Of a stretch of 64,000 bases of DNA, positions 1 through 64,000 are shown piece by piece (positions within the stretch are counted from its first letter, which is position 1; the number at the start of each line of letters is the position of its first letter). The translations under genes and the position numbers were made by a program. A model generated the notes under the pieces. It saw nothing but the letters and a program-made list of their open reading frames with translations. It did not search any database and was not told the origin of the DNA. This stretch comes from an uncultured virus (IMG/VR IMGVR_UViG_3300018080_000161) (Duplodnaviria; Heunggongvirae; Uroviricota; Caudoviricetes): the IMG/VR virus record IMGVR_UViG_3300018080_000161; one strand, 5' to 3'.

Positions 1-138
1 GAGTACGCGGACGTGGAGTTTCGGGTGTTGCAGCCCACCAAGCGCATGAACGGGTTCGACTCCCTCGACTTCTCCCCCGAGAACATCCGCAAGATGATCG
101 ACATCGGGTACAAGGAAGCCTACGAGGAGAACTTCTGA
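1..138 (+). CDS. 3' end of a CDS, possibly patatin-like phospholipase
   Basis: Frame 1 open to TGA at 136-138; LDFSPENIRKMIDIGYKEA resembles patatin C-termini. Confidence 0.4.
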   Translation, partial: EYADVEFRVLQPTKRMNGFDSLDFSPENIRKMIDIGYKEAYEENF

Positions 139-141
139 CCC

Positions 142-372
142 ATGGCGATACTCCCCGTGATAGAGCCCCTTGCCGGGCCTGTGAACGGGTCTAATCGCGT
201 TTTCGAGACGACGACGGACTACGTGCCCGACTCCGTCCGCGTCTTCAGGAACGGCCTCGTAGGGGTCGAGGAGCTCACGGACGGTTGGGTGGAGCTCCGC
301 CCCCGGAAGATACGGATGAAGGAAGCCCCGAAGGTCGGTGACGTCCTTCAGGCGTACTACCTTCGGGCGTAG
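142..372 (+). CDS. small virion-associated protein
   Basis: GPVNGSNRVF...SVRVFRNG beta-rich module; paralogous to the next ORF. Confidence 0.6.
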   Translation: MAILPVIEPLAGPVNGSNRVFETTTDYVPDSVRVFRNGLVGVEELTDGWVELRPRKIRMKEAPKVGDVLQAYYLRA

Positions 373-404
373 ACGCTACCCCGCCTGTGAGGTAGAGTGT
401 CTGC

Positions 405-869
405 ATGCCGCTTCCCAGGTTCGAAGTGCCTACAGGCGCCATCGACGGCGTCAACAAGGACTTCTACGTCTCCCAACCGTATCGGCCTGGGAGCGTCGCG
501 GTGTTCCTCAACGGCCAACTCCAGACCAAGGCGCTGGATGACGGCTGGACGGAGACGGACCCGACGACGGGCTTGGTGACGCTCAACGAGGCGCCTCGAG
601 ACATCGGGACCTGCCCCGACGTCGTCCAGATCTTCTACCTCGACACTTCCCCCGCGCTTCCCGAGACGGAGATCATCCGCATCTGCGGCAAGATCACGAC
701 CGTCGAGGACCCCATGGTCGTGCCCCTGCTCGAGGTGAGCACCATCACCGGCACCGTGGAAGACGACGAGAAACTGACCGGTACGGTGGTCGACGCCTCC
801 CTGCTCGGGACGGTGCAGGACGTCGAGAAACTGACTGGGACCATCCAAGGAGTCTGCGCATGTCCGTGA
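405..869 (+). CDS. small virion-associated protein
   Basis: GAIDGVNKDF...SVAVFLNGQ module; C-terminal (I/L)TGTVxD repeats; TAGAGT 6 nt before ATG. Confidence 0.65.
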   Translation: MPLPRFEVPTGAIDGVNKDFYVSQPYRPGSVAVFLNGQLQTKALDDGWTETDPTTGLVTLNEAPRDIGTCPDVVQIFYLDTSPALPETEIIRICGKITTVEDPMVVPLLEVSTITGTVEDDEKLTGTVVDASLLGTVQDVEKLTGTIQGVCACP

Positions 870-1237
870 GCTTCACGCAGGCCGCCAACACGTTGACGGT
901 CATCCGGGGCACTTCGAAGACCTACGAACTGTGTGTGGTCGACGAGGCGAACGAGCCCGTGGACCTGACGGGGGCGACCGTCTACTTCACGGTGAAGCGG
1001 TGCACCTCGGAAGAGACTGCTGTTCTTCAGAAGACCTCGGCCAACATCGCCGAGATCGAAATCGTCACGCCGAAAGGGGGCATCGCGCGCATCTACCTGA
1101 CGCCTACGGACACGAAGTCCCTCGACATTCGGGAGTACGTCTTCGACGTGTGGGTTCGACTCGCGAGCGGCAAGGTGTACGCTGTCATCCCGCCCAGCAC
1201 CCTGTCTGTTCAAGCCGGGGTCACGGTGTTGACGTGA
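860..1237 (+). CDS. BppU-N-like baseplate/Ig-like virion protein
   Basis: RGTSKT..L..VD...PVDLTGATVYFTVK...YVFDV pattern. Confidence 0.6.
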   Translation: MSVSFTQAANTLTVIRGTSKTYELCVVDEANEPVDLTGATVYFTVKRCTSEETAVLQKTSANIAEIEIVTPKGGIARIYLTPTDTKSLDIREYVFDVWVRLASGKVYAVIPPSTLSVQAGVTVLT

Positions 1238-1272
1238 GATACGACCACATGGTCGCAAACGAGGATTGATCC

Positions 1273-3972
1273 ATGCCTGGTTTTGGTTCTGGCCCCCTAG
1301 GAGGGGAACCCGCAGGAGAGGACGCTTGGGCAAGGCGCGTTCTCTGGGACCTCATCCCCGAACTGTACAAAAACCAGGACACGGACGGTACCTTCCAGCT
1401 CTTCATCGAGGGGCTCTACCCCTCGTTCACGAGCCAACGTCGGCTCGCCAGGGACTTCGCGGAGCTCCGTGACCCCCTGCTCGTCCGGACCCGCTACAAC
1501 ACGTTCAGGCGCCTGAAGCTCGGCAAGGTCATCATCCCTCTCGGGGACGTCGAGCAGCAGGGCATCAACGCCACCGTGGACGCGACCTTCAAGTTCACGG
1601 CGCCGACTGCCCGCTTCCACGAGGAGGACGTCGGCAAGGAGATAACGGTCCGAGGCTCGAGCGTCACGGGCAACAACAAGACGGTGGTCATCGTCGGGGT
1701 GGACAGCCTGAACGGCGTCTTCACCTACCCCGAGCTTCAGACCGACACCGGACCTCTGCGCTGGGAGCTCCGTCCTTCGGTTACCCAGGCCGAGAACATC
1801 ACGACCTTGGAAGTGCGCGCCGGGGACGTATCGAACATCGTTCCCGGTTGGCTCATCTGGGACGGCCGAGCCGACTACACGGTGGAAGCGCGCCGGCAGT
1901 TCCTTGCGTCCGGTGGCTTGGCTTTCCAGACCGAGAAGGAGGGCGTGGACGGGGACATCGACTCGAGCACGCTCCGGTTCGCGGCGAGCTCCGCAAACTT
2001 CGAACCGCAGGACGTGGGCAAGTTCCTGTCCATCTCGAGCTCCAACTACGACGACAACATCGGCAAGTTCGAGATCACCGACATCGACATGACCACGTCG
2101 CCCCCGCGCCTGACGCTCCGAGGCTTCATGGTGGCCGACTCGGAGCTCGAGTGGGCCGTGCTGCCGCACGCGGAAATCGACATCACCGGCACGGCAATCC
2201 CTGACGGCTACGTGGAGCAAGGAGGCACCGACCTCGAACTACTCGGCGGCGCCACGGGAGACGTGCGCTCCATCACCGGCTCGTTCGACCCAGACGACGT
2301 GGGCAAATTCATCACCATCCTGGGTTCGCTCAACGGGCAGGACGGCCGGTACGAGATCACGGTGGTCACCGACTCCATCAACTGCACGGTGGACGCCACC
2401 TTCGCGACGGCCGAGACGGACTTGTTCTGGGAGCTCCGGAGGACGACCCTGACCGGGGACCACGAGAAGCGGGGAGACGACCTTCAGATCGAGAAGATCA
2501 ACTCGCCAGCGGTAGGCCAGACGACGCTGTACTCGCCGACCGGAGTTTTCGATCCCACGGACGTCGGGCTCACCATCAACCTGAGCAACTCCCCCATCTC
2601 GAGCAACGACGGCGACTACGTCATCGTGGACGCACTGGGCCCCGAGCGTGTCGTCCTGGGAACCGTGCTCGCGGTGGACGGTCCCATCGACTGGTACATC
2701 GAGAGTGAGGACTTCACGGTCGTCGAGGCCATCGAGGAGTCCATCCTCAAGCAGATGGCGCCCGACTTCGGCATCGAGCTCGACAATCAGGAGACGGAAG
2801 CCCGGCAGCGGAGCTGGGTTTACCACGTCAACCGGTGGCTCGACCGGAAGGGGCACGAGAAGGGCTACATCATCCTCGGCAACATCAGCGGCTTCGACGT
2901 GACGGTCTACGCCCTGTACCGCATCTCGGTTGACTACATCGGCGGGCTCCCAGCGGACTTCGTCTACGAGGTCGGCGACACGGGAGTCGGGCGCCAAGGC
3001 AACGACGGAGCTCTGACCTACGACTCGAGCGCGGGCCGAGTGAAGTTTTCCGCAGCGACGGCCGCGTTCCGAGCTGGGGACACCGGACGGACCATCCGAG
3101 CTCGCGACACGAACGACCCCTGGAACAGCAAGTTGTTCACCATCGAGAGCGTGCCCTCGGCCACCGAGGTTCTCATCCGTCCTGCCGATGGAGGGGTGAC
3201 TCCGGACTACGGCATCACCGGCACGGCCGCGAACCCCCTCATCGAGTGGGACATCGTTCGTGTGTTCACGAGCCTGCCTCCCATGCAGCCTCTCTTCGAC
3301 GAGTTCAACCCAGATCAACTCACGTACTACGTCCTGAACAACCCGCCGGCCGGCGACGACTTCTCCCTCGACAAGTACTGTTGGGAGGACGACTTCGCGG
3401 CCTTCGTGGACGTGACGGTCATCTCGGCGACCCAGATCGGTGGAGGGCTCCGGTACGAGATCACGGTGAGTGGTGAGGCTGACGTCGTGCTCGACCCCGC
3501 CGCCTTCGACCTGGTGACCTCGACCAACCAGAGCTTCCGGCTCGAGACGGTCCCGGTCGCGGCTGGACCCAACTTCACCTTCGAGGTCGTTGCCACGCCG
3601 AACAGCCCCCCGGCTCTCGGCGCGGGGACTCTCCAGTACGTGTGCCGGGTGCAGGAGCGGTGCGGCTTCTGCAAGGCCAGCGAAATCTTGATCCTGCTCG
3701 AGGCGGGGTCGGTCGTCACGGAAGGCGACATCGCAACCGAGCGCCTGCTCGAGCGGGTGCTCGATCGGTTGTACAACGTTCTGCCAGTTCACGTGAAGCT
3801 CATCCCCCGCTTCAGGCAGACCTTGCAGGCTTCTGCGGTCATGTCTGCCACCATCATCACGGGTCGCATCACGACGAGCCTGGTAGCGCCCTTCACCGCG
3901 TACTATGACGTGATCGAGGGCGACGCGATCGTGACGGACACGACCATTGTCGTTACCATCACGACCCCATAG
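1273..3972 (+). CDS. baseplate wedge/tail formation protein with internal repeats
   Basis: LWDLIPELYK N-terminus, ~5 FxxxDVGKxITI..N.G.Y.I repeats, RKGHEKGY and VLPVHV motifs like P2 gpI/T4 gp7-type wedge proteins. Confidence 0.65.
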   Translation: MPGFGSGPLGGEPAGEDAWARRVLWDLIPELYKNQDTDGTFQLFIEGLYPSFTSQRRLARDFAELRDPLLVRTRYNTFRRLKLGKVIIPLGDVEQQGINATVDATFKFTAPTARFHEEDVGKEITVRGSSVTGNNKTVVIVGVDSLNGVFTYPELQTDTGPLRWELRPSVTQAENITTLEVRAGDVSNIVPGWLIWDGRADYTVEARRQFLASGGLAFQTEKEGVDGDIDSSTLRFAASSANFEPQDVGKFLSISSSNYDDNIGKFEITDIDMTTSPPRLTLRGFMVADSELEWAVLPHAEIDITGTAIPDGYVEQGGTDLELLGGATGDVRSITGSFDPDDVGKFITILGSLNGQDGRYEITVVTDSINCTVDATFATAETDLFWELRRTTLTGDHEKRGDDLQIEKINSPAVGQTTLYSPTGVFDPTDVGLTINLSNSPISSNDGDYVIVDALGPERVVLGTVLAVDGPIDWYIESEDFTVVEAIEESILKQMAPDFGIELDNQETEARQRSWVYHVNRWLDRKGHEKGYIILGNISGFDVTVYALYRISVDYIGGLPADFVYEVGDTGVGRQGNDGALTYDSSAGRVKFSAATAAFRAGDTGRTIRARDTNDPWNSKLFTIESVPSATEVLIRPADGGVTPDYGITGTAANPLIEWDIVRVFTSLPPMQPLFDEFNPDQLTYYVLNNPPAGDDFSLDKYCWEDDFAAFVDVTVISATQIGGGLRYEITVSGEADVVLDPAAFDLVTSTNQSFRLETVPVAAGPNFTFEVVATPNSPPALGAGTLQYVCRVQERCGFCKASEILILLEAGSVVTEGDIATERLLERVLDRLYNVLPVHVKLIPRFRQTLQASAVMSATIITGRITTSLVAPFTAYYDVIEGDAIVTDTTIVVTITTP

Positions 3973-3981
3973 GAGACGAGC

Positions 3982-4437
3982 ATGACGGTCATTCCCGCAG
4001 TGGTAACGGACAACGGTCGGGCCAAGTTCCCGCAGATGCTTGGAGGCATCGTTGCCTTCTCGATCGCTTCCTACTTCAAGGTAGGAGTGGGAGGGTGGAT
4101 CGATCCAGGCGGCGGCCCCGAGCCGCGCACTCCGGACGCGACGCTCTCCGACCTCGACATCATCGAGAACCCTGGGAACTACCCGAGCGTCCCGGCCATC
4201 CCCACCTTCCAGAAGAGCTTCACGAGTGGTGACCTCACGTTCATCTCTCCTTCGACGCTTCAATGCTCGTGCTTGCTGGACTTCGCTGAGTACAACAGCG
4301 ACGGGTCAGGCAACCCCGAGATATGGGAGTTGGGGATCTTCGACGCAGCGGGTACGATGATTGCGTACGGGACTTTCCCCATGCAGACCAAGGACGTCTC
4401 CAAGCAGATCCAGAACATCGTGCAGATCACGTTCTAG
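3982..4437 (+). CDS. tail-collar fibre protein (P2 gpH N-terminal-like)
   Basis: VVTDNGR...ELGIFDAAGTMIAYGTFP; AGGAG SD. Confidence 0.7.
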   Translation: MTVIPAVVTDNGRAKFPQMLGGIVAFSIASYFKVGVGGWIDPGGGPEPRTPDATLSDLDIIENPGNYPSVPAIPTFQKSFTSGDLTFISPSTLQCSCLLDFAEYNSDGSGNPEIWELGIFDAAGTMIAYGTFPMQTKDVSKQIQNIVQITF

Positions 4438-4449
4438 GGAGAGGGCCAC

Positions 4450-7098
4450 ATGCCTACCTCGTATCTCGATTTCGTCGCCGACGCCCAATCCTCTGTGAAG
4501 ATGAAGTGGAAGGAGCCCTACGTCACGGAGGGGCTCAATCGGCGCTACTCCCACGTCACCCCGAGAGGGGCGTGGAGAGGGTTCACGCTGGGCTACAGCG
4601 CGAGCAACCAGTCGGTCAAGGTCGAAGCAGACTCGGAGTCGAACGACCATCTTGCGATCTACACGACGGACACCGAGTACTCGCTGTTCGTCCGGAAGAC
4701 CGGTCCTGACTTCGACCTGAACCTCGCGGCGTACGCGAACAAGACGGTGGTCATCGCCATCTACGCGACCTACGCGGTGGGTTCGACCTCGACGATGGAG
4801 CTCCGTGCCTACGAGTACTCTCCGACGAACGAGTACGACGCGGCGCCCGAGAAGGACGAGCTCGTCGTGTTGGGCATGGTCACCGTTCCGGCCGGTGCGG
4901 TGCCTACGCCGGCTACCAGCATCACTCCCGAGCTCCGGACCTACCCTTGGCAGCTCGTGGTCGACGACTCCTTCCCGTGGCCTTCTCTGCTGAAGAACGG
5001 CAGCTTCGACGATGGCCCGGTGGTGTCTGACTTCACGCATCAGGGCGGCGCCATGGACGCCAACCTGCCCTATTGGAACGAGGACCACACCCCGACTGTC
5101 GGCACGGCGAAAGCGAACGTCCAGACGGCCGACACGGCGACCGGAGAAGGCGCGGCCTACGAGCTCGTCTGCGGTTCGGCGGGCAATGTGGTCATCACCT
5201 CGTGGTACTTGCAGTACCTGATGTGGCAGGAGGTGGAGCCCGGCGAAGAGCTCGTGCTCGAGTTCTATTACAAGTCGCTGCTCACTCCCGACGCGGGCGA
5301 GGTCTGGGTCCAGATCGCCATGATTGACACCGAGGCGTCCGGTTCGACCATCTCGTATCTCACGCTCACGGCAGACCTCGACATGACTGCTTCGGCGTCG
5401 TGGGTGAAGGCGTCGTTCAAGTTCCGCGTCCCTGCCGGCCAGACCCGTATCTTCGGCGTCTACATCTCCGACGTCGACTGGAGTGGCCCCACGTCCCACG
5501 CTCTCGACTACACGTCTCCCGGCGTGGACACGGCGGTTCTCCGAATCGACGAGGTTCGTCTCAACAAGCGTGCGCCGGCCGGCAGCACCGACCCCATCGA
5601 GGAGCGACGCTTCGAAGCGTACTCGGCGCGGGCGATGTTGTGGGCGACGCTGGGCTCGAGCGGGGACAGCGACCTTCAGATCCTCGCCGAGGTCGAAGGC
5701 TACGCCGACGAGCAGGCCGACTTCGTCCCGCTCATCCGGCACCAGCATCCTGACAAGTCAGCCACGGAAACAGAACTGCCTACCTCGTGGTGGCCGCGTC
5801 TGTTCGTAGGCGACCCGAGCGACAGCGTGACTCGAGGGACGAAGTACCTCAACAAGTCGCGCATCCGGTGCATCGCCCGAGATCAGGTGGGCATGTACTA
5901 CCAGCCGATCTTGGAATGGGTCGAACAGTCGAACGCTTCGACTCCCAGGTTCCAGATCATGGCGCGGTACGGACAGCGCAACCTGGTCATGGCGCACAAC
6001 TGCACGTGGAACAACACGTCGGGGTTGTGGACACGGTCGGCTTCTTTCGACTCCTTCACGATGGACTTCGGTGGCAACCTCACGCACCCCGAGACGACCG
6101 AGCTCTTCATGGGCATCTGGTCGCAGCGCAAGAACACGGTGGGTGGGTCGTGGGCCGACACAGCGTGGACCGACGAGCCCTTCTTCATCCCCCTCTCCAT
6201 GAACGCGAGCGGGACGAACTACAGGACTTTGATCGGTCGGATCCCCGGTGGTCTTGAGCTCGGCACGAAGTTCAAGGCTGACTATGCCACGAGTGACACG
6301 ACGGCTGAAACTCCCCGCATCCTGACGCGCCGGGACGACACAGCCACGTTCACTCTCCTTTGGGAGATGCACATCGAAGGTCAGGACTACACGACACGCA
6401 TCTACCAGACGCTCGGCGGCGGCATGATGACCGTGGTCGGCGCGTGGTGGGATCAGTCCACAGCTCTCTGGAACGCTGATTCCACGGGCGTGGCTGATTA
6501 CGCGATGCGGACCATCTACACGAACGAACGCGTCTACATGCAGGCCAAGAGCACGAACGGGGTGGCGACTTTCGCCGACTCTGCGTGGCTCGACCCCGGA
6601 GGTGAGTGGAGGGTCAGGCCCGCCGGTACGCAGCCTTCGCTCCTCTTGGCTTCTCAGGGCACAGGTGCGGTCGGTTCTCTCCTGACCTTGTCGGGGCCGA
6701 CGACGGCATCAGACGTGTCGCGGGTGGTCATCGACAAGTCGAACCCGCTGGCGGCGGCCGCCATCACGGTGAACGCGCTCTACTCCAAGAACATCCCCAA
6801 GATGTTCGCGCAGATCAGCACGGACGGCGGCGGTGGCGTCGCGATCGACGGTGGGTTCGGTATCGCGTCCGTCGCTCTCAACGGCACGGCCGACATCGAC
6901 ATCACCCTCACGCACGCCATGACGAGCACGAACGAGATTGCGATGGTGTGCAGCGCTGCGGGTGCGAGCTACTTCTTCCGGATCGGTACCCTGTCCTCGA
7001 CCGTCATCCGGCTCACCCCTAGGACGACAGCGGACGCTGCTGTCAACCTGGCGGGCATCATTGAGAACTTTCACGTCATCGCGTTCTACCCGGCGTAG
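4450..7098 (+). CDS. tail fibre/virion protein with carbohydrate-binding-like domain
   Basis: 882 aa; LLKNGSFD..W..IDEVRL jelly-roll signature; follows collar gene. Confidence 0.6.
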   Translation: MPTSYLDFVADAQSSVKMKWKEPYVTEGLNRRYSHVTPRGAWRGFTLGYSASNQSVKVEADSESNDHLAIYTTDTEYSLFVRKTGPDFDLNLAAYANKTVVIAIYATYAVGSTSTMELRAYEYSPTNEYDAAPEKDELVVLGMVTVPAGAVPTPATSITPELRTYPWQLVVDDSFPWPSLLKNGSFDDGPVVSDFTHQGGAMDANLPYWNEDHTPTVGTAKANVQTADTATGEGAAYELVCGSAGNVVITSWYLQYLMWQEVEPGEELVLEFYYKSLLTPDAGEVWVQIAMIDTEASGSTISYLTLTADLDMTASASWVKASFKFRVPAGQTRIFGVYISDVDWSGPTSHALDYTSPGVDTAVLRIDEVRLNKRAPAGSTDPIEERRFEAYSARAMLWATLGSSGDSDLQILAEVEGYADEQADFVPLIRHQHPDKSATETELPTSWWPRLFVGDPSDSVTRGTKYLNKSRIRCIARDQVGMYYQPILEWVEQSNASTPRFQIMARYGQRNLVMAHNCTWNNTSGLWTRSASFDSFTMDFGGNLTHPETTELFMGIWSQRKNTVGGSWADTAWTDEPFFIPLSMNASGTNYRTLIGRIPGGLELGTKFKADYATSDTTAETPRILTRRDDTATFTLLWEMHIEGQDYTTRIYQTLGGGMMTVVGAWWDQSTALWNADSTGVADYAMRTIYTNERVYMQAKSTNGVATFADSAWLDPGGEWRVRPAGTQPSLLLASQGTGAVGSLLTLSGPTTASDVSRVVIDKSNPLAAAAITVNALYSKNIPKMFAQISTDGGGGVAIDGGFGIASVALNGTADIDITLTHAMTSTNEIAMVCSAAGASYFFRIGTLSSTVIRLTPRTTADAAVNLAGIIENFHVIAFYPA

Positions 7099-7106
7099 GA
7101 GAGACC

Positions 7107-7520
7107 ATGGCTACGACATTCGAAGACTCCCATTCTTCCTACGCTCCGGAAGCGGCGTCGCACTACGAGCCTACTCTCGAGGTGGCGAGCGACAAGTTGA
7201 CGATCAAGGCGTTCGACTACTACGAGAACGGCGCGCTCGAGCAGCTCGACGAAGATGTCGAGTGGGACTTCGCCGCTGTCACGGAGACGACCGACGTTCG
7301 GTTCTACCTCGTCAAGCACCGGACGACCGGAGCCGTCGAAGTGCTCATCGACACGGTGGCTCGAGACGAGACCGAGACCCCGTACGATTTCAAGGACGGC
7401 GACTGGGGTTGCTTGGCGGTCATCGGCCGATGCATCATGAAGGCGACCGACACCTCGTTCGACACGATCGACTTCGTCGTCAACCGGATCGTCATGGCTC
7501 CCAAGCCGGAAGGAAAGTGA
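7107..7520 (+). CDS. hypothetical protein
   Basis: AGGAGA SD, operon continuity. Confidence 0.7.
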   Translation: MATTFEDSHSSYAPEAASHYEPTLEVASDKLTIKAFDYYENGALEQLDEDVEWDFAAVTETTDVRFYLVKHRTTGAVEVLIDTVARDETETPYDFKDGDWGCLAVIGRCIMKATDTSFDTIDFVVNRIVMAPKPEGK

Positions 7521-7521
7521 C

Positions 7522-7728
7522 ATGGCGAAAGCACCCATCCTGGCAGCCGACGTTGAGGCCGCGAAGCAACCTCGTTCGAGAGCCGAGAAGAAGGCTCGGA
7601 AGCTGCGCAAGAAGACCCGCAAGCATCGGAACAAGGCTTTCGGGGACCTGACGGCAGAGGAGAAGGACGAGCTCCTCAAGTTCGTCGCGCTTTCTTTGGG
7701 GCTCGTGAAAGACGACCCGGAACCGTAG
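7522..7728 (+). CDS. small basic hypothetical protein
   Basis: SD, operon continuity. Confidence 0.6.
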   Translation: MAKAPILAADVEAAKQPRSRAEKKARKLRKKTRKHRNKAFGDLTAEEKDELLKFVALSLGLVKDDPEP

Positions 7729-7737
7729 GAGGACAGC

Positions 7738-8148
7738 ATGTCGGTCAGGCTTCGATACAGTGCCAAGGTTCAGATCTCCTCTCGGACCGATCCGGAGGAC
7801 AAGGACTTGGGCAACCTCTCGTACGAGAACGTCACCGACTCGAACGGCGAGGGAGGTTCGCGCAAGTTCACTCTCGCGGCCGGCGACTCGGACATCGCCA
7901 TCGATCTTGGCAACGTGACGACGCCGAACTTCGTGTTCATCCGTTCGTCGGCCAAGGACCCCCTCGACACGCCATCCGAGATCACGGTGAAGCGAAACAC
8001 TATCGGCAATGAGGAAATCCCCATCACCCCCATCAGTGGGACCAAGACGGGGTGGCTGCTTCTGTCCACGAGCGGGCTCACGGCGCTCTTCGCGTCGAAC
8101 CCCGGATCGGTGGACATGGAGCTCATCGTCGCGGTGTCGGGCGATTGA
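7738..8148 (+). CDS. hypothetical beta-rich (virion?) protein
   Basis: AGGAGG SD. Confidence 0.7.
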   Translation: MSVRLRYSAKVQISSRTDPEDKDLGNLSYENVTDSNGEGGSRKFTLAAGDSDIAIDLGNVTTPNFVFIRSSAKDPLDTPSEITVKRNTIGNEEIPITPISGTKTGWLLLSTSGLTALFASNPGSVDMELIVAVSGD

Positions 8149-8153
8149 GTCTG

Positions 8154-8182
8154 TTGACACCGTAGTGACCGGGAAGTAGGCT
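8154..8182 (+). promoter_or_regulatory. sigma70-type promoter
   Basis: TTGACA-17-TAGGCT in intergenic gap. Confidence 0.5.
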
Positions 8183-8222
8183 CTTGGTGTAGTCTGAGAG
8201 TCGTCTCAGTAAGGAGAACATC

Positions 8223-8558
8223 ATGCTCGCAACCGTCGAAAACACCTCGGGCCACGCGATCAACTACCTGGACACCATCACGGGCGGCGCTGGTCCGGCC
8301 ACGCTTCTCGCGACCGGTGGGCAGCGCAAGTACCCGCTGCCGTACCCCTTCGGGCACATCGGCGAGCTCGCGGACACCGCCACCAAGCAGCTCCCCATGC
8401 ACAACCGCGACTGGCGTCACAAGCCCGTTCCGTGGCTGCCCATGGAGCCGAGCATCGAGTGGCAGCAGCTCGTCCAGGCCGGCATCGTCACGTTGACCTT
8501 CGCCACCGAGACGGGCAACCGCGACGAGGAAGAAATCTACATCGACGCCGTCCTCTAG
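8223..8558 (+). CDS. hypothetical protein
   Basis: AAGGAG SD, typical codon usage. Confidence 0.7.
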   Translation: MLATVENTSGHAINYLDTITGGAGPATLLATGGQRKYPLPYPFGHIGELADTATKQLPMHNRDWRHKPVPWLPMEPSIEWQQLVQAGIVTLTFATETGNRDEEEIYIDAVL

Positions 8559-8575
8559 CCTCGTAGGAGGGGCCG

Positions 8576-8956
8576 GTGCCTAAGTTCGTCTTCAAGTCGT
8601 GCAGGGTGCGCGAGGACCGTGTCATCTCCGAGGGAGACGAGGCGGTCTTCGACATCCCCAGTCTGCTCAAGAAGTTCGCTCCTGAGCGGGCGCGGCGTGA
8701 CCTCATCCAGCTCAGGGCTCTGCGTGTCGGCCAGTACATCGGCATCGTCAGGGGGAGCCAGAGCGGGAAACCGATCACGTTTTTCCTCTGGAACAACGAC
8801 AGGACGAACCGCATCGCGTGGGTCCTCAAGAAGGACCCCACCTTCCCCGAGAGGCTCATCGAGATATATCGGGTCGAGCACGTGGACTGGGGCTCCCGAG
8901 TCGTGCTCGAGGCGCGCGGCAAGCCCCAGCCCGGAGTTCCGGAGGCGATGGCGTGA
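8576..8956 (+). CDS. hypothetical protein
   Basis: AGGAGG SD, GTG start. Confidence 0.65.
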   Translation: MPKFVFKSCRVREDRVISEGDEAVFDIPSLLKKFAPERARRDLIQLRALRVGQYIGIVRGSQSGKPITFFLWNNDRTNRIAWVLKKDPTFPERLIEIYRVEHVDWGSRVVLEARGKPQPGVPEAMA

Positions 8957-9477
8957 TGTTCAACGGTGCAGCGGTTCGGGATCTGACCGGCACGACTGGA
9001 CGCATTCTCTCGTGGGACGCGTCGAAGGTCGTCATCGGGTGGGAGGACGGTGGAAAACTCCTTCCGCGCGAAGAGGCAGTCAGCGGTCTGGACAAGCGCC
9101 TCCAACAACTCGAGATGCACACCCTCGACGCGGGGTGGGTTCCTCTCGGGCACTTCTTCTCCCAAGACCAGGTGACCCCCATGTCTACTCCCTCGACGAC
9201 CATCCAACAGCTCCGCAAATTGATCGGCGAGGCAGACGAGACTCCTATCGCCGAGGCTTCGAAGCACTACCCCTTCAAGAACAAGGCCCACCTCGGCCCC
9301 GGTCCTCGCGAAGGCGAGAACGACAAGGCTAGCAAGTGGACGTGTTCCTGCTCTGGCTACAACTGCACTTGCACGAGCAAGGACGGCCAGAAGAAGAAGG
9401 TCTTCATCGATAAGGGGTACAAGAAGGCGTACAACAAGGAGTACAAGGCTTGGCGCGCCAAGCAGGGCGGTGGTTGA
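8956..9477 (+). CDS. hypothetical protein with Cys/Lys-rich C-terminus
   Basis: TGATG coupling to upstream stop; CSCSGYNCTC. Confidence 0.6.
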   Translation: MFNGAAVRDLTGTTGRILSWDASKVVIGWEDGGKLLPREEAVSGLDKRLQQLEMHTLDAGWVPLGHFFSQDQVTPMSTPSTTIQQLRKLIGEADETPIAEASKHYPFKNKAHLGPGPREGENDKASKWTCSCSGYNCTCTSKDGQKKKVFIDKGYKKAYNKEYKAWRAKQGGG

Positions 9478-9508
9478 GGCTACTTCTCACGTGAGGTAGA
9501 CTCTTCTC

Positions 9509-10288
9509 ATGGTCAGCCTCCTCGGTCTCCAAAGCTCGCTCGTTTCGAAGATCGACGAGCGCAAGTCTTCCGCGTACATCATGGAACTGGGAGAGGATGG
9601 CACCCCCACCGGCCAGAACCTCCGCTTCCAATACTTCCCCGAGACGATCCAAGACACGAAAGCCGTCAACTGGAACCCTCGTGACATCCCAGGCGGCTCA
9701 CTCCCGATCTACCAGTGGGTGAGCTCGGGAGCTCGAGCGCTTTCCTTCACGGCTTGGTTCACGACGGACATGGACCTCGCCACGGGCGGCAGCGAACTGT
9801 TCGACCGTCTCAAGCAGGCGTCGCAGGGGCACCGCAACGTGGACATCCGAGCTGCGGTGACGTGGCTCCGGGCGTTCATGCTCCCCCGCTATACGGTGGA
9901 GTCCCCCATTGGCGTGCCCGTGGCCCAAGCTCCCCGGCAGATGATGCTCATCTTCCCGAACGGAGGACTGGGAGCAGCGGGCGGTTTAGGGGCTTCCCGC
10001 AACGATCAGGTGGACGAGATCCATTGCATCATGACCCAGTGTGACATCGCCTACGAAGCGTTCTTCCCCTCGGGGCTTCCCCGCATTGCTTCGGTGTCGC
10101 TGGCTTTCGAGCAGTCCGCGCAGTACGCGGAGACCGGCTCCGTCGTCTTCCCTGAAGCCGACCAGATGAACGAGTACGTCAAGGGCGGCACGTACACCTA
10201 TGGCTACAACCTCACGGTCGAGCCGGGCAAGGCCAAGACCACGGACGCCGTGGCAGCCGAGCAAGGCCAAGGCGACGACGGGCTCTAA
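9509..10288 (+). CDS. contractile tail tube-initiator-like protein
   Basis: FQYFPETI..K..NW...IPG.S.P.YQW..SG.R.LSF...F..SGLPR.A.VSL.F motifs of CIS/tail tube initiator family. Confidence 0.7.
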   Translation: MVSLLGLQSSLVSKIDERKSSAYIMELGEDGTPTGQNLRFQYFPETIQDTKAVNWNPRDIPGGSLPIYQWVSSGARALSFTAWFTTDMDLATGGSELFDRLKQASQGHRNVDIRAAVTWLRAFMLPRYTVESPIGVPVAQAPRQMMLIFPNGGLGAAGGLGASRNDQVDEIHCIMTQCDIAYEAFFPSGLPRIASVSLAFEQSAQYAETGSVVFPEADQMNEYVKGGTYTYGYNLTVEPGKAKTTDAVAAEQGQGDDGL

Positions 10289-11169
10289 TGGCTGATCCTC
10301 TACTCAACGTGACGTCGGCCGTACGCAACTGCGTGCGTCGGAACCTGGACAAGGGCATGTCGATGGCCGATGCCACGCAGGCTTGCCGGGAGCCCCGGCA
10401 GTACACGTGGCCCGCCTTCCCCGAGAACCCGCCCTCCGTGGCGTCTTTGGCGGCTGCCGCGAGTCCTTGCCCCTCTTGCAAGGCCAAGGGCAAGAAGGGC
10501 CGTTCTGAGGGCTTGCGGGGGCTCTCCAAGCACGGCGGCGACAGTCTCGGCAGCGGTCGTGTGGTGCCCCCGAACGTCCGAGCCGTCGCACAGACGTGGG
10601 CCAAGGACTTGCTCGCGACCGGTCACGTGCCTCCCCTCGACTACGAGGAGTGGCGAGTCGCCGCCTCGAGACTAGGACTGTCGGACCGGGAGATCGGTGA
10701 CGGCTGGCGCTACATCGAGAAGCTCACGGTGAGCGAGAGTTCCGAGCTCGAGAACCCCGCGCTCGAGGAGCTCCGGAAAGTGCTCGGGGAGTTTTCGGGC
10801 AAGCCCTACGGCGGCTACATGGTCATCCCTCACGAGCTCCGGGTGAAGATCAGGAACGTGGACGACGCCAGCTTCCCCTTCCGGACGAAGGCGGCCGAAC
10901 GCGTCTACGCCTGCGCCATCCAGATCATCGGCGAGACGGAGCAACCCATCGAAGACATCCGGGGAGTGTTCAACCAGGCAGTCGAAGCAGCGGAAGTTTC
11001 ACCCTTCGACCTGACCCCCGAGGACTACTCCCTGCTCGACCTCGCGCTCTACTGGCTCGTGACCCGCAAGGAGATCGTTCCCGAGCCGCCGAAGACCCCG
11101 AACGTGCGGGGGGTTGCCGGCATGAAGGGGACGCGGACTGTCCCCGGTTCTCCTCGAGGCGCGCCGTGA
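10288..11169 (+). CDS. hypothetical protein
   Basis: TAATG coupling, 293 aa. Confidence 0.65.
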   Translation: MADPLLNVTSAVRNCVRRNLDKGMSMADATQACREPRQYTWPAFPENPPSVASLAAAASPCPSCKAKGKKGRSEGLRGLSKHGGDSLGSGRVVPPNVRAVAQTWAKDLLATGHVPPLDYEEWRVAASRLGLSDREIGDGWRYIEKLTVSESSELENPALEELRKVLGEFSGKPYGGYMVIPHELRVKIRNVDDASFPFRTKAAERVYACAIQIIGETEQPIEDIRGVFNQAVEAAEVSPFDLTPEDYSLLDLALYWLVTRKEIVPEPPKTPNVRGVAGMKGTRTVPGSPRGAP

Positions 11170-11375
11170 ACCGTCTAGCGCGGCTCATCGAGAAGCTCCG
11201 CGAGGAAGTGCACGCGGGTTCCTCGTTCCTGCCCTTCGGAGGCTTCGGAGGCGCGCACTCGTATCCCGGTCCCGAGCCTGGTAGAGTAGGTGTGCAGATG
11301 AGGCCATTCGAGCCTCGGAAAAGGACGAGGAAGCGATGGCGAGACCCACATCGAGAGAAGATGCCAGCGAGTTGA
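11166..11375 (+). CDS. small hypothetical protein
   Basis: GTGA overlap; shared N-terminal helix MNRLARLIEKLREE. Confidence 0.5.
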   Translation: MNRLARLIEKLREEVHAGSSFLPFGGFGGAHSYPGPEPGRVGVQMRPFEPRKRTRKRWRDPHREKMPAS

Positions 11376-11545
11376 GTCCCGAGGACGTCTCGCGCATGTT
11401 CACCGAGATGGTTTTGCTCTCGGTTCCGATGCACGCATTCAAGAAGCTGGCCGACGCGGCAGCGGCACGTGGTATGACCGTGCCTGACTTGTTGACGAAG
11501 GCAGTGGATCAGTACATCAAGAGTACCGGTCCGGAGGTGAAGTGA
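11336..11545 (+). CDS. ribbon-helix-helix-like small protein
   Basis: LSVP..FKKL..AAAARGMTVPDLL..AV..YI. Confidence 0.5.
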   Translation: MARPTSREDASELSPEDVSRMFTEMVLLSVPMHAFKKLADAAAARGMTVPDLLTKAVDQYIKSTGPEVK

Positions 11546-11546
11546 G

Positions 11547-12038
11547 ATGGCGTTTCCGACTGGTTGGCCCCCACGACCGGCATCGAGCCTGCGTTCCATC
11601 CGGTTCTTCGTTCGCGGCACCAGCACGGCTGTTTTCGACGGGCATGCGTACCTGTTCGGGGACCAGGCGAGCGCGAACACCTTCAAGCCGACTCCGTACG
11701 TGAGACCCGGTAGCACCGACCCCGTGCACGACGGCACGCTCGAGGCCGGTGGTTCTCCGATGGGCGGGAGGCAGATCCCAGAGGACGCCGCACCCCGCAC
11801 GCACGACGACTCACCGAACACGCAGGAAGCCTCGCCCCACCCCATGCTGTGGAGTCAGGGGATTCGGATCACCTCCGTCTCGGGCGGCGACATCGAATTC
11901 TCGTTCGACGGCACCAACGTGCACGGGCGGGTGAAGGACGGCACGACCGAGATCTACTACGATCGTCACGAAGCTGGGATTGCCGTCCGAGCTGCCGGTG
12001 GTGTCGGCACCCCCGTGTTCGAAGTCGAAGCCTGGTAG
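11547..12038 (+). CDS. hypothetical protein
   Basis: GGAGG SD. Confidence 0.7.
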   Translation: MAFPTGWPPRPASSLRSIRFFVRGTSTAVFDGHAYLFGDQASANTFKPTPYVRPGSTDPVHDGTLEAGGSPMGGRQIPEDAAPRTHDDSPNTQEASPHPMLWSQGIRITSVSGGDIEFSFDGTNVHGRVKDGTTEIYYDRHEAGIAVRAAGGVGTPVFEVEAW

Positions 12039-12047
12039 GAGGTAGCC

Positions 12048-13310
12048 GTGCTTCCGTTGTTGATCGAAGAGCTCCGGAGCATCGTGGACGGCAAGCCGGC
12101 CGAGATCGGCGACAAGTCCAAGCGTGCGGACGGCAAGACCTACCAGAAGGTCGCCAAGGACAAGTGGGAGCCGGTCAAGGGCGGGGGAGCGAAGCCTCCC
12201 TCCGAGCTCGACAAGAGCAAGAGCTCCAAGAAGCACAAGAGCTCCAAGGGAGGGAAGTACTTCCAGACGAAGCTCCCGATGAAAGGCGAAGCCCCGCCGA
12301 AGGTAGGGGAGTTTGCGGTGCCGCAGCCCGGCGGTCACTGGCACACTCCCAAGCCGAGGAAGAAGACGACCAAGGAGCAGCACTTCGATCGGAAGACGGG
12401 GCGGTACACCCCCGAGCGTCGCAAGCTGCACCGCAAGATCCTTTCCCAGTTCCTCGACCAGACCCAGCCGGTGCCCGAGGGCAAGCAGCCTTCGGCCGTG
12501 CTCATGATGGGAGGGCCGGCGTCAGGCAAAGGCCAGCTCACCGGGATGTTCGACCCTACCGACTTCGTCTCGGTCGACGCGGACCGGATCAAGGAACTCC
12601 TGCCCGAGTACCAGGAAGCCGTCGCGGCGGGAGACAGGGATGCCGCGTCGCTCGCCCACGAGGAGAGCGGCTACCTCGCTTCCAAACTCCGTGACCTCGC
12701 CCTCAAGCAGCGCAAGAACGTCCTGCTCGACGGGACCGGTCGCTACGCGGGCTCCTACATGCACCGGATGAGGCAGATGCAGGACCAGGGCTACCACGTC
12801 CACCTGATGATGCCCGACCTGGACGTCGACACTGCTCGAGCTCGAGCCAAGAAACGGGGCGAGGAGTCGGGACGGTGGGTGCCGGATCATGTTTTCGGCT
12901 CGGCCTACCGCGACATCCCAGGCAACTTCGAGCAGCTCGCGCACGCGGCCGACTCCGCGATGCTCTTCAACAACCGCGACAACCCCGACAAGAAGCCGAA
13001 GCTCGTCTGGTCGCGTGACGCTGTGGGCGACTACACGCACGACGAGGACTTCATGGACGACTTCCGGTCACGGCACGGAAGCGGGGGGCGCAGGAAGCAG
13101 CAGAAGAGCAGCGTCGAGTCCACCCTCGCGTGTGTCTCTTCGTTGCTCGAGGGGCCGAAGGACGCTCCGGACCTGACGGTGGACTTCAAGGAGCTCACCA
13201 AGAACATCCCGCCCGAGAGCGACGAGATGCCCAGGTCGAAGTTCACTCCGGACGAGGGGTTGATCGTCGCTGTGGACGACGACTCCGCGATGGGAGACGC
13301 TCGTGGCTGA
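12048..13310 (+). CDS. zeta toxin family P-loop kinase
   Basis: MGGPASGKG Walker A, VDADRIK, HEES, LLDGT, GRWVP. Confidence 0.85.
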   Translation: MLPLLIEELRSIVDGKPAEIGDKSKRADGKTYQKVAKDKWEPVKGGGAKPPSELDKSKSSKKHKSSKGGKYFQTKLPMKGEAPPKVGEFAVPQPGGHWHTPKPRKKTTKEQHFDRKTGRYTPERRKLHRKILSQFLDQTQPVPEGKQPSAVLMMGGPASGKGQLTGMFDPTDFVSVDADRIKELLPEYQEAVAAGDRDAASLAHEESGYLASKLRDLALKQRKNVLLDGTGRYAGSYMHRMRQMQDQGYHVHLMMPDLDVDTARARAKKRGEESGRWVPDHVFGSAYRDIPGNFEQLAHAADSAMLFNNRDNPDKKPKLVWSRDAVGDYTHDEDFMDDFRSRHGSGGRRKQQKSSVESTLACVSSLLEGPKDAPDLTVDFKELTKNIPPESDEMPRSKFTPDEGLIVAVDDDSAMGDARG

Positions 13311-13554
13311 GTTCGAAGTTGACGAAAGCTCGGCGGCTGCCATCTTGCAGGACTTCCTCGCGCAGGAAGGAGAGCAGGAAGAGGACAGCGGCGAGCTTCA
13401 GGAGAGAGTCGCCACCAAGAAGTTCACCGGGCACCTCGTGCTCAAGGGCTTTGACGACAAGACTGTCGCTTCGATCTCCGATGAGATAAAGTTTCGGGTA
13501 CAGGCGGTCCGTTTCGGAGAACGTGTCCGCGTCATCATCGATATGAAGGTTTGA
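13303..13554 (+). CDS. small acidic hypothetical protein
   Basis: Overlaps zeta gene end; GGGAG SD. Confidence 0.6.
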   Translation: MAEFEVDESSAAAILQDFLAQEGEQEEDSGELQERVATKKFTGHLVLKGFDDKTVASISDEIKFRVQAVRFGERVRVIIDMKV

Positions 13555-13572
13555 CCGATCAAGGAGAGCAAC

Positions 13573-13977
13573 ATGGACCGTTCCACACTCGAAGAGCAAA
13601 AGCGCCTGGCAGGACTGTCGCCCCGCTACGACTTCCGCCTGGACGAGGCCGAGACGACGCATCCTGACAGCCCCGAGGACGACCAGGATCTCGCAGCCAC
13701 GCCGCCCGTCACCGACGAGGACCCACCGGACACGACCGGTGCCGGCGCGTCGAAGCACTGGGACATGTACCGCAAGCACGAGCAGAGCCTCAAGGCCATG
13801 GCCGAGAAGTGCGACGAGATGCTCGGCGAGATGTCCTTCGTCAACGAGGCCGAGATGGACGGCAAGCAGAACCGCGCGCTCAAGATGGCCCGCATGGAGA
13901 TGAAGAAGGCCCGCCTTCAGCAAGGCAACGCCTTCCGCGCGATGGCCGAGTTCGGCGCGACGATGCTTGGCAAGTGA
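13573..13977 (+). CDS. hypothetical protein
   Basis: AAGGAG SD. Confidence 0.7.
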   Translation: MDRSTLEEQKRLAGLSPRYDFRLDEAETTHPDSPEDDQDLAATPPVTDEDPPDTTGAGASKHWDMYRKHEQSLKAMAEKCDEMLGEMSFVNEAEMDGKQNRALKMARMEMKKARLQQGNAFRAMAEFGATMLGK

Positions 13978-13999
13978 CCTCAGCCTTCAGGAGTCTGTC

Positions 14000-14530
14000 A
14001 TGAATCGTCAGATGAATCAGATCCTCGTCGAAATGCGGGAGACGCTCGAGCGTGACGCAATCGTCGAGGGCAAGGGCTTGGACGACGTCAACAAGTCGAT
14101 GAAGTCTCAGATGGGCAGCATGATGCCCTCGTATCTGAGGTCCAAGAAGGTAACGCCCCGCGCAGTCCTGAATGCTTCTTGGGGCGCTCTGTTGTGCGCT
14201 ATGAACATCACGTTCGTGATGGGGGCGAAGTCCGTCTCTTCTGGTTTGCAAAAAGCAGCAGACTCCGCAGGGGCGGCGGTTTATGGCGTTGCGTCAAAGG
14301 GCGACTTCCCCAAGGGACACGACCCTGCTTACTTGAAATACCTGCTTGGGAGACTCACCACAGTAACCAAACAAATGGCGAAGGGTGCGAAGTCGATCGA
14401 ACAGGCGGCAGGGTACTTGGCCGATTTGCTCACGACGGTGTCTGGCCTCATCAACACGGTCAAGGGCCAAGGCGCTGAGTCGAAGGCCGTCATGCAGCTA
14501 GCCGCGAAGATGGGTAGCCTTTCGAAGTAA
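14000..14530 (+). CDS. hypothetical protein
   Basis: AGGAG SD before ATG 14000; more A/T-ending codons than neighbours. Confidence 0.65.
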   Translation: MNRQMNQILVEMRETLERDAIVEGKGLDDVNKSMKSQMGSMMPSYLRSKKVTPRAVLNASWGALLCAMNITFVMGAKSVSSGLQKAADSAGAAVYGVASKGDFPKGHDPAYLKYLLGRLTTVTKQMAKGAKSIEQAAGYLADLLTTVSGLINTVKGQGAESKAVMQLAAKMGSLSK

Positions 14531-14559
14531 CTAGGTTTTTCAAGACGTGAGGTGATCTA

Positions 14560-14970
14560 GTGGATCAAGTTCAACAGACGTGGATGGAGAGAGTTCAACA
14601 GACGTGGGACGAACTGGGGCACAAGCTGCGCCCGCTACGCTTCCTGACGCTCGTTCGGACCGACCCGCACGAGAGCATCCTGCCGAGCGGCATCATCCTG
14701 CCCCCGAAGCTCGACAACTTTCATTCGGGGATGCCCCACCAACAGATCAAGACGGGCACCGTCGTCGCCGTGGGCCCGCGCACGAAGACCGTCAAGGTCG
14801 GCGACCGCGTTTGCTTCCAGCGCTTGCACTTCGCGTGGCTCCGGAAGCTCGGGTCCGACAAGACCTTCGTCGGTTGGATCAACAACAACGACATCATCGG
14901 CTTCGTGACGAACGAAGGACAACTCGTCCAGAAGGCCGACGACCAGCCTGCCGCGTCTGCGGCCCCGTAG
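14560..14970 (+). CDS. groES: GroES/Cpn10-like co-chaperonin
   Basis: LRPL...SGIILP...GTVVAVGP...VKVGDRV.F. Confidence 0.8.
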   Translation: MDQVQQTWMERVQQTWDELGHKLRPLRFLTLVRTDPHESILPSGIILPPKLDNFHSGMPHQQIKTGTVVAVGPRTKTVKVGDRVCFQRLHFAWLRKLGSDKTFVGWINNNDIIGFVTNEGQLVQKADDQPAASAAP

Positions 14971-14979
14971 GAGCACGTC

Positions 14980-15591
14980 ATGGGAGCGTTGAAGGTACTG
15001 GAGGAACTGCGGGAGGTTTTCGAGCTCGAGGAAGCGGTGACGGCTACCGTCAAGAACCTCAAGCCTGACAACTTCTCGGTGAGCAAGCCGAACATCGTTG
15101 CCAGGGTCCAAGCGGGCAAGCACCTGTGGCAGATCTCGCTCTCCCCCAATGGGCTCATCTCGTCGAAACTGCTCAAGGGCGCCGTGAAGACCTCGACCGG
15201 GACCGAGTTCGCGGCCGTGAAGGCGTTCAAGCAGGCGTGGAAGAGCAGTCAGTACTACTCGATGTACCCCGACTACATGCGGGTGAAGGAAGACCTGGAC
15301 GAGGCGACCGCGCAGCGCACGAAGCGTCGGAAGGCGGGCAAAGGCTCCAAGAAGACGAGCAAGACGTGCCCTGACGGCTACCATCAGGTCGACGGCAAGT
15401 GCAAGAAGGTCACCGGTACGCAGAAGTCCCGGCAGCAGCGGCTCAAGAAGAAGTGGAGCAAGAGCGGCAAGGGCAAGCGCAGCGGCAAGAAGACCAAGCG
15501 CCTGAGCAAGATGTACGGCAGCGCCAACGAGTCGCGCCCCTGCATGGATTGCCTCATCAACGCCCTGATGGAAGAGACGAACGCTCTCTGA
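14980..15591 (+). CDS. hypothetical protein with very basic C-terminal half
   Basis: AGGAG SD; CPDGYHQVDGKC motif. Confidence 0.7.
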   Translation: MGALKVLEELREVFELEEAVTATVKNLKPDNFSVSKPNIVARVQAGKHLWQISLSPNGLISSKLLKGAVKTSTGTEFAAVKAFKQAWKSSQYYSMYPDYMRVKEDLDEATAQRTKRRKAGKGSKKTSKTCPDGYHQVDGKCKKVTGTQKSRQQRLKKKWSKSGKGKRSGKKTKRLSKMYGSANESRPCMDCLINALMEETNAL

Positions 15592-15601
15592 CCGATCCCT
15601 C

Positions 15602-15629
15602 TTGACAATCCGTCTCCACCTGTTATACT
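15602..15629 (+). promoter_or_regulatory. sigma70-type promoter, leaderless
   Basis: TTGACA-16-TATACT with extended TG; ATG 6 nt downstream. Confidence 0.8.
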
Positions 15630-15635
15630 GACCCC

Positions 15636-15842
15636 ATGAAGCGTGGATTGACGCTCACCGCGTGGCTCCGCGAGCAGAAGATCAAGTGCTCCGGGCTCCG
15701 GTGGGTGGAGCGCCGCTACGAGGTTTTCGTGCAGGAGGACGACGAATGGGTCGAGGTACCCGAAAAGGTGTGGGTGGAGCCCGAGGAGGAGGATCGGTTC
15801 AAGGCCAATCCCCGAAGGCACCTCCTACTTCCGGGAATGTGA
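15636..15842 (+). CDS. hypothetical protein
   Basis: Starts at predicted TSS. Confidence 0.6.
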   Translation: MKRGLTLTAWLREQKIKCSGLRWVERRYEVFVQEDDEWVEVPEKVWVEPEEEDRFKANPRRHLLLPGM

Positions 15843-16282
15843 AGCTGCCCGCGTGGGTCCATCCCCCGAACGAGACGTGGAGCGGACCGAAGGGCACCCC
15901 CGACGAACAACGCGTCATCTGCCCCGAGGCTGACTGCGGCTCGGAGATGCGGCTCCGCTTCTCCGAGAAGACCGGACGCTGGTTCTACGGGTGCAAGCGC
16001 TGGCCGAACTGCGACGGCATCATCCCCGCCAAGAAGGACGGCACTCCGGACGGTAGACCCAGCAAGAAAGAGGACCGTAGCGCCCGTCAGAGGGCCCACA
16101 GCGTCTTCGACAGGCTCTGGAAGGGGGAAGATGCCCAGATGAGCCGTGGGTCGGCTTACGAGTGGATGCAGAACCGTCTAGGGCTTACTCCGGACGAGGC
16201 CCACATCGCCCAGTTCGACGAGGCCCGGAGCGAGGAGCTCATCGCTGCCTTGCTCATCGACTTCGATTTGGAGGCTGAATGA
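15839..16282 (+). CDS. zinc-ribbon (DUF3268-like) protein
   Basis: CPEADC...FYGCKRWPNC and RQRAHSVFDRLW..MSRGSAYEWM..LG..HIAQFD. Confidence 0.7.
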   Translation: MKLPAWVHPPNETWSGPKGTPDEQRVICPEADCGSEMRLRFSEKTGRWFYGCKRWPNCDGIIPAKKDGTPDGRPSKKEDRSARQRAHSVFDRLWKGEDAQMSRGSAYEWMQNRLGLTPDEAHIAQFDEARSEELIAALLIDFDLEAE

Positions 16283-16914
16283 GCTCGACGAACAGAGGTG
16301 GACAACGAAGCGAAGCGGACGCCTACAACACGCCCAAGTGGGCCGTCAGGCGCCTGCTCGAGCGGTACCCGCTAGCGCTGCCCCGTTGCCGTTGTTTGGA
16401 ACCGGCAGCCGGCGAGGGACGCATCATCGAAGCGGTGAACGACAGGTACAGCGGGCTCACCTGGACGGCCGTCGAGATTCGGAAGATGTGCAAGATCAAC
16501 TTGAACCTCATCCCGAACATCTCGTCGTTGTACATCCCCGAGGACTTCCTGCACTGGACTCCCGACATCGCGCTCATGCCTGGCTCCGGTTTCCGGCCCT
16601 ACGACCTGTCCATCACGAACCCTCCCTTCAGCATCGCGACCGAATTCTTGCTGGCACAGCTCGAGCTCGCCGACCTCGTCGTCATGCTGCTTCGCCTGAA
16701 CTACTGGGGCGCGAGGAAGCGGCACGAACTGCTTTCGAAACGAGCCCCGAACCACACCTTCATCCTCCCGAACCGACCCTCCTTCGCGAAGGGCGGCGGC
16801 ACCGACAGCATCGAGTATGCTTGGATGGTTTGGGAGGCTGGCAACCCCGTCAGTCGTGGTACTGTTGAGCTACTTGATCTGACGCCTCTCGCTGAAAGGC
16901 AATTGGAGTACTGA
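16279..16914 (+). CDS. amino (N6A/N4C) DNA methyltransferase
   Basis: YNTP, LEPAAGEGRI, ITNPPFS. Confidence 0.8.
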   Translation: MSSTNRGGQRSEADAYNTPKWAVRRLLERYPLALPRCRCLEPAAGEGRIIEAVNDRYSGLTWTAVEIRKMCKINLNLIPNISSLYIPEDFLHWTPDIALMPGSGFRPYDLSITNPPFSIATEFLLAQLELADLVVMLLRLNYWGARKRHELLSKRAPNHTFILPNRPSFAKGGGTDSIEYAWMVWEAGNPVSRGTVELLDLTPLAERQLEY

Positions 16915-17507
16915 TGAAGACCTTGGACATCCTCTGCGACATGGACGGCATCCTGTGCAACCTGATCAAGCCGTGGCTCGCCTGCTACAACGCCGACTAC
17001 GCGGAGTGCGACGAGGAAGAGCTCAGCATTGCTGACATCACCCAGCACGCGATGCATAAGCTCACGCCGATCGGGCGTGACATCTACAAGTACATCAACA
17101 TGCCGGGGTGGTTCGAACAGCTCGAGCCGCTCGAGGGAGGCGTCGAGGGACTAGCCCAGCTTCGCGGCGACGGGCACCGCATCTTCATCCTGAGCTCCAT
17201 GGGCCGCTCGAAGGAGGCCGTGAACGGCAAGATGACGTGGCTCGAGAGGCACGCTCCGTTCATCGACCACAAGCACTTGATCTTCACCCCGGCGAAGCAC
17301 ATGGTCAGGGGTGACGTGTTCATCGACGACTCGCCGGACAAGCTGGCCGCGTACAAGGGAGCATGGCCCGGTGCGACGACGATGGGCATCACGTGGCCGT
17401 ACAACACGGAGGCTCCCATGGACGTTCGAGCAGACGACTGTCACCACCCGGCCGAAGCGTGGAGCACCATCGTGCACGCCGTGCGCGAGCTCGCGAGGCA
17501 GGCGTGA
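16914..17507 (+). CDS. 5'(3')-deoxyribonucleotidase (HAD, NT5C family)
   Basis: DMDGIL, K..WL, GDVFIDD, PYN. Confidence 0.85.
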   Translation: MKTLDILCDMDGILCNLIKPWLACYNADYAECDEEELSIADITQHAMHKLTPIGRDIYKYINMPGWFEQLEPLEGGVEGLAQLRGDGHRIFILSSMGRSKEAVNGKMTWLERHAPFIDHKHLIFTPAKHMVRGDVFIDDSPDKLAAYKGAWPGATTMGITWPYNTEAPMDVRADDCHHPAEAWSTIVHAVRELARQA

Positions 17508-18178
17508 GGTCCATCGGTGAACGAGCCCTCGACGTCGCGATGAACGAGGTCGGGGTGCTCGAGGACCCGCCCGGTTCAAACTCCGGGAAGCGGGTGAAGG
17601 AGTACCTGGCACCCTGCGTACGGGGCGACCGCAACACCCTCCTGCACCTGACGGCTTCGAACTGGTGCATGGCTTTCTCGAGTTGGTGCATGCAGCAGGC
17701 CCTCTTCCCGCACGAGAAGGCACCGCACGGCTACCGAGCTGGAGTCATCGAGGCGGTCGCGGACGTCCGTGATCCGCAATCTCCCTGGTCGGGCAAGTGG
17801 CACGACGTGAAGGAAGTGCGTTCGGGAGTTTGGCGTCCCAACCCCGGAGACCTTGCGATCTACGACCGCTCCATACCCTCGAGGCCGGACACGAGCTGGT
17901 GGCGCCACGTCAATCGGGTTATCTCCTTCTCCGACGACGGGCTCTTCCGTACGGTCGGAGGCAACGAGGCGCAGCGGGTGAAGGTGGCCGAACAGACCAT
18001 CGACAAGGTGAGCCTTCTTGGCTTCATCGCGTACCCCCAGCCGAAGGAGCCGGCCACCAAGGAACTGCTCACCACCGACGAGAAAGTTCAGCTAGCCCAT
18101 CTCGTATACCTGACGATCGACGGCATGCTCCGCGAGTCGATTCACGGGCAGACGCTCGACGAAGAAGACGAGGACTGA
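17504..18178 (+). CDS. CHAP-domain cell wall amidase
   Basis: EVGVLE..GSNSG, WCMAF, PGDL, HV, GGN. Confidence 0.75.
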   Translation: MRSIGERALDVAMNEVGVLEDPPGSNSGKRVKEYLAPCVRGDRNTLLHLTASNWCMAFSSWCMQQALFPHEKAPHGYRAGVIEAVADVRDPQSPWSGKWHDVKEVRSGVWRPNPGDLAIYDRSIPSRPDTSWWRHVNRVISFSDDGLFRTVGGNEAQRVKVAEQTIDKVSLLGFIAYPQPKEPATKELLTTDEKVQLAHLVYLTIDGMLRESIHGQTLDEEDED

Positions 18179-18187
18179 ACTTTTTCC

Positions 18188-18215
18188 TTGACAACTCGTT
18201 TCTAGCTGTTATGGT
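18188..18215 (+). promoter_or_regulatory. promoter heading the tRNA array
   Basis: TTGACA-16-TATGGT with extended TG. Confidence 0.7.
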
Positions 18216-18222
18216 GCCAATT

Positions 18223-18372
18223 ATGAGTTCCCGGTCCACCACCACCATCAAAACGCAGGCGCATTCAGCGTCCGCGTCGTGGTGCGTCGTGGCCCCGACG
18301 TTTATCCAGGGACGCGAAGGTAATCTGTATGCCTCCTTGGATAGCAAGCCCATGCTCGAGGAGGCCCCATAG
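18223..18372 (+). CDS. putative 49-aa leaderless leader peptide
   Basis: ATG 7 nt after -10; MSSRSTTTIK...; followed by terminator-like hairpin. Confidence 0.35.
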   Translation: MSSRSTTTIKTQAHSASASWCVVAPTFIQGREGNLYASLDSKPMLEEAP

Positions 18373-18402
18373 GGCGGTAAGCGTAGAAAGACCGAGCACA
18401 CG

Positions 18403-18443
18403 CGAGCCGCCCTGGGAGACCAGAGGCGGCTTTCGACGTTTTC
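18403..18443 (+). terminator. terminator/attenuator-like hairpin
   Basis: GAGCCGCC.TGG-GAGA-CCA..GGCGGCTTTC then GTTTTC. Confidence 0.5.
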
Positions 18444-18526
18444 GGGTTGTGAGTAGATGGCTGGGACCATCGGGTGGCTGTAAACCACTTGCCTTCGGGA
18501 CAGAGGTTCGATTCCTTCACGACCCA
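18444..18526 (+). tRNA. tRNA-Tyr(GTA)
   Basis: GGGTTGT/ACGACCC acceptor; loop CT-GTA-AA; long variable arm. Confidence 0.85.
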
Positions 18527-18571
18527 CTGGAGACAGCGATGAAGAAGAAACCGACAACCAACTCAGTGCGA

Positions 18572-18644
18572 GGGTCCGTGGCGCAACTGGTAGCGCAGCA
18601 GGCTTTTACCCTGACGGTTGCGGGTTCGACTCCCGCTGGACCCA
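18572..18644 (+). tRNA. tRNA-Lys(TTT)
   Basis: Cloverleaf; loop CT-TTT-AC. Confidence 0.9.
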
Positions 18645-18647
18645 CTC

Positions 18648-18718
18648 GGGCTCATAGCTCCAAGGCGGAGCATCCGGCTCTTACCCGGCAGGGCGAGGTT
18701 CGATTCCTCGTGGGCCCA
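18648..18718 (+). tRNA. tRNA-Lys(CTT)
   Basis: Cloverleaf; loop CT-CTT-AC. Confidence 0.9.
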
Positions 18719-18764
18719 CTAGGAGAGATCATGAAGGTATGCATTTGAGTCCCCTCGAGGGAGA

Positions 18765-18838
18765 TGGAGCGTCGTCCAACGGTAGGACGCCCGGCTCTGA
18801 CCCGGTCAACGAAGGTTCGAATCCTTCCGCTCCAGCCA
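18765..18838 (+). tRNA. tRNA-Gln(CTG)
   Basis: Cloverleaf with CCA; loop CT-CTG-AC. Confidence 0.9.
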
Positions 18839-18844
18839 ACCGTC

Positions 18845-19025
18845 GCACGCGCAATGCGACACGGTCTGTGACAACCCAACGGAACCTGGACGAGCTGCTC
18901 ACCAGCTCGCTGGAAAAGCTCACGTGACCAATCGACAGGGTGCGTACACGGTGCGTGATGCAGATCAGTTCGTCCTCTTCCGAGGCGCGCGTGGAGCTCG
19001 ACCTGCCTCGTCGGGTTCCGCGTGC
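18845..19025 (+). ncRNA. putative ~180-nt structured RNA of unknown class
   Basis: Ends pair (GCACGCG/CGCGTGC); long helix 18880-18894 with 19007-19020; fills a tRNA spacer. Confidence 0.35.
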
Positions 19026-19029
19026 AATT

Positions 19030-19102
19030 GCCCGTGCAGTCCTAATGGCAGGACGCCGCTTTCGTACTGCGGAGGTAGCCGGTTCGATTCCGGTCGCGGG
19101 CT
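19030..19102 (+). tRNA. tRNA-Thr(CGT)
   Basis: Cloverleaf; loop TT-CGT-AC. Confidence 0.85.
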
Positions 19103-19277
19103 CAAGACCTCGACGGTCTGAGCGACGAGCTCGTCTACTCGAGAACATCGCTCACAGTCGCACGTCAAGGGGTGCTCACGGCGTCGCAGGATGTCTTGCA
19201 GGGTCAGTGGTCGTGTCATGTCTCCGACGCTACCAGAGCCGTCCTGGTGACCTTGCACGGCCGGCGACGATTTTCTC

Positions 19278-19305
19278 TTGACAATCAAACCTCAGTTGTT
19301 ATGCT
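19278..19305 (+). promoter_or_regulatory. promoter whose -10 overlaps tRNA-Glu 5' end
   Basis: TTGACA-16-TATGCT with extended TG. Confidence 0.6.
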
Positions 19306-19378
19306 CCCATCTAACTAAGGGTCAGGTGGGCGGCCTTTCAAGCCGCAGGTAGGGGTTCGAATCCCCTTGGGAGCACCA
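19303..19378 (+). tRNA. tRNA-Glu(TTC)
   Basis: Cloverleaf with CCA; loop CT-TTC-AA. Confidence 0.85.
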
Positions 19379-19677
19379 TGGCGAAAGACGATAGCCAGAG
19401 CACGGACAGCGGAAGCAATGGTGGGAACGGCATGACGCCCACGCAGAAGAAAGCCATGTTCGAAGCCTACGAGCAGTCCACCGAGGACTACAACGAGGCG
19501 ACAGACGCAGCCGAGAAGGCCAAGAAGGCCCGCTCGGACAAGGTGAAGGAGATCGCCACGAGACTGGGCAACGGGCCCTTCAGGTGGCGCGGCCAGACCC
19601 TGACCATCACGCGTCGTGGTGGTGAAGACGGGCTCTACTTCTTCACGCAGAAGAGGGAAGCCGACGAAATCGGCTGA
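19378..19677 (+). CDS. hypothetical coiled-coil protein
   Basis: ATG shares the A of the tRNA CCA; typical codon usage. Confidence 0.7.
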   Translation: MAKDDSQSTDSGSNGGNGMTPTQKKAMFEAYEQSTEDYNEATDAAEKAKKARSDKVKEIATRLGNGPFRWRGQTLTITRRGGEDGLYFFTQKREADEIG

Positions 19678-19716
19678 GGTTGTCAGAAGACAGGACACCC
19701 GAGCGTCCTAGACGCT

Positions 19717-19788
19717 GGGTCGGTAGCCAACGTGGAACGGCAGCGGATTGAAAATCCGCCTATGTGGGTTCGACTCCCGCCCGGCCCG
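19717..19788 (+). tRNA. tRNA-Phe(GAA)
   Basis: Cloverleaf; loop TT-GAA-AA. Confidence 0.9.
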
Positions 19789-19790
19789 CC

Positions 19791-19858
19791 GCGAGGCGAA
19801 GATCAGGGGTACATCGTACAACAATCACGAACCTTCCCTTGGTCGCTCTCATCCTCGC
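19791..19858 (+). ncRNA. Y RNA-like 1 (minimal, Ro-binding-type stem only)
   Basis: GCGAGG-CGAA-GATCAGGG...CCCTTGGTC-GCTCTCAT-CCTCGC; same stem as four other copies; upstream of TROVE gene. Confidence 0.75.
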
Positions 19859-19863
19859 ACTAT

Positions 19864-19936
19864 GGTGGCTGTAGCCTAAAGGTAGGGCGCCTGGTTGTGG
19901 TCCAGGTACGTGCGGGTTCGAGTCCCGTCAGTCACC
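19864..19936 (+). tRNA. tRNA-His(GTG)
   Basis: Cloverleaf with G-1/C73; loop TT-GTG-GT. Confidence 0.9.
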
Positions 19937-19938
19937 CT

Positions 19939-20097
19939 GAGATGAGGCGTTAGATAGGGGTACTTCGGTAAAAGCAACGAGTGAAAATCGTAGATTGTTG
20001 GTTCGACTCCAACCGGGCCCACCGCTGGCGCAAGCCGGCTTCTTCACGGGCCTGTAGCTAAAAAGCATGGTCCCTTGTCGCCCATCATCCTCATCTC
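19939..20097 (+). ncRNA. Y RNA-like 2 (YrlA-type permuted tRNA domain)
   Basis: GAGATGAGG/CCTCATCTC termini; T arm GTTGG-TTCGACT-CCAAC, then CGGGCCC/GGGCCTG stem, then TAGCT D arm. Confidence 0.8.
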
Positions 20098-20101
20098 TTT
20101 C

Positions 20102-20176
20102 GGGGGAGAAGCTCAACGGTCGAGCACGGAGCTGTTAACTCCGCCACTGCGGGTTCGAATCCCGTCTCCCCCTCCA
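20102..20176 (+). tRNA. tRNA-Asn(GTT)
   Basis: Cloverleaf with CCA; loop CT-GTT-AA. Confidence 0.9.
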
Positions 20177-20306
20177 CGCGAGGCGTAGATCAGAGCTACT
20201 TCGTTGGTTCGAATCCAATCTCACGCGCCAAAACTGCATGAGTAGCCGAGTGGTACAGGCACCCCACGCAATGGGGAAAACGGCTTTGGTCGCCATCATC
20301 CTCGCG
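20177..20306 (+). ncRNA. Y RNA-like 3 (YrlA-type)
   Basis: CGCGAGG/CCTCGCG termini; T arm TTGG-TTCGAAT-CCAA, capped acceptor-like stem, D arm TAGCCGAGTGGTACAGGC; 35 nt before TROVE gene. Confidence 0.85.
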
Positions 20307-20341
20307 TTCGTTTCTTCAGCCCCACCAACGGGAGGTGGATC

Positions 20342-21943
20342 ATGACGAGAGTACAGAACCTTTTCGGACGCACGCCGACGAGTTCGGCAGACACCAAGAA
20401 CTTCCACGGGATGCCCGCATGGACGCTGCCTCTTCCGGAGCGCTTCATTCAGGTGACCCTGACCAACACGCTCGGCAACACCTTCTACCTGAAGCAGAGC
20501 GACATGCTCGAGCAGACGAAGGAAGTGCACGCCGAGATGCTCAAGGCCGACCCCGCGTTCTACGCGAAGGGGCTCGTGTTCGCCCGCAACAAGGGCTACA
20601 TGCGCTCGCAGCCGGCCTACGGGCTCGCATGCCTCGCGAGGGATTCCAGGCCCGAGGCACGCCTTGCGTTCGCGCAGGCGTTCGGTGAGGTCATCCGCAC
20701 GCCCAACGACCTGAACGACTTCATGACCATCCACGCGTCTCTGGCGAATGGATCGATCGGAGGCCGTAGGGTCAAGCGGGTCATCGGCGCCTGGATGACG
20801 GAGAAGCTGAGCGAGTACTGGACGATCAAGTACGGCACCGAGCGCAAGGCTGGCTCCTACACGCTTCGCGACACCATGCAGCTCGTGCACCCGAAGACGG
20901 GCGAGCCGCGCCCGCTGTTCGACTACATCATGGGTGAGTCGGAGAAGCGGAAGGTGGACATCTCGACGCTGCCTCAGATTCAGCAGTTCGAGGCCCTCAA
21001 GAAGGCCAAGACCGACGAGGAGAAGATCGCTGCCATCAAGATCGGGCGGCTCCCTCACGAGGTCGTCACCCCGTTCATCGGGAGTTCGAAGAAGCTGTGG
21101 GAGGCCCTCGTGCCGAACCTTCCGATCTTCGCACTGCTCAAGAACCTGGCGACGCTCGAGCGGCAAGGGGTCATCGAGTCGTGCAAGGAAGAGGTTCTCC
21201 GGAAGCTCACCTCGCCGCAGATCATCCAGCGGTCCAAGATCCTGCCTTTTCGGTTCATCGAAGCGGAGAAGCACGTCACCGCGACGTGGGTCAAGGACGC
21301 CCTCCGTGACGCTGTCGAGCTCGCGTTCGACAACGTGCCCGAGATCCCAGGCAAGACCGCCGTGCTGCTCGACGTCTCGCCGAGCATGCAGCCGGGCATG
21401 GGTTGGTTCCACCACACGCCCTCCCCGGCAGACGCGGCCCGAGCGCTCATCGGCCCGGCTTCCGTGCTTTCGGTCGCGGTCGCCAAGAAGGCCAAGTGCG
21501 ACGTCGTCGCCTTCGACGGCTCGGCCAAGCGAATCAGCATCTCCCAGCGCGACTCCCTGCTCACGCAGGCGCAGAAGTTCTGGGGAGTCCACGTCCACCC
21601 GCGCGGCGGTACCAACCAGTCCGCTGCTCTCGACATCCTCCGTGTGGACAACGAGAAGGTGGACAACGTCGTCCTGCTGACTGACGGTGAGCAGAACATG
21701 GGTCGGCCCTTCGCGCAGGCCCTTCAGGAGTACCGCGTAGCCTTGTCCCGCAAGGCGAAGGTCTTCGTCATCGACGTCTCGCCTCATGGGCACGCGCTCA
21801 TGGCGCCTGACGACAAGAACGTCTACTGCGTGTCCGGTTGGTCGGATCAGATCCTCAACTTCATCGCGCTCGCGTCGCAGGGATGGACGTCCCTGGCCGA
21901 CCACGTGAAGTCGCTGGACCTCGAGACGGCGCCGAAGCCGTGA
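20342..21943 (+). CDS. rsr: Ro60/Rsr-like TROVE + vWA domain RNA-binding protein
   Basis: TNTLGNTFY, FAR..GYMRSQP, KY, LRD.MQLVHPK, ALLKNLATL, SKILPFRF, DVSPSM MIDAS, GGT, LTDGEQN, GWSD. Confidence 0.9.
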   Translation: MTRVQNLFGRTPTSSADTKNFHGMPAWTLPLPERFIQVTLTNTLGNTFYLKQSDMLEQTKEVHAEMLKADPAFYAKGLVFARNKGYMRSQPAYGLACLARDSRPEARLAFAQAFGEVIRTPNDLNDFMTIHASLANGSIGGRRVKRVIGAWMTEKLSEYWTIKYGTERKAGSYTLRDTMQLVHPKTGEPRPLFDYIMGESEKRKVDISTLPQIQQFEALKKAKTDEEKIAAIKIGRLPHEVVTPFIGSSKKLWEALVPNLPIFALLKNLATLERQGVIESCKEEVLRKLTSPQIIQRSKILPFRFIEAEKHVTATWVKDALRDAVELAFDNVPEIPGKTAVLLDVSPSMQPGMGWFHHTPSPADAARALIGPASVLSVAVAKKAKCDVVAFDGSAKRISISQRDSLLTQAQKFWGVHVHPRGGTNQSAALDILRVDNEKVDNVVLLTDGEQNMGRPFAQALQEYRVALSRKAKVFVIDVSPHGHALMAPDDKNVYCVSGWSDQILNFIALASQGWTSLADHVKSLDLETAPKP

Positions 21944-21953
21944 CATCCTTTCC

Positions 21954-21979
21954 GAAACGCGACCACGTGGTCGCGTTTC
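21954..21979. repeat. perfect 26-bp palindrome
   Basis: GAAACGCGACCAC|GTGGTCGCGTTTC; 16-bp core recurs at 38425-38440. Confidence 0.85.
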
Positions 21980-21984
21980 ACCTC

Positions 21985-22056
21985 CGGGGCGTTGGATAAT
22001 GGTGGTCCACTCGGTTTGGGTCCGAGACAACGCAGGTTCGATTCCTGTCGCCCCGA
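21985..22056 (+). tRNA. tRNA-Pro(TGG)
   Basis: Cloverleaf; loop TT-TGG-GT. Confidence 0.9.
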
Positions 22057-22074
22057 CTATGTTATCCTGTCGTC

Positions 22075-22329
22075 ATGAACGGCAGGATGCGTCGATTGCT
22101 AGAGCAGAACACCGTCGCCGTTGTGGCGGGGGAGTTCGGAGGCGAGATCATTCCGGGCGGGGAGGCCGAGGGGCGCAAGCCCTCCGACTTCGACCCCGAG
22201 CAGCTCGCACTGGGGACAGCGACCGAGATGGAGCACACGCACGACCCTCGCATGGCGATGGAGATTGCGATGGACCACCTCGTCGAAGACCCCGAGTACT
22301 ACACGAAGCTCTTGGCGATCGGTCTGTAG
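22075..22329 (+). CDS. DUF5661-like protein
   Basis: G...EMEHT.D...A.EIAMDHL.E.P.YYTKL; TG-T-TATCCT 6 nt before ATG. Confidence 0.75.
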   Translation: MNGRMRRLLEQNTVAVVAGEFGGEIIPGGEAEGRKPSDFDPEQLALGTATEMEHTHDPRMAMEIAMDHLVEDPEYYTKLLAIGL

Positions 22330-22331
22330 GC

Positions 22332-22407
22332 GTCCCTGTAGCACAATGGATCGTGCAGCGGCTTCCTAAGCCGACGGGTGCAGGTTCGAGTCCTGCCAGG
22401 GACACCA
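22332..22407 (+). tRNA. tRNA-Arg(CCT)
   Basis: Cloverleaf with CCA; loop TT-CCT-AA. Confidence 0.9.
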
Positions 22408-22408
22408 T

Positions 22409-22484
22409 CCCGCATGAAGCTGCTGGGTAGGCTGTCCGACTGTCTCTCGGATGTTGACGGGTTCGATTCCCGTATGCGGGGCCA
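22409..22484 (+). tRNA. tRNA-Asp(GTC)
   Basis: CCCGCAT/ATGCGGG acceptor, CCA; loop CT-GTC-TC. Confidence 0.85.
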
Positions 22485-22669
22485 TGTTCGACGAAGACCT
22501 CTTCCACTGCCCGAACTGCGATCGGCAAATCCGGATGGTGAAGCCCCCGGTGAGGAGCGAGGTCGTCGCCGAGAACGAGGCTTGGGTCTGCCGGTGGTGC
22601 GACACGTACGTGTGCATCTACTGCTACCTCGAGCACACGAAGGAGAAGCATGGGAGAGGCTCTGGGTAA
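22484..22669 (+). CDS. small zinc-finger protein
   Basis: CPNC, CRWC, CIYC..EH; ATG shares the A of tRNA CCA. Confidence 0.6.
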   Translation: MFDEDLFHCPNCDRQIRMVKPPVRSEVVAENEAWVCRWCDTYVCIYCYLEHTKEKHGRGSG

Positions 22670-22723
22670 GCGGGTTGGTCTCCAAAACCGACCGTCTGGG
22701 GAGTTCGATTCTCCCATCTCCTG
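22652..22723 (+). tRNA. tRNA-Trp(CCA)
   Basis: Loop CT-CCA-AA, T arm; reduced D arm. Confidence 0.75.
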
Positions 22724-22736
22724 CTAGGAGGCGACG

Positions 22737-22964
22737 ATGCGCATGGCGTCAGAAGATCAGATCGACGACTGGATTCTTCAAGAGCTTGAGCGGTGGCCCG
22801 GCACCTTGAGCTACCACGAGCTTCAGTGGACCGTGTTTCGAACGTGGCCTCACCGAAATGCGCGCTCGAGAGAGCACACCAGGATCATTCGACGACGGCT
22901 GAAGTGGTTGAGCCTTCACGGGTTCATCTACGCCGTGGGCGGATGCTGGTACATCGTCGAATGA
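22737..22964 (+). CDS. small hypothetical (winged-helix-like) protein
   Basis: AGGAGG SD. Confidence 0.55.
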   Translation: MRMASEDQIDDWILQELERWPGTLSYHELQWTVFRTWPHRNARSREHTRIIRRRLKWLSLHGFIYAVGGCWYIVE

Positions 22965-22965
22965 C

Positions 22966-23040
22966 GGTACCGGACGGATCGGTTACCCTGTTCCGCCTGA
23001 TAAGCGGAGCGTCCGAGTTCGACTCTCGGCGGTACCACCA
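22966..23040 (+). tRNA. tRNA-Ile(GAT)
   Basis: GGTACCG/CGGTACC acceptor, CCA; loop CT-GAT-AA; weak D arm. Confidence 0.8.
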
Positions 23041-23041
23041 T

Positions 23042-23116
23042 GGGGTCGTAGTGATAATGGGAGCACACTGCCCTCGCACGGCAGTAGTAGGGGTTCGACT
23101 CCCCTCGATTCCACCA
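23042..23116 (+). tRNA. tRNA-Ala(CGC)
   Basis: G3:U70, CCA; loop CT-CGC-AC. Confidence 0.9.
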
Positions 23117-23129
23117 CGGAGGCATAGAC

Positions 23130-23429
23130 ATGCGCATTGACATCTACGTGATCCTCGAGCCCGGCGCCGACCGGCCGTACCTCTCGACGACGCCGCCAGT
23201 CGGCTACGCCAAGACCAAGCCAGGCGCCAAGATCTTCGTCATCGAGGCCGAGCTCCCAGACTTCGTCGAAGTCGACGGCAAGGTCCAAGCCTTGACCAAG
23301 GAGATCAGCCTCGAGCAGCTCGAGGGAGGTGCTGTCAGCATCGGACAGCGCACCGTCGCCGACATCGATCCAGAGATGTCCCAGCACAACGTGGACGCCG
23401 TGAGACACGCGATGAACAAGGGGTCGTAG
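23130..23429 (+). CDS. hypothetical protein
   Basis: GGAGG SD; stop is U8-A9-G10 of next tRNA. Confidence 0.7.
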   Translation: MRIDIYVILEPGADRPYLSTTPPVGYAKTKPGAKIFVIEAELPDFVEVDGKVQALTKEISLEQLEGGAVSIGQRTVADIDPEMSQHNVDAVRHAMNKGS

Positions 23430-23493
23430 CTCAATTCGGGAGAGCGCTTGCCTGGCAGGCAAGGGGCTGCGGGTTCGAGTCCCGTCGATTCCA
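23420..23493 (+). tRNA. tRNA-Ala(GGC)
   Basis: G3:U70; loop CT-GGC-AG. Confidence 0.9.
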
Positions 23494-23591
23494 CTCTGAC
23501 GAGGCCGTCATGCACGGGCGTGGTGGTAGAACACCAGGTGTCCTTTCATTTCCTTGGCCGGACACGGAAGAAGGCCGTCTCGTCGGGTACT

Positions 23592-23662
23592 GGGGGTGTA
23601 GCTCAACGGGAGAGCACTGCGCTTGCACCGCAGGGATGAGGGTTCGACTCCCTTCACTTCCA
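23592..23662 (+). tRNA. tRNA-Ala(TGC)
   Basis: G3:U70; loop CT-TGC-AC. Confidence 0.9.
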
Positions 23663-23679
23663 CTGATAGGATGGTGCGC

Positions 23680-24507
23680 ATGGACGTCGTCGAAGCTGTC
23701 AAGAACGGGCTAGCCAACTTCACCTGGTCCGAGATCATCAACGAGAAGGACGGGATCAGGATGACCTTCAGCGTCTTCTCGGACGCTCTGAAGATCGTTC
23801 ACGTCGAACCGGACACGGGCGAGGCCGTCCAGGTCCGCGTCATGGTCACCTCCGTCGAGGCGCAGCAGATCGCCGACCTGCTCGGCTGCATGTGCACGAC
23901 GCCCCTGGTCGAAGACCTCATCGCGAGGCAGGCCGAGGTGACCATCAAGCCCATCACGCAGATCGACGGCAACATCTGCGCGGTCTCGACCGACACCCGG
24001 CACTCGGAGCTCGTCGATGCGGAGCTCGCGAAGGTCGAAAACTACGAGGACGGGATGCTCATCAACACGGTGGGCAAGAGCTGGGTCCTGGTCAACAAGC
24101 TGGCCCATCCCGAGCAGCTCAAGTTCGGTATCCACCAAGCCTACAACTACGGCTGGATCCACCCGAGCGCGGTGTACTGGTCGGTCACCATGCTCAAGTG
24201 CTGGCAGACGGTCGGCGGAGCTCACAACGACGAGCACGAGGACCCGAGCCAGACCTGCCGCCTGATGGGCAAGTGGGTCAAGGTCGAGCACCTCGAGACC
24301 GGCGAGGAGTACTACGTCGAGGTCGAGACGGCCGGTCCCGACCCGGAGCTTGGAAAACTCATCTCGCACGAGGGCACGCTCCAAGTCTTCCGCCAGCCGT
24401 CCGTGCCCGAGCCCGAGGAGAAGGTCATCGTGCTGCCCGAGGTCATCGTGTACGGCACGCCCCCGACCACTCCGACACTCCGCGAACTGAAACCCCTCAA
24501 AGTCTAG
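23680..24507 (+). CDS. hypothetical protein (possible metal-dependent enzyme)
   Basis: GKSW, NYGW, HNDEHEDPSQ motifs; TG-A-TAGGAT 7 nt before ATG. Confidence 0.7.
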   Translation: MDVVEAVKNGLANFTWSEIINEKDGIRMTFSVFSDALKIVHVEPDTGEAVQVRVMVTSVEAQQIADLLGCMCTTPLVEDLIARQAEVTIKPITQIDGNICAVSTDTRHSELVDAELAKVENYEDGMLINTVGKSWVLVNKLAHPEQLKFGIHQAYNYGWIHPSAVYWSVTMLKCWQTVGGAHNDEHEDPSQTCRLMGKWVKVEHLETGEEYYVEVETAGPDPELGKLISHEGTLQVFRQPSVPEPEEKVIVLPEVIVYGTPPTTPTLRELKPLKV

Positions 24508-24580
24508 CCACTGTAGCTCCAAGGTGGAGCACGCCCCCGGTACGGGTGAGGTCCGAGTTCGATTCTCGGCAGTGGCTCCA
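24507..24580 (+). tRNA. tRNA-Thr(GGT)
   Basis: Cloverleaf with CCA; loop CC-GGT-AC (C33). Confidence 0.85.
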
Positions 24581-24582
24581 TT

Positions 24583-24655
24583 GCAGGCGATGTCCAAGGA
24601 GGGCAAGTAGGCTTCCAACCTACCGGGCCGGGTTCGATTCCCGGCGTCTGCTCCA
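24583..24655 (+). tRNA. tRNA-Gly(TCC)
   Basis: Cloverleaf with CCA; loop CT-TCC-AA. Confidence 0.9.
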
Positions 24656-24656
24656 T

Positions 24657-24728
24657 GCGGGCAATGTTCCAAGGTGGGACGCCGCGTTGCCAACGCGGTC
24701 TCGGTGGGTTCGATTCCCACTGCCCGCT
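24657..24728 (+). tRNA. tRNA-Gly(GCC)
   Basis: Cloverleaf; loop TT-GCC-AA. Confidence 0.9.
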
Positions 24729-24783
24729 CTATTGAATCGAAAGTGCTTGACAAGCGCGACGACAGTTGATAAGGCTCGCTAGC

Positions 24784-24996
24784 ATGTCCACGAGCCCGTG
24801 CGACGTGTGTGGGAAGGAAGTCCCCGTGCCGAAGGTGCAACGCCTCGGCTGGGTCGACGGGCACCTGTTCGACTTCAAGCACGGGCAGCTCATCCTGATG
24901 AAGATCAGGTGCAAGAAGCATCTGCACGAGACGGACCCCAGCTTCAAGCCTGGCGGGTTCGAATACCCGAGCACCAAGAATCTTCTGGCGCGATAG
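24784..24996 (+). CDS. small Cys/His-containing protein
   Basis: CDVC...CKKH; stop is U8-A9-G10 of tRNA-Cys; TTGACA at 24747. Confidence 0.6.
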   Translation: MSTSPCDVCGKEVPVPKVQRLGWVDGHLFDFKHGQLILMKIRCKKHLHETDPSFKPGGFEYPSTKNLLAR

Positions 24997-25059
24997 CCAA
25001 CTGGGAAAGGCCCCCGTCTGCAAAACGGGTACTGCCGGGTTCGATTCCCGGTCGCGCCT
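24987..25059 (+). tRNA. tRNA-Cys(GCA)
   Basis: Cloverleaf, U73; loop CT-GCA-AA. Confidence 0.9.
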
Positions 25060-25101
25060 CTGAGGCCCCGTTCTGCCTCGGTGGATCGAGGTGCCTCGTC
25101 T

Positions 25102-25172
25102 GCCACCGTAGCTCTGAGGCAGAGTGCCGGTTTTGTACTCCGGTGGTCCCGGTTCGACTCCGGGCGGTGGCT
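25102..25172 (+). tRNA. tRNA-Thr(TGT)
   Basis: Cloverleaf; loop TT-TGT-AC. Confidence 0.85.
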
Positions 25173-25176
25173 CTGC

Positions 25177-25205
25177 TTGACAATCACAACAGCACTGGTT
25201 ATGCT
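25177..25205 (+). promoter_or_regulatory. promoter whose -10 overlaps tRNA-Glu 5' end
   Basis: TTGACA-17-TATGCT. Confidence 0.55.
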
Positions 25206-25276
25206 CCCATCTGACTAACCGGATAGGTGGTGGCCCTCTCAAGGCCAAGGTGCGGGTTCGAGTCCCGCTGGGAGCA
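25203..25276 (+). tRNA. tRNA-Glu(CTC)
   Basis: Cloverleaf; loop CT-CTC-AA. Confidence 0.85.
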
Positions 25277-25279
25277 CCG

Positions 25280-25663
25280 ATGGAAGAAGCGGCAGACCTT
25301 CTCGCAATAGGATCTCAACTCGTGGAGCTCGGCGGCGAGCTCAAGAAGAAGAAAGCCGAGAGGGAGGAGCTCGACAAGGAAATCGCCGCGCTCGAGGAGA
25401 AGCTGCGCCCCCTCGTGGTCCAACACACGCAGCTCCTGAGCGACCTGGTCGGCACGCCTCCCCCTGCTGCCACCTCCGTGGCGGGCTCTGACCCGGTCGT
25501 GAAGGGCTCGGCGCCCATCAACGAGCAACTACGCAAGCGACTGACCGACTACCTCGCCAAGGCCGACCCAGGCATCTCCGCGTTCGAAATCGCGGAGGCC
25601 CTCAAGGTCGACCCCACACTGGTGCGGGAAGTCATGCGGGACCTAGCCAAAGGCAAGGTCTGA
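25280..25663 (+). CDS. coiled-coil plus C-terminal HTH-like protein
   Basis: Heptads then SAFEIAEALKVDPTLVREVMRDL. Confidence 0.7.
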   Translation: MEEAADLLAIGSQLVELGGELKKKKAEREELDKEIAALEEKLRPLVVQHTQLLSDLVGTPPPAATSVAGSDPVVKGSAPINEQLRKRLTDYLAKADPGISAFEIAEALKVDPTLVREVMRDLAKGKV

Positions 25664-25733
25664 GTCCCCGTGCCGATGGACGGCAGTCGGTCTTCTAAAC
25701 CGATCCTTGCAGGTTCGAGTCCTGCCGGGGATG
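25664..25733 (+). tRNA. tRNA-Arg(TCT)
   Basis: Loop CT-TCT-AA; short D arm. Confidence 0.85.
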
Positions 25734-25737
25734 CCGA

Positions 25738-25812
25738 GGCCCTCTAGTGAAATGGACATCACACGTGACTACGGATCACGGAATCCGGGTTCGAATCCTG
25801 GGAGGGCTGCCA
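25738..25812 (+). tRNA. tRNA-Arg(ACG)
   Basis: Cloverleaf with CCA; loop CT-ACG-GA. Confidence 0.9.
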
Positions 25813-26004
25813 ATGAGAACGTCAGAACCGCACGAGCACGGCCGACCCCTGGGCGACGTCCGAGGAGTCGTCTGGGCGATGCTCCGAGGCATCTCGGATC
25901 CGAGAACATGGCGGTCGAAGTGTGCTCGCTGTGGGCGCACCGGTCAGTGGCATTGGTCGAAACGATCCGTCCTGCAATGCAGGCGGTTCAAGTCCTTCTG
26001 GTGA
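25813..26004 (+). CDS. small hypothetical protein
   Basis: ATG immediately after CCA; CARC motif; fills spacer. Confidence 0.4.
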   Translation: MRTSEPHEHGRPLGDVRGVVWAMLRGISDPRTWRSKCARCGRTGQWHWSKRSVLQCRRFKSFW

Positions 26005-26063
26005 AATGGAGATCATGCAACCCTCCGAAGGTTGTGTTCCCGGTTCGACTCCGGGGAAGGACG
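25992..26063 (+). tRNA. tRNA-Arg(CCG)
   Basis: Cloverleaf; loop CT-CCG-AA. Confidence 0.9.
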
Positions 26064-26068
26064 CTCAT

Positions 26069-26144
26069 AGCGGGGTGGAGGAGTCTGGTCGTCCTCGCGA
26101 GTTTCATAATCTCGAGACCGCAGGTTCAAATCCTGCTCCCGCAT
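26069..26144 (+). tRNA. tRNA-Met(CAT), initiator-like
   Basis: GCGGGGTGGAG start, 1:72 mismatch, TTCAAAT T loop; loop TT-CAT-AA. Confidence 0.8.
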
Positions 26145-26146
26145 CC

Positions 26147-26215
26147 GGCAGCATCCCAAGGTGGGAGGCGCGGCTCATATCCGCGACCGCGAGGGTTCGT
26201 GTCCCTCTGCTGCCA
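26147..26215 (+). tRNA. tRNA-Met(CAT), elongator or Ile2
   Basis: GGCAGCA/TGCTGCC acceptor; loop CT-CAT-AT. Confidence 0.75.
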
Positions 26216-26216
26216 C

Positions 26217-26351
26217 CGACGAGGCGTAGTGCAGGGCTACTTCGCATTGCAAGCCCGAAACGGAGGTTCAAATCCTCCTCCCGCTATGAAGCGGGATCGT
26301 CTAGTGGTCAGGACGCGGTACAAGGAACCTTGTGCGTCATCATCCTCGTCG
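26217..26351 (+). ncRNA. Y RNA-like 4 (YrlA-type)
   Basis: CGACGAGG/CCTCGTCG termini; T arm GGAGG-TTCAAAT-CCTCC; capped stem TCCCGCT-ATGA-AGCGGGA; D arm TCGTCTAGTGGTCAGGACG. Confidence 0.85.
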
Positions 26352-26354
26352 TCT

Positions 26355-26431
26355 GCCGGGGTCGACCAATTGGTAGGTCACCAGCCTTTGAAGCTGGCAC
26401 TGTCTGGGTTCGAATCCCAGTCCCGGTTCCA
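26355..26431 (+). tRNA. tRNA-Gln(TTG)
   Basis: Cloverleaf with CCA; loop CT-TTG-AA. Confidence 0.9.
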
Positions 26432-26538
26432 AGCGAGGCGTAGATCAGGAGTTCATCGTGATTGGTTCACTGCGTGTCATCAAAACATGCCTAGCCGGTT
26501 CGAGTCCGGAAGCTCTCTTGGTCGCTATCATCCTCGCT
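26432..26538 (+). ncRNA. Y RNA-like 5 (canonical-order D/anticodon/T arms)
   Basis: AGCGAGG/CCTCGCT termini with shared stem; GTGA-TTGGT-TCAC, GCGTGT-CATCAAA-ACATGC, CCGG-TTCGAGT-CCGG. Confidence 0.75.
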
Positions 26539-26543
26539 TTCTA

Positions 26544-26615
26544 CGGAGTGAAGGCTCAAGGTGGGCCCCCTGTTTCGGGAACAGGCGTTGGCGGGTTCGA
26601 TTCCCGCTGCTCCGA
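26544..26615 (+). tRNA. tRNA-Pro(CGG)
   Basis: Cloverleaf; loop TT-CGG-GA. Confidence 0.85.
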
Positions 26616-26665
26616 CTGGTATGCTCCCCTCCATGGGGAAGGGGTGCGAATGCCAAAGAGGAATT

Positions 26666-26884
26666 ATGGCCTGCCCGCAAGCTGCTGTCGTGTTGTCCGA
26701 CCTCGAGGACGCCTTCCGGAAGGCGGTGCTCACCGGGGACTGGACGGAGTTTGACTCTACCCGCGACCGGCTCGAGCAGCACTACTCCGACGAGCTCGAG
26801 CGCGTTGGGTCGTCTGGTGACGGCGCCGTCCTTACAAGGCGGGAGAGCGGGGTTCGATCCCCCGAGCGCGCACCGAAGAGGTGA
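26666..26884 (+). CDS. small hypothetical protein reading through tRNA-Val
   Basis: GAGG SD; coding-like 5' half. Confidence 0.35.
   Translation: MACPQAAVVLSDLEDAFRKAVLTGDWTEFDSTRDRLEQHYSDELERVGSSGDGAVLTRRESGVRSPERAPKR
26800..26872 (+). tRNA. tRNA-Val(TAC)
   Basis: GCGCGTT/AGCGCGC acceptor; loop CT-TAC-AA. Confidence 0.85.
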
Positions 26885-26887
26885 AGC

Positions 26888-27502
26888 ATGGCGTTTCTAG
26901 GTATCTCAGTCCCCCGTGAGATCCGACAGCTCCTGAGCGATGTCGAGGTTCCCGGCGACCCGGTCGGCAAGGGTTCGCACCACATCACGCTCGTGTACTT
27001 CGGCGACAAGATCCCGATCGGCGAGGTGTGCAAGGCGATCGAAGCAATAGCTCCGGTCTTCCAGAGCACGGCGCCGTTCCCGGTCGCGGTTGCCGAGGTC
27101 GACTCCTTCCCCGAGAACCCCGACTGGAAGCCTGGTCAGGTCCCGGTCATCGGCAAGGTGCGGAGCGACGAACTACACGAGCTCCGTGGCAAACTCGCCG
27201 AGGCCCTCGACGCGGCCGGCGCGGCGTTCTCCAAGAAGTTCCCCGACTACAACCCGCACGTCACGCTCTCGTACGCCCCGGTGGGAGGCGGCGAGCAACC
27301 TCCGAAGTTCGAGCTCGAGCAGCCCATCACCTGGACGGTCGCAGAAGCCGTCCTGTGGGCCGGTGACGAGGAAGACGACCGATTCGTCGTCCGCTTCGCG
27401 TTGCCGCGCTTAGGGGCCCGTTACGAGTCCGCAGAGGGCAAGCTCGAGGCGATGACGGTCGAGAAGCTCGAGGAAGACCTCGGCAAGCTGCTGCGCGCGT
27501 AG
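26888..27502 (+). CDS. 2H phosphoesterase (2'-5' RNA ligase/ThpR-like)
   Basis: Two HxT motifs: HITLVYFG and PHVTLSY. Confidence 0.85.
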   Translation: MAFLGISVPREIRQLLSDVEVPGDPVGKGSHHITLVYFGDKIPIGEVCKAIEAIAPVFQSTAPFPVAVAEVDSFPENPDWKPGQVPVIGKVRSDELHELRGKLAEALDAAGAAFSKKFPDYNPHVTLSYAPVGGGEQPPKFELEQPITWTVAEAVLWAGDEEDDRFVVRFALPRLGARYESAEGKLEAMTVEKLEEDLGKLLRA

Positions 27503-27565
27503 CCCAACGGCAGAGGCGACCGGCCTAAACCCGGCAAAGTGTGGGTTCGAATCCCTCCGCGTGCA
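27493..27565 (+). tRNA. tRNA-Leu(TAA), short variable arm
   Basis: Cloverleaf; loop CC-TAA-AC (C33). Confidence 0.75.
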
Positions 27566-27581
27566 CCGCGTACGATTTTTC

Positions 27582-27609
27582 TTGACGGTTCGCGTGGGCT
27601 GAGTAGAGT
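27582..27609 (+). promoter_or_regulatory. sigma70-type promoter
   Basis: TTGACG-16-TAGAGT after T-tract. Confidence 0.55.
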
Positions 27610-27615
27610 CCTCCC

Positions 27616-27768
27616 TGTCTTTGGAAACCCCAACCCGAACAGGGTGGGTGGTTCCCGGCTCTCAAAAGGAGCAGAAGGGGCCAGGGTTCGCAGGCTTTCG
27701 GGTTTGCGGGCCAGTGACCAGGACATAGCGAGACCCTGACCCCCGAGACGGAGCCAGGGTTTTCGTGC
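27616..27768 (+). ncRNA. putative multi-branch structured RNA plus terminator-like hairpin
   Basis: TGTCTTTGG/CCAGGACA closing stem, three internal hairpins, then GAGACCCTG...GAGA...CAGGGTTTTC. Confidence 0.45.
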
Positions 27769-27772
27769 GTCT

Positions 27773-27843
27773 GGGGGTGTGGTTCTGGTCGGATCAGGAC
27801 GTCTTATATGCGTCTAGGCCCGGTTCGATTCCGGGCACCCCTA
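27773..27843 (+). tRNA. tRNA-Ile(TAT)
   Basis: GGGGGTG/CACCCCT acceptor, A73; GACGT-CT-TAT-AT-GCGTC. Confidence 0.8.
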
Positions 27844-27844
27844 C

Positions 27845-27873
27845 TTGACAATCCCTCCGGTAGCTGTTACGTT
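27845..27873 (+). promoter_or_regulatory. sigma70-type promoter, leaderless
   Basis: TTGACA-17-TACGTT with extended TG; ATG 7 nt downstream. Confidence 0.7.
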
Positions 27874-27880
27874 GCCGAGC

Positions 27881-28123
27881 ATGATCATGGTGAGCCACAA
27901 CGGGCACCTTCTGCTCGAGGAGCACGACTACGAACTGCTGTCGGAAGAGGATGTGCGGTTCGACTTCGAACTGCGCGGCCCGCGCAACGGCAAGTCGGGG
28001 GACATGGTCGCCATCATCGACACGGACGAGAACAAGAAGCTCGCGTTCGAAGTCCTGCGAAAGATCGAGAAGGGCGGTCGCATTCCAGACGACGCGCGGA
28101 AGGTTTTGATTCGGCGCCTCTAG
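27881..28123 (+). CDS. hypothetical protein
   Basis: Starts at predicted TSS; stop is U8-A9-G10 of tRNA-Val. Confidence 0.65.
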   Translation: MIMVSHNGHLLLEEHDYELLSEEDVRFDFELRGPRNGKSGDMVAIIDTDENKKLAFEVLRKIEKGGRIPDDARKVLIRRL

Positions 28124-28188
28124 CCTTCTGGGAGGGCACGTCCATGACGAGGACGCAGAGGTGGGTTCGATTCCCACGAGGCGCACCA
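28114..28188 (+). tRNA. tRNA-Val(GAC)
   Basis: Cloverleaf with CCA; loop AT-GAC-GA. Confidence 0.85.
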
Positions 28189-28535
28189 TGAGAAAAGCGT
28201 GGAACTGTACGATCTTCCCGGTTTACCAGACGGCTGTCGTGCTCAAGGGCGCAGCGCAGACCAGGTTCTACACGGATCGGGCGGTGGCCGAGAACGTCGC
28301 GATGATTCTCACGGGGATGGGAGGCGAGGTTCACATCACGGACCGCAAGGTGCTTTGCCTCGAGCTCGCCGACGACGAGGGGCTCGACCTCGTTCACTAC
28401 CTGCTCGATCAGACCCAGAGCAGCAAGCCCATCAAGGTCGAGTCCTGGCAGGACGCTAACAAGTGGGCCACCAAGCGGTTGGAAGCGCTCGCGAAGCTCA
28501 CGGACGAAGACAAGGCCGTGCTGGGGTTGAAATGA
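28188..28535 (+). CDS. hypothetical protein
   Basis: ATG shares A of CCA; C-terminal ALAKLTDEDKAVLGL common in phage proteins. Confidence 0.65.
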   Translation: MRKAWNCTIFPVYQTAVVLKGAAQTRFYTDRAVAENVAMILTGMGGEVHITDRKVLCLELADDEGLDLVHYLLDQTQSSKPIKVESWQDANKWATKRLEALAKLTDEDKAVLGLK

Positions 28536-29044
28536 ATCGTCTCCGACTAGTCCGGTTCCCTCGGTGGCACACCATCCAAGACAAGTCTCGGACGGTGATG
28601 CACATGAAGGAGGCTCCCGTCTCCAGCGTCTGTCCCGGCGACATCGTCTTCGCTGTCCCGGCCGGCCACGAGACCGAGACCGAGTTCATCCCCCTGCGGG
28701 TGACGGCGGTCGAGCAAGGCAACCTTCTCGTGCTGCTCACGGACGGGGAAGTCCAGAAGATGGGCTGCTCCCGAGAGGAGTTCGAGAAGAGCTGGCGGGT
28801 TGTCCACAAGGAAAGCATCGACGCCAACCCGAAGGTGCTGCGCATCGAGTTCGAGTACTGCGGCAACCCTTCACGCGAGCTCCGAGAGCAGATCGCCAAG
28901 GAGACGCTTGCCGTGCTGGAGTGCATCGAGAACACGATGCCCAGCGTCGAGCAGGAGATCACGAAGTCGCTCGCCGAGAAGATGAGCGAGGAGATAGACG
29001 CCGAGGTCATCGCGGAGCTCGACGACTTGAGAATTGCGAGATGA
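28532..29044 (+). CDS. hypothetical protein
   Basis: ATGA overlap; C-terminal EQEITKSLAEKMSEEIDAEVI helix. Confidence 0.6.
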   Translation: MNRLRLVRFPRWHTIQDKSRTVMHMKEAPVSSVCPGDIVFAVPAGHETETEFIPLRVTAVEQGNLLVLLTDGEVQKMGCSREEFEKSWRVVHKESIDANPKVLRIEFEYCGNPSRELREQIAKETLAVLECIENTMPSVEQEITKSLAEKMSEEIDAEVIAELDDLRIAR

Positions 29045-29118
29045 GCCAACGTAGCCCAACTGGCAGAGGTAGCCGTTTCAAACGCGGTCAAGTGAGGGTT
29101 CGAATCCCTCCGTTGGCA
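29045..29118 (+). tRNA. tRNA-Leu(CAA), short variable arm
   Basis: Cloverleaf; loop TT-CAA-AC. Confidence 0.85.
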
Positions 29119-29122
29119 CTGA

Positions 29123-29206
29123 GCTCAGGTGGTGGAATGGTAGACACGCCAGTCTCAGGAACTGGTGGCCCTTGTGGCTGTGCGGGTTCGAGTCCCGCTC
29201 TGAGCA
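29123..29206 (+). tRNA. tRNA-Leu(CAG)
   Basis: Long variable arm; loop CT-CAG-GA. Confidence 0.9.
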
Positions 29207-29211
29207 CCCAC

Positions 29212-29299
29212 GCGCGGGTGGTGGAATGGTAGACACGCTTGGTTGAGGGCCAAGTGGGGCATAGTCCCTGTGAGGGTTCGACTCCCTCTCCGCGCACCA
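29212..29299 (+). tRNA. tRNA-Leu(GAG)
   Basis: Long variable arm, CCA; loop TT-GAG-GG. Confidence 0.9.
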
Positions 29300-29529
29300 T
29301 GAACAAGCTGATCGAAGTGAGGGAGAAGAGTGACGAGGTCCACGTCTACCTGGACGGGCACATCGCCGCGAAGCTCCAGAACCTGCTCTGTGCGGCACGC
29401 CCTCGAGGAAGCCAGACTGTCCTCGTGCGGACGCCTGAAGGGGTCCAGGTGAAGCTCACGGTGCACGTGACGTCGGAAGCCAAGACGATTCCTCCCGGCG
29501 AGCGTCACAAGCCCATCAGTTTGAAGTAG
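29299..29529 (+). CDS. hypothetical protein
   Basis: ATG shares A of CCA; ends flush with next tRNA. Confidence 0.6.
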   Translation: MNKLIEVREKSDEVHVYLDGHIAAKLQNLLCAARPRGSQTVLVRTPEGVQVKLTVHVTSEAKTIPPGERHKPISLK

Positions 29530-29603
29530 GCTCGGGTAGCCCAACTGGCAGCGGCAGCGGGTTTAGAACCCGTCCAGTGCGAGTTCGAATCTCGCCCCGA
29601 GCA
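29530..29603 (+). tRNA. tRNA-Leu(TAG), short variable arm
   Basis: Cloverleaf; loop TT-TAG-AA. Confidence 0.85.
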
Positions 29604-29606
29604 CCC

Positions 29607-30086
29607 ATGACCACGAAGCGCGTGAAGAGGAAGAACGGATGGACCGTCGCAGACATGGAACTGCGTCGGCGCTACCTGTGCATCGTGGTGGAGACGGAGG
29701 ACGAAGCAGATTTCCTGATGAGGGACTTGCTGCACCCCTACCCGTCAGATCATCGTTGGAGAGAGCGTCTGAAGGTACGGCCCGTCGTAGACGGCCGGGT
29801 CGTGTTCGAGGAGAAACATCATGAGAAAGAAGAGACGGAGGTAGGTCATGGAAGCGAGAACACTGGTGCTGACGAGCTGGTACATGCCGATCCAGATCAT
29901 CCCGTGGACGGAGGCGATAACGGGCATCTACACGGGGAAGTTCGAGCAGCTCGCGGGGTATCCGGGCCAGTCGGTCCGAAGCCCAAGCGTGGAAATGGAT
30001 CTTCCCGCCGTGATTCGCGTGCGCAAACCGTTCGGCGCGGCGAAGAAGGGCATCAAGTTCTCGCGGACGAACGTCGCGGCTCGTGA
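29607..30086 (+). CDS. hypothetical protein (3' part overlaps HNH gene)
   Basis: ATG just after tRNA; first ~80 codons look coding. Confidence 0.4.
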   Translation: MTTKRVKRKNGWTVADMELRRRYLCIVVETEDEADFLMRDLLHPYPSDHRWRERLKVRPVVDGRVVFEEKHHEKEETEVGHGSENTGADELVHADPDHPVDGGDNGHLHGEVRAARGVSGPVGPKPKRGNGSSRRDSRAQTVRRGEEGHQVLADERRGS

Positions 30087-30357
30087 CGGACACCGCTGCC
30101 AGTACTGCTTGAGGAAGCTGCCGCTGTCGAAGCTCACGTACGACCACGTCATCCCGAAGTGTCAGGGAGGTCTGACGACGTGGACGAACATCGTGATGGC
30201 TTGCAAGGCGTGCAACTCCAAGAAGGACGGCCGCACGCCCGACCAAGCCGGCATGACCCTGCACTGCGTACCGAGGCGCCCGAACAGTCTTCCTCTCGAG
30301 CCGCTGCGTCTGCCCGAGGCCGCGCCCGACATCTGGAAGCAATTCGTAGGGGCCTGA
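29848..30357 (+). CDS. HNH endonuclease (McrA-like)
   Basis: FSRTNV..RD.HRCQYC, TYDHVIP..GG.TTWTNIV.AC..CN..K. Confidence 0.9.
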   Translation: MEARTLVLTSWYMPIQIIPWTEAITGIYTGKFEQLAGYPGQSVRSPSVEMDLPAVIRVRKPFGAAKKGIKFSRTNVAARDGHRCQYCLRKLPLSKLTYDHVIPKCQGGLTTWTNIVMACKACNSKKDGRTPDQAGMTLHCVPRRPNSLPLEPLRLPEAAPDIWKQFVGA

Positions 30358-31235
30358 TGCTCTCGATCGGGAGCCTCTTCTCTGGGATCGGTGGGCTCGA
30401 GCACGGTCTTGAGCTCGCCGGTCTGGGTCCTGTACTCTGGCAAGTCGAACAGAACGAGTTCTGTCGTCGGGTGCTCGAGCAGCACTGGCCGCAGGTTGAC
30501 AGGAGCGTAGTCGATGTCCGAGAAGCCGAAGGGCAACCCCGACCTGACCTGCTGTGTGGGGGATTCCCTTGCCAAGACATTTCCTCCGCAGGTACACGAA
30601 GTGGCCTTGCAGGTTCTCGTAGCGGGCTTTGGTACGAGTTCTCTCGACTCGTTGAGGAACTACATCCGAGGTGGGTCGTCGTCGAAAACGTTGCGTCAGG
30701 CGGCAACAAATGGGTCGATGCCGTCCGACGAGACCTGGAACGGCTCGAGTATGCGAGCCTACCGGTCCCGATTGAAGCAAGGGATGTGGGGGCGCCACAT
30801 GTTCGCGCCCGCATCTTCCTTGTCGCGGCCAACCCCCACCACATGCCCGAGCAGCTCTTCAGGCAGTGGCGCTCCACCCGACCCGAGTCAGCCTACCAGT
30901 CCGCAGCCGACTTCCATCTGGCCGACCCCCACCGTTTCCGACGCGAAATCCTCAAGACGGCAAGGCTACATGTTGAAGGGCAAACCGGGGACCACGCTGA
31001 CGGACGCGCTCCATTCCCATTTCCTCCCGAGTGCGGAGATCAGGCAGCCTGGGGAGCGTACCTCAGTGACGGTGGCCCTGAACCCGGTGTTCGTCGAAGC
31101 CCTCATGGGTTTCATGCCCGGATGGACCGGGCTCGGCTTCGAGCCCTAGGCAACTCCGTCGTTCCCCAGTGCGCCGAGGTGGTCGGGCACATCATCCGCA
31201 ACCTGGACCCGTGCCTTCCTCCATGCAGAGGGTAG
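30357..31235 (+). CDS. DNA cytosine-C5 methyltransferase (alpha-like chain)
   Basis: SLFSGIGG, GGFPCQD, ENV, PHVRARIF, RLRALGNSVVP. Confidence 0.9.
   Translation: MLSIGSLFSGIGGLEHGLELAGLGPVLWQVEQNEFCRRVLEQHWPQVDRSVVDVREAEGQPRPDLLCGGFPCQDISSAGTRSGLAGSRSGLWYEFSRLVEELHPRWVVVENVASGGNKWVDAVRRDLERLEYASLPVPIEARDVGAPHVRARIFLVAANPHHMPEQLFRQWRSTRPESAYQSAADFHLADPHRFRREILKTARLHVEGQTGDHADGRAPFPFPPECGDQAAWGAYLSDGGPEPGVRRSPHGFHARMDRARLRALGNSVVPQCAEVVGHIIRNLDPCLPPCRG
30514..31149 (+). CDS. nested alternate-frame ORF, putative methyltransferase beta chain carrying motif IX
   Basis: AGGAG SD inside the MTase gene; WPTPT and LNPVFVEALMGFMPGWT. Confidence 0.6.
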   Translation: MSEKPKGNPDLTCCVGDSLAKTFPPQVHEVALQVLVAGFGTSSLDSLRNYIRGGSSSKTLRQAATNGSMPSDETWNGSSMRAYRSRLKQGMWGRHMFAPASSLSRPTPTTCPSSSSGSGAPPDPSQPTSPQPTSIWPTPTVSDAKSSRRQGYMLKGKPGTTLTDALHSHFLPSAEIRQPGERTSVTVALNPVFVEALMGFMPGWTGLGFEP

Positions 31236-31278
31236 AGATCGCCTCGTCATTTCTGCTACCGTAAGGGCGAGGTAGACG

Positions 31279-32532
31279 ATGACTAGACAAGGACGAAAGC
31301 GTGGAGCCCCCGCTCCTGATCCGTTGTATGACCACCCGACTGCCCCGGCGGCTCCGGAGCAGGTCGCTCGAGAGGAGAAGGCGAAAACTCCCCCGACTCG
31401 AGCGACGACCGGCATCGACCTACCCGATTTCGAGGAGGTTGCTGTCGAGGACCCGGATGCAGAAGACACCGAGGCAGTCTTCCGTGAGGACGCCTTCGAC
31501 GCGGCTCTGCGCATGGCGTTCATCGGCGCCGGCCAAGGCGGCGGCAGGATCACCGAGGCGTTCAAGCGACTGGGGTATGCTCGAGTCTGCGCCGTGAACA
31601 CGACGAGCCAAGACCTGGTCGACCTCGACGTCCCGCACCAGCTCGTCATCGGCGACAACCGGGGCGGCGCCGGCAAGGACCCCGAGGAGGGACGTCTCGC
31701 TGCCGAGGAGAGCGCCGAGGACATCATGGACCTGCTCATGCGCTCGTGGGGCGACAAGGTCGAGCAGACTTGGATTTGCGTCGGCGCGGGCGGTGGCTCG
31801 GGGACCGGAAGCTGGCCCAAGCTGGTCGACCTGGTGCACGAGTACTGCAAGAGCACCGACATCGAGAAGCCCATCGGCAAGCGCGTCGGCGTCATCATGA
31901 CGATGCCCAAGCGAAGCGAGGGAGCTCGAGTCCAGCGCAACGCTCTGGCGGCCATCAACCAGGCCGTGGAGTTTTCCAAAGAGGGGCGCATCTCGAGCCT
32001 GGTCCTGGTCGACAACGCCAAGATCCACGAGCTCTTCCCCCGGCTCCCGGTCAAGCGCTTCTGGGCTGCGGCCAACCAGAACTTCGCGGCCGTCCTGCAC
32101 ACCTTCAACCTGCTCGCAGCTCAGAACAGCGCCTACAACACGTTCGACCGAGCTGACTTCAGGAGCGTCCTGCGCAACGGTCTGATGATCTTCGGCATGA
32201 CTCGAGTGCACCGCTGGCAGCGCACCGAGGACATCTCCCAGGCCGTTCGCAAGAACCTCGCGGGCACGCTGCTCGCCGAAGGCTTCGACCTCGCTCGAGC
32301 GGACATGGCCGGCGCCATCGTCGTCGCGCACGACTCCGTGCTCGAGGAGATTCCGATGGAGAACATCGACTACGCCTTCAACTCACTCGGGCGCACGCTC
32401 GGCAACGAGGGCATCACGCTCCACAACGGCATCTACGAAGGCAACGCGGAAGGCATCCGCGTGTTCACCATCATCAGTGGGCTCGAACCCCCGATCGAAC
32501 GGCTCGAGGAGCTCGACGTGCTCTCGGCATGA
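31279..32532 (+). CDS. tubulin/FtsZ-family GTPase (PhuZ/TubZ-like)
   Basis: IGAGQGGGRI, VNT, GAGKDP..G, GAGGGSGTG, VDN, FDRADF. Confidence 0.9.
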   Translation: MTRQGRKRGAPAPDPLYDHPTAPAAPEQVAREEKAKTPPTRATTGIDLPDFEEVAVEDPDAEDTEAVFREDAFDAALRMAFIGAGQGGGRITEAFKRLGYARVCAVNTTSQDLVDLDVPHQLVIGDNRGGAGKDPEEGRLAAEESAEDIMDLLMRSWGDKVEQTWICVGAGGGSGTGSWPKLVDLVHEYCKSTDIEKPIGKRVGVIMTMPKRSEGARVQRNALAAINQAVEFSKEGRISSLVLVDNAKIHELFPRLPVKRFWAAANQNFAAVLHTFNLLAAQNSAYNTFDRADFRSVLRNGLMIFGMTRVHRWQRTEDISQAVRKNLAGTLLAEGFDLARADMAGAIVVAHDSVLEEIPMENIDYAFNSLGRTLGNEGITLHNGIYEGNAEGIRVFTIISGLEPPIERLEELDVLSA

Positions 32533-32538
32533 GGAACC

Positions 32539-32874
32539 ATGGACTACGCAAGCAAGATCAACGAGTGCCGCAGGATGCTTGGTGAGGGTGTGACCCCGGA
32601 AGCGAAGAAGTTCGCGGCCGACCTGACCAGCTTTCTCAAGTCGAAGGGCTTCAAGGTCAAGGGCGACATGGGCGGGGCCGTGACGGTCAAGCTCGCCGCT
32701 GCCGACAAGGACAAGCTCGAGAAGGCGCTCAAGAGCAAGTGGAGTGACTCGGGCACCCTCAGTCCGGTGGTGCGCATGGTCGGCCACTTCGCGAAGCCCA
32801 CGCAGCTCGCGGGAGGTCAGATCCAGATCACCTTCAAGCCGGGCGAGCTCAACGACCTTGCTGCGAAGCTGTGA
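32539..32874 (+). CDS. hypothetical protein
   Basis: GAGG SD; shared N-terminal helix. Confidence 0.7.
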   Translation: MDYASKINECRRMLGEGVTPEAKKFAADLTSFLKSKGFKVKGDMGGAVTVKLAAADKDKLEKALKSKWSDSGTLSPVVRMVGHFAKPTQLAGGQIQITFKPGELNDLAAKL

Positions 32875-33116
32875 CCTGCGAGCACGTCTGGGCTGAGATC
32901 ACGGACTTGCCGATCGGAGAACCCAAGGGGCGCTACTGGAAGTGCTCCCGGTGCGACGTCATCGGTTACACGCGGCGCCCCAAGAGCGCCGAGAAGGCCC
33001 GTCCGGTGATTTACCGGTGCTGCCAGCTAGGCTGCACCGAAAGCGCCACCTTGCGCCGTCCTGGGCGCGGGACGAGGGGTAGACTGCTCTGGGTCTGCCC
33101 CGAGCATGGAAGATGA
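32871..33116 (+). CDS. small Cys-rich zinc-binding protein
   Basis: CEH, CSRC, CCQLGC, CPEH. Confidence 0.55.
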   Translation: MTCEHVWAEITDLPIGEPKGRYWKCSRCDVIGYTRRPKSAEKARPVIYRCCQLGCTESATLRRPGRGTRGRLLWVCPEHGR

Positions 33117-33193
33117 ACCTGGCATGGAGCCGGGGCCCGGTTGGAAGCCGGTGCGTGCGACAGCATGGCGTTCGATTCGTCCATCTTCCGCCA
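33108..33193 (+). tRNA. tRNA-Ser(GGA)
   Basis: GGAAGAT/ATCTTCC, G73, CCA; long variable arm. Confidence 0.85.
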
Positions 33194-33357
33194 TGAAACG
33201 AAAGAAGAAGGTCAAGTTGTCTGTCGCGTTGAGCGAAGAAGCCAAGGAGCTTCTCGAGCGAGCCGCGAAGGCCAAGGGTCTGTCTCGGAGTGCCATGATG
33301 GAGCAGTCGGTGCGGTATGCGGTACCACTGCTACGTGAGTCTGGAGGGTACCGCTAA
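33193..33357 (+). CDS. ribbon-helix-helix (CopG-like) DNA-binding protein
   Basis: KLSVALSEEAKELLERAAKAKGLSRSAMME; ATG shares A of CCA. Confidence 0.7.
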   Translation: MKRKKKVKLSVALSEEAKELLERAAKAKGLSRSAMMEQSVRYAVPLLRESGGYR

Positions 33358-33428
33358 GTGGTTGGCAACCGGTTTCGAACACCGGGGCGGCCGAAAGGCT
33401 GGGCGTTCGACTCGTCTACCCTCCTCCA
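33343..33428 (+). tRNA. tRNA-Ser(CGA)
   Basis: Long variable arm, CCA; loop TT-CGA-AC. Confidence 0.9.
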
Positions 33429-33429
33429 T

Positions 33430-33513
33430 GGAAGCTGAAGCGGGAAGGTCTCGCCCCCGTCTGCTAAACGGGTCGCCCCCTGGGTGCCGGTTCGAATCCG
33501 GCTGCTTCCGCCA
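33430..33513 (+). tRNA. tRNA-Ser(GCT)
   Basis: Long variable arm, CCA; loop CT-GCT-AA. Confidence 0.85.
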
Positions 33514-33546
33514 AGATCAAATTACGCGCGCCTCGTTCCGTTGGGC

Positions 33547-33574
33547 TTGACAATCGCCTCCCATGTGATACATT
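33547..33574 (+). promoter_or_regulatory. sigma70-type promoter, leaderless
   Basis: TTGACA-16-TACATT with extended TG; ATG 6 nt downstream. Confidence 0.75.
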
Positions 33575-33580
33575 AGGGGC

Positions 33581-35032
33581 ATGGCCGGTTGGACACAGCA
33601 TTTTTTCAATAGCTTCGAGTTCCCGACTCCTCAGACCGAGGAGCCGAAAGACGAGATCGAAGCGGAAGAGCAGATGGAAGCGGAGGGTGCTGAAGACCCC
33701 TTCGTGAAGTTCAAATTTGCCATGACCGAGACTCCCGAGGAGCCTCCACCGGTCACGTACAGCACCTTCGCCGACCCCAAGTCGGTCAAGCCTGTGACGA
33801 AGCAGTCGGTCAAAGAGATGATTGACGGCATCGAGGAGTGGGTGGAGCAGCAGCAGGCCCCCCTTATCGACTTCGACAGTCTGCCGAAACCCATCATCCA
33901 GTCCCCCGACATGGCGGAGATCGCAGAGGAGATAGCCGCAGGGCTCCAAGTCCCGAAAGCGCTTCTGGAAGGGGAGCACACGACCCCGGTCGGCGTTGTC
34001 GTCATCGACCCGAAGACGGACGAGGAAGTGAACCTCACGGTCCTGAAGCAGAAGGACCCGCCTGCCGAACCCCTTCAGCTTGGTGTCGACTTCGGGCTCA
34101 ATCTCGATTTCAAGGAGACAGACCCGATCGAAGTGCAGAGCGACAACCCCTTCGCGAAGATCGAAGTGACCGAGATGGAAGTGATTCCCGCTGGTATCGA
34201 ACCGATCGAACAGGTTGCGACGGGGCTCGACGTTCCTCCCAAGGTAGTGAAGCTGCCCACGACCGCAGCGGACCTGTGGACCCCTGTCGTCCGGACCATC
34301 GTCATCGGCGACGTGCACGGGTGCATGCACGAGCTCGAGGAACTGCTGAAGAAGGTCAACTACACCAGCGAGGACAGGCTCGTGTTCCTGGGGGACTTGG
34401 TCGACCGTGGTCCCTGGTCTTTGGAGTGCCTGCGGCTGGCCCGCGCGCTCGGCGCCGAGTGCTGTCTCGGCAACCACGAGGAGACGCACCTTCGGTGGGC
34501 CAAGCACGAGGAAAAGAAGAACTGGATCAAGGGCTACAAGAACCCCATGGCGAACCGGGGCGAGGAGTGGATGAAGCTGCACGCCTCCATGAGCCCCAAC
34601 GACATCCACTTCCTCGAAGGGATGAAGGCGTTCGTGCAGTTGGAGCCTGACTTGGTCGCGGTCCACGCGGGGTTGGAGCCCGGCGTCCTGCCGCACGAGC
34701 AGAAGGTGCGGAGCCTGACCCGCGTCAGGTGGGTCAACCAAGAGACGGGCAAGTTCGTACCCCTCGAGCACCACGACTTGAGCCAGCCGAAGAACACGGT
34801 GCGTTGGCACGACCTGTGGAGCGGACCGGACAGCGTCGTGTACGGACACGCCGTCAGGACCCTGTTCGAACCGCACATCACGATGCCGGTGCCCAACGCG
34901 GTGTGGACCTACGGGCTCGACACCGGGTGCGTGTACGGCGGCATGCTCACCGCGATGATCCTGCCTGGCAGGCACATCGTCCAGGTGCCCGCTTTCGAAG
35001 AGTACTGCAAGCCGGTGCTCGATACGTTGTGA
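33581..35032 (+). CDS. metallophosphoesterase (ApaH/PrpE/PPP family) with long acidic N-terminus
   Basis: GDVHGC, GDLVDRGP, GNHE, HAG, YGH, LDTGCVYGG. Confidence 0.9.
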   Translation: MAGWTQHFFNSFEFPTPQTEEPKDEIEAEEQMEAEGAEDPFVKFKFAMTETPEEPPPVTYSTFADPKSVKPVTKQSVKEMIDGIEEWVEQQQAPLIDFDSLPKPIIQSPDMAEIAEEIAAGLQVPKALLEGEHTTPVGVVVIDPKTDEEVNLTVLKQKDPPAEPLQLGVDFGLNLDFKETDPIEVQSDNPFAKIEVTEMEVIPAGIEPIEQVATGLDVPPKVVKLPTTAADLWTPVVRTIVIGDVHGCMHELEELLKKVNYTSEDRLVFLGDLVDRGPWSLECLRLARALGAECCLGNHEETHLRWAKHEEKKNWIKGYKNPMANRGEEWMKLHASMSPNDIHFLEGMKAFVQLEPDLVAVHAGLEPGVLPHEQKVRSLTRVRWVNQETGKFVPLEHHDLSQPKNTVRWHDLWSGPDSVVYGHAVRTLFEPHITMPVPNAVWTYGLDTGCVYGGMLTAMILPGRHIVQVPAFEEYCKPVLDTL

Positions 35033-35039
35033 GGAAGCA

Positions 35040-35372
35040 ATGTTGATCCTGGTAGACTTCACCTTGTACGAGAAGAGCGGCCGGGTGCACGGCATCGCGA
35101 GCGGCTACCGTCCGGTCTGGCGCAGGGAGACGACCCACACGAGCTCGCTGCACTGCGGTGCGCTCTGGCTGCCCACGGGCTACGACCTCCCTCTGGGTTA
35201 CACGTGCAGAGCAGTCCTTCAACCGCTCTGCCCCGAGTTCTGGGAGTCGGTCGTCCAAGGCGAGATGGTGCACGCCTTCGAAGGAGAGAAGTGCACCGGG
35301 CTCGCCGTCGTGCGCTCCGTGTTCGACGGTCCTGGCATCCGGACACCTCGCGACCCTGGTGCAAAGGAGTAG
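35040..35372 (+). CDS. EF-Tu domain-III-like small protein
   Basis: SGR..GI.SGYRP...EG..CTG..VV pattern; GAGG SD. Confidence 0.45.
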   Translation: MLILVDFTLYEKSGRVHGIASGYRPVWRRETTHTSSLHCGALWLPTGYDLPLGYTCRAVLQPLCPEFWESVVQGEMVHAFEGEKCTGLAVVRSVFDGPGIRTPRDPGAKE

Positions 35373-35392
35373 GCCCGAGTATCATAGGAGGC

Positions 35393-36892
35393 ATGAACTC
35401 GGACAAAGTGCTCTCCCAAATCCGTTGGGGCGGTTACGGGAGCTACGAAGGACCGTATTTTCTAGGACGTCTCCCCTACCGCCCCCCTTCCGATCCAACC
35501 TTCTGGCAGAAGGTACTCGCCGTCGTCACCGCGACGGAAGGAGGTACCTACGACGCCGTCAACATGTACGACCGGTGCATCTTGTCGGTGGGCATCATCC
35601 AATGGTGTGAGGCTGCCAGCATCTTCGGTGTGAGCAAGATGCTCGGCGACTGCGCCAAGGGCGGTGCCGAGGAGCTCGTCAACAAGTACCTGCACGAGAT
35701 GCGCGAGCCGGCCGGCATCTGCGGCATCGGGCAGTACGGCGCGAAGTGGCGCTTCTACGACGACGGCAAGCAGATCACCACCAAGGAGCAACAGCGCGCC
35801 CTGTTCCTAGGCGGTTCGACCGGCCTCAAGGGTCAGTGGACCCCCGAGCAGAAGGAGCACGCCAAGCGCGTGGCAGCCGTCATGGCGACGCTCTGGAACG
35901 AGCCCATGTTCCGGACCGTGCAGGAGAACTTCACGATCAAGCGGCTTCCCTCCTTCGCGATGCCCAAGTCTCGAGCCATCCTGTTCGACAAGGTGCCCGA
36001 CGTGGACGGCGATCCCTGGGAAGGAGCTCTGCGGGCCGCCTTCATCTCCTTCGCCGCCAACCTCCCGGCCGTCGCTGACAAGCACTTCCTGATGGCGACG
36101 AACAAGGGTGGGTGGTGGAGCCTCAGTTCCCGCAACCGCTGCATCGCGGCCATCCGGCAGATGACGTTCGGGCCCGAGATCAGCATCTACCCGCATCGGT
36201 ACAACAAGATCAGACCGGTGCTCGAGAAGTTGTTCAAGATCGATCTGCCCGACTTCGCTGAGGAGCTCGAGAAGTTCAAGCAGGCCAACCCGCTGGCCCT
36301 CGTCTTCCCCGACACCGAGAGCATCCAAGAGGAGCTCATCGCCCAGGGCTACGACCTGGGGCCGCACGGTGCGGACGGGCTCTACGGCAACGCCACGCGC
36401 GCCGCAGTCAAACTCTTCGAGGAGAAGCACAACCTGCTCGACGAGAACAAGCGCGGTCCGGACGGGATGCCCGACTCCGTCATGCTCGACGAGCTCGCGA
36501 GCGGAAGGACGAAGCGGCTGAAGGGGAGCTCGCCCCCAGCTCCGGTCCCGGTCGTCGAGCCACCAGAGGAGTTTTCCAAGCTACCGCTCGAGCGCCCGAC
36601 CCAGCCGAGTACGCCGTCCCCTCTCGCCGACGCCCCCTCCCGACCTGACGGAGAGGGGGCACCCAAAGACGAACTGGCTGGCAAACTTGCTGAGCTCTCT
36701 TCTGAACTGGCTTCGGCGGGTGTTGTCGCGGCGCAGCTCGCCTCCAAACTCATGAGCCACGCGGGGGAGCAGGGGTTGCCTCTCAACAACGCCAACTCCG
36801 AGACGATCAAGACCGCGACGGCCGCGCTCGAGAGTGCTGCCCGAGCAGGCGTCGTGGCTCGAGACCTCTACCCGTTCACGAAGGTGCAGTGA
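35393..36892 (+). CDS. putative endolysin with peptidoglycan-binding domain
   Basis: TEGGTYDAVNMYD..LSVGIIQW lysozyme-like motif; IQEELIAQGYDLG..GADGLYGNATRAAVKLF PG-binding domain. Confidence 0.75.
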   Translation: MNSDKVLSQIRWGGYGSYEGPYFLGRLPYRPPSDPTFWQKVLAVVTATEGGTYDAVNMYDRCILSVGIIQWCEAASIFGVSKMLGDCAKGGAEELVNKYLHEMREPAGICGIGQYGAKWRFYDDGKQITTKEQQRALFLGGSTGLKGQWTPEQKEHAKRVAAVMATLWNEPMFRTVQENFTIKRLPSFAMPKSRAILFDKVPDVDGDPWEGALRAAFISFAANLPAVADKHFLMATNKGGWWSLSSRNRCIAAIRQMTFGPEISIYPHRYNKIRPVLEKLFKIDLPDFAEELEKFKQANPLALVFPDTESIQEELIAQGYDLGPHGADGLYGNATRAAVKLFEEKHNLLDENKRGPDGMPDSVMLDELASGRTKRLKGSSPPAPVPVVEPPEEFSKLPLERPTQPSTPSPLADAPSRPDGEGAPKDELAGKLAELSSELASAGVVAAQLASKLMSHAGEQGLPLNNANSETIKTATAALESAARAGVVARDLYPFTKVQ

Positions 36893-37095
36893 TGCAGTCG
36901 GAGGATCGGTGGCTCGAGACGACGAAACCCGGCGGTGCCTCACCGTCCGAACAGTCCGAACCTTCCCTCAATCGCCGTCAACGCCGGGCTCTGGCGGCCC
37001 GACAGCGGAAAGAGGACCGGAAGCTGAAAAAGCAGTTCGAAAGAGAAGCACGTGAACGCTTTCGTCGCGTAGCTAGCCGGGCGGATATGCCCTAA
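36889..37095 (+). CDS. small basic protein
   Basis: LNRRQRRA motif. Confidence 0.45.
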   Translation: MMQSEDRWLETTKPGGASPSEQSEPSLNRRQRRALAARQRKEDRKLKKQFEREARERFRRVASRADMP

Positions 37096-37109
37096 GAGTA
37101 AGAGGCGAG

Positions 37110-37478
37110 ATGTTGTTGGCTCTAGCAGCAGATCCAGTCGTCGAACCCGTTTCGGAGGGACTAAGCAGCCTTGTCAAACAGGGCGTTTTAGGAGCGCTAT
37201 GTGTGATCTTGATGGGTGCCTTGTTCATGGCGGTGCGGGCTTTGGTGAAGGCCAAGGATCAGCGTGCCGACGACATCCGCGATATGGGGACCGCCATGAA
37301 AGACCTGAACGCGGCTTCCAACACCTTGGTCATCGAGACGAACCGGACGATGGACTCGATGAGTACGAAGATGGAAGCCCACAATCGCGAGACCGAGGAG
37401 ATGCGGAGGGCGATCAACGAGCTGGAGAAGCAGCAGGCCCTCTTCGTCGCAACGGCCAAGCAACAGGGGCGGGGATGA
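37110..37478 (+). CDS. holin-like membrane protein
   Basis: One TM helix then coiled coil, next to endolysin. Confidence 0.55.
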   Translation: MLLALAADPVVEPVSEGLSSLVKQGVLGALCVILMGALFMAVRALVKAKDQRADDIRDMGTAMKDLNAASNTLVIETNRTMDSMSTKMEAHNRETEEMRRAINELEKQQALFVATAKQQGRG

Positions 37479-37690
37479 AAAAGTCATGGTGGCACTACTT
37501 CTGGCCTTTCAGGCGTGACGACACGTCGGACGAGGACGAGTTCAGGAAGCAACTGGCAACCGTCCATGTTAGAAAAGGAGACATGGAGGATGCCGCCGAG
37601 AGGTTGAGGAAAGCCCGAACGGCGATCCACCACCGTGCTCAAGAACTCACCGGAGATGTCGATGTCGAAGCCCCCGTCAAATCCGCCTAG
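37475..37690 (+). CDS. small hypothetical protein (lysis region)
   Basis: ATGA overlap; aromatic N-terminus. Confidence 0.5.
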   Translation: MKKSWWHYFWPFRRDDTSDEDEFRKQLATVHVRKGDMEDAAERLRKARTAIHHRAQELTGDVDVEAPVKSA

Positions 37691-38387
37691 CAGCGGCAAG
37701 TCCACGAAGTCTTCGGGAAGGTACCAGCTCGTGCTCGACGAGACGCTCTCCAGCCCGGAGGGGCGGCGTGCGGTCAAGCGCGGCCGCGACGAGCTCGAGC
37801 ACTCGAAGACGAGCGTGCCTCCCGACTCCGAGGCTCCCGACTCCGACAAGGCGACACGCGAGTCAATGGCGAGCAGCTCGGACGTCGAGGACTTGAAGGA
37901 GAGCACGGGCGCCTTCGTGGCGGGGGTGGACCAGATCACGGACGTGCTGCTGCTCATCCTGGGAAAGTTCGACAAGGCCCTCTTCCGCATCCAGGCCGTT
38001 ACCGTGCTCAGCGTCCTCGCCTTCCTGGGCATCATGTACGTGAGCTTCCGTGTCCAGGTGCTTTCCTACCAACAGGATGCCGACCAGAAGGAGCTCGAGG
38101 CCCTCCGCAACCGCCTCGAGAAGAAGATAGACAGGGTCGAGAAGGGTCAGAAGGAAGCAGCCGACAAGACCCCTACGATTCGCATCGTGGGCGACGAGGA
38201 CGGCAACGCGAAGGTCGTCATCGAGCCCAGCGAGAGTGCGAAGGCTGCGGCTCCTCCTCCCCCTTCAACGACGGCTCGGTACACCGCGCCCGCCCCCAAG
38301 GCCACACGCGTCGAGATTCCGCTCGACCTTCCGAACGCGAAGAAGGTTCCGCCTGACGCGAAGGAAGCCGACGTCTACGCCTATTGA
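37656..38387 (+). CDS. membrane protein, spanin-like topology
   Basis: Central TM helix, coiled coil, Pro-rich tail. Confidence 0.55.
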   Translation: MSMSKPPSNPPSSGKSTKSSGRYQLVLDETLSSPEGRRAVKRGRDELEHSKTSVPPDSEAPDSDKATRESMASSSDVEDLKESTGAFVAGVDQITDVLLLILGKFDKALFRIQAVTVLSVLAFLGIMYVSFRVQVLSYQQDADQKELEALRNRLEKKIDRVEKGQKEAADKTPTIRIVGDEDGNAKVVIEPSESAKAAAPPPPSTTARYTAPAPKATRVEIPLDLPNAKKVPPDAKEADVYAY

Positions 38388-38411
38388 CAATTCTTCCGAG
38401 GTTGTTATCTT
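38384..38411 (+). promoter_or_regulatory. sigma70-type promoter followed by palindrome
   Basis: TTGACA-16-TATCTT with extended TG; GCGACCACGTGGTCGC at 38425-38440. Confidence 0.7.
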
Positions 38412-38447
38412 GGTGGCGTAGGATGCGACCACGTGGTCGCGTATGCC

Positions 38448-38867
38448 ATGGACAAGCAGCCTCTCCAGATGGACGAACTCGACCGGCTCGAGCAGTGGGC
38501 TCAAGCGTGGGCCGAGGAAGACGACGAGGACAACGAGCTCCCCGAGCTTCTCCTGCGGCTCTTGCAGGAGAACAAGGAACTGCGTCTGCTGCTCGTGGAC
38601 AGCGAGGACAGGGTCAACATGGTCCGCAAGCTGGTCGAGGAGGCTGACAGCGCGAAGAAGGTAGTCGAGGAGCAGCGCAAGCTCATCAAGCGCGCCGAGA
38701 TGCGACTGGGGTTTGCCAACCAGCGGCTCGAGGAAATCAAGACTCTGGCCTCGCGTCCGATATACTTGCCCGATGACGTACCGAAGTCTGCAAGCCAAGA
38801 TCGATCAACTACGACGGGAGATAGCCCAACTCCGCAAAGATGGGGAAGCCGCCACCAAGGCGGGTGA
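38448..38867 (+). CDS. coiled-coil hypothetical protein
   Basis: Heptad-rich, typical codon usage. Confidence 0.6.
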   Translation: MDKQPLQMDELDRLEQWAQAWAEEDDEDNELPELLLRLLQENKELRLLLVDSEDRVNMVRKLVEEADSAKKVVEEQRKLIKRAEMRLGFANQRLEEIKTLASRPIYLPDDVPKSASQDRSTTTGDSPTPQRWGSRHQGG

Positions 38868-38943
38868 CACGCGCGGGGCCGTCCACAAGATCAAGATGAT
38901 CAAGGCCCGAGAGCGAGAGTTGAAGGCGATGCAGAAGAGGTGA
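38773..38943 (+). CDS. small basic helical protein
   Basis: MTYRSLQAKIDQLRREI; ends flush with next ORF. Confidence 0.4.
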   Translation: MTYRSLQAKIDQLRREIAQLRKDGEAATKAGDTRGAVHKIKMIKARERELKAMQKR

Positions 38944-38944
38944 C

Positions 38945-40009
38945 ATGCCGCAACTGCTGAACGTGCTCCAAGACCCCGAGAAGGCCCTCAGTGAGATCTA
39001 CGCGCAGAAGCTGCGCGGCGACGTGCTGCTGCACTCGGTCTCCGTCCAGCACCAGATGGAAGCGAGCGGAAGCCACACCATCGAGATCACGTCCACGTTC
39101 TCTCGGAGCGTGTCAGCATCACACTTCAGGGGGTTCGAAGCGCATACCGACCCCATGAGAATCGAGCGGGACTCGGACAAGTTCGCTGTCACCTCGCGCA
39201 TCAATTCGAGTGTCTTCGAAACCGGTGACCCCGCGCATATCCTGGCGCACATCGTCGACCAGACCCTCTACGAACTGATGCAGAAGAAGGTGATCGGTCC
39301 TGCCGATTTCCACGGCGCGCCGGCCGTGCCGGCCCATCAGGACCGGGGTGCGCTTATCACGGGCAACTTGCCGAACCTGGCTGAAGCCCGAGCTGCTGAA
39401 GACCAGAAGGTGGTGGAGCGAAGGGAGCGCCGCCGTCTCGCGAGCCTTTCTCGAGCGGCCAAGTGGCAAGGCGACAAGACCCCGGAGACGGTCAGGCTCG
39501 ACGAACCGGAAGCGCAGATGGACCCGGCCGAGGAAGCGCGCCGGGAGGAAGCGAAGGTCGCGAGCAAGTTGGAGCTCGAGAGGGCCGACCAGATCCAGAA
39601 GGCCGAGCAATGCATCGCTCCCTTGAGGGAGCTCACGAGGGAGATGAGTCTGGAGTGGGGCAAGGCAGCCGAGGCTGACTTCGACAATGCGCAGGCCCGA
39701 GTCGAAGCGGAGCTTCTGGGCGGTTCGGTTCCCGATGGCGCCTCTCCGTGGATCGTCGCGAAGCAGCGGGCTTTGGAGGCGCGAGCGTTGCTCGACGGGC
39801 TCATCAAACAAGCCGACGCTCGCATCCTGAACGAGAGCATCCTGATGTTCGAAGTGGACATCGACGAGGAGGACGTGCCCAAGAACGTGGGGCTCGAGCT
39901 CGACACGACGCCTGCCTTCCTCGAGGACGTGCCCAAGGAAGAGGAAGAGGACGACTCCCAACTCAACCTTGCCCAGGGGGTGGCTACCTTGATCAACACT
40001 TCCCGATGA
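38945..40009 (+). CDS. hypothetical protein
   Basis: GAGGTG SD, 354 aa. Confidence 0.7.
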   Translation: MPQLLNVLQDPEKALSEIYAQKLRGDVLLHSVSVQHQMEASGSHTIEITSTFSRSVSASHFRGFEAHTDPMRIERDSDKFAVTSRINSSVFETGDPAHILAHIVDQTLYELMQKKVIGPADFHGAPAVPAHQDRGALITGNLPNLAEARAAEDQKVVERRERRRLASLSRAAKWQGDKTPETVRLDEPEAQMDPAEEARREEAKVASKLELERADQIQKAEQCIAPLRELTREMSLEWGKAAEADFDNAQARVEAELLGGSVPDGASPWIVAKQRALEARALLDGLIKQADARILNESILMFEVDIDEEDVPKNVGLELDTTPAFLEDVPKEEEEDDSQLNLAQGVATLINTSR

Positions 40010-40046
40010 AGTCGGGGCGAGGTATGCTGAAGTCTCGGAGGTCGAG

Positions 40047-40352
40047 ATGAACGAGCGCATGAACGAAACCCTGATGGCAATTCGAGGGCATCTACGCGAA
40101 GACGAGAGCGCGGGCATCGGGGGTGTGACGCCTCCGGAGGACGACGACCCCGCCATCGAGACCTTGTACCCGGATGAGACGGAGCTCGACGAGAAGAAGC
40201 CCAAGCTCGGCTCCGGAGGCAGGTTCAAGAAGCTCGTCAAGAAGCTGCGGGGCCGCAAGGGCGTCAAGGACCCCGAGGCTCTCGCCGCCTACATCGGACG
40301 CGAGAAGTACGGCAAGAAGGGCTTTCAGAAGCTCTCTGCCGGTGGAAAGTGA
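40047..40352 (+). CDS. hypothetical protein
   Basis: GSGGRFKKL..K...DP.ALAAYIGR.KYG motif seen in phage head-associated proteins. Confidence 0.7.
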   Translation: MNERMNETLMAIRGHLREDESAGIGGVTPPEDDDPAIETLYPDETELDEKKPKLGSGGRFKKLVKKLRGRKGVKDPEALAAYIGREKYGKKGFQKLSAGGK

Positions 40353-40359
40353 GGGACTG

Positions 40360-40767
40360 ATGGGAAAGTCGATTTGGTCTGACGGGAAGCTACCCCCCGA
40401 CGTTTTCGAAGACTTCACGCACCTGGCAGCCGTGCCCGTGCTCGCTCCTGTGAACGAGCGCAAGACCTTCCACGCCGTCGACTTCCTGAAGAAGGCGATG
40501 AGCGTTCTCGGTGTCGAAGACGGACGCATCGAGAAGGGCTACATGGGAGGGGGCCGCGACATCGCCACGGCTTCTGTTTCGGTCAAGGGTAACCCCATCC
40601 TCACCGTGATGTGGGACACCTACGACCAAACCGGCAACGAGCTCAAGGGCATCTGGGTGCCGAAGCACGCGTACCCGAAGCTCAAGGGTTTGCTTCCCAA
40701 CCACAAGAGCCGTCCCGATCAGGGAGGGTTGTTTCTGACTCCAGACGAACAAATCAGCACCAGGTAG
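40360..40767 (+). CDS. hypothetical protein
   Basis: GAGG SD. Confidence 0.6.
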   Translation: MGKSIWSDGKLPPDVFEDFTHLAAVPVLAPVNERKTFHAVDFLKKAMSVLGVEDGRIEKGYMGGGRDIATASVSVKGNPILTVMWDTYDQTGNELKGIWVPKHAYPKLKGLLPNHKSRPDQGGLFLTPDEQISTR

Positions 40768-40768
40768 C

Positions 40769-41638
40769 ATGCTTCACATACCCGAGAAGATCGCGAGTGG
40801 GGAGATCATTCCGGTAGTGGCAGTATCAGGCGGCAAGGACTCGACTGCTGTCTGTCTGGCACTTCGTGATGAGGGAATAGAACACCGTCGGGTGTTCGCC
40901 GACACCGGTTGGGAACACTGGACGACCTACGAACACCTCGACATGCTCCGCGAGAAGCTGGGGCCCATCGACGTCGTCGGAGTCAACGGCGGCTTCGTGT
41001 CCCGCATGCGGTACCGCGCCGGCTTCGCCTCGAGGATGGCCCGGTGGTGCACGAGGGAGCTCAAGATCGAACCTCTGCTCAAGTACCACAACGAGATTCG
41101 AGACAACGAGGGTGACACCGTGAGTGTGGTGGGCATCCGCGCCGCCGAGTCTCCCCGCCGTGCCGAGATGAAGGAGTTCGAGGACGACGACGGCTGGGGT
41201 GGCTACGTGTGGAGACCCATCCTGCACTGGCCCGTCGAGGCCGTGCTCGCCATCCACCATCGGCACGGTGTGCCCGTCCACCCGCTGTACAAGGCAGGCA
41301 TGTCGAGGGTCGGGTGCTGGCCGTGCATCTTCTCGCGCAAGGCCGAGATCCGGCGCATCGCCGAGCTGGACCCCGAGCGCATCGACTTGATCCGCAACCT
41401 CGAGAACGAACTGACGGAGCTCCGGGCGCAGCGCAACCGGGAGAAGCCTGGGAGGTACGCACACGCCACGGCGACCTTCTTCCAGAGCATCGACCGCAAG
41501 ACGACCAACAACATCGACCAGGTGGTCGCCTGGTCGAAGACGAAGCGCGGTGGCAAGGAGGTCGAACTGCTCGCGCCTCCGCCGCTCGAAGGCTGCTATC
41601 GCTGGGGGATGTGCGAAGCCCCCGTCCCCGAGGAATGA
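40769..41638 (+). CDS. PAPS reductase-family (PP-loop) protein
   Basis: SGGKDS, FADTGWE, RWCT.ELK, GIRAAES..R, RVGCWPC. Confidence 0.85.
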   Translation: MLHIPEKIASGEIIPVVAVSGGKDSTAVCLALRDEGIEHRRVFADTGWEHWTTYEHLDMLREKLGPIDVVGVNGGFVSRMRYRAGFASRMARWCTRELKIEPLLKYHNEIRDNEGDTVSVVGIRAAESPRRAEMKEFEDDDGWGGYVWRPILHWPVEAVLAIHHRHGVPVHPLYKAGMSRVGCWPCIFSRKAEIRRIAELDPERIDLIRNLENELTELRAQRNREKPGRYAHATATFFQSIDRKTTNNIDQVVAWSKTKRGGKEVELLAPPPLEGCYRWGMCEAPVPEE

Positions 41639-41699
41639 CCCTCTTACATCTCTGGTGATGTAGAGCCCGTTCGGCTACTATCTGTGTCGGAGGTTTCGA

Positions 41700-44090
41700 A
41701 TGCCTTTGACCCCGAAACAGCGGTGGCCGTACCCCAAGGAAGATCAAGATCCTTGGTACGAGGCCGTCAAAGCGCTCTGGCTAGCAATCGATGCCACCGC
41801 TTTCGCCTCACGTGAAGACCTGCAATTCATCCTAGCTGGCGGTGGGACCATCTCTTGGGACGCCACCTCGAGCACATGCACGTGGACGAGCTCCATCATC
41901 ATGATGGCAGCTCCCACCGGATGGCGTGAGCTCATCGCGGCCGGCAACGTCGAGATCGCGGACGGTGAGCTCGTGTACGTGGAGCTCAGCCGCGCACCGC
42001 AGAGCGAGCAGACGCTCACGATGCAAACTGCCAGCGTGCTGCCCAAGACCGACAACGTCCTGGTGCTAGCGATCCGCATCGGCACCGACCTGTACTGGCG
42101 CAACGGCACCGTGCTCGGAGACGGCGACTCGGTCGTGAACTGGAAGCCCTCGGCAGGGTTCACGGCGAACGGCGACTTGTCGGGTGACGCCTCGACCCAG
42201 ACCGTAATCGGCATACAAGGCCGCACGGTGGCCGCGACGGCGCCGACGACTGGGCAGGTCTACAAGTGGTCGGGGACGCAGTGGGTGCCCAGTGCAGACT
42301 CCGCAAACACGATGCCCACGCTGGTCTTCCGGCCAGGCGGCACCGCGAGCGGGAACGTCTACGTGAGCTGGGCCAACCTGATGGCGGCGTTCAACACCAT
42401 CGAGGGCCCGGTCTGGATCGACATGGACGACGTGTCGGGCACGCTCACCATCCCGACCGGCACGCACGACATGGAGGGCCGGGCAGTTTTCCGTTGCCGC
42501 AAGGACGAGGGCCGCAACACGATGTACCTCGCCTCGGGCTGCGTGCTCCAAGACCCGGCAGGGTTCGAGCACATGGTCGTCGATGCCCAGGCGGCTTCGA
42601 CTGGCTACATGCAGTTCGCGGCTGGCGGTGTGGTCCACGCGTTCGACACCAACTTCACGACGAACTCGAGCGTGCGCACGCTCATCGACGCGAGCATCGG
42701 CAGCACCCTGATCCTGCACGATTCGGACATCGTCGGGTTGGGGGAAGGGGTGCCGGTCTACCAGTCGGTGGGCGCGGACGGGGTGCCGGCCTACATCTAC
42801 CAGGAAGGCTACGCGGTCATCCCGACGAACGTCTTCGGCGGTTCGGGCGACATCGAGGTCTGGTTGGAAAACTCCTGGACCACGTGCAGCGCCAGTCACG
42901 CGGACCTGACCGGCTCGTTGACGATCAACTCTCCGCCGAGCTCCTCGAGCGCGGTGCAGACGACCTTCGTCTTCAAGCCGGGCGGCACGCCAGCCGACAA
43001 CGTCTATGACACCTGGTCGTTGCTCATGGCCGACTTGGCAGCGGTCAACGGTCCGAAGGTCATCGAGTTCGACAGTTCCGAGGACCCGAACCTCCGGTGC
43101 GACATCCCGAGCGGCAAGCACTCGTTGGGGCTCGACACCATCCTGCGCGGCCGGTGGGGCGACTCGGGCAAGGAAGTCAAAGTCCTCATGGCAGACGGCG
43201 CCAAGTTCGAAGACGCCTCTGTCCTCGAGGGAGGGCTCGAGATCTGGAGTGCCAGCACCGACGTCGTCTTCTCGTGGACTGACAACCAGAAGCACCTCAT
43301 CTTGCGCGAGACCGTGAAGCTGTACGGCGCGCAGTACGCCGGTCAGGCGGCTCCCACGTCGCCTCTCATGGACGGCTACGGCATCGTGCTCGAGATGCGG
43401 GACGACTCGTTTCTAGGGGCATCCTCGGGCGACCAGGCCATCATCAACACGGAGCTCGAGAGTACCAACACGTTGCATCTGTACGATCACGCGTGGGTGG
43501 GAGCTGCGGACGGAGGGACAGGGGACGGTTACTGCTTCACGTTCGGTGTGGACGCCTTCTTGTACGTGAACATCTACGACCAGGCGGTCTACTTCCGCGA
43601 CCAAGCGATGTCGAACATCCTCACGAGTCTGTACTGCATCCGCAGGCACGTGATTGATCTGACCAAAGGTGCCGTGAGCAACCCCACTGTCACCCCGATG
43701 GCGTGCGGCGCGAACTACGTGAGCTTCGACAGCCTGCCCAAGCACCTGAACCTGACCTGCAAGTTCCGGGTGATCATCGAGACGACGAGCGGGACGGCCG
43801 GCTTCGAAGCGTACGTCGACTTGTACGACGCGCACGGCCAGCTCAACGCAGGCACCCCCCAGGTGGTTCCAGGTTCGCAGACCGACACCGGGACCGGCTC
43901 GGCTCCCACCGGGGCACCCACCCCGAACGCGTTGGTCCCCAGCTTGTACGAGGTGGACCTGACTTCGGCGATCTTGGCAGCCACGTGGGTGAGTGACATC
44001 GCCATCTTCGAAGCACGCGTCTGGATCGGCACGGCCGGCGGCGGCAACGCGGCCATCTGCAAGTCTGCGGAGTTGATCTTCGAGTGGTAA
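41700..44090 (+). CDS. fibre-like virion protein with internal duplication
   Basis: GDLSG..GIQG..PTTGQVYKWSGTQWVP fibre motif; two VF(R/K)PGG..NVY..W..LMA repeats. Confidence 0.65.
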   Translation: MPLTPKQRWPYPKEDQDPWYEAVKALWLAIDATAFASREDLQFILAGGGTISWDATSSTCTWTSSIIMMAAPTGWRELIAAGNVEIADGELVYVELSRAPQSEQTLTMQTASVLPKTDNVLVLAIRIGTDLYWRNGTVLGDGDSVVNWKPSAGFTANGDLSGDASTQTVIGIQGRTVAATAPTTGQVYKWSGTQWVPSADSANTMPTLVFRPGGTASGNVYVSWANLMAAFNTIEGPVWIDMDDVSGTLTIPTGTHDMEGRAVFRCRKDEGRNTMYLASGCVLQDPAGFEHMVVDAQAASTGYMQFAAGGVVHAFDTNFTTNSSVRTLIDASIGSTLILHDSDIVGLGEGVPVYQSVGADGVPAYIYQEGYAVIPTNVFGGSGDIEVWLENSWTTCSASHADLTGSLTINSPPSSSSAVQTTFVFKPGGTPADNVYDTWSLLMADLAAVNGPKVIEFDSSEDPNLRCDIPSGKHSLGLDTILRGRWGDSGKEVKVLMADGAKFEDASVLEGGLEIWSASTDVVFSWTDNQKHLILRETVKLYGAQYAGQAAPTSPLMDGYGIVLEMRDDSFLGASSGDQAIINTELESTNTLHLYDHAWVGAADGGTGDGYCFTFGVDAFLYVNIYDQAVYFRDQAMSNILTSLYCIRRHVIDLTKGAVSNPTVTPMACGANYVSFDSLPKHLNLTCKFRVIIETTSGTAGFEAYVDLYDAHGQLNAGTPQVVPGSQTDTGTGSAPTGAPTPNALVPSLYEVDLTSAILAATWVSDIAIFEARVWIGTAGGGNAAICKSAELIFEW

Positions 44091-44099
44091 GGGGAGACG

Positions 44100-45248
44100 A
44101 TGACCGTACCCGTACTAGAGAAGAACTGGCAGCACGTCGTCAACGTGGCGTGTGGAGGGCAGAGCACTGACGAACGGGACGCCGCCGACTACTGCATCAA
44201 CGTCAAGGACGCGTTGGTCGGCTTCCCCTCCGGGCAGTGGAGCGTCGTCGCCAGTTCGGACGGTACGACCGCAGACCTGACGGACAGGTGGACCGACCCG
44301 ACCACGTTGCTCTGGAACACGGACGGCAGCCCACACGCCTGGATCGTGCTCGCGAACAGTGCGACGGGCATGGAGATCTGTTTCGACTTCAACACCACGA
44401 CGGCAGGAACCGCAGAGCTCCTCGTGTCTCCGTCTGACGGCTTCGACGTGAGCTCACCCGTCACCACGAACCGGCCGACCACGACCGACACGATTTCCTA
44501 CACCACGACGGACGCGTTCGCGCACCTCAACGGAACGTGGTCGGGCTACGCGCACATCATGATGAGCACGGACGGCGAATGCACCAGGTTCATGCAGTGC
44601 ATCTCCGGTTTGCTGTGCGGGCTCGTCATCCTCGACACGGTGAAGGACCCGTTGACTGAGTGGACGTCTGACCAGCTTGTCTGCTTCTCCTACGGGGCCA
44701 GTGGCGGCATCGACATGTACGTCCGAGCCTACGACGTGGACTCGTTCACCAAGCTCCGGTTCAACGGCAGCTACTTCCGGGCTTACCTCACCAGCGGGGG
44801 CTACGACAACCAGGCGCTCGGGGAAGTTCTGACAGTCGTGGACGGCCTCACGGGGGAGTGGCTCGTGAGTCCTGTCGGCATCGCGAGTGAGTACGGAAGC
44901 AGGCAGGGGCGCAAGGGGGCTCTGTACGACCTTTGGTTCGGGCCGAAGAGCATAAACAACTCCGGGGACTGCTTCCCGGCAGACGGTTCGAAGCAGTTCG
45001 TTCAGTTCGGCTTCATGATCTTCCCTTGGAACGGCACGACCCCGAACGGCGGGGGCACGGACAGACCTATCGGCATTGCTCCGATGACGGGTGGCGCACC
45101 AGATCGAATCCGGACCTTCTACAAGATGGCTGGGTGGAACACCGTCTTGCTTCAAACAGAGACATGGATCTCAGCGACGGTGCCCTCGACGACGCCTCCG
45201 GTAGGCCCGTGCGTCAACGTCAAGATCGCAGCGAGGTGGAATACCTGA
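44100..45248 (+). CDS. paralogue array member 1 (~320-aa domain fused to small C-terminal domain)
   Basis: LEKNW, WSVVASSDG, AWIVL, STDG, LYDLWFG, QFG..FPWNG, YKMAGWNT..ETW. Confidence 0.8.
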   Translation: MTVPVLEKNWQHVVNVACGGQSTDERDAADYCINVKDALVGFPSGQWSVVASSDGTTADLTDRWTDPTTLLWNTDGSPHAWIVLANSATGMEICFDFNTTTAGTAELLVSPSDGFDVSSPVTTNRPTTTDTISYTTTDAFAHLNGTWSGYAHIMMSTDGECTRFMQCISGLLCGLVILDTVKDPLTEWTSDQLVCFSYGASGGIDMYVRAYDVDSFTKLRFNGSYFRAYLTSGGYDNQALGEVLTVVDGLTGEWLVSPVGIASEYGSRQGRKGALYDLWFGPKSINNSGDCFPADGSKQFVQFGFMIFPWNGTTPNGGGTDRPIGIAPMTGGAPDRIRTFYKMAGWNTVLLQTETWISATVPSTTPPVGPCVNVKIAARWNT

Positions 45249-45249
45249 G

Positions 45250-46200
45250 ATGACTATTCCCGCGCTAGAGAAGAGTTGGGAGTTCAACGTCAACATCGCT
45301 TGTGGCGGTCAGTCCACGGATGAGCGGGACTGCGCGGACTACTGCATCAAGGTCAAGAACGCCCTCGTCGGGTTCGCTTCCGGGCATTGGAGGGTCAAGG
45401 CGAGCTCGGACGGAACCAACGCAGACTATGAAGATCGGTGGAACAGCCCGGCTGCTCTGCTCTGGGGGACAGGCGACCACGCTTGGATCGTGCTGAGGAA
45501 CGACACGACCGGTCTGGAGATTTGCTTCGACTTCAACAACGCCAGCGCTCGGTACGCCGAGATGCACGTTTCCCCCTCTGCCGGGTTCGACGTCAGTGAC
45601 CCCAGTAAGTCTGTTCGGCCGACCGCGACCGACACGATGACTTGGGACTCGTCAGACGCCTTCGGAGCGTTCAACGGTAATTGGCGCGGGCGTGCTCACG
45701 TCATGCAGAGCACGGACGGAGAGTGCGTCCGGTTCCTTCAGTGCACGAACAACAACCTCGTCGGGGTCGTCTTGTTGGAGGCTATCAAGGACCCGATGTC
45801 CACGTGGGTGACGAACCAGTTCTACTGCTTCGCCTACGGCAGTAGTCTCGGCATCGACATGTACAGCAGGGCGTACAGCGCCGAGACATATGCCCGCACA
45901 CGCTACAACTCCTCGTTGGTGGGCGGCTTCCTGACCACGGAAGGGACCTCGGGCGGCCCCTTGGGGGTTCTGATGACTTCCCCAGATCCGCTCACGGGGG
46001 AGTGGTTGTTCGCCCCTGTCGGTCTTTGGATTTTGTACGGAGGCTACCAGGGTAGGAAGGGTTCCCTGTACGACCTCTGGTTCGGGCCGAAGGCCCTAAA
46101 CCCGACAGGAGATGCCTTCCCGTCAAACGGCACGCGGCAGTTCGTGCAGTTCGGCTTCATGGTCTTTCCCTGGAACGGCTCAACCCCGCAGGTGTTCTGA
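45250..46200 (+). CDS. paralogue array member 2
   Basis: Close paralogue of member 1 without the small domain. Confidence 0.8.
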   Translation: MTIPALEKSWEFNVNIACGGQSTDERDCADYCIKVKNALVGFASGHWRVKASSDGTNADYEDRWNSPAALLWGTGDHAWIVLRNDTTGLEICFDFNNASARYAEMHVSPSAGFDVSDPSKSVRPTATDTMTWDSSDAFGAFNGNWRGRAHVMQSTDGECVRFLQCTNNNLVGVVLLEAIKDPMSTWVTNQFYCFAYGSSLGIDMYSRAYSAETYARTRYNSSLVGGFLTTEGTSGGPLGVLMTSPDPLTGEWLFAPVGLWILYGGYQGRKGSLYDLWFGPKALNPTGDAFPSNGTRQFVQFGFMVFPWNGSTPQVF

Positions 46201-46448
46201 TGGCAGACGTAGACGGAGACTTGGGCGAGCGTGGGGTCTTCGGACAGACTGCTCCGATGGCAAGACCTCTCCGGGTCATCACGGACACGAGCGGCGTGCC
46301 GGATCAGCCTCGCACTTACTTCAAGATGATCGGATGGAACACGACGTGGGGCGCTCCGGAGACGTGGGTGGTGGAGGATGCTCCTTCGGACACACCTCCG
46401 GTAGGCCCGTGCGTCAACATCGAGGTATCCGCAGTCTGGGACGCGTGA
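46200..46448 (+). CDS. stand-alone small domain of the array
   Basis: YFKMIGWNTTWGAPETW..PPVGPCVN matches C-terminus of member 1. Confidence 0.75.
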   Translation: MADVDGDLGERGVFGQTAPMARPLRVITDTSGVPDQPRTYFKMIGWNTTWGAPETWVVEDAPSDTPPVGPCVNIEVSAVWDA

Positions 46449-46449
46449 C

Positions 46450-47442
46450 ATGGCAGAGCCTATACTCAAGAAGACCTGGGAGTTCCACCACACCGCCGTG
46501 AACGGTTCGGCGCAGCTCTACCTGTGGACGCTCAAGAACCAGCTCCTGAACATGACCCACGCTCCGTGGACGGTTCACGCGAGCTGCGGGTACAACGGTT
46601 CGACTTTCGACTACGCGTTGGGGGTGGACTATTGGGTTGATGTCGATGACTTGGTCGGGGGTACAGGGGACCGCTCATGGATCGTGCTGACGAACAGCGT
46701 GACAGGAGCCCAGCTTCTCATAGGTATGGGAAGCGGCTCGGAAGAGAACTGTAGCTTCTACTACTCGCCTGGGGGGCTGTACACGTCCACTGGGTTCAAC
46801 GCCTCGACTTACCCGACCGCGACGGACTACATTTCCATGGGCTACCGGTACGGGTGGGGCGGCAGCGACACAGGGTGGCAGCACGTCATGCAGAGCACGG
46901 ACGGTACGTGCCTTCGCATCTTCCCGACACGAGTTGATCGAGCTTACAACTACGACGGCATGCCGCACGCCACGGGGTGGATCATGTTCGACGAGGTTCA
47001 GGACGCTCCTCCGTTGTGGGAGGTGCCCCGTGCTGTCGCAGCCGCGTTCGGGAACACCTATGAGGGAAGTGACTACCTGACCTGGGGCAAGTGGGGAGCC
47101 AACACTGCTCAGATCAAAGCACGGGTGAACGGGGTACATACGTCTTTGTTTGCAGGCACACCCATCGTGAATAGCTACTTCTACGGGTACCAGATCAACA
47201 ATGAAACCGACACCGACCCGATTGAGCGAGCTTGCACCGGGATGGTCCTGTTTGCTGTGGAGGTTGGGGAGGAAGGGTACCGAGGACAGTTGACAGACCT
47301 GTGGTGGGGCCAGTTGACCGGCAACAGGGGAGGTACGGTCAAACCCTACGCGACCGGGACCACGTTCGGAGCCAACGGGGACTTCATCCAGATGGGCGAG
47401 ATGGTCTTCCCCTGGGATGGCTGGGCTTTGCTCGGAGACTGA
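46450..47442 (+). CDS. paralogue array member 3
   Basis: LKKTW, WTVHAS, SWIVL, STDG, DLWWG, FPWDG. Confidence 0.8.
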   Translation: MAEPILKKTWEFHHTAVNGSAQLYLWTLKNQLLNMTHAPWTVHASCGYNGSTFDYALGVDYWVDVDDLVGGTGDRSWIVLTNSVTGAQLLIGMGSGSEENCSFYYSPGGLYTSTGFNASTYPTATDYISMGYRYGWGGSDTGWQHVMQSTDGTCLRIFPTRVDRAYNYDGMPHATGWIMFDEVQDAPPLWEVPRAVAAAFGNTYEGSDYLTWGKWGANTAQIKARVNGVHTSLFAGTPIVNSYFYGYQINNETDTDPIERACTGMVLFAVEVGEEGYRGQLTDLWWGQLTGNRGGTVKPYATGTTFGANGDFIQMGEMVFPWDGWALLGD

Positions 47443-47444
47443 TC

Positions 47445-48389
47445 ATGCCACTTCCTACCCTAGAAAAGACTTGGAGCTTCGACGTCAACAAGCCCATCTC
47501 AGACTGGGCTGGGCTGTTCTTCCAGATCAAGGACGGTCTGGTGAACTGCGGGTGGACGGTATCGAGTTCGTGCGGCAAGGGGGGTACGGGTGGTCTGATC
47601 GTAGACACGAACGACAACTGGCTCTCGGCGGCGGACATCGAGTTTGATGTCTACGGTAGCCCGCATTCGTGGATTGTTCTTCGTAGTCCAGGTGGCTTGG
47701 AGTTCTGTATGGAGAACGCCAGCACCAACATGTACTGGCAGACGTTTAGGTGTTCTCCTGACGGGTTGTACGCAACGACAGGGCTTTCCTCTGGTACGCG
47801 GCCTCCAGCGGATGACGAGATCTACGTGTCCGGTAACCCCGGAGGGGGTGGGGCTGGTTACGTACACGTCATGGCGACCGCAGACGGCTGCATGAGGTCC
47901 ATTGTGTGCCGTGGCGGGTACAGCACAGGGCTTTTGCTGATCACCGCAGTGAAGGAGCCCAACCCCTCGACGTGGACGAAAAAGCTGTTCGCCTGTGCTG
48001 GCGGGGGCACCACCTCGTACACCCCTGCCGAACGGCTTGAGTACAGTGACGGGTGGGTCAACGGTACATTTCTCACTCGGTTCAGGGTGACGACCGATGA
48101 CGAAGAGCTTGCTCACCAATCTGCCGTCATGACCTACGAGATGGTGGATGGGTCCCCGATCATGTACAAGAACGTCACTGGGCAGAACGTCCATGGCTTC
48201 ACTCCGGTCGGGTTGTTCAAGCCCGACTTCCCCAACAAGGCGTGGCGAGGGAGGCTAGTGGACTTTTGGTGGGGGCAGACAGTCGTGAACGGGGGAGACA
48301 CCTACCCCTCCGGAGGAGGCAAGGAGTTCGTGCAGTTCGGTGACATGATTTTCCCTTGGGACGGCACCTCGACGCCGCTGTTGACCTAA
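47445..48389 (+). CDS. paralogue array member 4
   Basis: LEKTW, SWIVLRSP, TADG, DFWWG, QFGDMIFPWDG. Confidence 0.8.
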   Translation: MPLPTLEKTWSFDVNKPISDWAGLFFQIKDGLVNCGWTVSSSCGKGGTGGLIVDTNDNWLSAADIEFDVYGSPHSWIVLRSPGGLEFCMENASTNMYWQTFRCSPDGLYATTGLSSGTRPPADDEIYVSGNPGGGGAGYVHVMATADGCMRSIVCRGGYSTGLLLITAVKEPNPSTWTKKLFACAGGGTTSYTPAERLEYSDGWVNGTFLTRFRVTTDDEELAHQSAVMTYEMVDGSPIMYKNVTGQNVHGFTPVGLFKPDFPNKAWRGRLVDFWWGQTVVNGGDTYPSGGGKEFVQFGDMIFPWDGTSTPLLT

Positions 48390-48390
48390 G

Positions 48391-51300
48391 ATGCCCTACG
48401 CAACCAAATCCCTCAGCCTCAACGGCTCCACGAAGTACGTCAACCTCGGGAACGTTCTCGACTTCGACACTGATGACGAGAGGACCGTCGAGATTTGGTT
48501 CAAGACGACGGCCACATCTGGGTATCTGGTATCGAAGCGGGGAGGCAGCACGGCCTTTCTGGGGTGGGGGCTCTTCGTGAACGGCTCGGGGGAGCTCGAG
48601 ATCGAACTGTGCAACGACTTCGCGACGACGACGCAGATCGACGTGAACACGACTTCGACCTGGAACGACGGAGACTGGCATTGCGCCGCCTTCACGTGGG
48701 ACGGCAACAGTTCGCCCGGCGCCGCAGGTCTGAAGCTCTACGTGGACGGTGTCCAACAGGTCTTGAACGTGACGACCGATGGGCTCGGATCGAACGCCAT
48801 CACGAACACCAGCGACTTCAACGTCGGTGGTCGTACCAGCGGCAACGTCCTGTTGGCCGGCAACGTGGCACAGCTCAAGGTCTACGACAGGGTCCTCACC
48901 GCAGCCGAACTGCTTGCTTCCTACAACGGGGGCAACCCTGTCGACCCCAGCAACCTGAGCACTGTAGACGCCCTTCTGGCGTACTTGCCCCTCGGCAACG
49001 ACGACACCTACCCGACCGCCTACGAACGCGCTCTGGACCCCGTCGTGCCCATGGAAGCGGGCATCAAGAGCACCACCTACCAGGTCCCGAACGACGAGGT
49101 GGGGGTGGAGTGGGGCCGAGGCGTGGGCTTTCGGGACATGGAAGCGTTCTACCCAGGACCAGGCGGCACCTTCAGTCGCTTCTCGACGAAGTTCCGACCC
49201 TCCGCGACCTACTACCGGATGGGCAAGATCAACAAGCAGGCGATCGACGATTCGTGGAGCATCTCCTTCTGGGTCAAGTACGACGACACCAGCTCGACGT
49301 ATCGACAGTTCGTGACCAAGGCGACAGACAACAACCGCAACGGCAACTATATTGTCAGGCCGCACTACTCGTCCCCAGGGCAGATCGGCGTGCTTATGCG
49401 GGGAGGCAACTTCGTTGGGTTCGTCGAGGTCTACACGACGGCGAGCTCCTTCAACGACGGAAGCTGGCACCACGTCTGCGTGACCTACAACGGCAACAAG
49501 CAGAGCACGGGCGTGCACATCTGGGTCGACAACGTGGACGAGCCGCTCACGACGGTACAGAACTCGACCCTGCTCAGTCTGCTCGACGACTCGTTCAACA
49601 TCGGTGGCTACTCCGACAACGCCAACTCCATCAACGGGCAGATGGCGCAGGTCGCGATGTACGACGCGGCTCTCGACGGCACTGCGGTCGCTGCCATCTA
49701 CAACAGCGCGGTCCCCAACGACCTGTCCTTGTTGGCGAGTGCCTCCGACCTGCTTTCGTGGTGGCCCATCGGCAGCGAGGACGGGGACCTGGACCGGCCC
49801 GGCACGCTCGTCAACATGGACTCGAGCAACTCGAGCTCGACGGCGCCGGGCGGTGTGCTTCCTCAGTCTTTCCAGTTCAACGGCAGCAACGAAACCATCT
49901 CGTTGGGAGACGTCTTCAACTTCGAGAGCGACCAGGCGTTTTCCTTCTCCATGCAGGTCAACACCTCGTACTCGGGAGGGACGCAGACGATCCTCTCGAA
50001 GCTGGACAGCAGCTTCCGAGGGTACACGGTCGAGATGGACTCGAGCGGCGTCATCTACGTCGAGATCGCGAGCTCGAGCTCGAACAAGATCCAGGTCTAC
50101 ACGACCTCGAGCGGCCACAACTCGGGCACGTGGAAGAACATCACGGTGGCCTACACGGGCTCGGGGGCGGCTTCGGGCGTCTCGCTATGGGTCGACGGAT
50201 CGCTTCAGACCCTCACGACCGGCTCGGACACCCTGACCACGACCATCGTGGACACGGCCGATCTGCGGTTCGGTTCGCGGTCGACGGGAGTACAGTACTT
50301 CAACGGGTACATGACCGGGATCATGTTCTTCGCGACGGCTCTCATCGGCGCCGACGCTACAGCCATCTACAACGGCGGTACGCCGGTCGACCCCCTGACG
50401 CTCGACAAGGCCCCCTATTTGGTTGGCTACTGGCCCCTGGGATTGGGCTACTCGCCCGGCACGATGGTCGGGATGAGCGGCGCCGACATCCAAGACGACG
50501 CCCCGTACTCGAGCTCGCTCACGACGGAGAAGACGTGGGTGACGACGGCCAACTACGACGTGGGCGGGACCGGCCAGACGATGGACGCCCTTGGAAAACT
50601 CCTCATTCTCGACCTGAAGAACAAGCTGGCCGCGAACGGCTGGACCGTCATCGGCTCGAGCAACACGGTGACCTACGAGTGGCAAGGCGACACGGCTGGA
50701 CCCTACGACGTGTGGAGCTCGAGCTCCGACATCATCTGGCGCGACTCGGACCTGGGCATCGGGCCCGTCTCGTGGGTCACGCTTCAAGGGCCCGTCTCAC
50801 CCGAGGGGCAGTTCTGGATCACCATCGCGTGGTACGGAAGCACGCAAGAAGGCATCACGATCTACGCGTCGAACGCCAAGCCGACGCTGCCGGCCAGCCC
50901 GCTCGCCGACTTCCCCCAGCCCTCGAGCGAGCAGTGGTTCTGGATCTTCGACCGAGCGCAGTTCTTCAACTGGTACAACACGACGACCGCAGTGAGGAAC
51001 TACTTCTCGGCGTGCGTGGCCGATGGGAGTTTTATCCTCGGGCGCCAGACCATGAACGAGAGCGACTGGAACTCCCTCACGATGTTCCACGTCGTCGACA
51101 GCGACTTCGCGCCGGCCGACTTCCCCATGCAGGCTGTCGGCTACGGTCTGTATTGGACCTCGTGGAGCCTGACGAGTCTCGAGAACTTCCGCTGCTACGT
51201 ACCCGGCTTCCCGAACGACATCCGGGCAGTCCCGGTGGTGGGCAGGTACGCCACGAGCACCTACGCGGACAACCTGTTCACCGAGGACTCGCTCGGGGGC

Positions 51301-51516
51301 GACACCCCGGCGCGACCGGTCTTCCTCGTGCCGCGCAACGCCATCTCGGGCAAGCTCGCGGGCGGCCACCCGATCGTCTGCCGCGTACCCGACTTGTTCC
51401 TGAGCAACACGACCACGGCACGCGGGTCGATGGCCCCCTACGAGGTGCCCTACCTGTACACGAACGTGGAGGGGTACATGTGGTTCCCAGGTGACACGGA
51501 GCCGAGCTACTCATGA
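48391..51516 (+). CDS. LamG/concanavalin-like x3 plus array domain (member 5)
   Basis: Three DG.WHH..T..G..L.VDG LamG repeats; C-terminal EKTW..GWTVIGSS..SWVTL domain. Confidence 0.8.
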   Translation: MPYATKSLSLNGSTKYVNLGNVLDFDTDDERTVEIWFKTTATSGYLVSKRGGSTAFLGWGLFVNGSGELEIELCNDFATTTQIDVNTTSTWNDGDWHCAAFTWDGNSSPGAAGLKLYVDGVQQVLNVTTDGLGSNAITNTSDFNVGGRTSGNVLLAGNVAQLKVYDRVLTAAELLASYNGGNPVDPSNLSTVDALLAYLPLGNDDTYPTAYERALDPVVPMEAGIKSTTYQVPNDEVGVEWGRGVGFRDMEAFYPGPGGTFSRFSTKFRPSATYYRMGKINKQAIDDSWSISFWVKYDDTSSTYRQFVTKATDNNRNGNYIVRPHYSSPGQIGVLMRGGNFVGFVEVYTTASSFNDGSWHHVCVTYNGNKQSTGVHIWVDNVDEPLTTVQNSTLLSLLDDSFNIGGYSDNANSINGQMAQVAMYDAALDGTAVAAIYNSAVPNDLSLLASASDLLSWWPIGSEDGDLDRPGTLVNMDSSNSSSTAPGGVLPQSFQFNGSNETISLGDVFNFESDQAFSFSMQVNTSYSGGTQTILSKLDSSFRGYTVEMDSSGVIYVEIASSSSNKIQVYTTSSGHNSGTWKNITVAYTGSGAASGVSLWVDGSLQTLTTGSDTLTTTIVDTADLRFGSRSTGVQYFNGYMTGIMFFATALIGADATAIYNGGTPVDPLTLDKAPYLVGYWPLGLGYSPGTMVGMSGADIQDDAPYSSSLTTEKTWVTTANYDVGGTGQTMDALGKLLILDLKNKLAANGWTVIGSSNTVTYEWQGDTAGPYDVWSSSSDIIWRDSDLGIGPVSWVTLQGPVSPEGQFWITIAWYGSTQEGITIYASNAKPTLPASPLADFPQPSSEQWFWIFDRAQFFNWYNTTTAVRNYFSACVADGSFILGRQTMNESDWNSLTMFHVVDSDFAPADFPMQAVGYGLYWTSWSLTSLENFRCYVPGFPNDIRAVPVVGRYATSTYADNLFTEDSLGGDTPARPVFLVPRNAISGKLAGGHPIVCRVPDLFLSNTTTARGSMAPYEVPYLYTNVEGYMWFPGDTEPSYS

Positions 51517-52520
51517 GCTGGTACCAGAACGACTACCGCAAGACCTGGAACATGGTCGATTCCGGCAGCATCATCCGCATCGGTACCAGCGGCACCGACA
51601 CGGACGAGGCGACAGCTCGGGGCAAGGCCACGCTCTTCGCCATCAAGGACAAGCTCACCGAGGCAGGCACGGGCGCGTGGACGGTGCTCGCGAGCTCGGA
51701 CGGCACCACGGCGAGTACGGCTGACAACTGGGCGAGCCCTGACGACCTGGTCTGGGCGGCGAACGACACCACGGCACGTTCGTGGGTTCTGCTTCAGTCT
51801 CCCACGGGCCGAGCCGGCACCTTCTACCTGCTCATCGACTACTACGGCACGAACACCCGCTACGCGCACCTCACGTTCACCAAGTCCCAGCCGAACATCT
51901 CTTCCCCGCAGATCAACGCGAGGCCCCCGGCGACGGGCGACGAGTGGCAGCACACGAACGCTGTCATCTGCGTGGGTTCGGCGAGCGACCAGTGGGTCAC
52001 CTCGTTCGCGCTCGTGCGGGCGACGGACGGCAGCTTCTTCGCCTTCTCAGCGACTCCTCGAGGGCTCGCCAGTCCCACCGAGGACAACGATCAGTTTTTC
52101 CGGACGTACTACATCTTCAACGTGCTCCAGAACGCTCCCCCGTGGGACACGGTCGGAGCCGCCTCGCTCATCGTTGCCAACCAGTCAACCGAGACCTGGT
52201 ACGCCACGAGCATGCCCTTCCAGAGCCTGCACTCGGACGGCACCCAGGTGAACCTGTCTCCGGTGTGGCTGAATACCTACGTTGATCCGATGCCGAATGA
52301 GATGCACACGAACCCCTGGACCGGGAACTACGTCTCGTTGCCGGTCTGGCTCGTTTGTGCCGATGGTGGGAAGGTGTGTTGGCGGGGACAGCTCGAAGAC
52401 ATCTTCTGGTTGCCGTCTTCCATGGCGGATGGGTTCCTCCTGTTCAAGAATGAGTTGGTGAAGGCCATCAAGGTCGGGCCGTTCAGTTGTCCGATGTTCG
52501 AAAGGTCGGGGTTGATCTGA
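51513..52520 (+). CDS. paralogue array member 6
   Basis: KTW, WTVLASSDG, SWVLLQSP, TDGSF, GQLEDIFW. Confidence 0.8.
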   Translation: MSWYQNDYRKTWNMVDSGSIIRIGTSGTDTDEATARGKATLFAIKDKLTEAGTGAWTVLASSDGTTASTADNWASPDDLVWAANDTTARSWVLLQSPTGRAGTFYLLIDYYGTNTRYAHLTFTKSQPNISSPQINARPPATGDEWQHTNAVICVGSASDQWVTSFALVRATDGSFFAFSATPRGLASPTEDNDQFFRTYYIFNVLQNAPPWDTVGAASLIVANQSTETWYATSMPFQSLHSDGTQVNLSPVWLNTYVDPMPNEMHTNPWTGNYVSLPVWLVCADGGKVCWRGQLEDIFWLPSSMADGFLLFKNELVKAIKVGPFSCPMFERSGLI

Positions 52521-53554
52521 TGGCAACTGAGAAGACTTGGGTCACAGATGCGAACTGGGTTGCCTACACCGGGGGCAGTTACTTGAACTGCGGGCAGAAC
52601 CTCCTGCTCAAACTCAAGAACAAGATCGTAGCTTCCGGGGGCTGGACGGTAGTTGGCAGCTCGGACGGCGTGTCCAATTACGAGTACGAGGGAGTGACCG
52701 GGGGCGGTTCGTACGGGGGAGATAGTACAGGTCCCTATGACGTGTGGGCAGACATCGGGGACGTGCGCCGCGCAGCGGACGGGTCGAGCCCCGGCTGGTG
52801 CCTCCTGAAAGGGCCTACAAGCGATGGCTGGACCATGTACCTGGTCATCGCCATGGAGGGCACGTCCGATTCCACGGACAACGGGTACCTGGCCCTAGCG
52901 GACAAGAACTGGTTGTTGCACCCAGACGGGGCAATCTTGTACCTGCCGGTCGCAGACCCGGATGCCAAGACGGTTTCGATCACACGTCGGAAGTTCTTCG
53001 GGATGTACTCCGGAACCTACACGACCAGGGCATATCTGAGCATGTGCCCAGCGGACGGGAGTTTCTTCCTGTCCCACAACCTCACCATTCGAACCTATTG
53101 GACCGGGTTCATACACGTCGCGAAGCTGGATCCGACCACGGTTCCTTCTGGTTGGCCCCCGTGGTTCATCGGGATCCACGGAGATGGCATAGCTATCTAC
53201 GATAGTGCGGCGTACTGGAAGGTGTTCACGTCCGATGAGTGGTGTGATCCGAGTCTCATCGAAGTAGCCATGTGGGCCAAGCCGTATCGCTACAACAACG
53301 TGGACATCATGAACACCGATCTGAGCACGGTTGACTGTAACGGCGAGGCGGCTCTGTTTCCGTTCTTCGTCTGTGTCCCCCGCGAGATCAGCAACCTCGA
53401 ATACAACTCTGCCGCCTATGGACGGGTTCAGGATGGGTGGATTGCGCCCAGGGGTTTGACCGACGAGGACACGGTCCCGAGCGCTTCGCCTGAGTACTAC
53501 AAGTGTGTGTATTGGATGCTCCCAGGGGATACGACCCCGCAGGTAGGTCCGTGA
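52520..53554 (+). CDS. paralogue array member 7
   Basis: EKTW, WTVVGSSDG, GPYDVW, ADGSF; closest to member 5 domain. Confidence 0.8.
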   Translation: MATEKTWVTDANWVAYTGGSYLNCGQNLLLKLKNKIVASGGWTVVGSSDGVSNYEYEGVTGGGSYGGDSTGPYDVWADIGDVRRAADGSSPGWCLLKGPTSDGWTMYLVIAMEGTSDSTDNGYLALADKNWLLHPDGAILYLPVADPDAKTVSITRRKFFGMYSGTYTTRAYLSMCPADGSFFLSHNLTIRTYWTGFIHVAKLDPTTVPSGWPPWFIGIHGDGIAIYDSAAYWKVFTSDEWCDPSLIEVAMWAKPYRYNNVDIMNTDLSTVDCNGEAALFPFFVCVPREISNLEYNSAAYGRVQDGWIAPRGLTDEDTVPSASPEYYKCVYWMLPGDTTPQVGP

Positions 53555-53560
53555 GGTAAC

Positions 53561-54559
53561 ATGGCGATCCTACAGAAAGACTGGCATCAGCCCTACACCT
53601 ACCAGCTACTCACGAGAGCCGGGACATCGTACGAACGTACGCGCAACATGCTTTTCTTCATCAAGCAGGGCCTACTCAGTCATCCGACATCGCCGTGGAC
53701 AGTCGTCGCCAGTGGGAATGAGTCTGTGGCCTCGCTGGCAGACAACTGGAGTGCGTACACGGATGTTTTGAGGGGATACAACGACACCGACCCCGGTTCG
53801 TGGATTGTGCTCAAGTCGCCTGCGGGCTACTACCCCGAACTGTGGTTGCTGCTCGACTACACGACTCCTTCTGTGGACTACCGTTCGAGGGTCTATCTCA
53901 CGACGGTCGAACCAGACATCTCCAGCTTGTCGCCCTACCGCGTGCCAGAAATCGTCGGACCTTCGTGTGGGAGGGACGAGGTACAGCTTCAGTACTCGAC
54001 AGGATCCGGGCACTACAAGGATTTCATCTCGATGGTCGTGGCTGCGGACGGCAGCTTCGTCGTGACAGGTCCGAGCGACCCGTACCGCTACAGCACCCGC
54101 AACATGTGGTGGCCTGCGGAGCTCAACCTGTTCTTCTTCAACCGAATGCGGGACACGAACCCGCTCGACCCCTACGGCTTCGCGTTGGGCATGTCGAACG
54201 CCGACACCAACTGTCTCGTCAACTTCTCTGGGACCACGTGGTCGGGAGCCAACATCCACACGATCCATCCTGACGGTGAGGAAGCTCTGTGCGCGGCGGT
54301 GTGGCCCGGCACCGGAAGCGCTTCCGAGCTCCTGATGATGCGGGACGACTATTGGAAGAACTGGCGCCCGCAGGCTTGGCCCATCGAGATCCTGTCGGTC
54401 ACGACGGACAAGGAGTCGAAGAAGGGCACGCTCGAGGACATGTGGTGGGGCTCGAGGTGGGCACCGTGCTGGGGCCAACCAGGCTTCGAGGGCGAGGACA
54501 TGGTAGCCATGCAGAAGGGCATCCTCTGGCTACCCTGCAACGAACCGTACAGGTGGTGA
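53561..54559 (+). CDS. paralogue array member 8
   Basis: LQKDW, WTVVAS, SWIVLKSP, ADGSF, GTLEDMWWG. Confidence 0.8.
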   Translation: MAILQKDWHQPYTYQLLTRAGTSYERTRNMLFFIKQGLLSHPTSPWTVVASGNESVASLADNWSAYTDVLRGYNDTDPGSWIVLKSPAGYYPELWLLLDYTTPSVDYRSRVYLTTVEPDISSLSPYRVPEIVGPSCGRDEVQLQYSTGSGHYKDFISMVVAADGSFVVTGPSDPYRYSTRNMWWPAELNLFFFNRMRDTNPLDPYGFALGMSNADTNCLVNFSGTTWSGANIHTIHPDGEEALCAAVWPGTGSASELLMMRDDYWKNWRPQAWPIEILSVTTDKESKKGTLEDMWWGSRWAPCWGQPGFEGEDMVAMQKGILWLPCNEPYRW

Positions 54560-54560
54560 C

Positions 54561-54797
54561 ATGGCGAGCTACGACTTCAACAGACCGACCTCGTTCGCAG
54601 AGGTCCAGCCCTTCGAGAAGGTGGGCACGGGCGTCGCCACACCGACCCTGAAGAAGTTTTTCTTCCAACGCGCGTGGAACACGGTGTGGGGTGCGTACGA
54701 GACGTGGATCACTGAGGCAGTCCCCGACCCGAACCCCCCGAGCGGGGACGCCATCACGGGGTTGACCACCGCAGGCTTCTGGAAGGAAGTCGTCTAG
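54561..54797 (+). CDS. second stand-alone small domain of the array
   Basis: FFQRAWNTVWGAYETW..PPSG. Confidence 0.7.
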   Translation: MASYDFNRPTSFAEVQPFEKVGTGVATPTLKKFFFQRAWNTVWGAYETWITEAVPDPNPPSGDAITGLTTAGFWKEVV

Positions 54798-54970
54798 CCC
54801 TTCTTTTTCGGAGGGCAGGGCGCCGGGACCAGGCCGTTCGGCGAGTCCCGCCAGCACTCACCAGACTCGACGTCCTCGTAGGTGCCGTCAGGGTGGATCA
54901 CGATGTTTTTCCAGCTCGGGCCGCACGCGACGGCGCCGACGAGTAACAAGAGCAGAACCAGCTTCTTCAT
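54794..54970 (-). CDS. small lipoprotein
   Basis: MKKLVLLLLLVGAVA-C lipobox; GGAGG SD; TATCAT upstream. Confidence 0.75.
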   Translation of the reverse strand: MKKLVLLLLLVGAVACGPSWKNIVIHPDGTYEDVESGECWRDSPNGLVPAPCPPKKKG

Positions 54971-55015
54971 GGATGCCTCCTCTCTGGTATGATACCGCAC
55001 GGGCTCACTGCGGTG

Positions 55016-55043
55016 TTGACAATCACGTGCAACTTCATATCTT
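55016..55043 (+). promoter_or_regulatory. sigma70-type promoter
   Basis: TTGACA-16-TATCTT, divergent from lipoprotein gene. Confidence 0.65.
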
Positions 55044-55350
55044 AGGCGAAGTGCTTGGAGGGTGACGAGGTGGTATCCTTGCGGTTTGGAGGTGCATCAT
55101 GGGCGAAGCAATCGAAGAAGCCGTCGATACTTCTCAAGCCGCCAACGACAAGCGCAATCCAGACGCCGATAGTCTGGCGCGCCCCCGCCCTCCAGAAAGA
55201 GACAGTTCCGGTGGATACGAGGTTGCTCCTCCGACAGGCCAAGGACCGTTTATCTCGGGCCCTGCCTGAGTTGGTCGCCTACGTCGGTACCGTCGTCTTC
55301 CTCGCTGCCTGCGCCTACGGCTTGGCCCGTGCGCTGCTCGGAGGTGATCC

Positions 55351-55707
55351 GTGATCTTGTTCGTACGACCGCGTGAGTTCCCGCCCGAGGTCCGGTACTT
55401 CGAAGTGCCCGACCGTCTTCTCAACCACGTTGCTCCCGACCTGCTCGCCCGTCCCGTCCTGCACGCACTGGGACCTCGGGCCGAGCTCATGGGCTACGGT
55501 GCCATCCGGCCGGCTCACAGCCAGGTCGAGATCGAAGACGTGTTCACCTTCCTGTCGGGTGAGATCGTCAAGCAGCTCGACTTCGACAACCGCGACCTGC
55601 TTCGGGAGCTCGTCGAACGCTGGCCCATCGTCATGGAGACGTTCGCCCAGGAAGGCAGCCACAAGGGGCTCTCGGAGTCGATTCGATCCACGCAGGCTGT
55701 GATATAG
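55351..55707 (+). CDS. hypothetical protein
   Basis: GGAGG SD, GTG start. Confidence 0.6.
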   Translation: MILFVRPREFPPEVRYFEVPDRLLNHVAPDLLARPVLHALGPRAELMGYGAIRPAHSQVEIEDVFTFLSGEIVKQLDFDNRDLLRELVERWPIVMETFAQEGSHKGLSESIRSTQAVI

Positions 55708-55714
55708 TCGAGAC

Positions 55715-56002
55715 ATGAACAACCGCATGAACCGGATCCTTGCCGAGGTCCGCAGCACCCTCGCCGAAGATGACGCCACGCCGACCACCGAACCGGTGAC
55801 CGAGGGTGTCAACGAGAAGGAGCTCGGCATGCTCAAGTACCTGTTCCAGGCCCCCGCGTACCATGGCGGTAATTGGACGAGCATGGACAGGGCCGGGCAG
55901 AAGAAAGGGGAGAAGGTCTGTCTCGAGCTCTACAAGAAGGGCTTGGTGGACATCGCCTTCAGGACGACTTCGAAGGGGAGCGACATCGCTCGAGGCGGCT
56001 GA
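55715..56002 (+). CDS. hypothetical protein, leaderless
   Basis: TG-A-TATAGT 6 nt before ATG; shared N-terminal helix. Confidence 0.65.
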   Translation: MNNRMNRILAEVRSTLAEDDATPTTEPVTEGVNEKELGMLKYLFQAPAYHGGNWTSMDRAGQKKGEKVCLELYKKGLVDIAFRTTSKGSDIARGG

Positions 56003-56358
56003 TGACTCCCTCCGAGCTTCTCTTCGCTGTCCTTCCGGTTCTCACGGATCAGGAAGCAGTCATCGTCTTCGTACCGCGTGCTCACTTCCGCGAGAACACG
56101 ACCATCCTCGAGAACGTTGAGGTCGAAGTGCTCCCCGAGGGGGTCGAGCAGATCGAAGGCTGCATCTACTCGTTCTCACAGCCTTACGATCGGTTGCTCG
56201 AGCAGCTCGAAGAGCTCGGCTACGCGGAGGAAGGTGACATCACGGACCTGGCGGCTCGCAACTTCGACTTCCCGGAGAACCTTCAGGTCACGTTGCCCGA
56301 GCAGACGAAGTGGGGTCTGGACGAGACAGGACGGGTATGGTTGCCACCGGTTCGATGA
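56002..56358 (+). CDS. acidic hypothetical protein
   Basis: TGATG coupling. Confidence 0.6.
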   Translation: MTPSELLFAVLPVLTDQEAVIVFVPRAHFRENTTILENVEVEVLPEGVEQIEGCIYSFSQPYDRLLEQLEELGYAEEGDITDLAARNFDFPENLQVTLPEQTKWGLDETGRVWLPPVR

Positions 56359-56516
56359 CGCTGCGCAAGCGCCTGCGCTTCGCTTGGACGAAGGTCAGGA
56401 TCAGCTACAGGCTGTGGTGCCTGCGACGCAAGCATGCGAAGACCCAGAAGGCTTGGGCGAAGATGCCCCAGCCTCGCTACGACGACGTGTATTACGAAGG
56501 ACTGCCTTTGGAGTGA
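56355..56516 (+). CDS. small basic protein
   Basis: ATGA overlap. Confidence 0.45.
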   Translation: MTLRKRLRFAWTKVRISYRLWCLRRKHAKTQKAWAKMPQPRYDDVYYEGLPLE

Positions 56517-56518
56517 CG

Positions 56519-56662
56519 ATGGGCAAGCGAGACCGGCGCCGCAAGCGCGCCAAGCAGAAAGAACGACACGAAGCAGCAGCGAAGCTCGAGCGAGCGTCAC
56601 AGCAGGGGGAAACGGCGGCACGGACCGGCGTATGGAGGGCTGACCCACCCCCACAAGCGTGA
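56519..56662 (+). CDS. small basic protein
   Basis: GGAG SD. Confidence 0.4.
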   Translation: MGKRDRRRKRAKQKERHEAAAKLERASQQGETAARTGVWRADPPPQA

Positions 56663-56689
56663 TAGGTTGGAAGCAGAAAGAGGTTCACG

Positions 56690-56965
56690 ATGAACTCACG
56701 ATGTCGCCGGTTGACCGTCCGGACCGAACAGCAGGAGACTCCCGCCCCCATGGAGGAAGCGGCTTCTACTGCCGACCTGAAGCTCGTCAAAAACGCGATC
56801 GAGTACATCCGCTACATGGGCGGCAGCAACTTCTTCGTCGAGAAGCCCCAGGAACTGGCGAAGTACGCGGAGCTCGCCAAGAAGGGGTACTTCCAACTGG
56901 CGGTCATCCCGACTTCCAAGGCCCACAAGGAAGTGGACGCGGCGTGGAAGGCAGGCAAGCTGTGA
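56690..56965 (+). CDS. hypothetical protein (start uncertain)
   Basis: Coding-like; alternative start at MEEAAST with AGGAG SD. Confidence 0.5.
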   Translation: MNSRCRRLTVRTEQQETPAPMEEAASTADLKLVKNAIEYIRYMGGSNFFVEKPQELAKYAELAKKGYFQLAVIPTSKAHKEVDAAWKAGKL

Positions 56966-57351
56966 GTCGCCGCCAGCGTTTGATCCAAGAAGGGCGCCAG
57001 CTTACCGAGGCACGCAACCCGGCGCGCAACATGATCGGCGTGGAGGCGCAGGGCAAGGCACTGCTCGCCAAGGTCGAGCCGTTGCGCAAGGAAGTCGACG
57101 CCTTGTACGACGAGCTTCAGAAGAAGTCGAAAGCGTGGTTGCGCAAGTACGGTGACGAACGGCCCGAAGGTCTGATGCAGATCTTCCATGCCATGAGCAT
57201 CCTGGGCGATGCGAAGATGCGGTACTCGCGGCTCGCTCACGAACTGCGAGACCTCGACCGGCTTCAGACAGCGTACGCACAGAAGCAGCCGAAAAACTTC
57301 CAAGACCTCGAGCTCGCCATCCGCACCCCCGACGAGCCGCCGGCCGACTAG
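56962..57351 (+). CDS. hypothetical helical protein
   Basis: GTGA overlap; RQRLIQEGRQLTEA N-terminus. Confidence 0.55.
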   Translation: MSRRQRLIQEGRQLTEARNPARNMIGVEAQGKALLAKVEPLRKEVDALYDELQKKSKAWLRKYGDERPEGLMQIFHAMSILGDAKMRYSRLAHELRDLDRLQTAYAQKQPKNFQDLELAIRTPDEPPAD

Positions 57352-57959
57352 GGCCACGTGAGCTCGTCGATGAACAGGTCGGCCTCGTCCATGAGCGCCT
57401 GAAGTTTCTCCTCGACCTGCGCCACCGTCAACGAACCGACACCCGGTACCGGCACGCTCTTGGTCGAGTCGTAGTCGGGCTTGAGCGTGCGCGTGGGGTA
57501 GCTGGCGTACGCGTCCAAGATCACTTGCTTGTAGTCCGTCCCGAACTCGACCATGCCCTCGAGCCCAGCGTTCGACGCGGTACCTCTGATGGCGTTGAAG
57601 CGGGAGGTGAAGATCGCCACGGCCGCCTGACGACCGTCATAGGAGGAGTCGAAGGGGAGCTCGAGCGCGGGGTTGACCGAGCCGACAGCTCCGGCGAGGT
57701 AGGCTTCCGCATAGTTGATCGCCTCGACTGCCTGGTCGTGCGAGACGCTGGTCTGTGTCGTCCACAAGCCGACGAGCAGACTGTACGCGGAGAAGCTCGA
57801 GGTCTTCTCGATGTCCACGGTGGTCGTGTACGCACCGTTGTAGGGCACCCCGTAGAGCTCGAGGTTGGCAATGATGATGGTCTTGACCTCGTTCTGGGCG
57901 TTCGTGACGGTCACTGCCTCGAGCGCGGTCCTTTTCGCTTCCCAGTCGAGCTTCGCCAT
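57348..57959 (-). CDS. hypothetical protein, leaderless
   Basis: Minus-strand codon usage; TG-G-TAAGCT 6 nt before ATG. Confidence 0.7.
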   Translation of the reverse strand: MAKLDWEAKRTALEAVTVTNAQNEVKTIIIANLELYGVPYNGAYTTTVDIEKTSSFSAYSLLVGLWTTQTSVSHDQAVEAINYAEAYLAGAVGSVNPALELPFDSSYDGRQAAVAIFTSRFNAIRGTASNAGLEGMVEFGTDYKQVILDAYASYPTRTLKPDYDSTKSVPVPGVGSLTVAQVEEKLQALMDEADLFIDELTWP

Positions 57960-58066
57960 GAGCTCAGCTTACCATGCGCGCCAAAAGAGAAGGCCCCGAC
58001 TTTCGTCGAGGCCCTCTAGACGGTTGCTGCACGCAACACAGTCTGGCCCTTCCAGGGTAACCCATC

Positions 58067-58094
58067 TTGACAACAAGTCAACACGTGATATGTT
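58067..58094 (+). promoter_or_regulatory. sigma70-type promoter, leaderless
   Basis: TTGACA-16-TATGTT with extended TG; ATG 6 nt downstream. Confidence 0.8.
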
Positions 58095-58100
58095 GGGGGC

Positions 58101-58463
58101 ATGCTCGACTTCAAAGAGGGCCAGTACGTGGTGGGTATCTGGTTCATCGCGTACGGGGACAAGGACATCCTCGCGACGCTCGCGCAGGCCGAGAAGGGCT
58201 GGGTCATGCGCTGGCGCTTCCTGTACTACGTTCCGGAGCCCGGTCAGAAGGCGCAGAGCGCGTACACGGGCGAGCTACCCGACGCGACTGAAGAAGAGGC
58301 GCTCGAGATCGCGAAGAAGAGCTTCCGCGAGATGGCGTTCGGGACAGGAGGCGAACTGCACGAGCTCCTCGTCCAGACCTCGGACATGAGCGTCATCCTC
58401 GACCGGCTCCGGAAGCAGCCATGGTGCCACACGAAGAAAATCGACGCCCTGGTCGCAAATTGA
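58101..58463 (+). CDS. hypothetical protein
   Basis: Starts at predicted TSS. Confidence 0.7.
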   Translation: MLDFKEGQYVVGIWFIAYGDKDILATLAQAEKGWVMRWRFLYYVPEPGQKAQSAYTGELPDATEEEALEIAKKSFREMAFGTGGELHELLVQTSDMSVILDRLRKQPWCHTKKIDALVAN

Positions 58464-58561
58464 AGAAATCGACCACCTCTATGTCCCAAAAACGGCTTCT
58501 CGCCGGCAGTAGTTATCAGGAAGGCCGTCCCTTCCGGTGTAGCTACTGACAGGAGGTAGAG

Positions 58562-58882
58562 ATGAACGGCTGCGAACACGACTGGGAATACCAAGACAAG
58601 TACACCAAGCGGAGCTCCGACGTGCGGCGGCACAGGTGCCGCAAGTGCGGGATCTGGGCGTGGCAGACGAAGCCCAACCGGTGGGACGGGTTCAAGCCCA
58701 AGCCTATCCGGCCGTACAGGGGGCCCGTGACGGAGCCGCTGTCCTCGTGGCTCAACTCCCTGTACCGGGAGCAGGAAACGTGGGCTGAGCGCCCTCCTAG
58801 CCCCGGCAACGCCCGGATCGAAGAGACACCCATGGAGCTCGCGGTCTACGACCCCGAGTATCATGACCCCGGAGAGCTATGA
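58562..58882 (+). CDS. small zinc-binding protein
   Basis: CEHDW...CRKC; AGGAGG SD. Confidence 0.6.
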   Translation: MNGCEHDWEYQDKYTKRSSDVRRHRCRKCGIWAWQTKPNRWDGFKPKPIRPYRGPVTEPLSSWLNSLYREQETWAERPPSPGNARIEETPMELAVYDPEYHDPGEL

Positions 58883-59616
58883 TCCGACCGTTCTTCACGT
58901 TCTACGGGGGCAAGTGGCGAGCTGTCCCGAAGTACCCGAGCCCTCAGTACCCCACGATCGTGGAACCGTTCGCCGGCAGCGCGGGGTATGCCGTCAGGTA
59001 CGCCGACCGGCAGGTCATCTTGTGCGACACCGACCCGAAGATCACGAGGGTGTGGAGCTACCTCATCCACGTGAGCCCGGAGGAACTGCTCAACCTACCC
59101 GACCTGCCCGACCACGTCCACGTGGACACGCTCCCTGTCTGCCAGGAAGCCAAGTGGTTGATCGGCTACTGGTTGAACAAGGGCTCCGCGCAGCCACGCA
59201 ACTTTCCTTCCGCGTGGATGCGCTCGAGGGTGCGTCCCGGCTCCTACTGGGGCGAACGGGTGAGGAAGGTGCTGGCCGCGCAGGTGCCTCTGATCAGGCA
59301 CTGGAAGGTGTACGAGTGCAGTTACGAGCAGTGCCCATACGAGGGGCCCGCGACGTGGTTCCTCGACCCGCCCTACCAGCACGCGGGCAAGCACTACCAG
59401 CACGGTTCGAAATTCATCGACTACGAAGGGTTGGGCCAGTGGGCCCGAGCTCGACAAGGTCAAGTGATCGTCTGCGAGAACGAAGGGGCGACGTGGCTCC
59501 CGTTCGAACCGCTGGGGGCAACGAAGGCCACCCCTGGTCGATTTCGGGAGGGTTACTCCAAGGAGGTGATAGCGACATGGCTCAATTCGAAATGTGGTTC
59601 GTGGTCCGGAGACTGA
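58879..59616 (+). CDS. Dam-like DNA adenine methyltransferase
   Basis: FYGGKWR, EPFAGSA, FLDPPY. Confidence 0.85.
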   Translation: MIRPFFTFYGGKWRAVPKYPSPQYPTIVEPFAGSAGYAVRYADRQVILCDTDPKITRVWSYLIHVSPEELLNLPDLPDHVHVDTLPVCQEAKWLIGYWLNKGSAQPRNFPSAWMRSRVRPGSYWGERVRKVLAAQVPLIRHWKVYECSYEQCPYEGPATWFLDPPYQHAGKHYQHGSKFIDYEGLGQWARARQGQVIVCENEGATWLPFEPLGATKATPGRFREGYSKEVIATWLNSKCGSWSGD

Positions 59617-59918
59617 GGCACCAACCGACGCTTCCGTCCGGCCGGACTCCCAAGGTCAAGCTCGAGTACGAGGTCGTGGGCGCTGTCTACCAGACCAAGG
59701 TGGAGGTGGCGCCGAAGGAGCAGGACGTCCTCGACCTGTTGCTCGGCCTCGAGTACCTCGACCGGGGCTACGATGACGACGACAACCCGCTGTTCACCGT
59801 CAAGGACGTCATGCACGACGACAGCGGCAAGTTCACCGTGGACACCGGGGAGTTCTGGATCGAACTGCGTCCCGTCAAGCCGCCCCCGCTCGCGATTCCG
59901 GTAACCCACCCCTGCTAA
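59577..59918 (+). CDS. hypothetical protein
   Basis: AAGGAGGT SD. Confidence 0.6.
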   Translation: MAQFEMWFVVRRLRHQPTLPSGRTPKVKLEYEVVGAVYQTKVEVAPKEQDVLDLLLGLEYLDRGYDDDDNPLFTVKDVMHDDSGKFTVDTGEFWIELRPVKPPPLAIPVTHPC

Positions 59919-60077
59919 TCAACTTCAAACATTCAGGGCAAACGCACCTTTTCTCGAGCACTTGCGGGATTGAGCTTGCCAATAACTGATTTTTGCGAGA
60001 CTGTGGGTTCCAGAAACAGGAAAGGCGACGTTGCCGCGTCGCCTTCCACCCCGCAAGGGGAGACATAGGAGGACCCA

Positions 60078-60767
60078 ATGTCTGAAGAAACGGTGCCTGA
60101 GAGCACGCCCGAAGTCAATGGAAACGGCAAGTACCAAGGGGGCACGGTAGCGGACGCCATCGCGTGGTGCGACGACAAGGTCAAGAGACACGACCTGGGG
60201 AGTGAGAAGTCGCAGCATGTCCGAGCTCTCGGCTATCTCGCGGTCGGCATCCAAGACGACGAGGACCACAGCGCCGCCTGGGCACGCAAGCACCTCGCGA
60301 TGCTGAAGGAGCGGTGGATTCACCGGACCAACGGGAAGGCTAAGTCCGGACGAGTCTACGAGACCAAGGCAGCCTTCGTTCTCGACAACTACATGCGCTG
60401 GCTCGAGAACCCGGCCGGCTTCGAGTTTCAGGGACTGCGCGCACCGAAGACCCCGAAGGTGCCGAAGCCGCCGAAGATGCCGAGCTCCGAGCCGGCACCA
60501 GAACCTCAAACTCCCGAAGAGGACTGCGTGAACGAGATCATTCACTGCTCTCTTCCGGACGGCACGTACGCCCAGATCGTTCTACCCGGCCACTTCAGCC
60601 GTCATACTCTCGAGCTCGAGCACGTCATTGCCATCGCTGAGTGTCTGGCGACGAATGCAGGGCTGACCCCGGAAGAGGCTGGGCATGTCGGAGCTCGCAT
60701 GGCGATGAGGAGCTTCGAATACGACTACACCCGTGGGGCTCCGGAGCAGATGTTCGGAAATGGTTGA
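60078..60767 (+). CDS. hypothetical protein
   Basis: AGGAGG SD; PKxPKxPK linker. Confidence 0.65.
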   Translation: MSEETVPESTPEVNGNGKYQGGTVADAIAWCDDKVKRHDLGSEKSQHVRALGYLAVGIQDDEDHSAAWARKHLAMLKERWIHRTNGKAKSGRVYETKAAFVLDNYMRWLENPAGFEFQGLRAPKTPKVPKPPKMPSSEPAPEPQTPEEDCVNEIIHCSLPDGTYAQIVLPGHFSRHTLELEHVIAIAECLATNAGLTPEEAGHVGARMAMRSFEYDYTRGAPEQMFGNG

Positions 60768-60792
60768 CTTTGTGTTTTGCTGTTGCTAAACA
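60764..60792 (+). promoter_or_regulatory. possible promoter of the HTH gene, leaderless
   Basis: TTGACT-17-TAAACA; GCTAAACA direct repeat; ATG 7 nt downstream. Confidence 0.4.
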
Positions 60793-60799
60793 GCTAAAC

Positions 60800-61138
60800 A
60801 TGAAGTTCGGAGAACGTCTTCGGGCGTTGCGTAAGCAGCGCGGGTTGGGACTCAGGGAGTTTTCGAAGAAAGCGGGGCTGAGTCCGACCTACATCTCCCG
60901 GCTCGAGAACGGCAAAGAGAACGAGCCGCGCAAGGAAAAGACACTGCTGAAGATGGCAGCCGCGCTCGAGGTGGACCCGGATTTCCTCCTCGCGTGCGTC
61001 GGGGAGGTCTCGTCCGTGGTGCGTGCCCGGATGAAGGCCAACCCCGTGCTCTTCTCGTTCGTGATCAAGATGCTCGAGGAGGGTCCGGAAGATCAGATAG
61101 AGAGGGCCACGCGGGCAGTCCGCGATGGAAAGTGGTGA
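60800..61138 (+). CDS. XRE-family HTH transcriptional regulator
   Basis: FGERLRALRKQRGLGLREFSKKAGLSPTYISRLENGK. Confidence 0.9.
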   Translation: MKFGERLRALRKQRGLGLREFSKKAGLSPTYISRLENGKENEPRKEKTLLKMAAALEVDPDFLLACVGEVSSVVRARMKANPVLFSFVIKMLEEGPEDQIERATRAVRDGKW

Positions 61139-61150
61139 AAGGAACGACCC

Positions 61151-62353
61151 ATGTTGCAGCTCATCAACAATACGCTTTTGTTTGCCTTCCCGAACGTCCA
61201 TCCGGACTGCAAGGTCGGCGTCGAGTTCATCCGCACCTTCCGCATCCCAGACGACGGCAAGACGTACCCGCTGCCGCCGAACTGCGGACGGTTCCCCCTG
61301 AAGCTGGTCGACGAGTACCAGGGGCGCGTGCATCCGGACTGGGTGAAGCGCGGGGGCATCTTCCTGCCGATGTACCAGGCCGAGGCGCTCTGGATCAACT
61401 TCAAGCCGCACCGCGTGACCCGGCGCCGGGCCGAGTACCCGTTCGCTCTCAAGATCAGCGCGGGCAAGCGCAGCGCGGTCACGGGCAAGAAGTGGGCAGC
61501 CGTCCTGAAGGAAGGGGACTACGTCATCGTCCCGAGCCAGCCCTGGCTCGACGGCTTCGTCGTGAGCGAAGGCAAGATCAAGCAGTTCATCGCGGCCCCG
61601 TTGGGCAGCGGGGTGACGGTCGAAGGCCAGCTCACGGGCGAGGAGAAGTTCGGCGGCATCCAGATCGAAGTGTTCCCGATGAAGTACGAGGAATTCGACA
61701 AGCGCTTCCCGAAGATCAAGGAACGCAAGGGCATCCTGCGCTCCCGCTCCCGGTCGCTGGGAGAAGATGACGGGTTCGTAGCTACGATGGACTGCGCGAT
61801 ACCCGCTAGCGCAGACGACGGCGCGCAGACGATGGACTGGATGGGTGCCGAACAGGAGACGCAGACCAAGGGTGGACTCATCTGCAACTGCGCGATACCC
61901 GAGCGTGCTGCCGGCCCTGCGGCTGCCGGGGGCGTCATCAAGCCCTGCGGCATCTCCAAGGGCATGGGCATGGCAGCGGGCGGCTCAATGCGACAAGAGG
62001 TCTACGACGACAAGTTCGGCTTCGACGTCTGGGACCGTGAGGCGGCGCCGGCCAGCGAGCGGCGCGTGTTCGTGCACCTCGCCAACTCGCAGCTCTGGCG
62101 GGCCATCACCGACGAGTCGCCTCCCTCGACTCCGGTCACGGCCGAGCAGGCGCAGCGCTACGGCTACCCGTGGTTCGACTTCTACAACGACGACTACGAC
62201 GTGAGCCTGATCGGTGCGTCGAAGAAGATGAAGAAGGTCAAGAGCATGGGCGAGCTCAAGCCCGAGATGTTGCCCGAGAACCAGAGCGTGAAGGTCCCCA
62301 AGTGCAAGGTGGTGAAGGTCAACCCAGGGCAGGTCCGAAACGGCTCTTGGTAA
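61151..62353 (+). CDS. conserved hypothetical protein
   Basis: RT.RIPDDG..YPLPP..G.FPL, LPMYQ.EALWI.F, QPWLDG, MG.AAGG.M.Q.VY.D, YPWFD.Y. Confidence 0.75.
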   Translation: MLQLINNTLLFAFPNVHPDCKVGVEFIRTFRIPDDGKTYPLPPNCGRFPLKLVDEYQGRVHPDWVKRGGIFLPMYQAEALWINFKPHRVTRRRAEYPFALKISAGKRSAVTGKKWAAVLKEGDYVIVPSQPWLDGFVVSEGKIKQFIAAPLGSGVTVEGQLTGEEKFGGIQIEVFPMKYEEFDKRFPKIKERKGILRSRSRSLGEDDGFVATMDCAIPASADDGAQTMDWMGAEQETQTKGGLICNCAIPERAAGPAAAGGVIKPCGISKGMGMAAGGSMRQEVYDDKFGFDVWDREAAPASERRVFVHLANSQLWRAITDESPPSTPVTAEQAQRYGYPWFDFYNDDYDVSLIGASKKMKKVKSMGELKPEMLPENQSVKVPKCKVVKVNPGQVRNGSW

Positions 62354-62381
62354 GCCCGCACGGCTGCGGTAGACTCACCGC

Positions 62382-62636
62382 ATGCCTTCTCCTCTAGAGC
62401 TCGCTCGCCAGCACTACCGCGATCAGGCCGAGGCCCGGCCCCGCATCAACCGACAAGATCCGCCTGACGGCATGGACATCTTCGATGCCGGCTTGGAAGG
62501 CGCCGCGAAGGAGCTCGCACAGATCAAGAAGCTCCGCTCCCAGAAGCCTCCCAGGTGGAACGACATCCGGAGGTCAGTCGCGGAGCTCGAGAACTGGGCG
62601 AACCAGATGGCCGAGGGAGCCGCACAGGAGAAATGA
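62382..62636 (+). CDS. hypothetical protein, leaderless
   Basis: TAGACT 6 nt before ATG. Confidence 0.6.
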   Translation: MPSPLELARQHYRDQAEARPRINRQDPPDGMDIFDAGLEGAAKELAQIKKLRSQKPPRWNDIRRSVAELENWANQMAEGAAQEK

Positions 62637-63163
62637 CCATGAGCCTTCAGAACCTGATCGACGAGAGCCGCGCGCTGCTCGAGGACGAGTGGCGCGACGC
62701 GGCCGAGGTTGCCAAGCAGGCGGCTGACAAGTACTTCGCGGCCCTCCGCTCTCCCTACAAGAAGACGCGAGGCGGCGACGGGTGGACGAGCGACGTGCAG
62801 GTCGAGGTCCCCTACAAGGAAGGCGGGGGCTCCTCGCACCGGTCGGTCTGGGTGCAGTTCCGGGGCCAGCATTTCCCCAAGGGACCGCAAGCAGGCTACA
62901 ACTTCTCGATCCAACTCACGGGCCCGAGCGGCGTCCACAACTGGCCGGACGAGTTCTTCCAGATCTACGGCCGCGCCGAAGAGGCCCTCGGCAAGTGGGG
63001 CAACAGCAACCTGCGTCAGTTCGGCAAGGTCACGTGGAATCCTGACGACGGCCAGGGCATGGCGGCCGTGTGGGTCATGATCGACGACAAGAAGGTGGAG
63101 CTCGCCTTCAAGAAGATTCCCGAGCTCGCGAAGAAGCTGGCCTCCTCGCTGAACTTCAAGTAG
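62633..63163 (+). CDS. hypothetical protein
   Basis: AGGAG SD; shared N-terminal helix. Confidence 0.7.
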   Translation: MTMSLQNLIDESRALLEDEWRDAAEVAKQAADKYFAALRSPYKKTRGGDGWTSDVQVEVPYKEGGGSSHRSVWVQFRGQHFPKGPQAGYNFSIQLTGPSGVHNWPDEFFQIYGRAEEALGKWGNSNLRQFGKVTWNPDDGQGMAAVWVMIDDKKVELAFKKIPELAKKLASSLNFK

Positions 63164-63190
63164 CGTCGTCTCGCTGTTCGCAGCAGCACT

Positions 63191-63235
63191 GGGATCGGAT
63201 GGTGGCCCCCTACCATTCCGGTCCCTTTGCTTTTC
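63191..63235 (+). terminator. intrinsic terminator
   Basis: GGGATCGGATGGTGG-CCC-CTACCATTCCGGTCCC hairpin plus TTTGCTTTT. Confidence 0.7.
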
Positions 63236-63266
63236 ACCTCCCTTGAGATCGGTGTAGACTCCAACC

Positions 63267-63554
63267 ATGGAACTCCACGAGAAGGTGCAAGCGTGCCGTG
63301 CGATCCTCGAGGGCAAGAGCTGGCCCGCGAAGAACGTCAACTACAACATCCACAACAAGGCCCTGCGCAACGGGATGGTCATCCATCTCAAGAAGCTGGG
63401 AGCTGGTACGGCGGCGCACTACCTCGACCGCAGACAGTTCCGCAAGGCAGTCGCCGAGCTCGAGAACTTCATCGACCTGGTCGAGAAGGGTCAGATCCAA
63501 AGCGACCTGGGCGAACTGTCGAAGCTGCTCAAGGCAGTCCGTAGCGCGGTCTAG
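63267..63554 (+). CDS. hypothetical protein, leaderless
   Basis: TAGACT 6 nt before ATG; shared N-terminal helix. Confidence 0.65.
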   Translation: MELHEKVQACRAILEGKSWPAKNVNYNIHNKALRNGMVIHLKKLGAGTAAHYLDRRQFRKAVAELENFIDLVEKGQIQSDLGELSKLLKAVRSAV

Positions 63555-63562
63555 GAGGCATC

Positions 63563-63916
63563 ATGGCGCGTCTTGCAAGACTCATCTCGGAGATGACTGC
63601 GGCCGAGGACATCAACGCTTTCAACACGAAGCTCGCCCGGCTGTTCCAGAAGCTGAAGAAGGACGCGGCTGCCAAGAGCATCGCACAGAACTACAAGGGT
63701 ACCGGCTCGCAGAAGTTCCGGCGCCAGCTCTGGATCCGGTTCAAGAGCGGCGCGGTCATCGACGTCTGGCTCGAGAACAACCTCAAGCTGGGCGGGGTCG
63801 TGATGAACGGGATCGGTCACCCCATCTCGACACGGTTGGTCAAGTACGACGACAAGACCCCCGAGCAGGTCTACGCCGAAGCGAGCAGGATTCTCAACGC
63901 TTGGGCCAACGGCTGA
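63563..63916 (+). CDS. hypothetical protein
   Basis: AGGAGG SD; shared N-terminal helix. Confidence 0.7.
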   Translation: MARLARLISEMTAAEDINAFNTKLARLFQKLKKDAAAKSIAQNYKGTGSQKFRRQLWIRFKSGAVIDVWLENNLKLGGVVMNGIGHPISTRLVKYDDKTPEQVYAEASRILNAWANG

Positions 63917-63917
63917 C

Positions 63918-63945
63918 TTGACAACGCCAAAGCACGTGATATGTT
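63918..63945 (+). promoter_or_regulatory. sigma70-type promoter, leaderless
   Basis: TTGACA-16-TATGTT with extended TG; near copy of 58067 promoter; GTG 6 nt downstream opens a frame to the window end. Confidence 0.75.
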
Positions 63946-64000
63946 GGTCACGTGGCAGGGCTATTATCATTCCAAGACAAGCAGGTTCCCGAACGCTCCG

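Follow-up and report, generated by a model that had tools for sequence, protein, structure and literature searches.

Within a 64,000-nucleotide stretch of DNA from an uncultured phage of 62% GC (IMG/VR record IMGVR_UViG_3300018080_000161; hereafter the window), an array of 41 tRNA genes contains five small ORFs (A to E) whose ATG takes as its A the terminal A of an encoded CCA end. The reading that we favor, and that could well hold although we put it forward tentatively, is that these and a few neighboring ORFs are real, lineage-specific small genes packed in the tRNA array, which start on A76 or one base past C75 and use two initiation routes coupling tRNA folding and processing to translation. 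Judged by the arrangement of the genes, tRNA production and translation of the neighboring ORFs are probably linked. The tRNA genes, ORFs A to H, and promoter-like sequences given below with their coordinates lie on the + strand.

ORF starts and stops at tRNA gene boundaries

ARAGORN with default settings detected 40 tRNA genes in the window, and a tRNA-Ser(GGA)-like element added at a relaxed threshold brought the total to 41. C74 was present in all 41, and CCA was encoded in 16. Reading of the sequence confirmed all five junctions of the original prediction, in which the ATG at 19378, 22484, 28188, 29299, or 33193 shares the terminal A of an encoded CCA. The CCA was followed by TG in 8 of the 16 CCA-encoding tRNAs (TG frequency 0.053; binomial p = 5e-7), comprising the five ORF starts and three tRNA-to-tRNA joints. 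When the five CCA-encoding tRNAs abutting another tRNA were excluded, CCATG with an ORF occurred at 5 of 11 (p = 1.5e-4). The tRNA-to-tRNA joints at 23038..23042 (tRNA-Ile to tRNA-Ala), 24653-24657, and 33426-33430 consist of the CCA, a single-T spacer, and G1 of the next tRNA; CCATG arises there because of U(-1) and G(+1) of the next tRNA, and T at -1 was found in 18 of the 41 tRNAs (p = 6e-5). An ATG one base past nucleotide 74 was observed at 9 of the 41 tRNAs versus 0.44 expected.

The tabulated tRNA-to-ORF spacers were -1 nt (ORFs A to E), 1 nt (ORF F), 12, 13, 13, 16, or 17 nt, or at least 36 nt, with none between 2 and 11 nt. An SD-like stretch was found in four of the five spacers of 12-17 nt, the 17-nt spacer before 22075 having none. 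At the other end, the stop codon lay wholly within the next tRNA in 8 of 17 tabulated ORFs, a ninth ORF had its last base on tRNA nucleotide 1, and 13 of the 17 ended within the next tRNA or no more than 2 nt from it. RNase P would therefore remove or clip the stops lying within or on the next tRNA, leaving non-stop or stop-terminal RNAs; such overlaps fit competition between two fates rather than tidy punctuation.

These boundaries might reflect compaction only, in which deletion bias pressed accessory ORFs onto tRNAs, SD-independent internal initiation, probably weak, would take place on unprocessed polycistronic RNA before tRNA folding, and the shared A would have no regulatory meaning. All boundaries in the array are minimal, as the ORF ends and the short SD spacers illustrate, the junction ORFs are fast-turnover accessory genes missing from the relative described below, and ORFs and promoters overlap tRNA genes in the annotation of coliphage T5 too. 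However, an AUG lying 3 nt from an acceptor helix of 7 bp is poorly suited to internal initiation, and compaction by itself does not require offsets to cluster sharply at 1-2 and to be missing from 3-11. Moreover, T5 has equally compact ORF ends and keeps its SD spacers nonetheless, while the accessible 5' coding regions and the SD-like enrichment given below point to selection on initiation. We regard this explanation as possible but unlikely.

Coding capacity of the junction ORFs

Four of the five tRNAs at the CCATG-ORF junctions scored 30.2-51.6 bits with Rfam against a gathering score of 29. A strong codon-position signal was observed for the ORFs at 19378, 22484, 28188, and 29299 (GC3 0.81-0.87, positive codon score). 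For the junction ORFs, the named frame had a GC3 of 0.80-0.87 and the other frames scored negative; the coding signal set in at 19372 (ORF A), 22481 (ORF B), and 29296 (ORF D), that is, at the joint.

ORF A (19378..19677; 99 aa, GC3 0.82, codon score +0.57) starts on A76 of tRNA-Glu(UUC) (19303..19378; ARAGORN, Rfam 37.6 bits; encoded CCA at 19376-19378), the acceptor 3' strand of which contains GGAG 4 nt ahead of the ATG. A public gene caller also chose this start. ORF A also has an in-frame ATG at codon 19. ORF B (22484..22669; 61 aa, GC3 0.87) follows tRNA-Asp(GUC) (22409..22484; ARAGORN, Rfam 30.2 bits; encoded CCA) and stops 20 nt within tRNA-Trp. Its product is Cys-rich and zinc-ribbon-like, with the first CxxC at residues 9-12; all its Pfam zinc-finger matches were below threshold, and the 61-aa version is present in a public collection. 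ORF C (28188..28535; 115 aa, GC3 0.84), publicly called in the same 115-aa form, starts on the encoded CCA of tRNA-Val(GAC) (28114..28188; ARAGORN, Rfam 49.6 bits), which has GAGG 6 nt ahead of the ATG; the preceding ORF (27881-28123) terminates with TAG on nucleotides 8-10 of this tRNA. ORF D (29299..29529; 76 aa, GC3 0.81) starts on A76 of tRNA-Leu(GAG) (29212..29299; ARAGORN, Rfam 51.6 bits; encoded CCA), and its stop adjoins tRNA-Leu(UAG) with a 0-nt gap. Public calls include both 76-aa and 91-aa forms of ORF D, for which no real homologue was found among 1.84 billion representatives; the homologue search with the predicted ORFs A and C returned only themselves.

ORF E (33193..33357; 54 aa) encodes a ribbon-helix-helix protein (Pfam RHH_1, 1.1e-7, residues 9-43, above the cut-off). 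It is short, with a weak codon score, and stops 15 nt within tRNA-Ser(CGA); a public caller preferred an 83-aa form from 33106. The low-scoring tRNA-Ser(GGA)-like element on whose encoded CCA it starts (33108..33193) was found by ARAGORN with -ps80 only, being missed by default, and gave no Rfam match at E <= 0.1. The upstream ORF (32871-33116) ends 9 nt within this element.

The original prediction had added three starts near tRNA ends, of which 25280 is well supported, 29607 plausible, and 25813 devoid of coding signal. ORF F (25280..25663; 127 aa, GC3 0.80) encodes a coiled coil and a weak wHTH and starts as CC-G-ATG behind tRNA-Glu(CUC) (25203..25278; ARAGORN, Rfam 46.9 bits), which ends in CC followed by G and has GGAG 5 nt ahead of the ATG. 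The stop of ORF F adjoins tRNA-Arg(UCU) with a 0-nt gap; public calls are of 127 or 113 aa, a GTG at codon 15 being used by two callers. The possible ORF H (29607..29846) starts as CC-C-ATG after tRNA-Leu(UAG) (29530-29605), and its GC contents by codon position (0.65/0.35/0.72) are coding-like. Its frame is open to 30086, overlapping an HNH gene (29848-30357), and it is neither a called gene nor present in the public collection. ORF G (25813..26004; 63 aa) starts as CCA-ATG, 7 nt after GGGAGGG, and is doubtful, with a codon score of -0.35 and no call by public gene finders in the public collection.

The junction ORFs, or some of them, could be non-genic or start elsewhere, with the CCATG excess as a by-product. 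Three of them (A, C, and D) are ORFans, ORF G has no coding signal, and other starts are conceivable for E (the longer call), A (the ATG at codon 19), and F (the GTG at codon 15). Against this, the named frames alone carry the coding signal, which sets in at the joint, the RHH domain of E needs the residues from 9 on, the first CxxC of B lies equally close to its start, and the junction statistics (8 of 16 and 5 of 11) speak against a by-product. We therefore consider this explanation improbable.

Initiation signals and promoters

By sequence, the original prediction was correct that a single base belongs to both CCA and AUG and that no free SD is possible upstream: everything ahead of the AUG is tRNA body, and initiation would therefore proceed without a free SD. 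When nine junction ORFs were compared with 63 SD-led control genes, the first 24 nt past the AUG were richer in A (0.36 versus 0.23, p = 7e-4) and took less energy to unfold (3.6 versus 7.3 kcal/mol, p = 0.006), and the start was ATG in 9 of 9 versus 42 of 63. Small basic N-termini alone could give rise to an A-rich 5' coding region. Within their last 18 nt, 3 of 7 junction tRNAs had SD-like 4-mers, as did 2 of the 34 remaining tRNAs (Fisher p = 0.028); with the 25813 joint classed as a junction, the counts were 4 of 8 versus 1 of 33 (p = 0.003). This enrichment in the acceptor 3' strand implies that some junction ORFs are translated from RNA that still includes the tRNA. Upon folding with a full or a 5'-truncated leader, the SD region of ORF F opened (probability unpaired from 0.14 to 0.49), whereas that of ORF A was unchanged (0.49 to 0.50).

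Promoter-like sequences overlap the 5' ends of both tRNA-Glu genes. TTGACA-16-TATGCT (19278..19305) takes nucleotides 1-3 of tRNA-Glu(UUC) into its -10 box, with a transcription start predicted near nucleotides 10-11, and TTGACA-17-TATGCT (25177..25205) overlaps tRNA-Glu(CUC); the -35 and -10 hexamers are identical and the intervening spacers differ. In addition, a sequence motif of leaderless type, TTGACA-17-TACGTT followed after 7 nt by the ATG of 27881 (27845..27883), recurs in its geometry at 15602, 33547, and 58067. At these four promoter-like sites the ATG lies 6-7 nt past the -10 box, ahead of well-coding ORFs; by this motif geometry, the phage appears to have leaderless genes of its own.

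The tRNA punctuation originally proposed would, in its pure form, have all junction ORFs freed by tRNA 3' processing as near-leaderless mRNAs, the SD-like motifs and overlapping promoters being incidental. It agrees with the leaderless habit of the phage, the accessible, A-rich starts, the exclusive use of ATG, the cleavage within CCA published for actinobacteria, and the lack of such joints in T5, whose host is poor at leaderless translation. However, the cut would take away correctly spaced SD-like motifs enriched in acceptor 3' strands, the two promoters over tRNA 5' ends and the stops within downstream tRNAs do not fit, and a leader of 1-2 nt reduces leaderless efficiency. The mechanism is thus partly supported, and we judge its pure form to be quite unlikely.

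Candidate initiation routes

In the two-route reading, the SD-less joints (B, D, E, and perhaps H) would be cut by a host endonuclease between C74 and C75, yielding a 5'-monophosphate RNA starting with C-AUG, which could be translated via the leaderless pathway already used at several phage promoters; CCA repair would then complete the tRNA. At A, F, and C, GGAG or GAGG in the acceptor 3' strand, 4-6 nt ahead of the AUG, may act as an SD when the acceptor stem is unformed. For A and F, the promoter-like sequence overlaps tRNA nucleotides 1-3, and a transcript made from it would therefore start without the 5' acceptor strand. In the case of C, the preceding ORF has its stop on tRNA nucleotides 8-10, so that the terminating ribosome would keep the stem open. 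Transcription starts, the cleavage site, and translation itself are what we infer here. Either route would make translation of the adjacent ORF and tRNA folding or processing depend on each other.

Relatives and comparable systems

A search for a cultured relative of the phage found none; its presumed actinobacterial host phylum is therefore assigned by resemblance only. The nearest and sole syntenic relative, G002, lacks ORFs A to E and has an ORF F orthologue (36% identical) that follows an ordinary SD and lies 39 nt downstream of another tRNA; in this genome, a TTGACAATCA box lies 29 nt ahead of tRNA-Glu(CUC). Conservation was thus seen for no individual joint, but other tRNAs of G002 form three coding CCATG-ORF joints, and its CCATG excess is weak (4 of 25, p = 0.07).

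In translational coupling, an SD sequestered in a helix is unmasked by an upstream ribosome or by a missing partner strand; unlike in this textbook case, the helix masking the SD in the phage would be the acceptor stem of a functional tRNA. For animal mitochondria, Ojala, Montoya and Attardi reportedly described tRNA punctuation with leaderless mRNAs in 1981. There, as here, tRNAs flank coding regions without a 5' UTR, and tRNA excision presumably produces a 5' end fit for translation; in the phage, ORFs D and F likewise have a tRNA on either side, at gaps of -1 to 1 nt. Unlike in the mitochondrial case, the tRNA genes of the phage encode a CCA overlapped by the start codon, the same array contains internal promoters and SD-led and promoter-driven leaderless genes, and several stops lie within the next tRNA with no polyadenylation available for stop completion.

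According to two actinobacterial 5'-end maps (Lin et al. 2013, PMC3848588; Romero et al. 2014, PMC4681348), encoded CCA is always cleaved between the Cs (C74/C75), and leaderless mRNAs are common in both mapped organisms. Such an endonucleolytic cut would fall 1 nt before the shared A of the phage, whose universal C74 matches a process leaving C74 on the tRNA. It predicts an mRNA 5' end of CAUG rather than the CCAUG originally proposed. In contrast to the phage case, these papers cover host tRNAs, and they do not tie the downstream fragment to translation. The leaderless mRNAs of Actinobacteria and Caulobacter (PMC4633059, PMC8459731) resemble the junction ORFs in lacking an SD, in having their AUG at the 5' end or close to it, and in needing little energy to unfold the start, and their -10-to-ATG geometry is matched at the four phage promoters. 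Leaderless mRNAs known so far are primary transcripts with a 5'-triphosphate, whereas the phage 5' end would be processed with 1-2 extra bases; in Caulobacter, about 45% of the leaderless activity is retained with a 1-nt leader (PMC8459731).

In T5 (NC_005859), tRNA genes are similarly interspersed with and overlapped by small ORFs, promoters, and HNH genes, and ORFs end right at a tRNA 5' end or run into it. Unlike in the phage, A-rich trailers come after the CCA ends of T5, with downstream ATGs read about 13-20 nt off behind GGAG-type SDs, and CCATG occurs at 0 of 22 CCA-encoding tRNAs (Fisher p = 2.6e-4 versus the window).

A literature search found no paper discussing ORF starts directly after tRNA genes in Streptomyces or Mycobacterium phages. 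In the genome stretches fetched, C74 was present in 23 of 23 tRNAs of Streptomyces phage Sham, 36 of 37 of Streptomyces phage Evy, and 29 of 29 of Mycobacterium phage Myrna, all phages of leaderless-proficient hosts. Their tRNA genes at these sites have no CCA and hence, unlike in our phage, no shared base, and an ATG at offset 0 was rarer in the Streptomyces phages (2 of 23 and 1 of 37). As in our phage, a start codon (ATG or TTG) directly follows the tRNA C74 at Sham genes 91 and 137, Evy gene 166, and Myrna gene 210, those of the Streptomyces phages being annotated CDS starts (two in Sham and one in Evy).

Overlap of tRNA 3′ ends with ORF starts

The original prediction held that five ORFs use the last base of an encoded CCA as the A of their ATG, and the sequence at all five joints (ORF A, 19378; ORF B, 22484; ORF C, 28188; ORF D, 29299; ORF E, 33193) was as described. 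The tRNA array occupies 18444-33513 on the plus strand, where the default ARAGORN run detected 40 genes, all on this single strand; a 41st, the tRNA-Ser(GGA)-like element at 33108-33193, was found only at a relaxed threshold. Four of the five joint tRNAs passed the Rfam gathering score (30.2-51.6 bits), and the fifth (33108-33193) gave no Rfam match at E ≤ 0.1.

CCA was encoded by 16 of the 41 tRNAs and was followed by TG in 8 of the 16 (TG frequency 0.053, p = 5e-7). Three of these eight CCATG sequences were tRNA-to-tRNA joints (23040, 24655, and 33428), in which T is a one-base spacer and the next tRNA begins with the G. Over all tRNAs, an excess of T was also seen at position -1 (18/41, p = 6e-5), in line with the bias of bacterial RNase P towards U(-1). 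When the five CCA-tRNAs abutting another tRNA were dropped, CCATG with an ORF was still present at 5 of 11 (p = 1.5e-4). With annotation ignored, an ATG was located one base past nucleotide 74 in 9 of the 41 tRNAs against 0.44 expected, namely the eight CCATG sequences and a C-T-ATG after the tRNA-Pro at 22057. The CCA/ATG joints are real and far exceed chance.

For the ORFs listed, the distances from tRNA end to ORF start were -1 nt (ORFs A-E), 1 nt (ORF F, 25280), 12, 13, 13, 16, and 17 nt, or at least 36 nt, and none fell between 2 and 11 nt. A GGAGG-type Shine-Dalgarno (SD) site was present in four of the five spacers of 12-17 nt and was absent from the 17-nt spacer before 22075. For tRNA punctuation, a gap of 0-2 nt with no UTR is expected; measured from the ARAGORN end, ORFs A-E lie at -1 nt and ORF F at +1 nt.

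Coding potential of the junction ORFs

The GC content was 62% across the whole window, and 17 long ORFs had a third-position GC content (GC3) of 0.77-0.89, a very strong signal by which reading frames were easily judged. ORFs A (19378-19677), B (22484-22669), C (28188-28535), and D (29299-29529), all on the plus strand, showed GC3 values of 0.81-0.87, with codon scores above zero in the named frame and below zero in both others, and onsets of the coding signal were placed at the joint (19372, 22481, and 29296). No homologues of ORFs A, C, and D other than themselves were found in large protein collections, and the first CxxC of ORF B lies at residues 9-12. ORF E (33193-33357, plus strand) is short and had a weak codon score; its product matched Pfam RHH_1 above the gathering score (31.9 bits against a cut-off of 20.5, E = 1.1e-7, residues 9-43). 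Since this match begins at residue 9, the start of ORF E cannot be further downstream.

Public gene callers independently used the junction ATG for ORFs A, B, C, and D and, in one call of three, for ORF F; for ORF E a longer form was picked, and the calls for the same DNA conflicted over D, E, and F. Callers and annotation rules that bar tRNA/CDS overlap mis-set these starts. Three further starts close to tRNA ends had also been proposed. ORF F (CC-G-ATG) was well supported, and ORF H (29607, CC-C-ATG) had coding-like composition with a frame continuing into an HNH gene, whereas ORF G (25813, CCA-ATG) had no coding signal and was left uncalled by the public callers. The frame from 29607, which follows tRNA-Leu(UAG), is open for 159 codons to 30086, overlapping, in a different frame, the gene for an HNH endonuclease (29848-30357).

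Comparison with other phages

The window belongs to an uncultured phage, and one public viral contig was the same phage (100% identity to the window). Megablast of 19000-30000 gave no match in cultured phages, and tblastn with two large proteins revealed no cultured relatives. The Ro-like protein encoded at 20342-21943 showed approximately 24% identity to proteins of Streptomyces and Mycobacterium phages, in which most of its matches lay, and a locus search with this protein alone returned only the same phage. These Ro-like matches, the 62% GC, the TTGACA/TAnnnT promoters, and the leaderless genes described below are supporting signs that hint at an actinobacterial host.

A profile of the 275-aa protein encoded at 23680-24507 retrieved 13 viral loci (own contig excluded) and 5 metagenome loci, among which the tRNA/ORF mosaic was found in G002 only, a syntenic relative whose identity to the window is 37% for this marker and 68-85% for the tubulin-like protein. 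A search with the latter gave 11 viral loci besides the own contig and G002: seven had no tRNA, three had two each, and one had 17 plus-strand tRNAs with no ORFs. In G002, 25 of the 46 plus-strand tRNAs encode CCA, and 4 of these are followed by TG (p = 0.07). Three of the four CCATG joints open coding ORFs, after tRNA-Tyr, tRNA-Pro(GGG), and a tRNA labelled by ARAGORN as tRNA-Met(CAT), which has the acceptor 5′ strand GCGCCTC in common with tRNA-Val(GAC) of the window. Another candidate joint in G002, an SD within tRNA-Arg(UCU) followed by ATG, was rejected because its coding signal begins 60 nt further downstream, with a promoter-like site in between.

ORFs A-E were absent from G002 and from all 38 foreign loci, tblastn giving only one weak zinc-ribbon match, for ORF B. 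The orthologue of ORF F in G002 lies 39 nt past a different tRNA, behind an SD. Accordingly, the layout recurs in the lineage, as the joints of G002 indicate, but no conserved single joint was found. As accessory genes, the junction ORFs turn over fast.

Within the stretches retrieved from three actinophages, C74 was kept in 23/23 tRNA genes of Streptomyces phage Sham, 36/37 of Streptomyces phage Evy, and 29/29 of Myrna; no tRNA gene of Sham or Evy encodes CCA. An ATG directly follows C74 in two tRNAs of Sham and one of Evy, and annotated CDSs of Sham start directly after C74 with ATG (gene 137) and TTG (gene 91). A comparable mosaic, in which ORFs and promoters overlap, is present in coliphage T5. 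None of its 22 CCA ends carries CCATG, and the downstream ATGs inspected lie approximately 13-20 nt away, behind SDs. A search for tRNA punctuation or CCA/start-codon sharing in the phage literature, with subscription journals and older T5 work outside its scope, found no paper on either.

In several phages, HNH endonuclease genes immediately adjoin the 3′ end of a tRNA: two in G002 (one CCAG-ATG and one CCG-ATG) and gene 210 of Myrna, whose annotated start is a TTG immediately past C74 of tRNA-Asn.

Promoters and signals for initiation

Promoter-like sites of the form TTGACA-16/17-TAnnnT were enriched (6 found versus 2.1 ± 1.5 in shuffles). All genes share one strand, as a single polycistronic precursor cut at its tRNAs by RNase P and a 3′ endonuclease would require, but at least six promoter-like sites were located within 17.5-35.5 kb. 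In four cases the ATG lay 6-7 nt past the -10 box (15636, 27881, 33581, and 58101) and the ORF had a GC3 of 0.82-0.88, indicating that the phage uses classical leaderless genes. These four geometries offer indirect evidence, from sequence, for an expression system proficient in leaderless translation. Each of the two tRNA-Glu genes is overlapped at its 5′ end by a further such site, the two sites having the same hexamers and different spacers, and the -10 box TATGCT takes in tRNA nucleotides 1-3; by normal geometry, transcription would start near tRNA nucleotides 10-11. A further promoter-like sequence, TTGACG-16-TAGAGT, was observed in 27582-27772, followed by approximately 160 nt without ORF signal up to tRNA-Ile(UAU). 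The noncoding stretch 27616-27772 folded no better than shuffles (z = -1.6) and had no Rfam match.

A Caulobacter study gives start accessibility, AUG, and a minimal leader as the determinants of leaderless initiation, each extra 5′ base approximately halving the activity (0.45 × i^-0.91) (PMC8459731). The 24 nt that follow the AUG were compared between nine junction ORFs (six from the window and three from G002) and 63 SD-led controls. At the junctions, A was more frequent (0.36 versus 0.23, p = 7e-4), GC was lower, and unfolding cost less energy (3.6 versus 7.3 kcal/mol, p = 0.006); all nine ORFs began with ATG, as against 42 of the 63 controls. Thus, the AUG and the accessible start expected of a bacterial leaderless mRNA are both present at the junction ORFs.

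No SD was found upstream of ORFs B, D, E, and H, whereas GGAG or GAGG occurs upstream of A (4 nt from the ATG), F (5 nt), and C (6 nt). Of the 7 junction tRNAs, 3 contained GGAG, GAGG, or AGGA within their final 18 nt, but only 2 of the 34 others did (Fisher p = 0.028); one of these two precedes the doubtful ORF G, and counting G as a junction lowers p to 0.003. These motifs would be lost from the downstream RNA if CCA were cut internally; their enrichment therefore argues for translation from an RNA that keeps the 3′ part of the tRNA with the acceptor stem open. For ORFs A and F, the promoters overlapping tRNA-Glu would yield RNA devoid of the 5′ acceptor strand; folding of full and 5′-truncated tRNA-Glu leaders supported such unmasking for F and did not for A. 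For ORF C, the upstream ORF ends at nucleotides 8-10 of the tRNA, where a terminating ribosome would keep the stem open.

ORF ends at downstream tRNAs

The array is compact at both ORF ends. The stop codon abuts the next tRNA in five ORFs and overlaps it in nine. Among the five, D, F, and 28532-29044 leave 0 nt before the tRNA, and the two others leave 1-2 nt. Of the nine overlaps, that at 23680-24507 involves only the final G, which is also tRNA nucleotide 1. In the other eight, the stop falls wholly inside the tRNA, by 20 nt for ORF B and 15 nt for ORF E. The downstream arrangement expected of punctuation, an ORF that keeps its stop and ends where the next tRNA begins, is seen at D, F, and 28532-29044 and is not seen at B, E, and six others, whose stops lie within the tRNA. 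Four ORFs, starting at 23130, 24784, 26888, and 27881, end with the TAG of nucleotides 8-10 (U8-A9-G10) of the next tRNA (23427-23429, 24994-24996, 27500-27502, and 28121-28123, plus strand); for these, the tRNA supplies the stop codon. As RNase P cleavage would turn ORFs with such internal stops into non-stop RNAs, translation must precede or compete with excision of the downstream tRNA. The ORF at 26666-26884, with a GC3 of 0.89 in its first 44 codons, reads across the whole tRNA-Val(UAC) gene (26800-26874) before its stop.

Proposed mechanism

In two differential 5′-end maps of Actinobacteria, from P. acnes (PMC3848588) and S. coelicolor (PMC4681348), pre-tRNAs encoding CCA are described as cleaved within it, "always between the Cs", and leaderless mRNAs as common. 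At a CCAUG joint, cleavage of this kind would produce 5′-P-C-AUG, with a one-base leader, and a tRNA ending at C74 that would need CCA repair. In the window, C74 is present in all 41 tRNA genes, with T at position 75 in 14 of them; the universal C74 here and in the three actinophages would fit the logic of intra-CCA processing.

The original prediction of near-leaderless punctuation is plausible and has indirect support: the promoter geometry and the A-rich, accessible starts speak for it, and the SD-like motifs at A, F, and C, together with the stops inside tRNAs, speak against it as the sole explanation. The evidence favours a mixed picture, with leaderless-type initiation after intra-CCA cleavage at the SD-less joints and SD unmasking at three others. 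We infer the cleavage and translation steps of this mechanism.

A wider reading, which we consider rather unlikely at present, is that this phage has mitochondrion-like punctuation, its tRNA genes doubling as expression signals for accessory genes. In some places the CCA cut would make the near-leaderless 5′ end of the mRNA; elsewhere the acceptor stem would act as an on/off mask for an SD in the tRNA 3′ strand. Promoters would be sited so that transcription begins inside a tRNA, and each transcript copy would go to either tRNA or protein. 

If tRNA 3′ processing or opening of the acceptor stem does license translation of the adjacent gene, phage tRNA arrays would be expression scaffolds beyond codon-supply cassettes, in which new small genes could be expressed while lacking both a promoter and a ribosome-binding site, explaining the rapid turnover of accessory ORFs between tRNAs. 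Such licensing would also provide a natural bacterial case of leaderless mRNAs generated by processing and would give the intra-CCA cleavage of Actinobacteria, so far unexplained, a biological role.

Other features of the array

A five-copy repeat family was found at 19791-20320 and 26218-26543, every copy beginning directly after a tRNA 3′ end. The conserved ends are 5′ GAGGCGTAGATCAG... and 3′ ...CATCATCCTCGC, and a T-arm-like GGTTCGAnTCC is present in three of the five copies. Copies flank the Ro-like (TROVE) gene (20342-21943), and the repeats look like candidate Y-RNA/YrlA-type Ro partners; Rfam gave no Y-RNA family match for them. G002 is without both the repeats and the Ro gene. In their Ro regions, Streptomyces phage Quantum and Mycobacterium phage Myrna have two tRNAs each.

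The tubulin/FtsZ-family gene (31279-32532) adjoins the array. Its tblastn match in G002 (41214-43469) is split approximately 1 kb apart into residues 3-290 and 287-416, and the HNH match is split too, which suggests inserted elements, possibly an intein or intron. Finally, the product of the ORF at 26888-27502, inside the array, is 2H-phosphoesterase/LigT-like (Pfam 2_5_RNA_ligase2, 1.7e-13) and also matches, more weakly and barely over the cut-off, the anti-CBASS Acb1 family; it shows 54% identity to its counterpart in G002.
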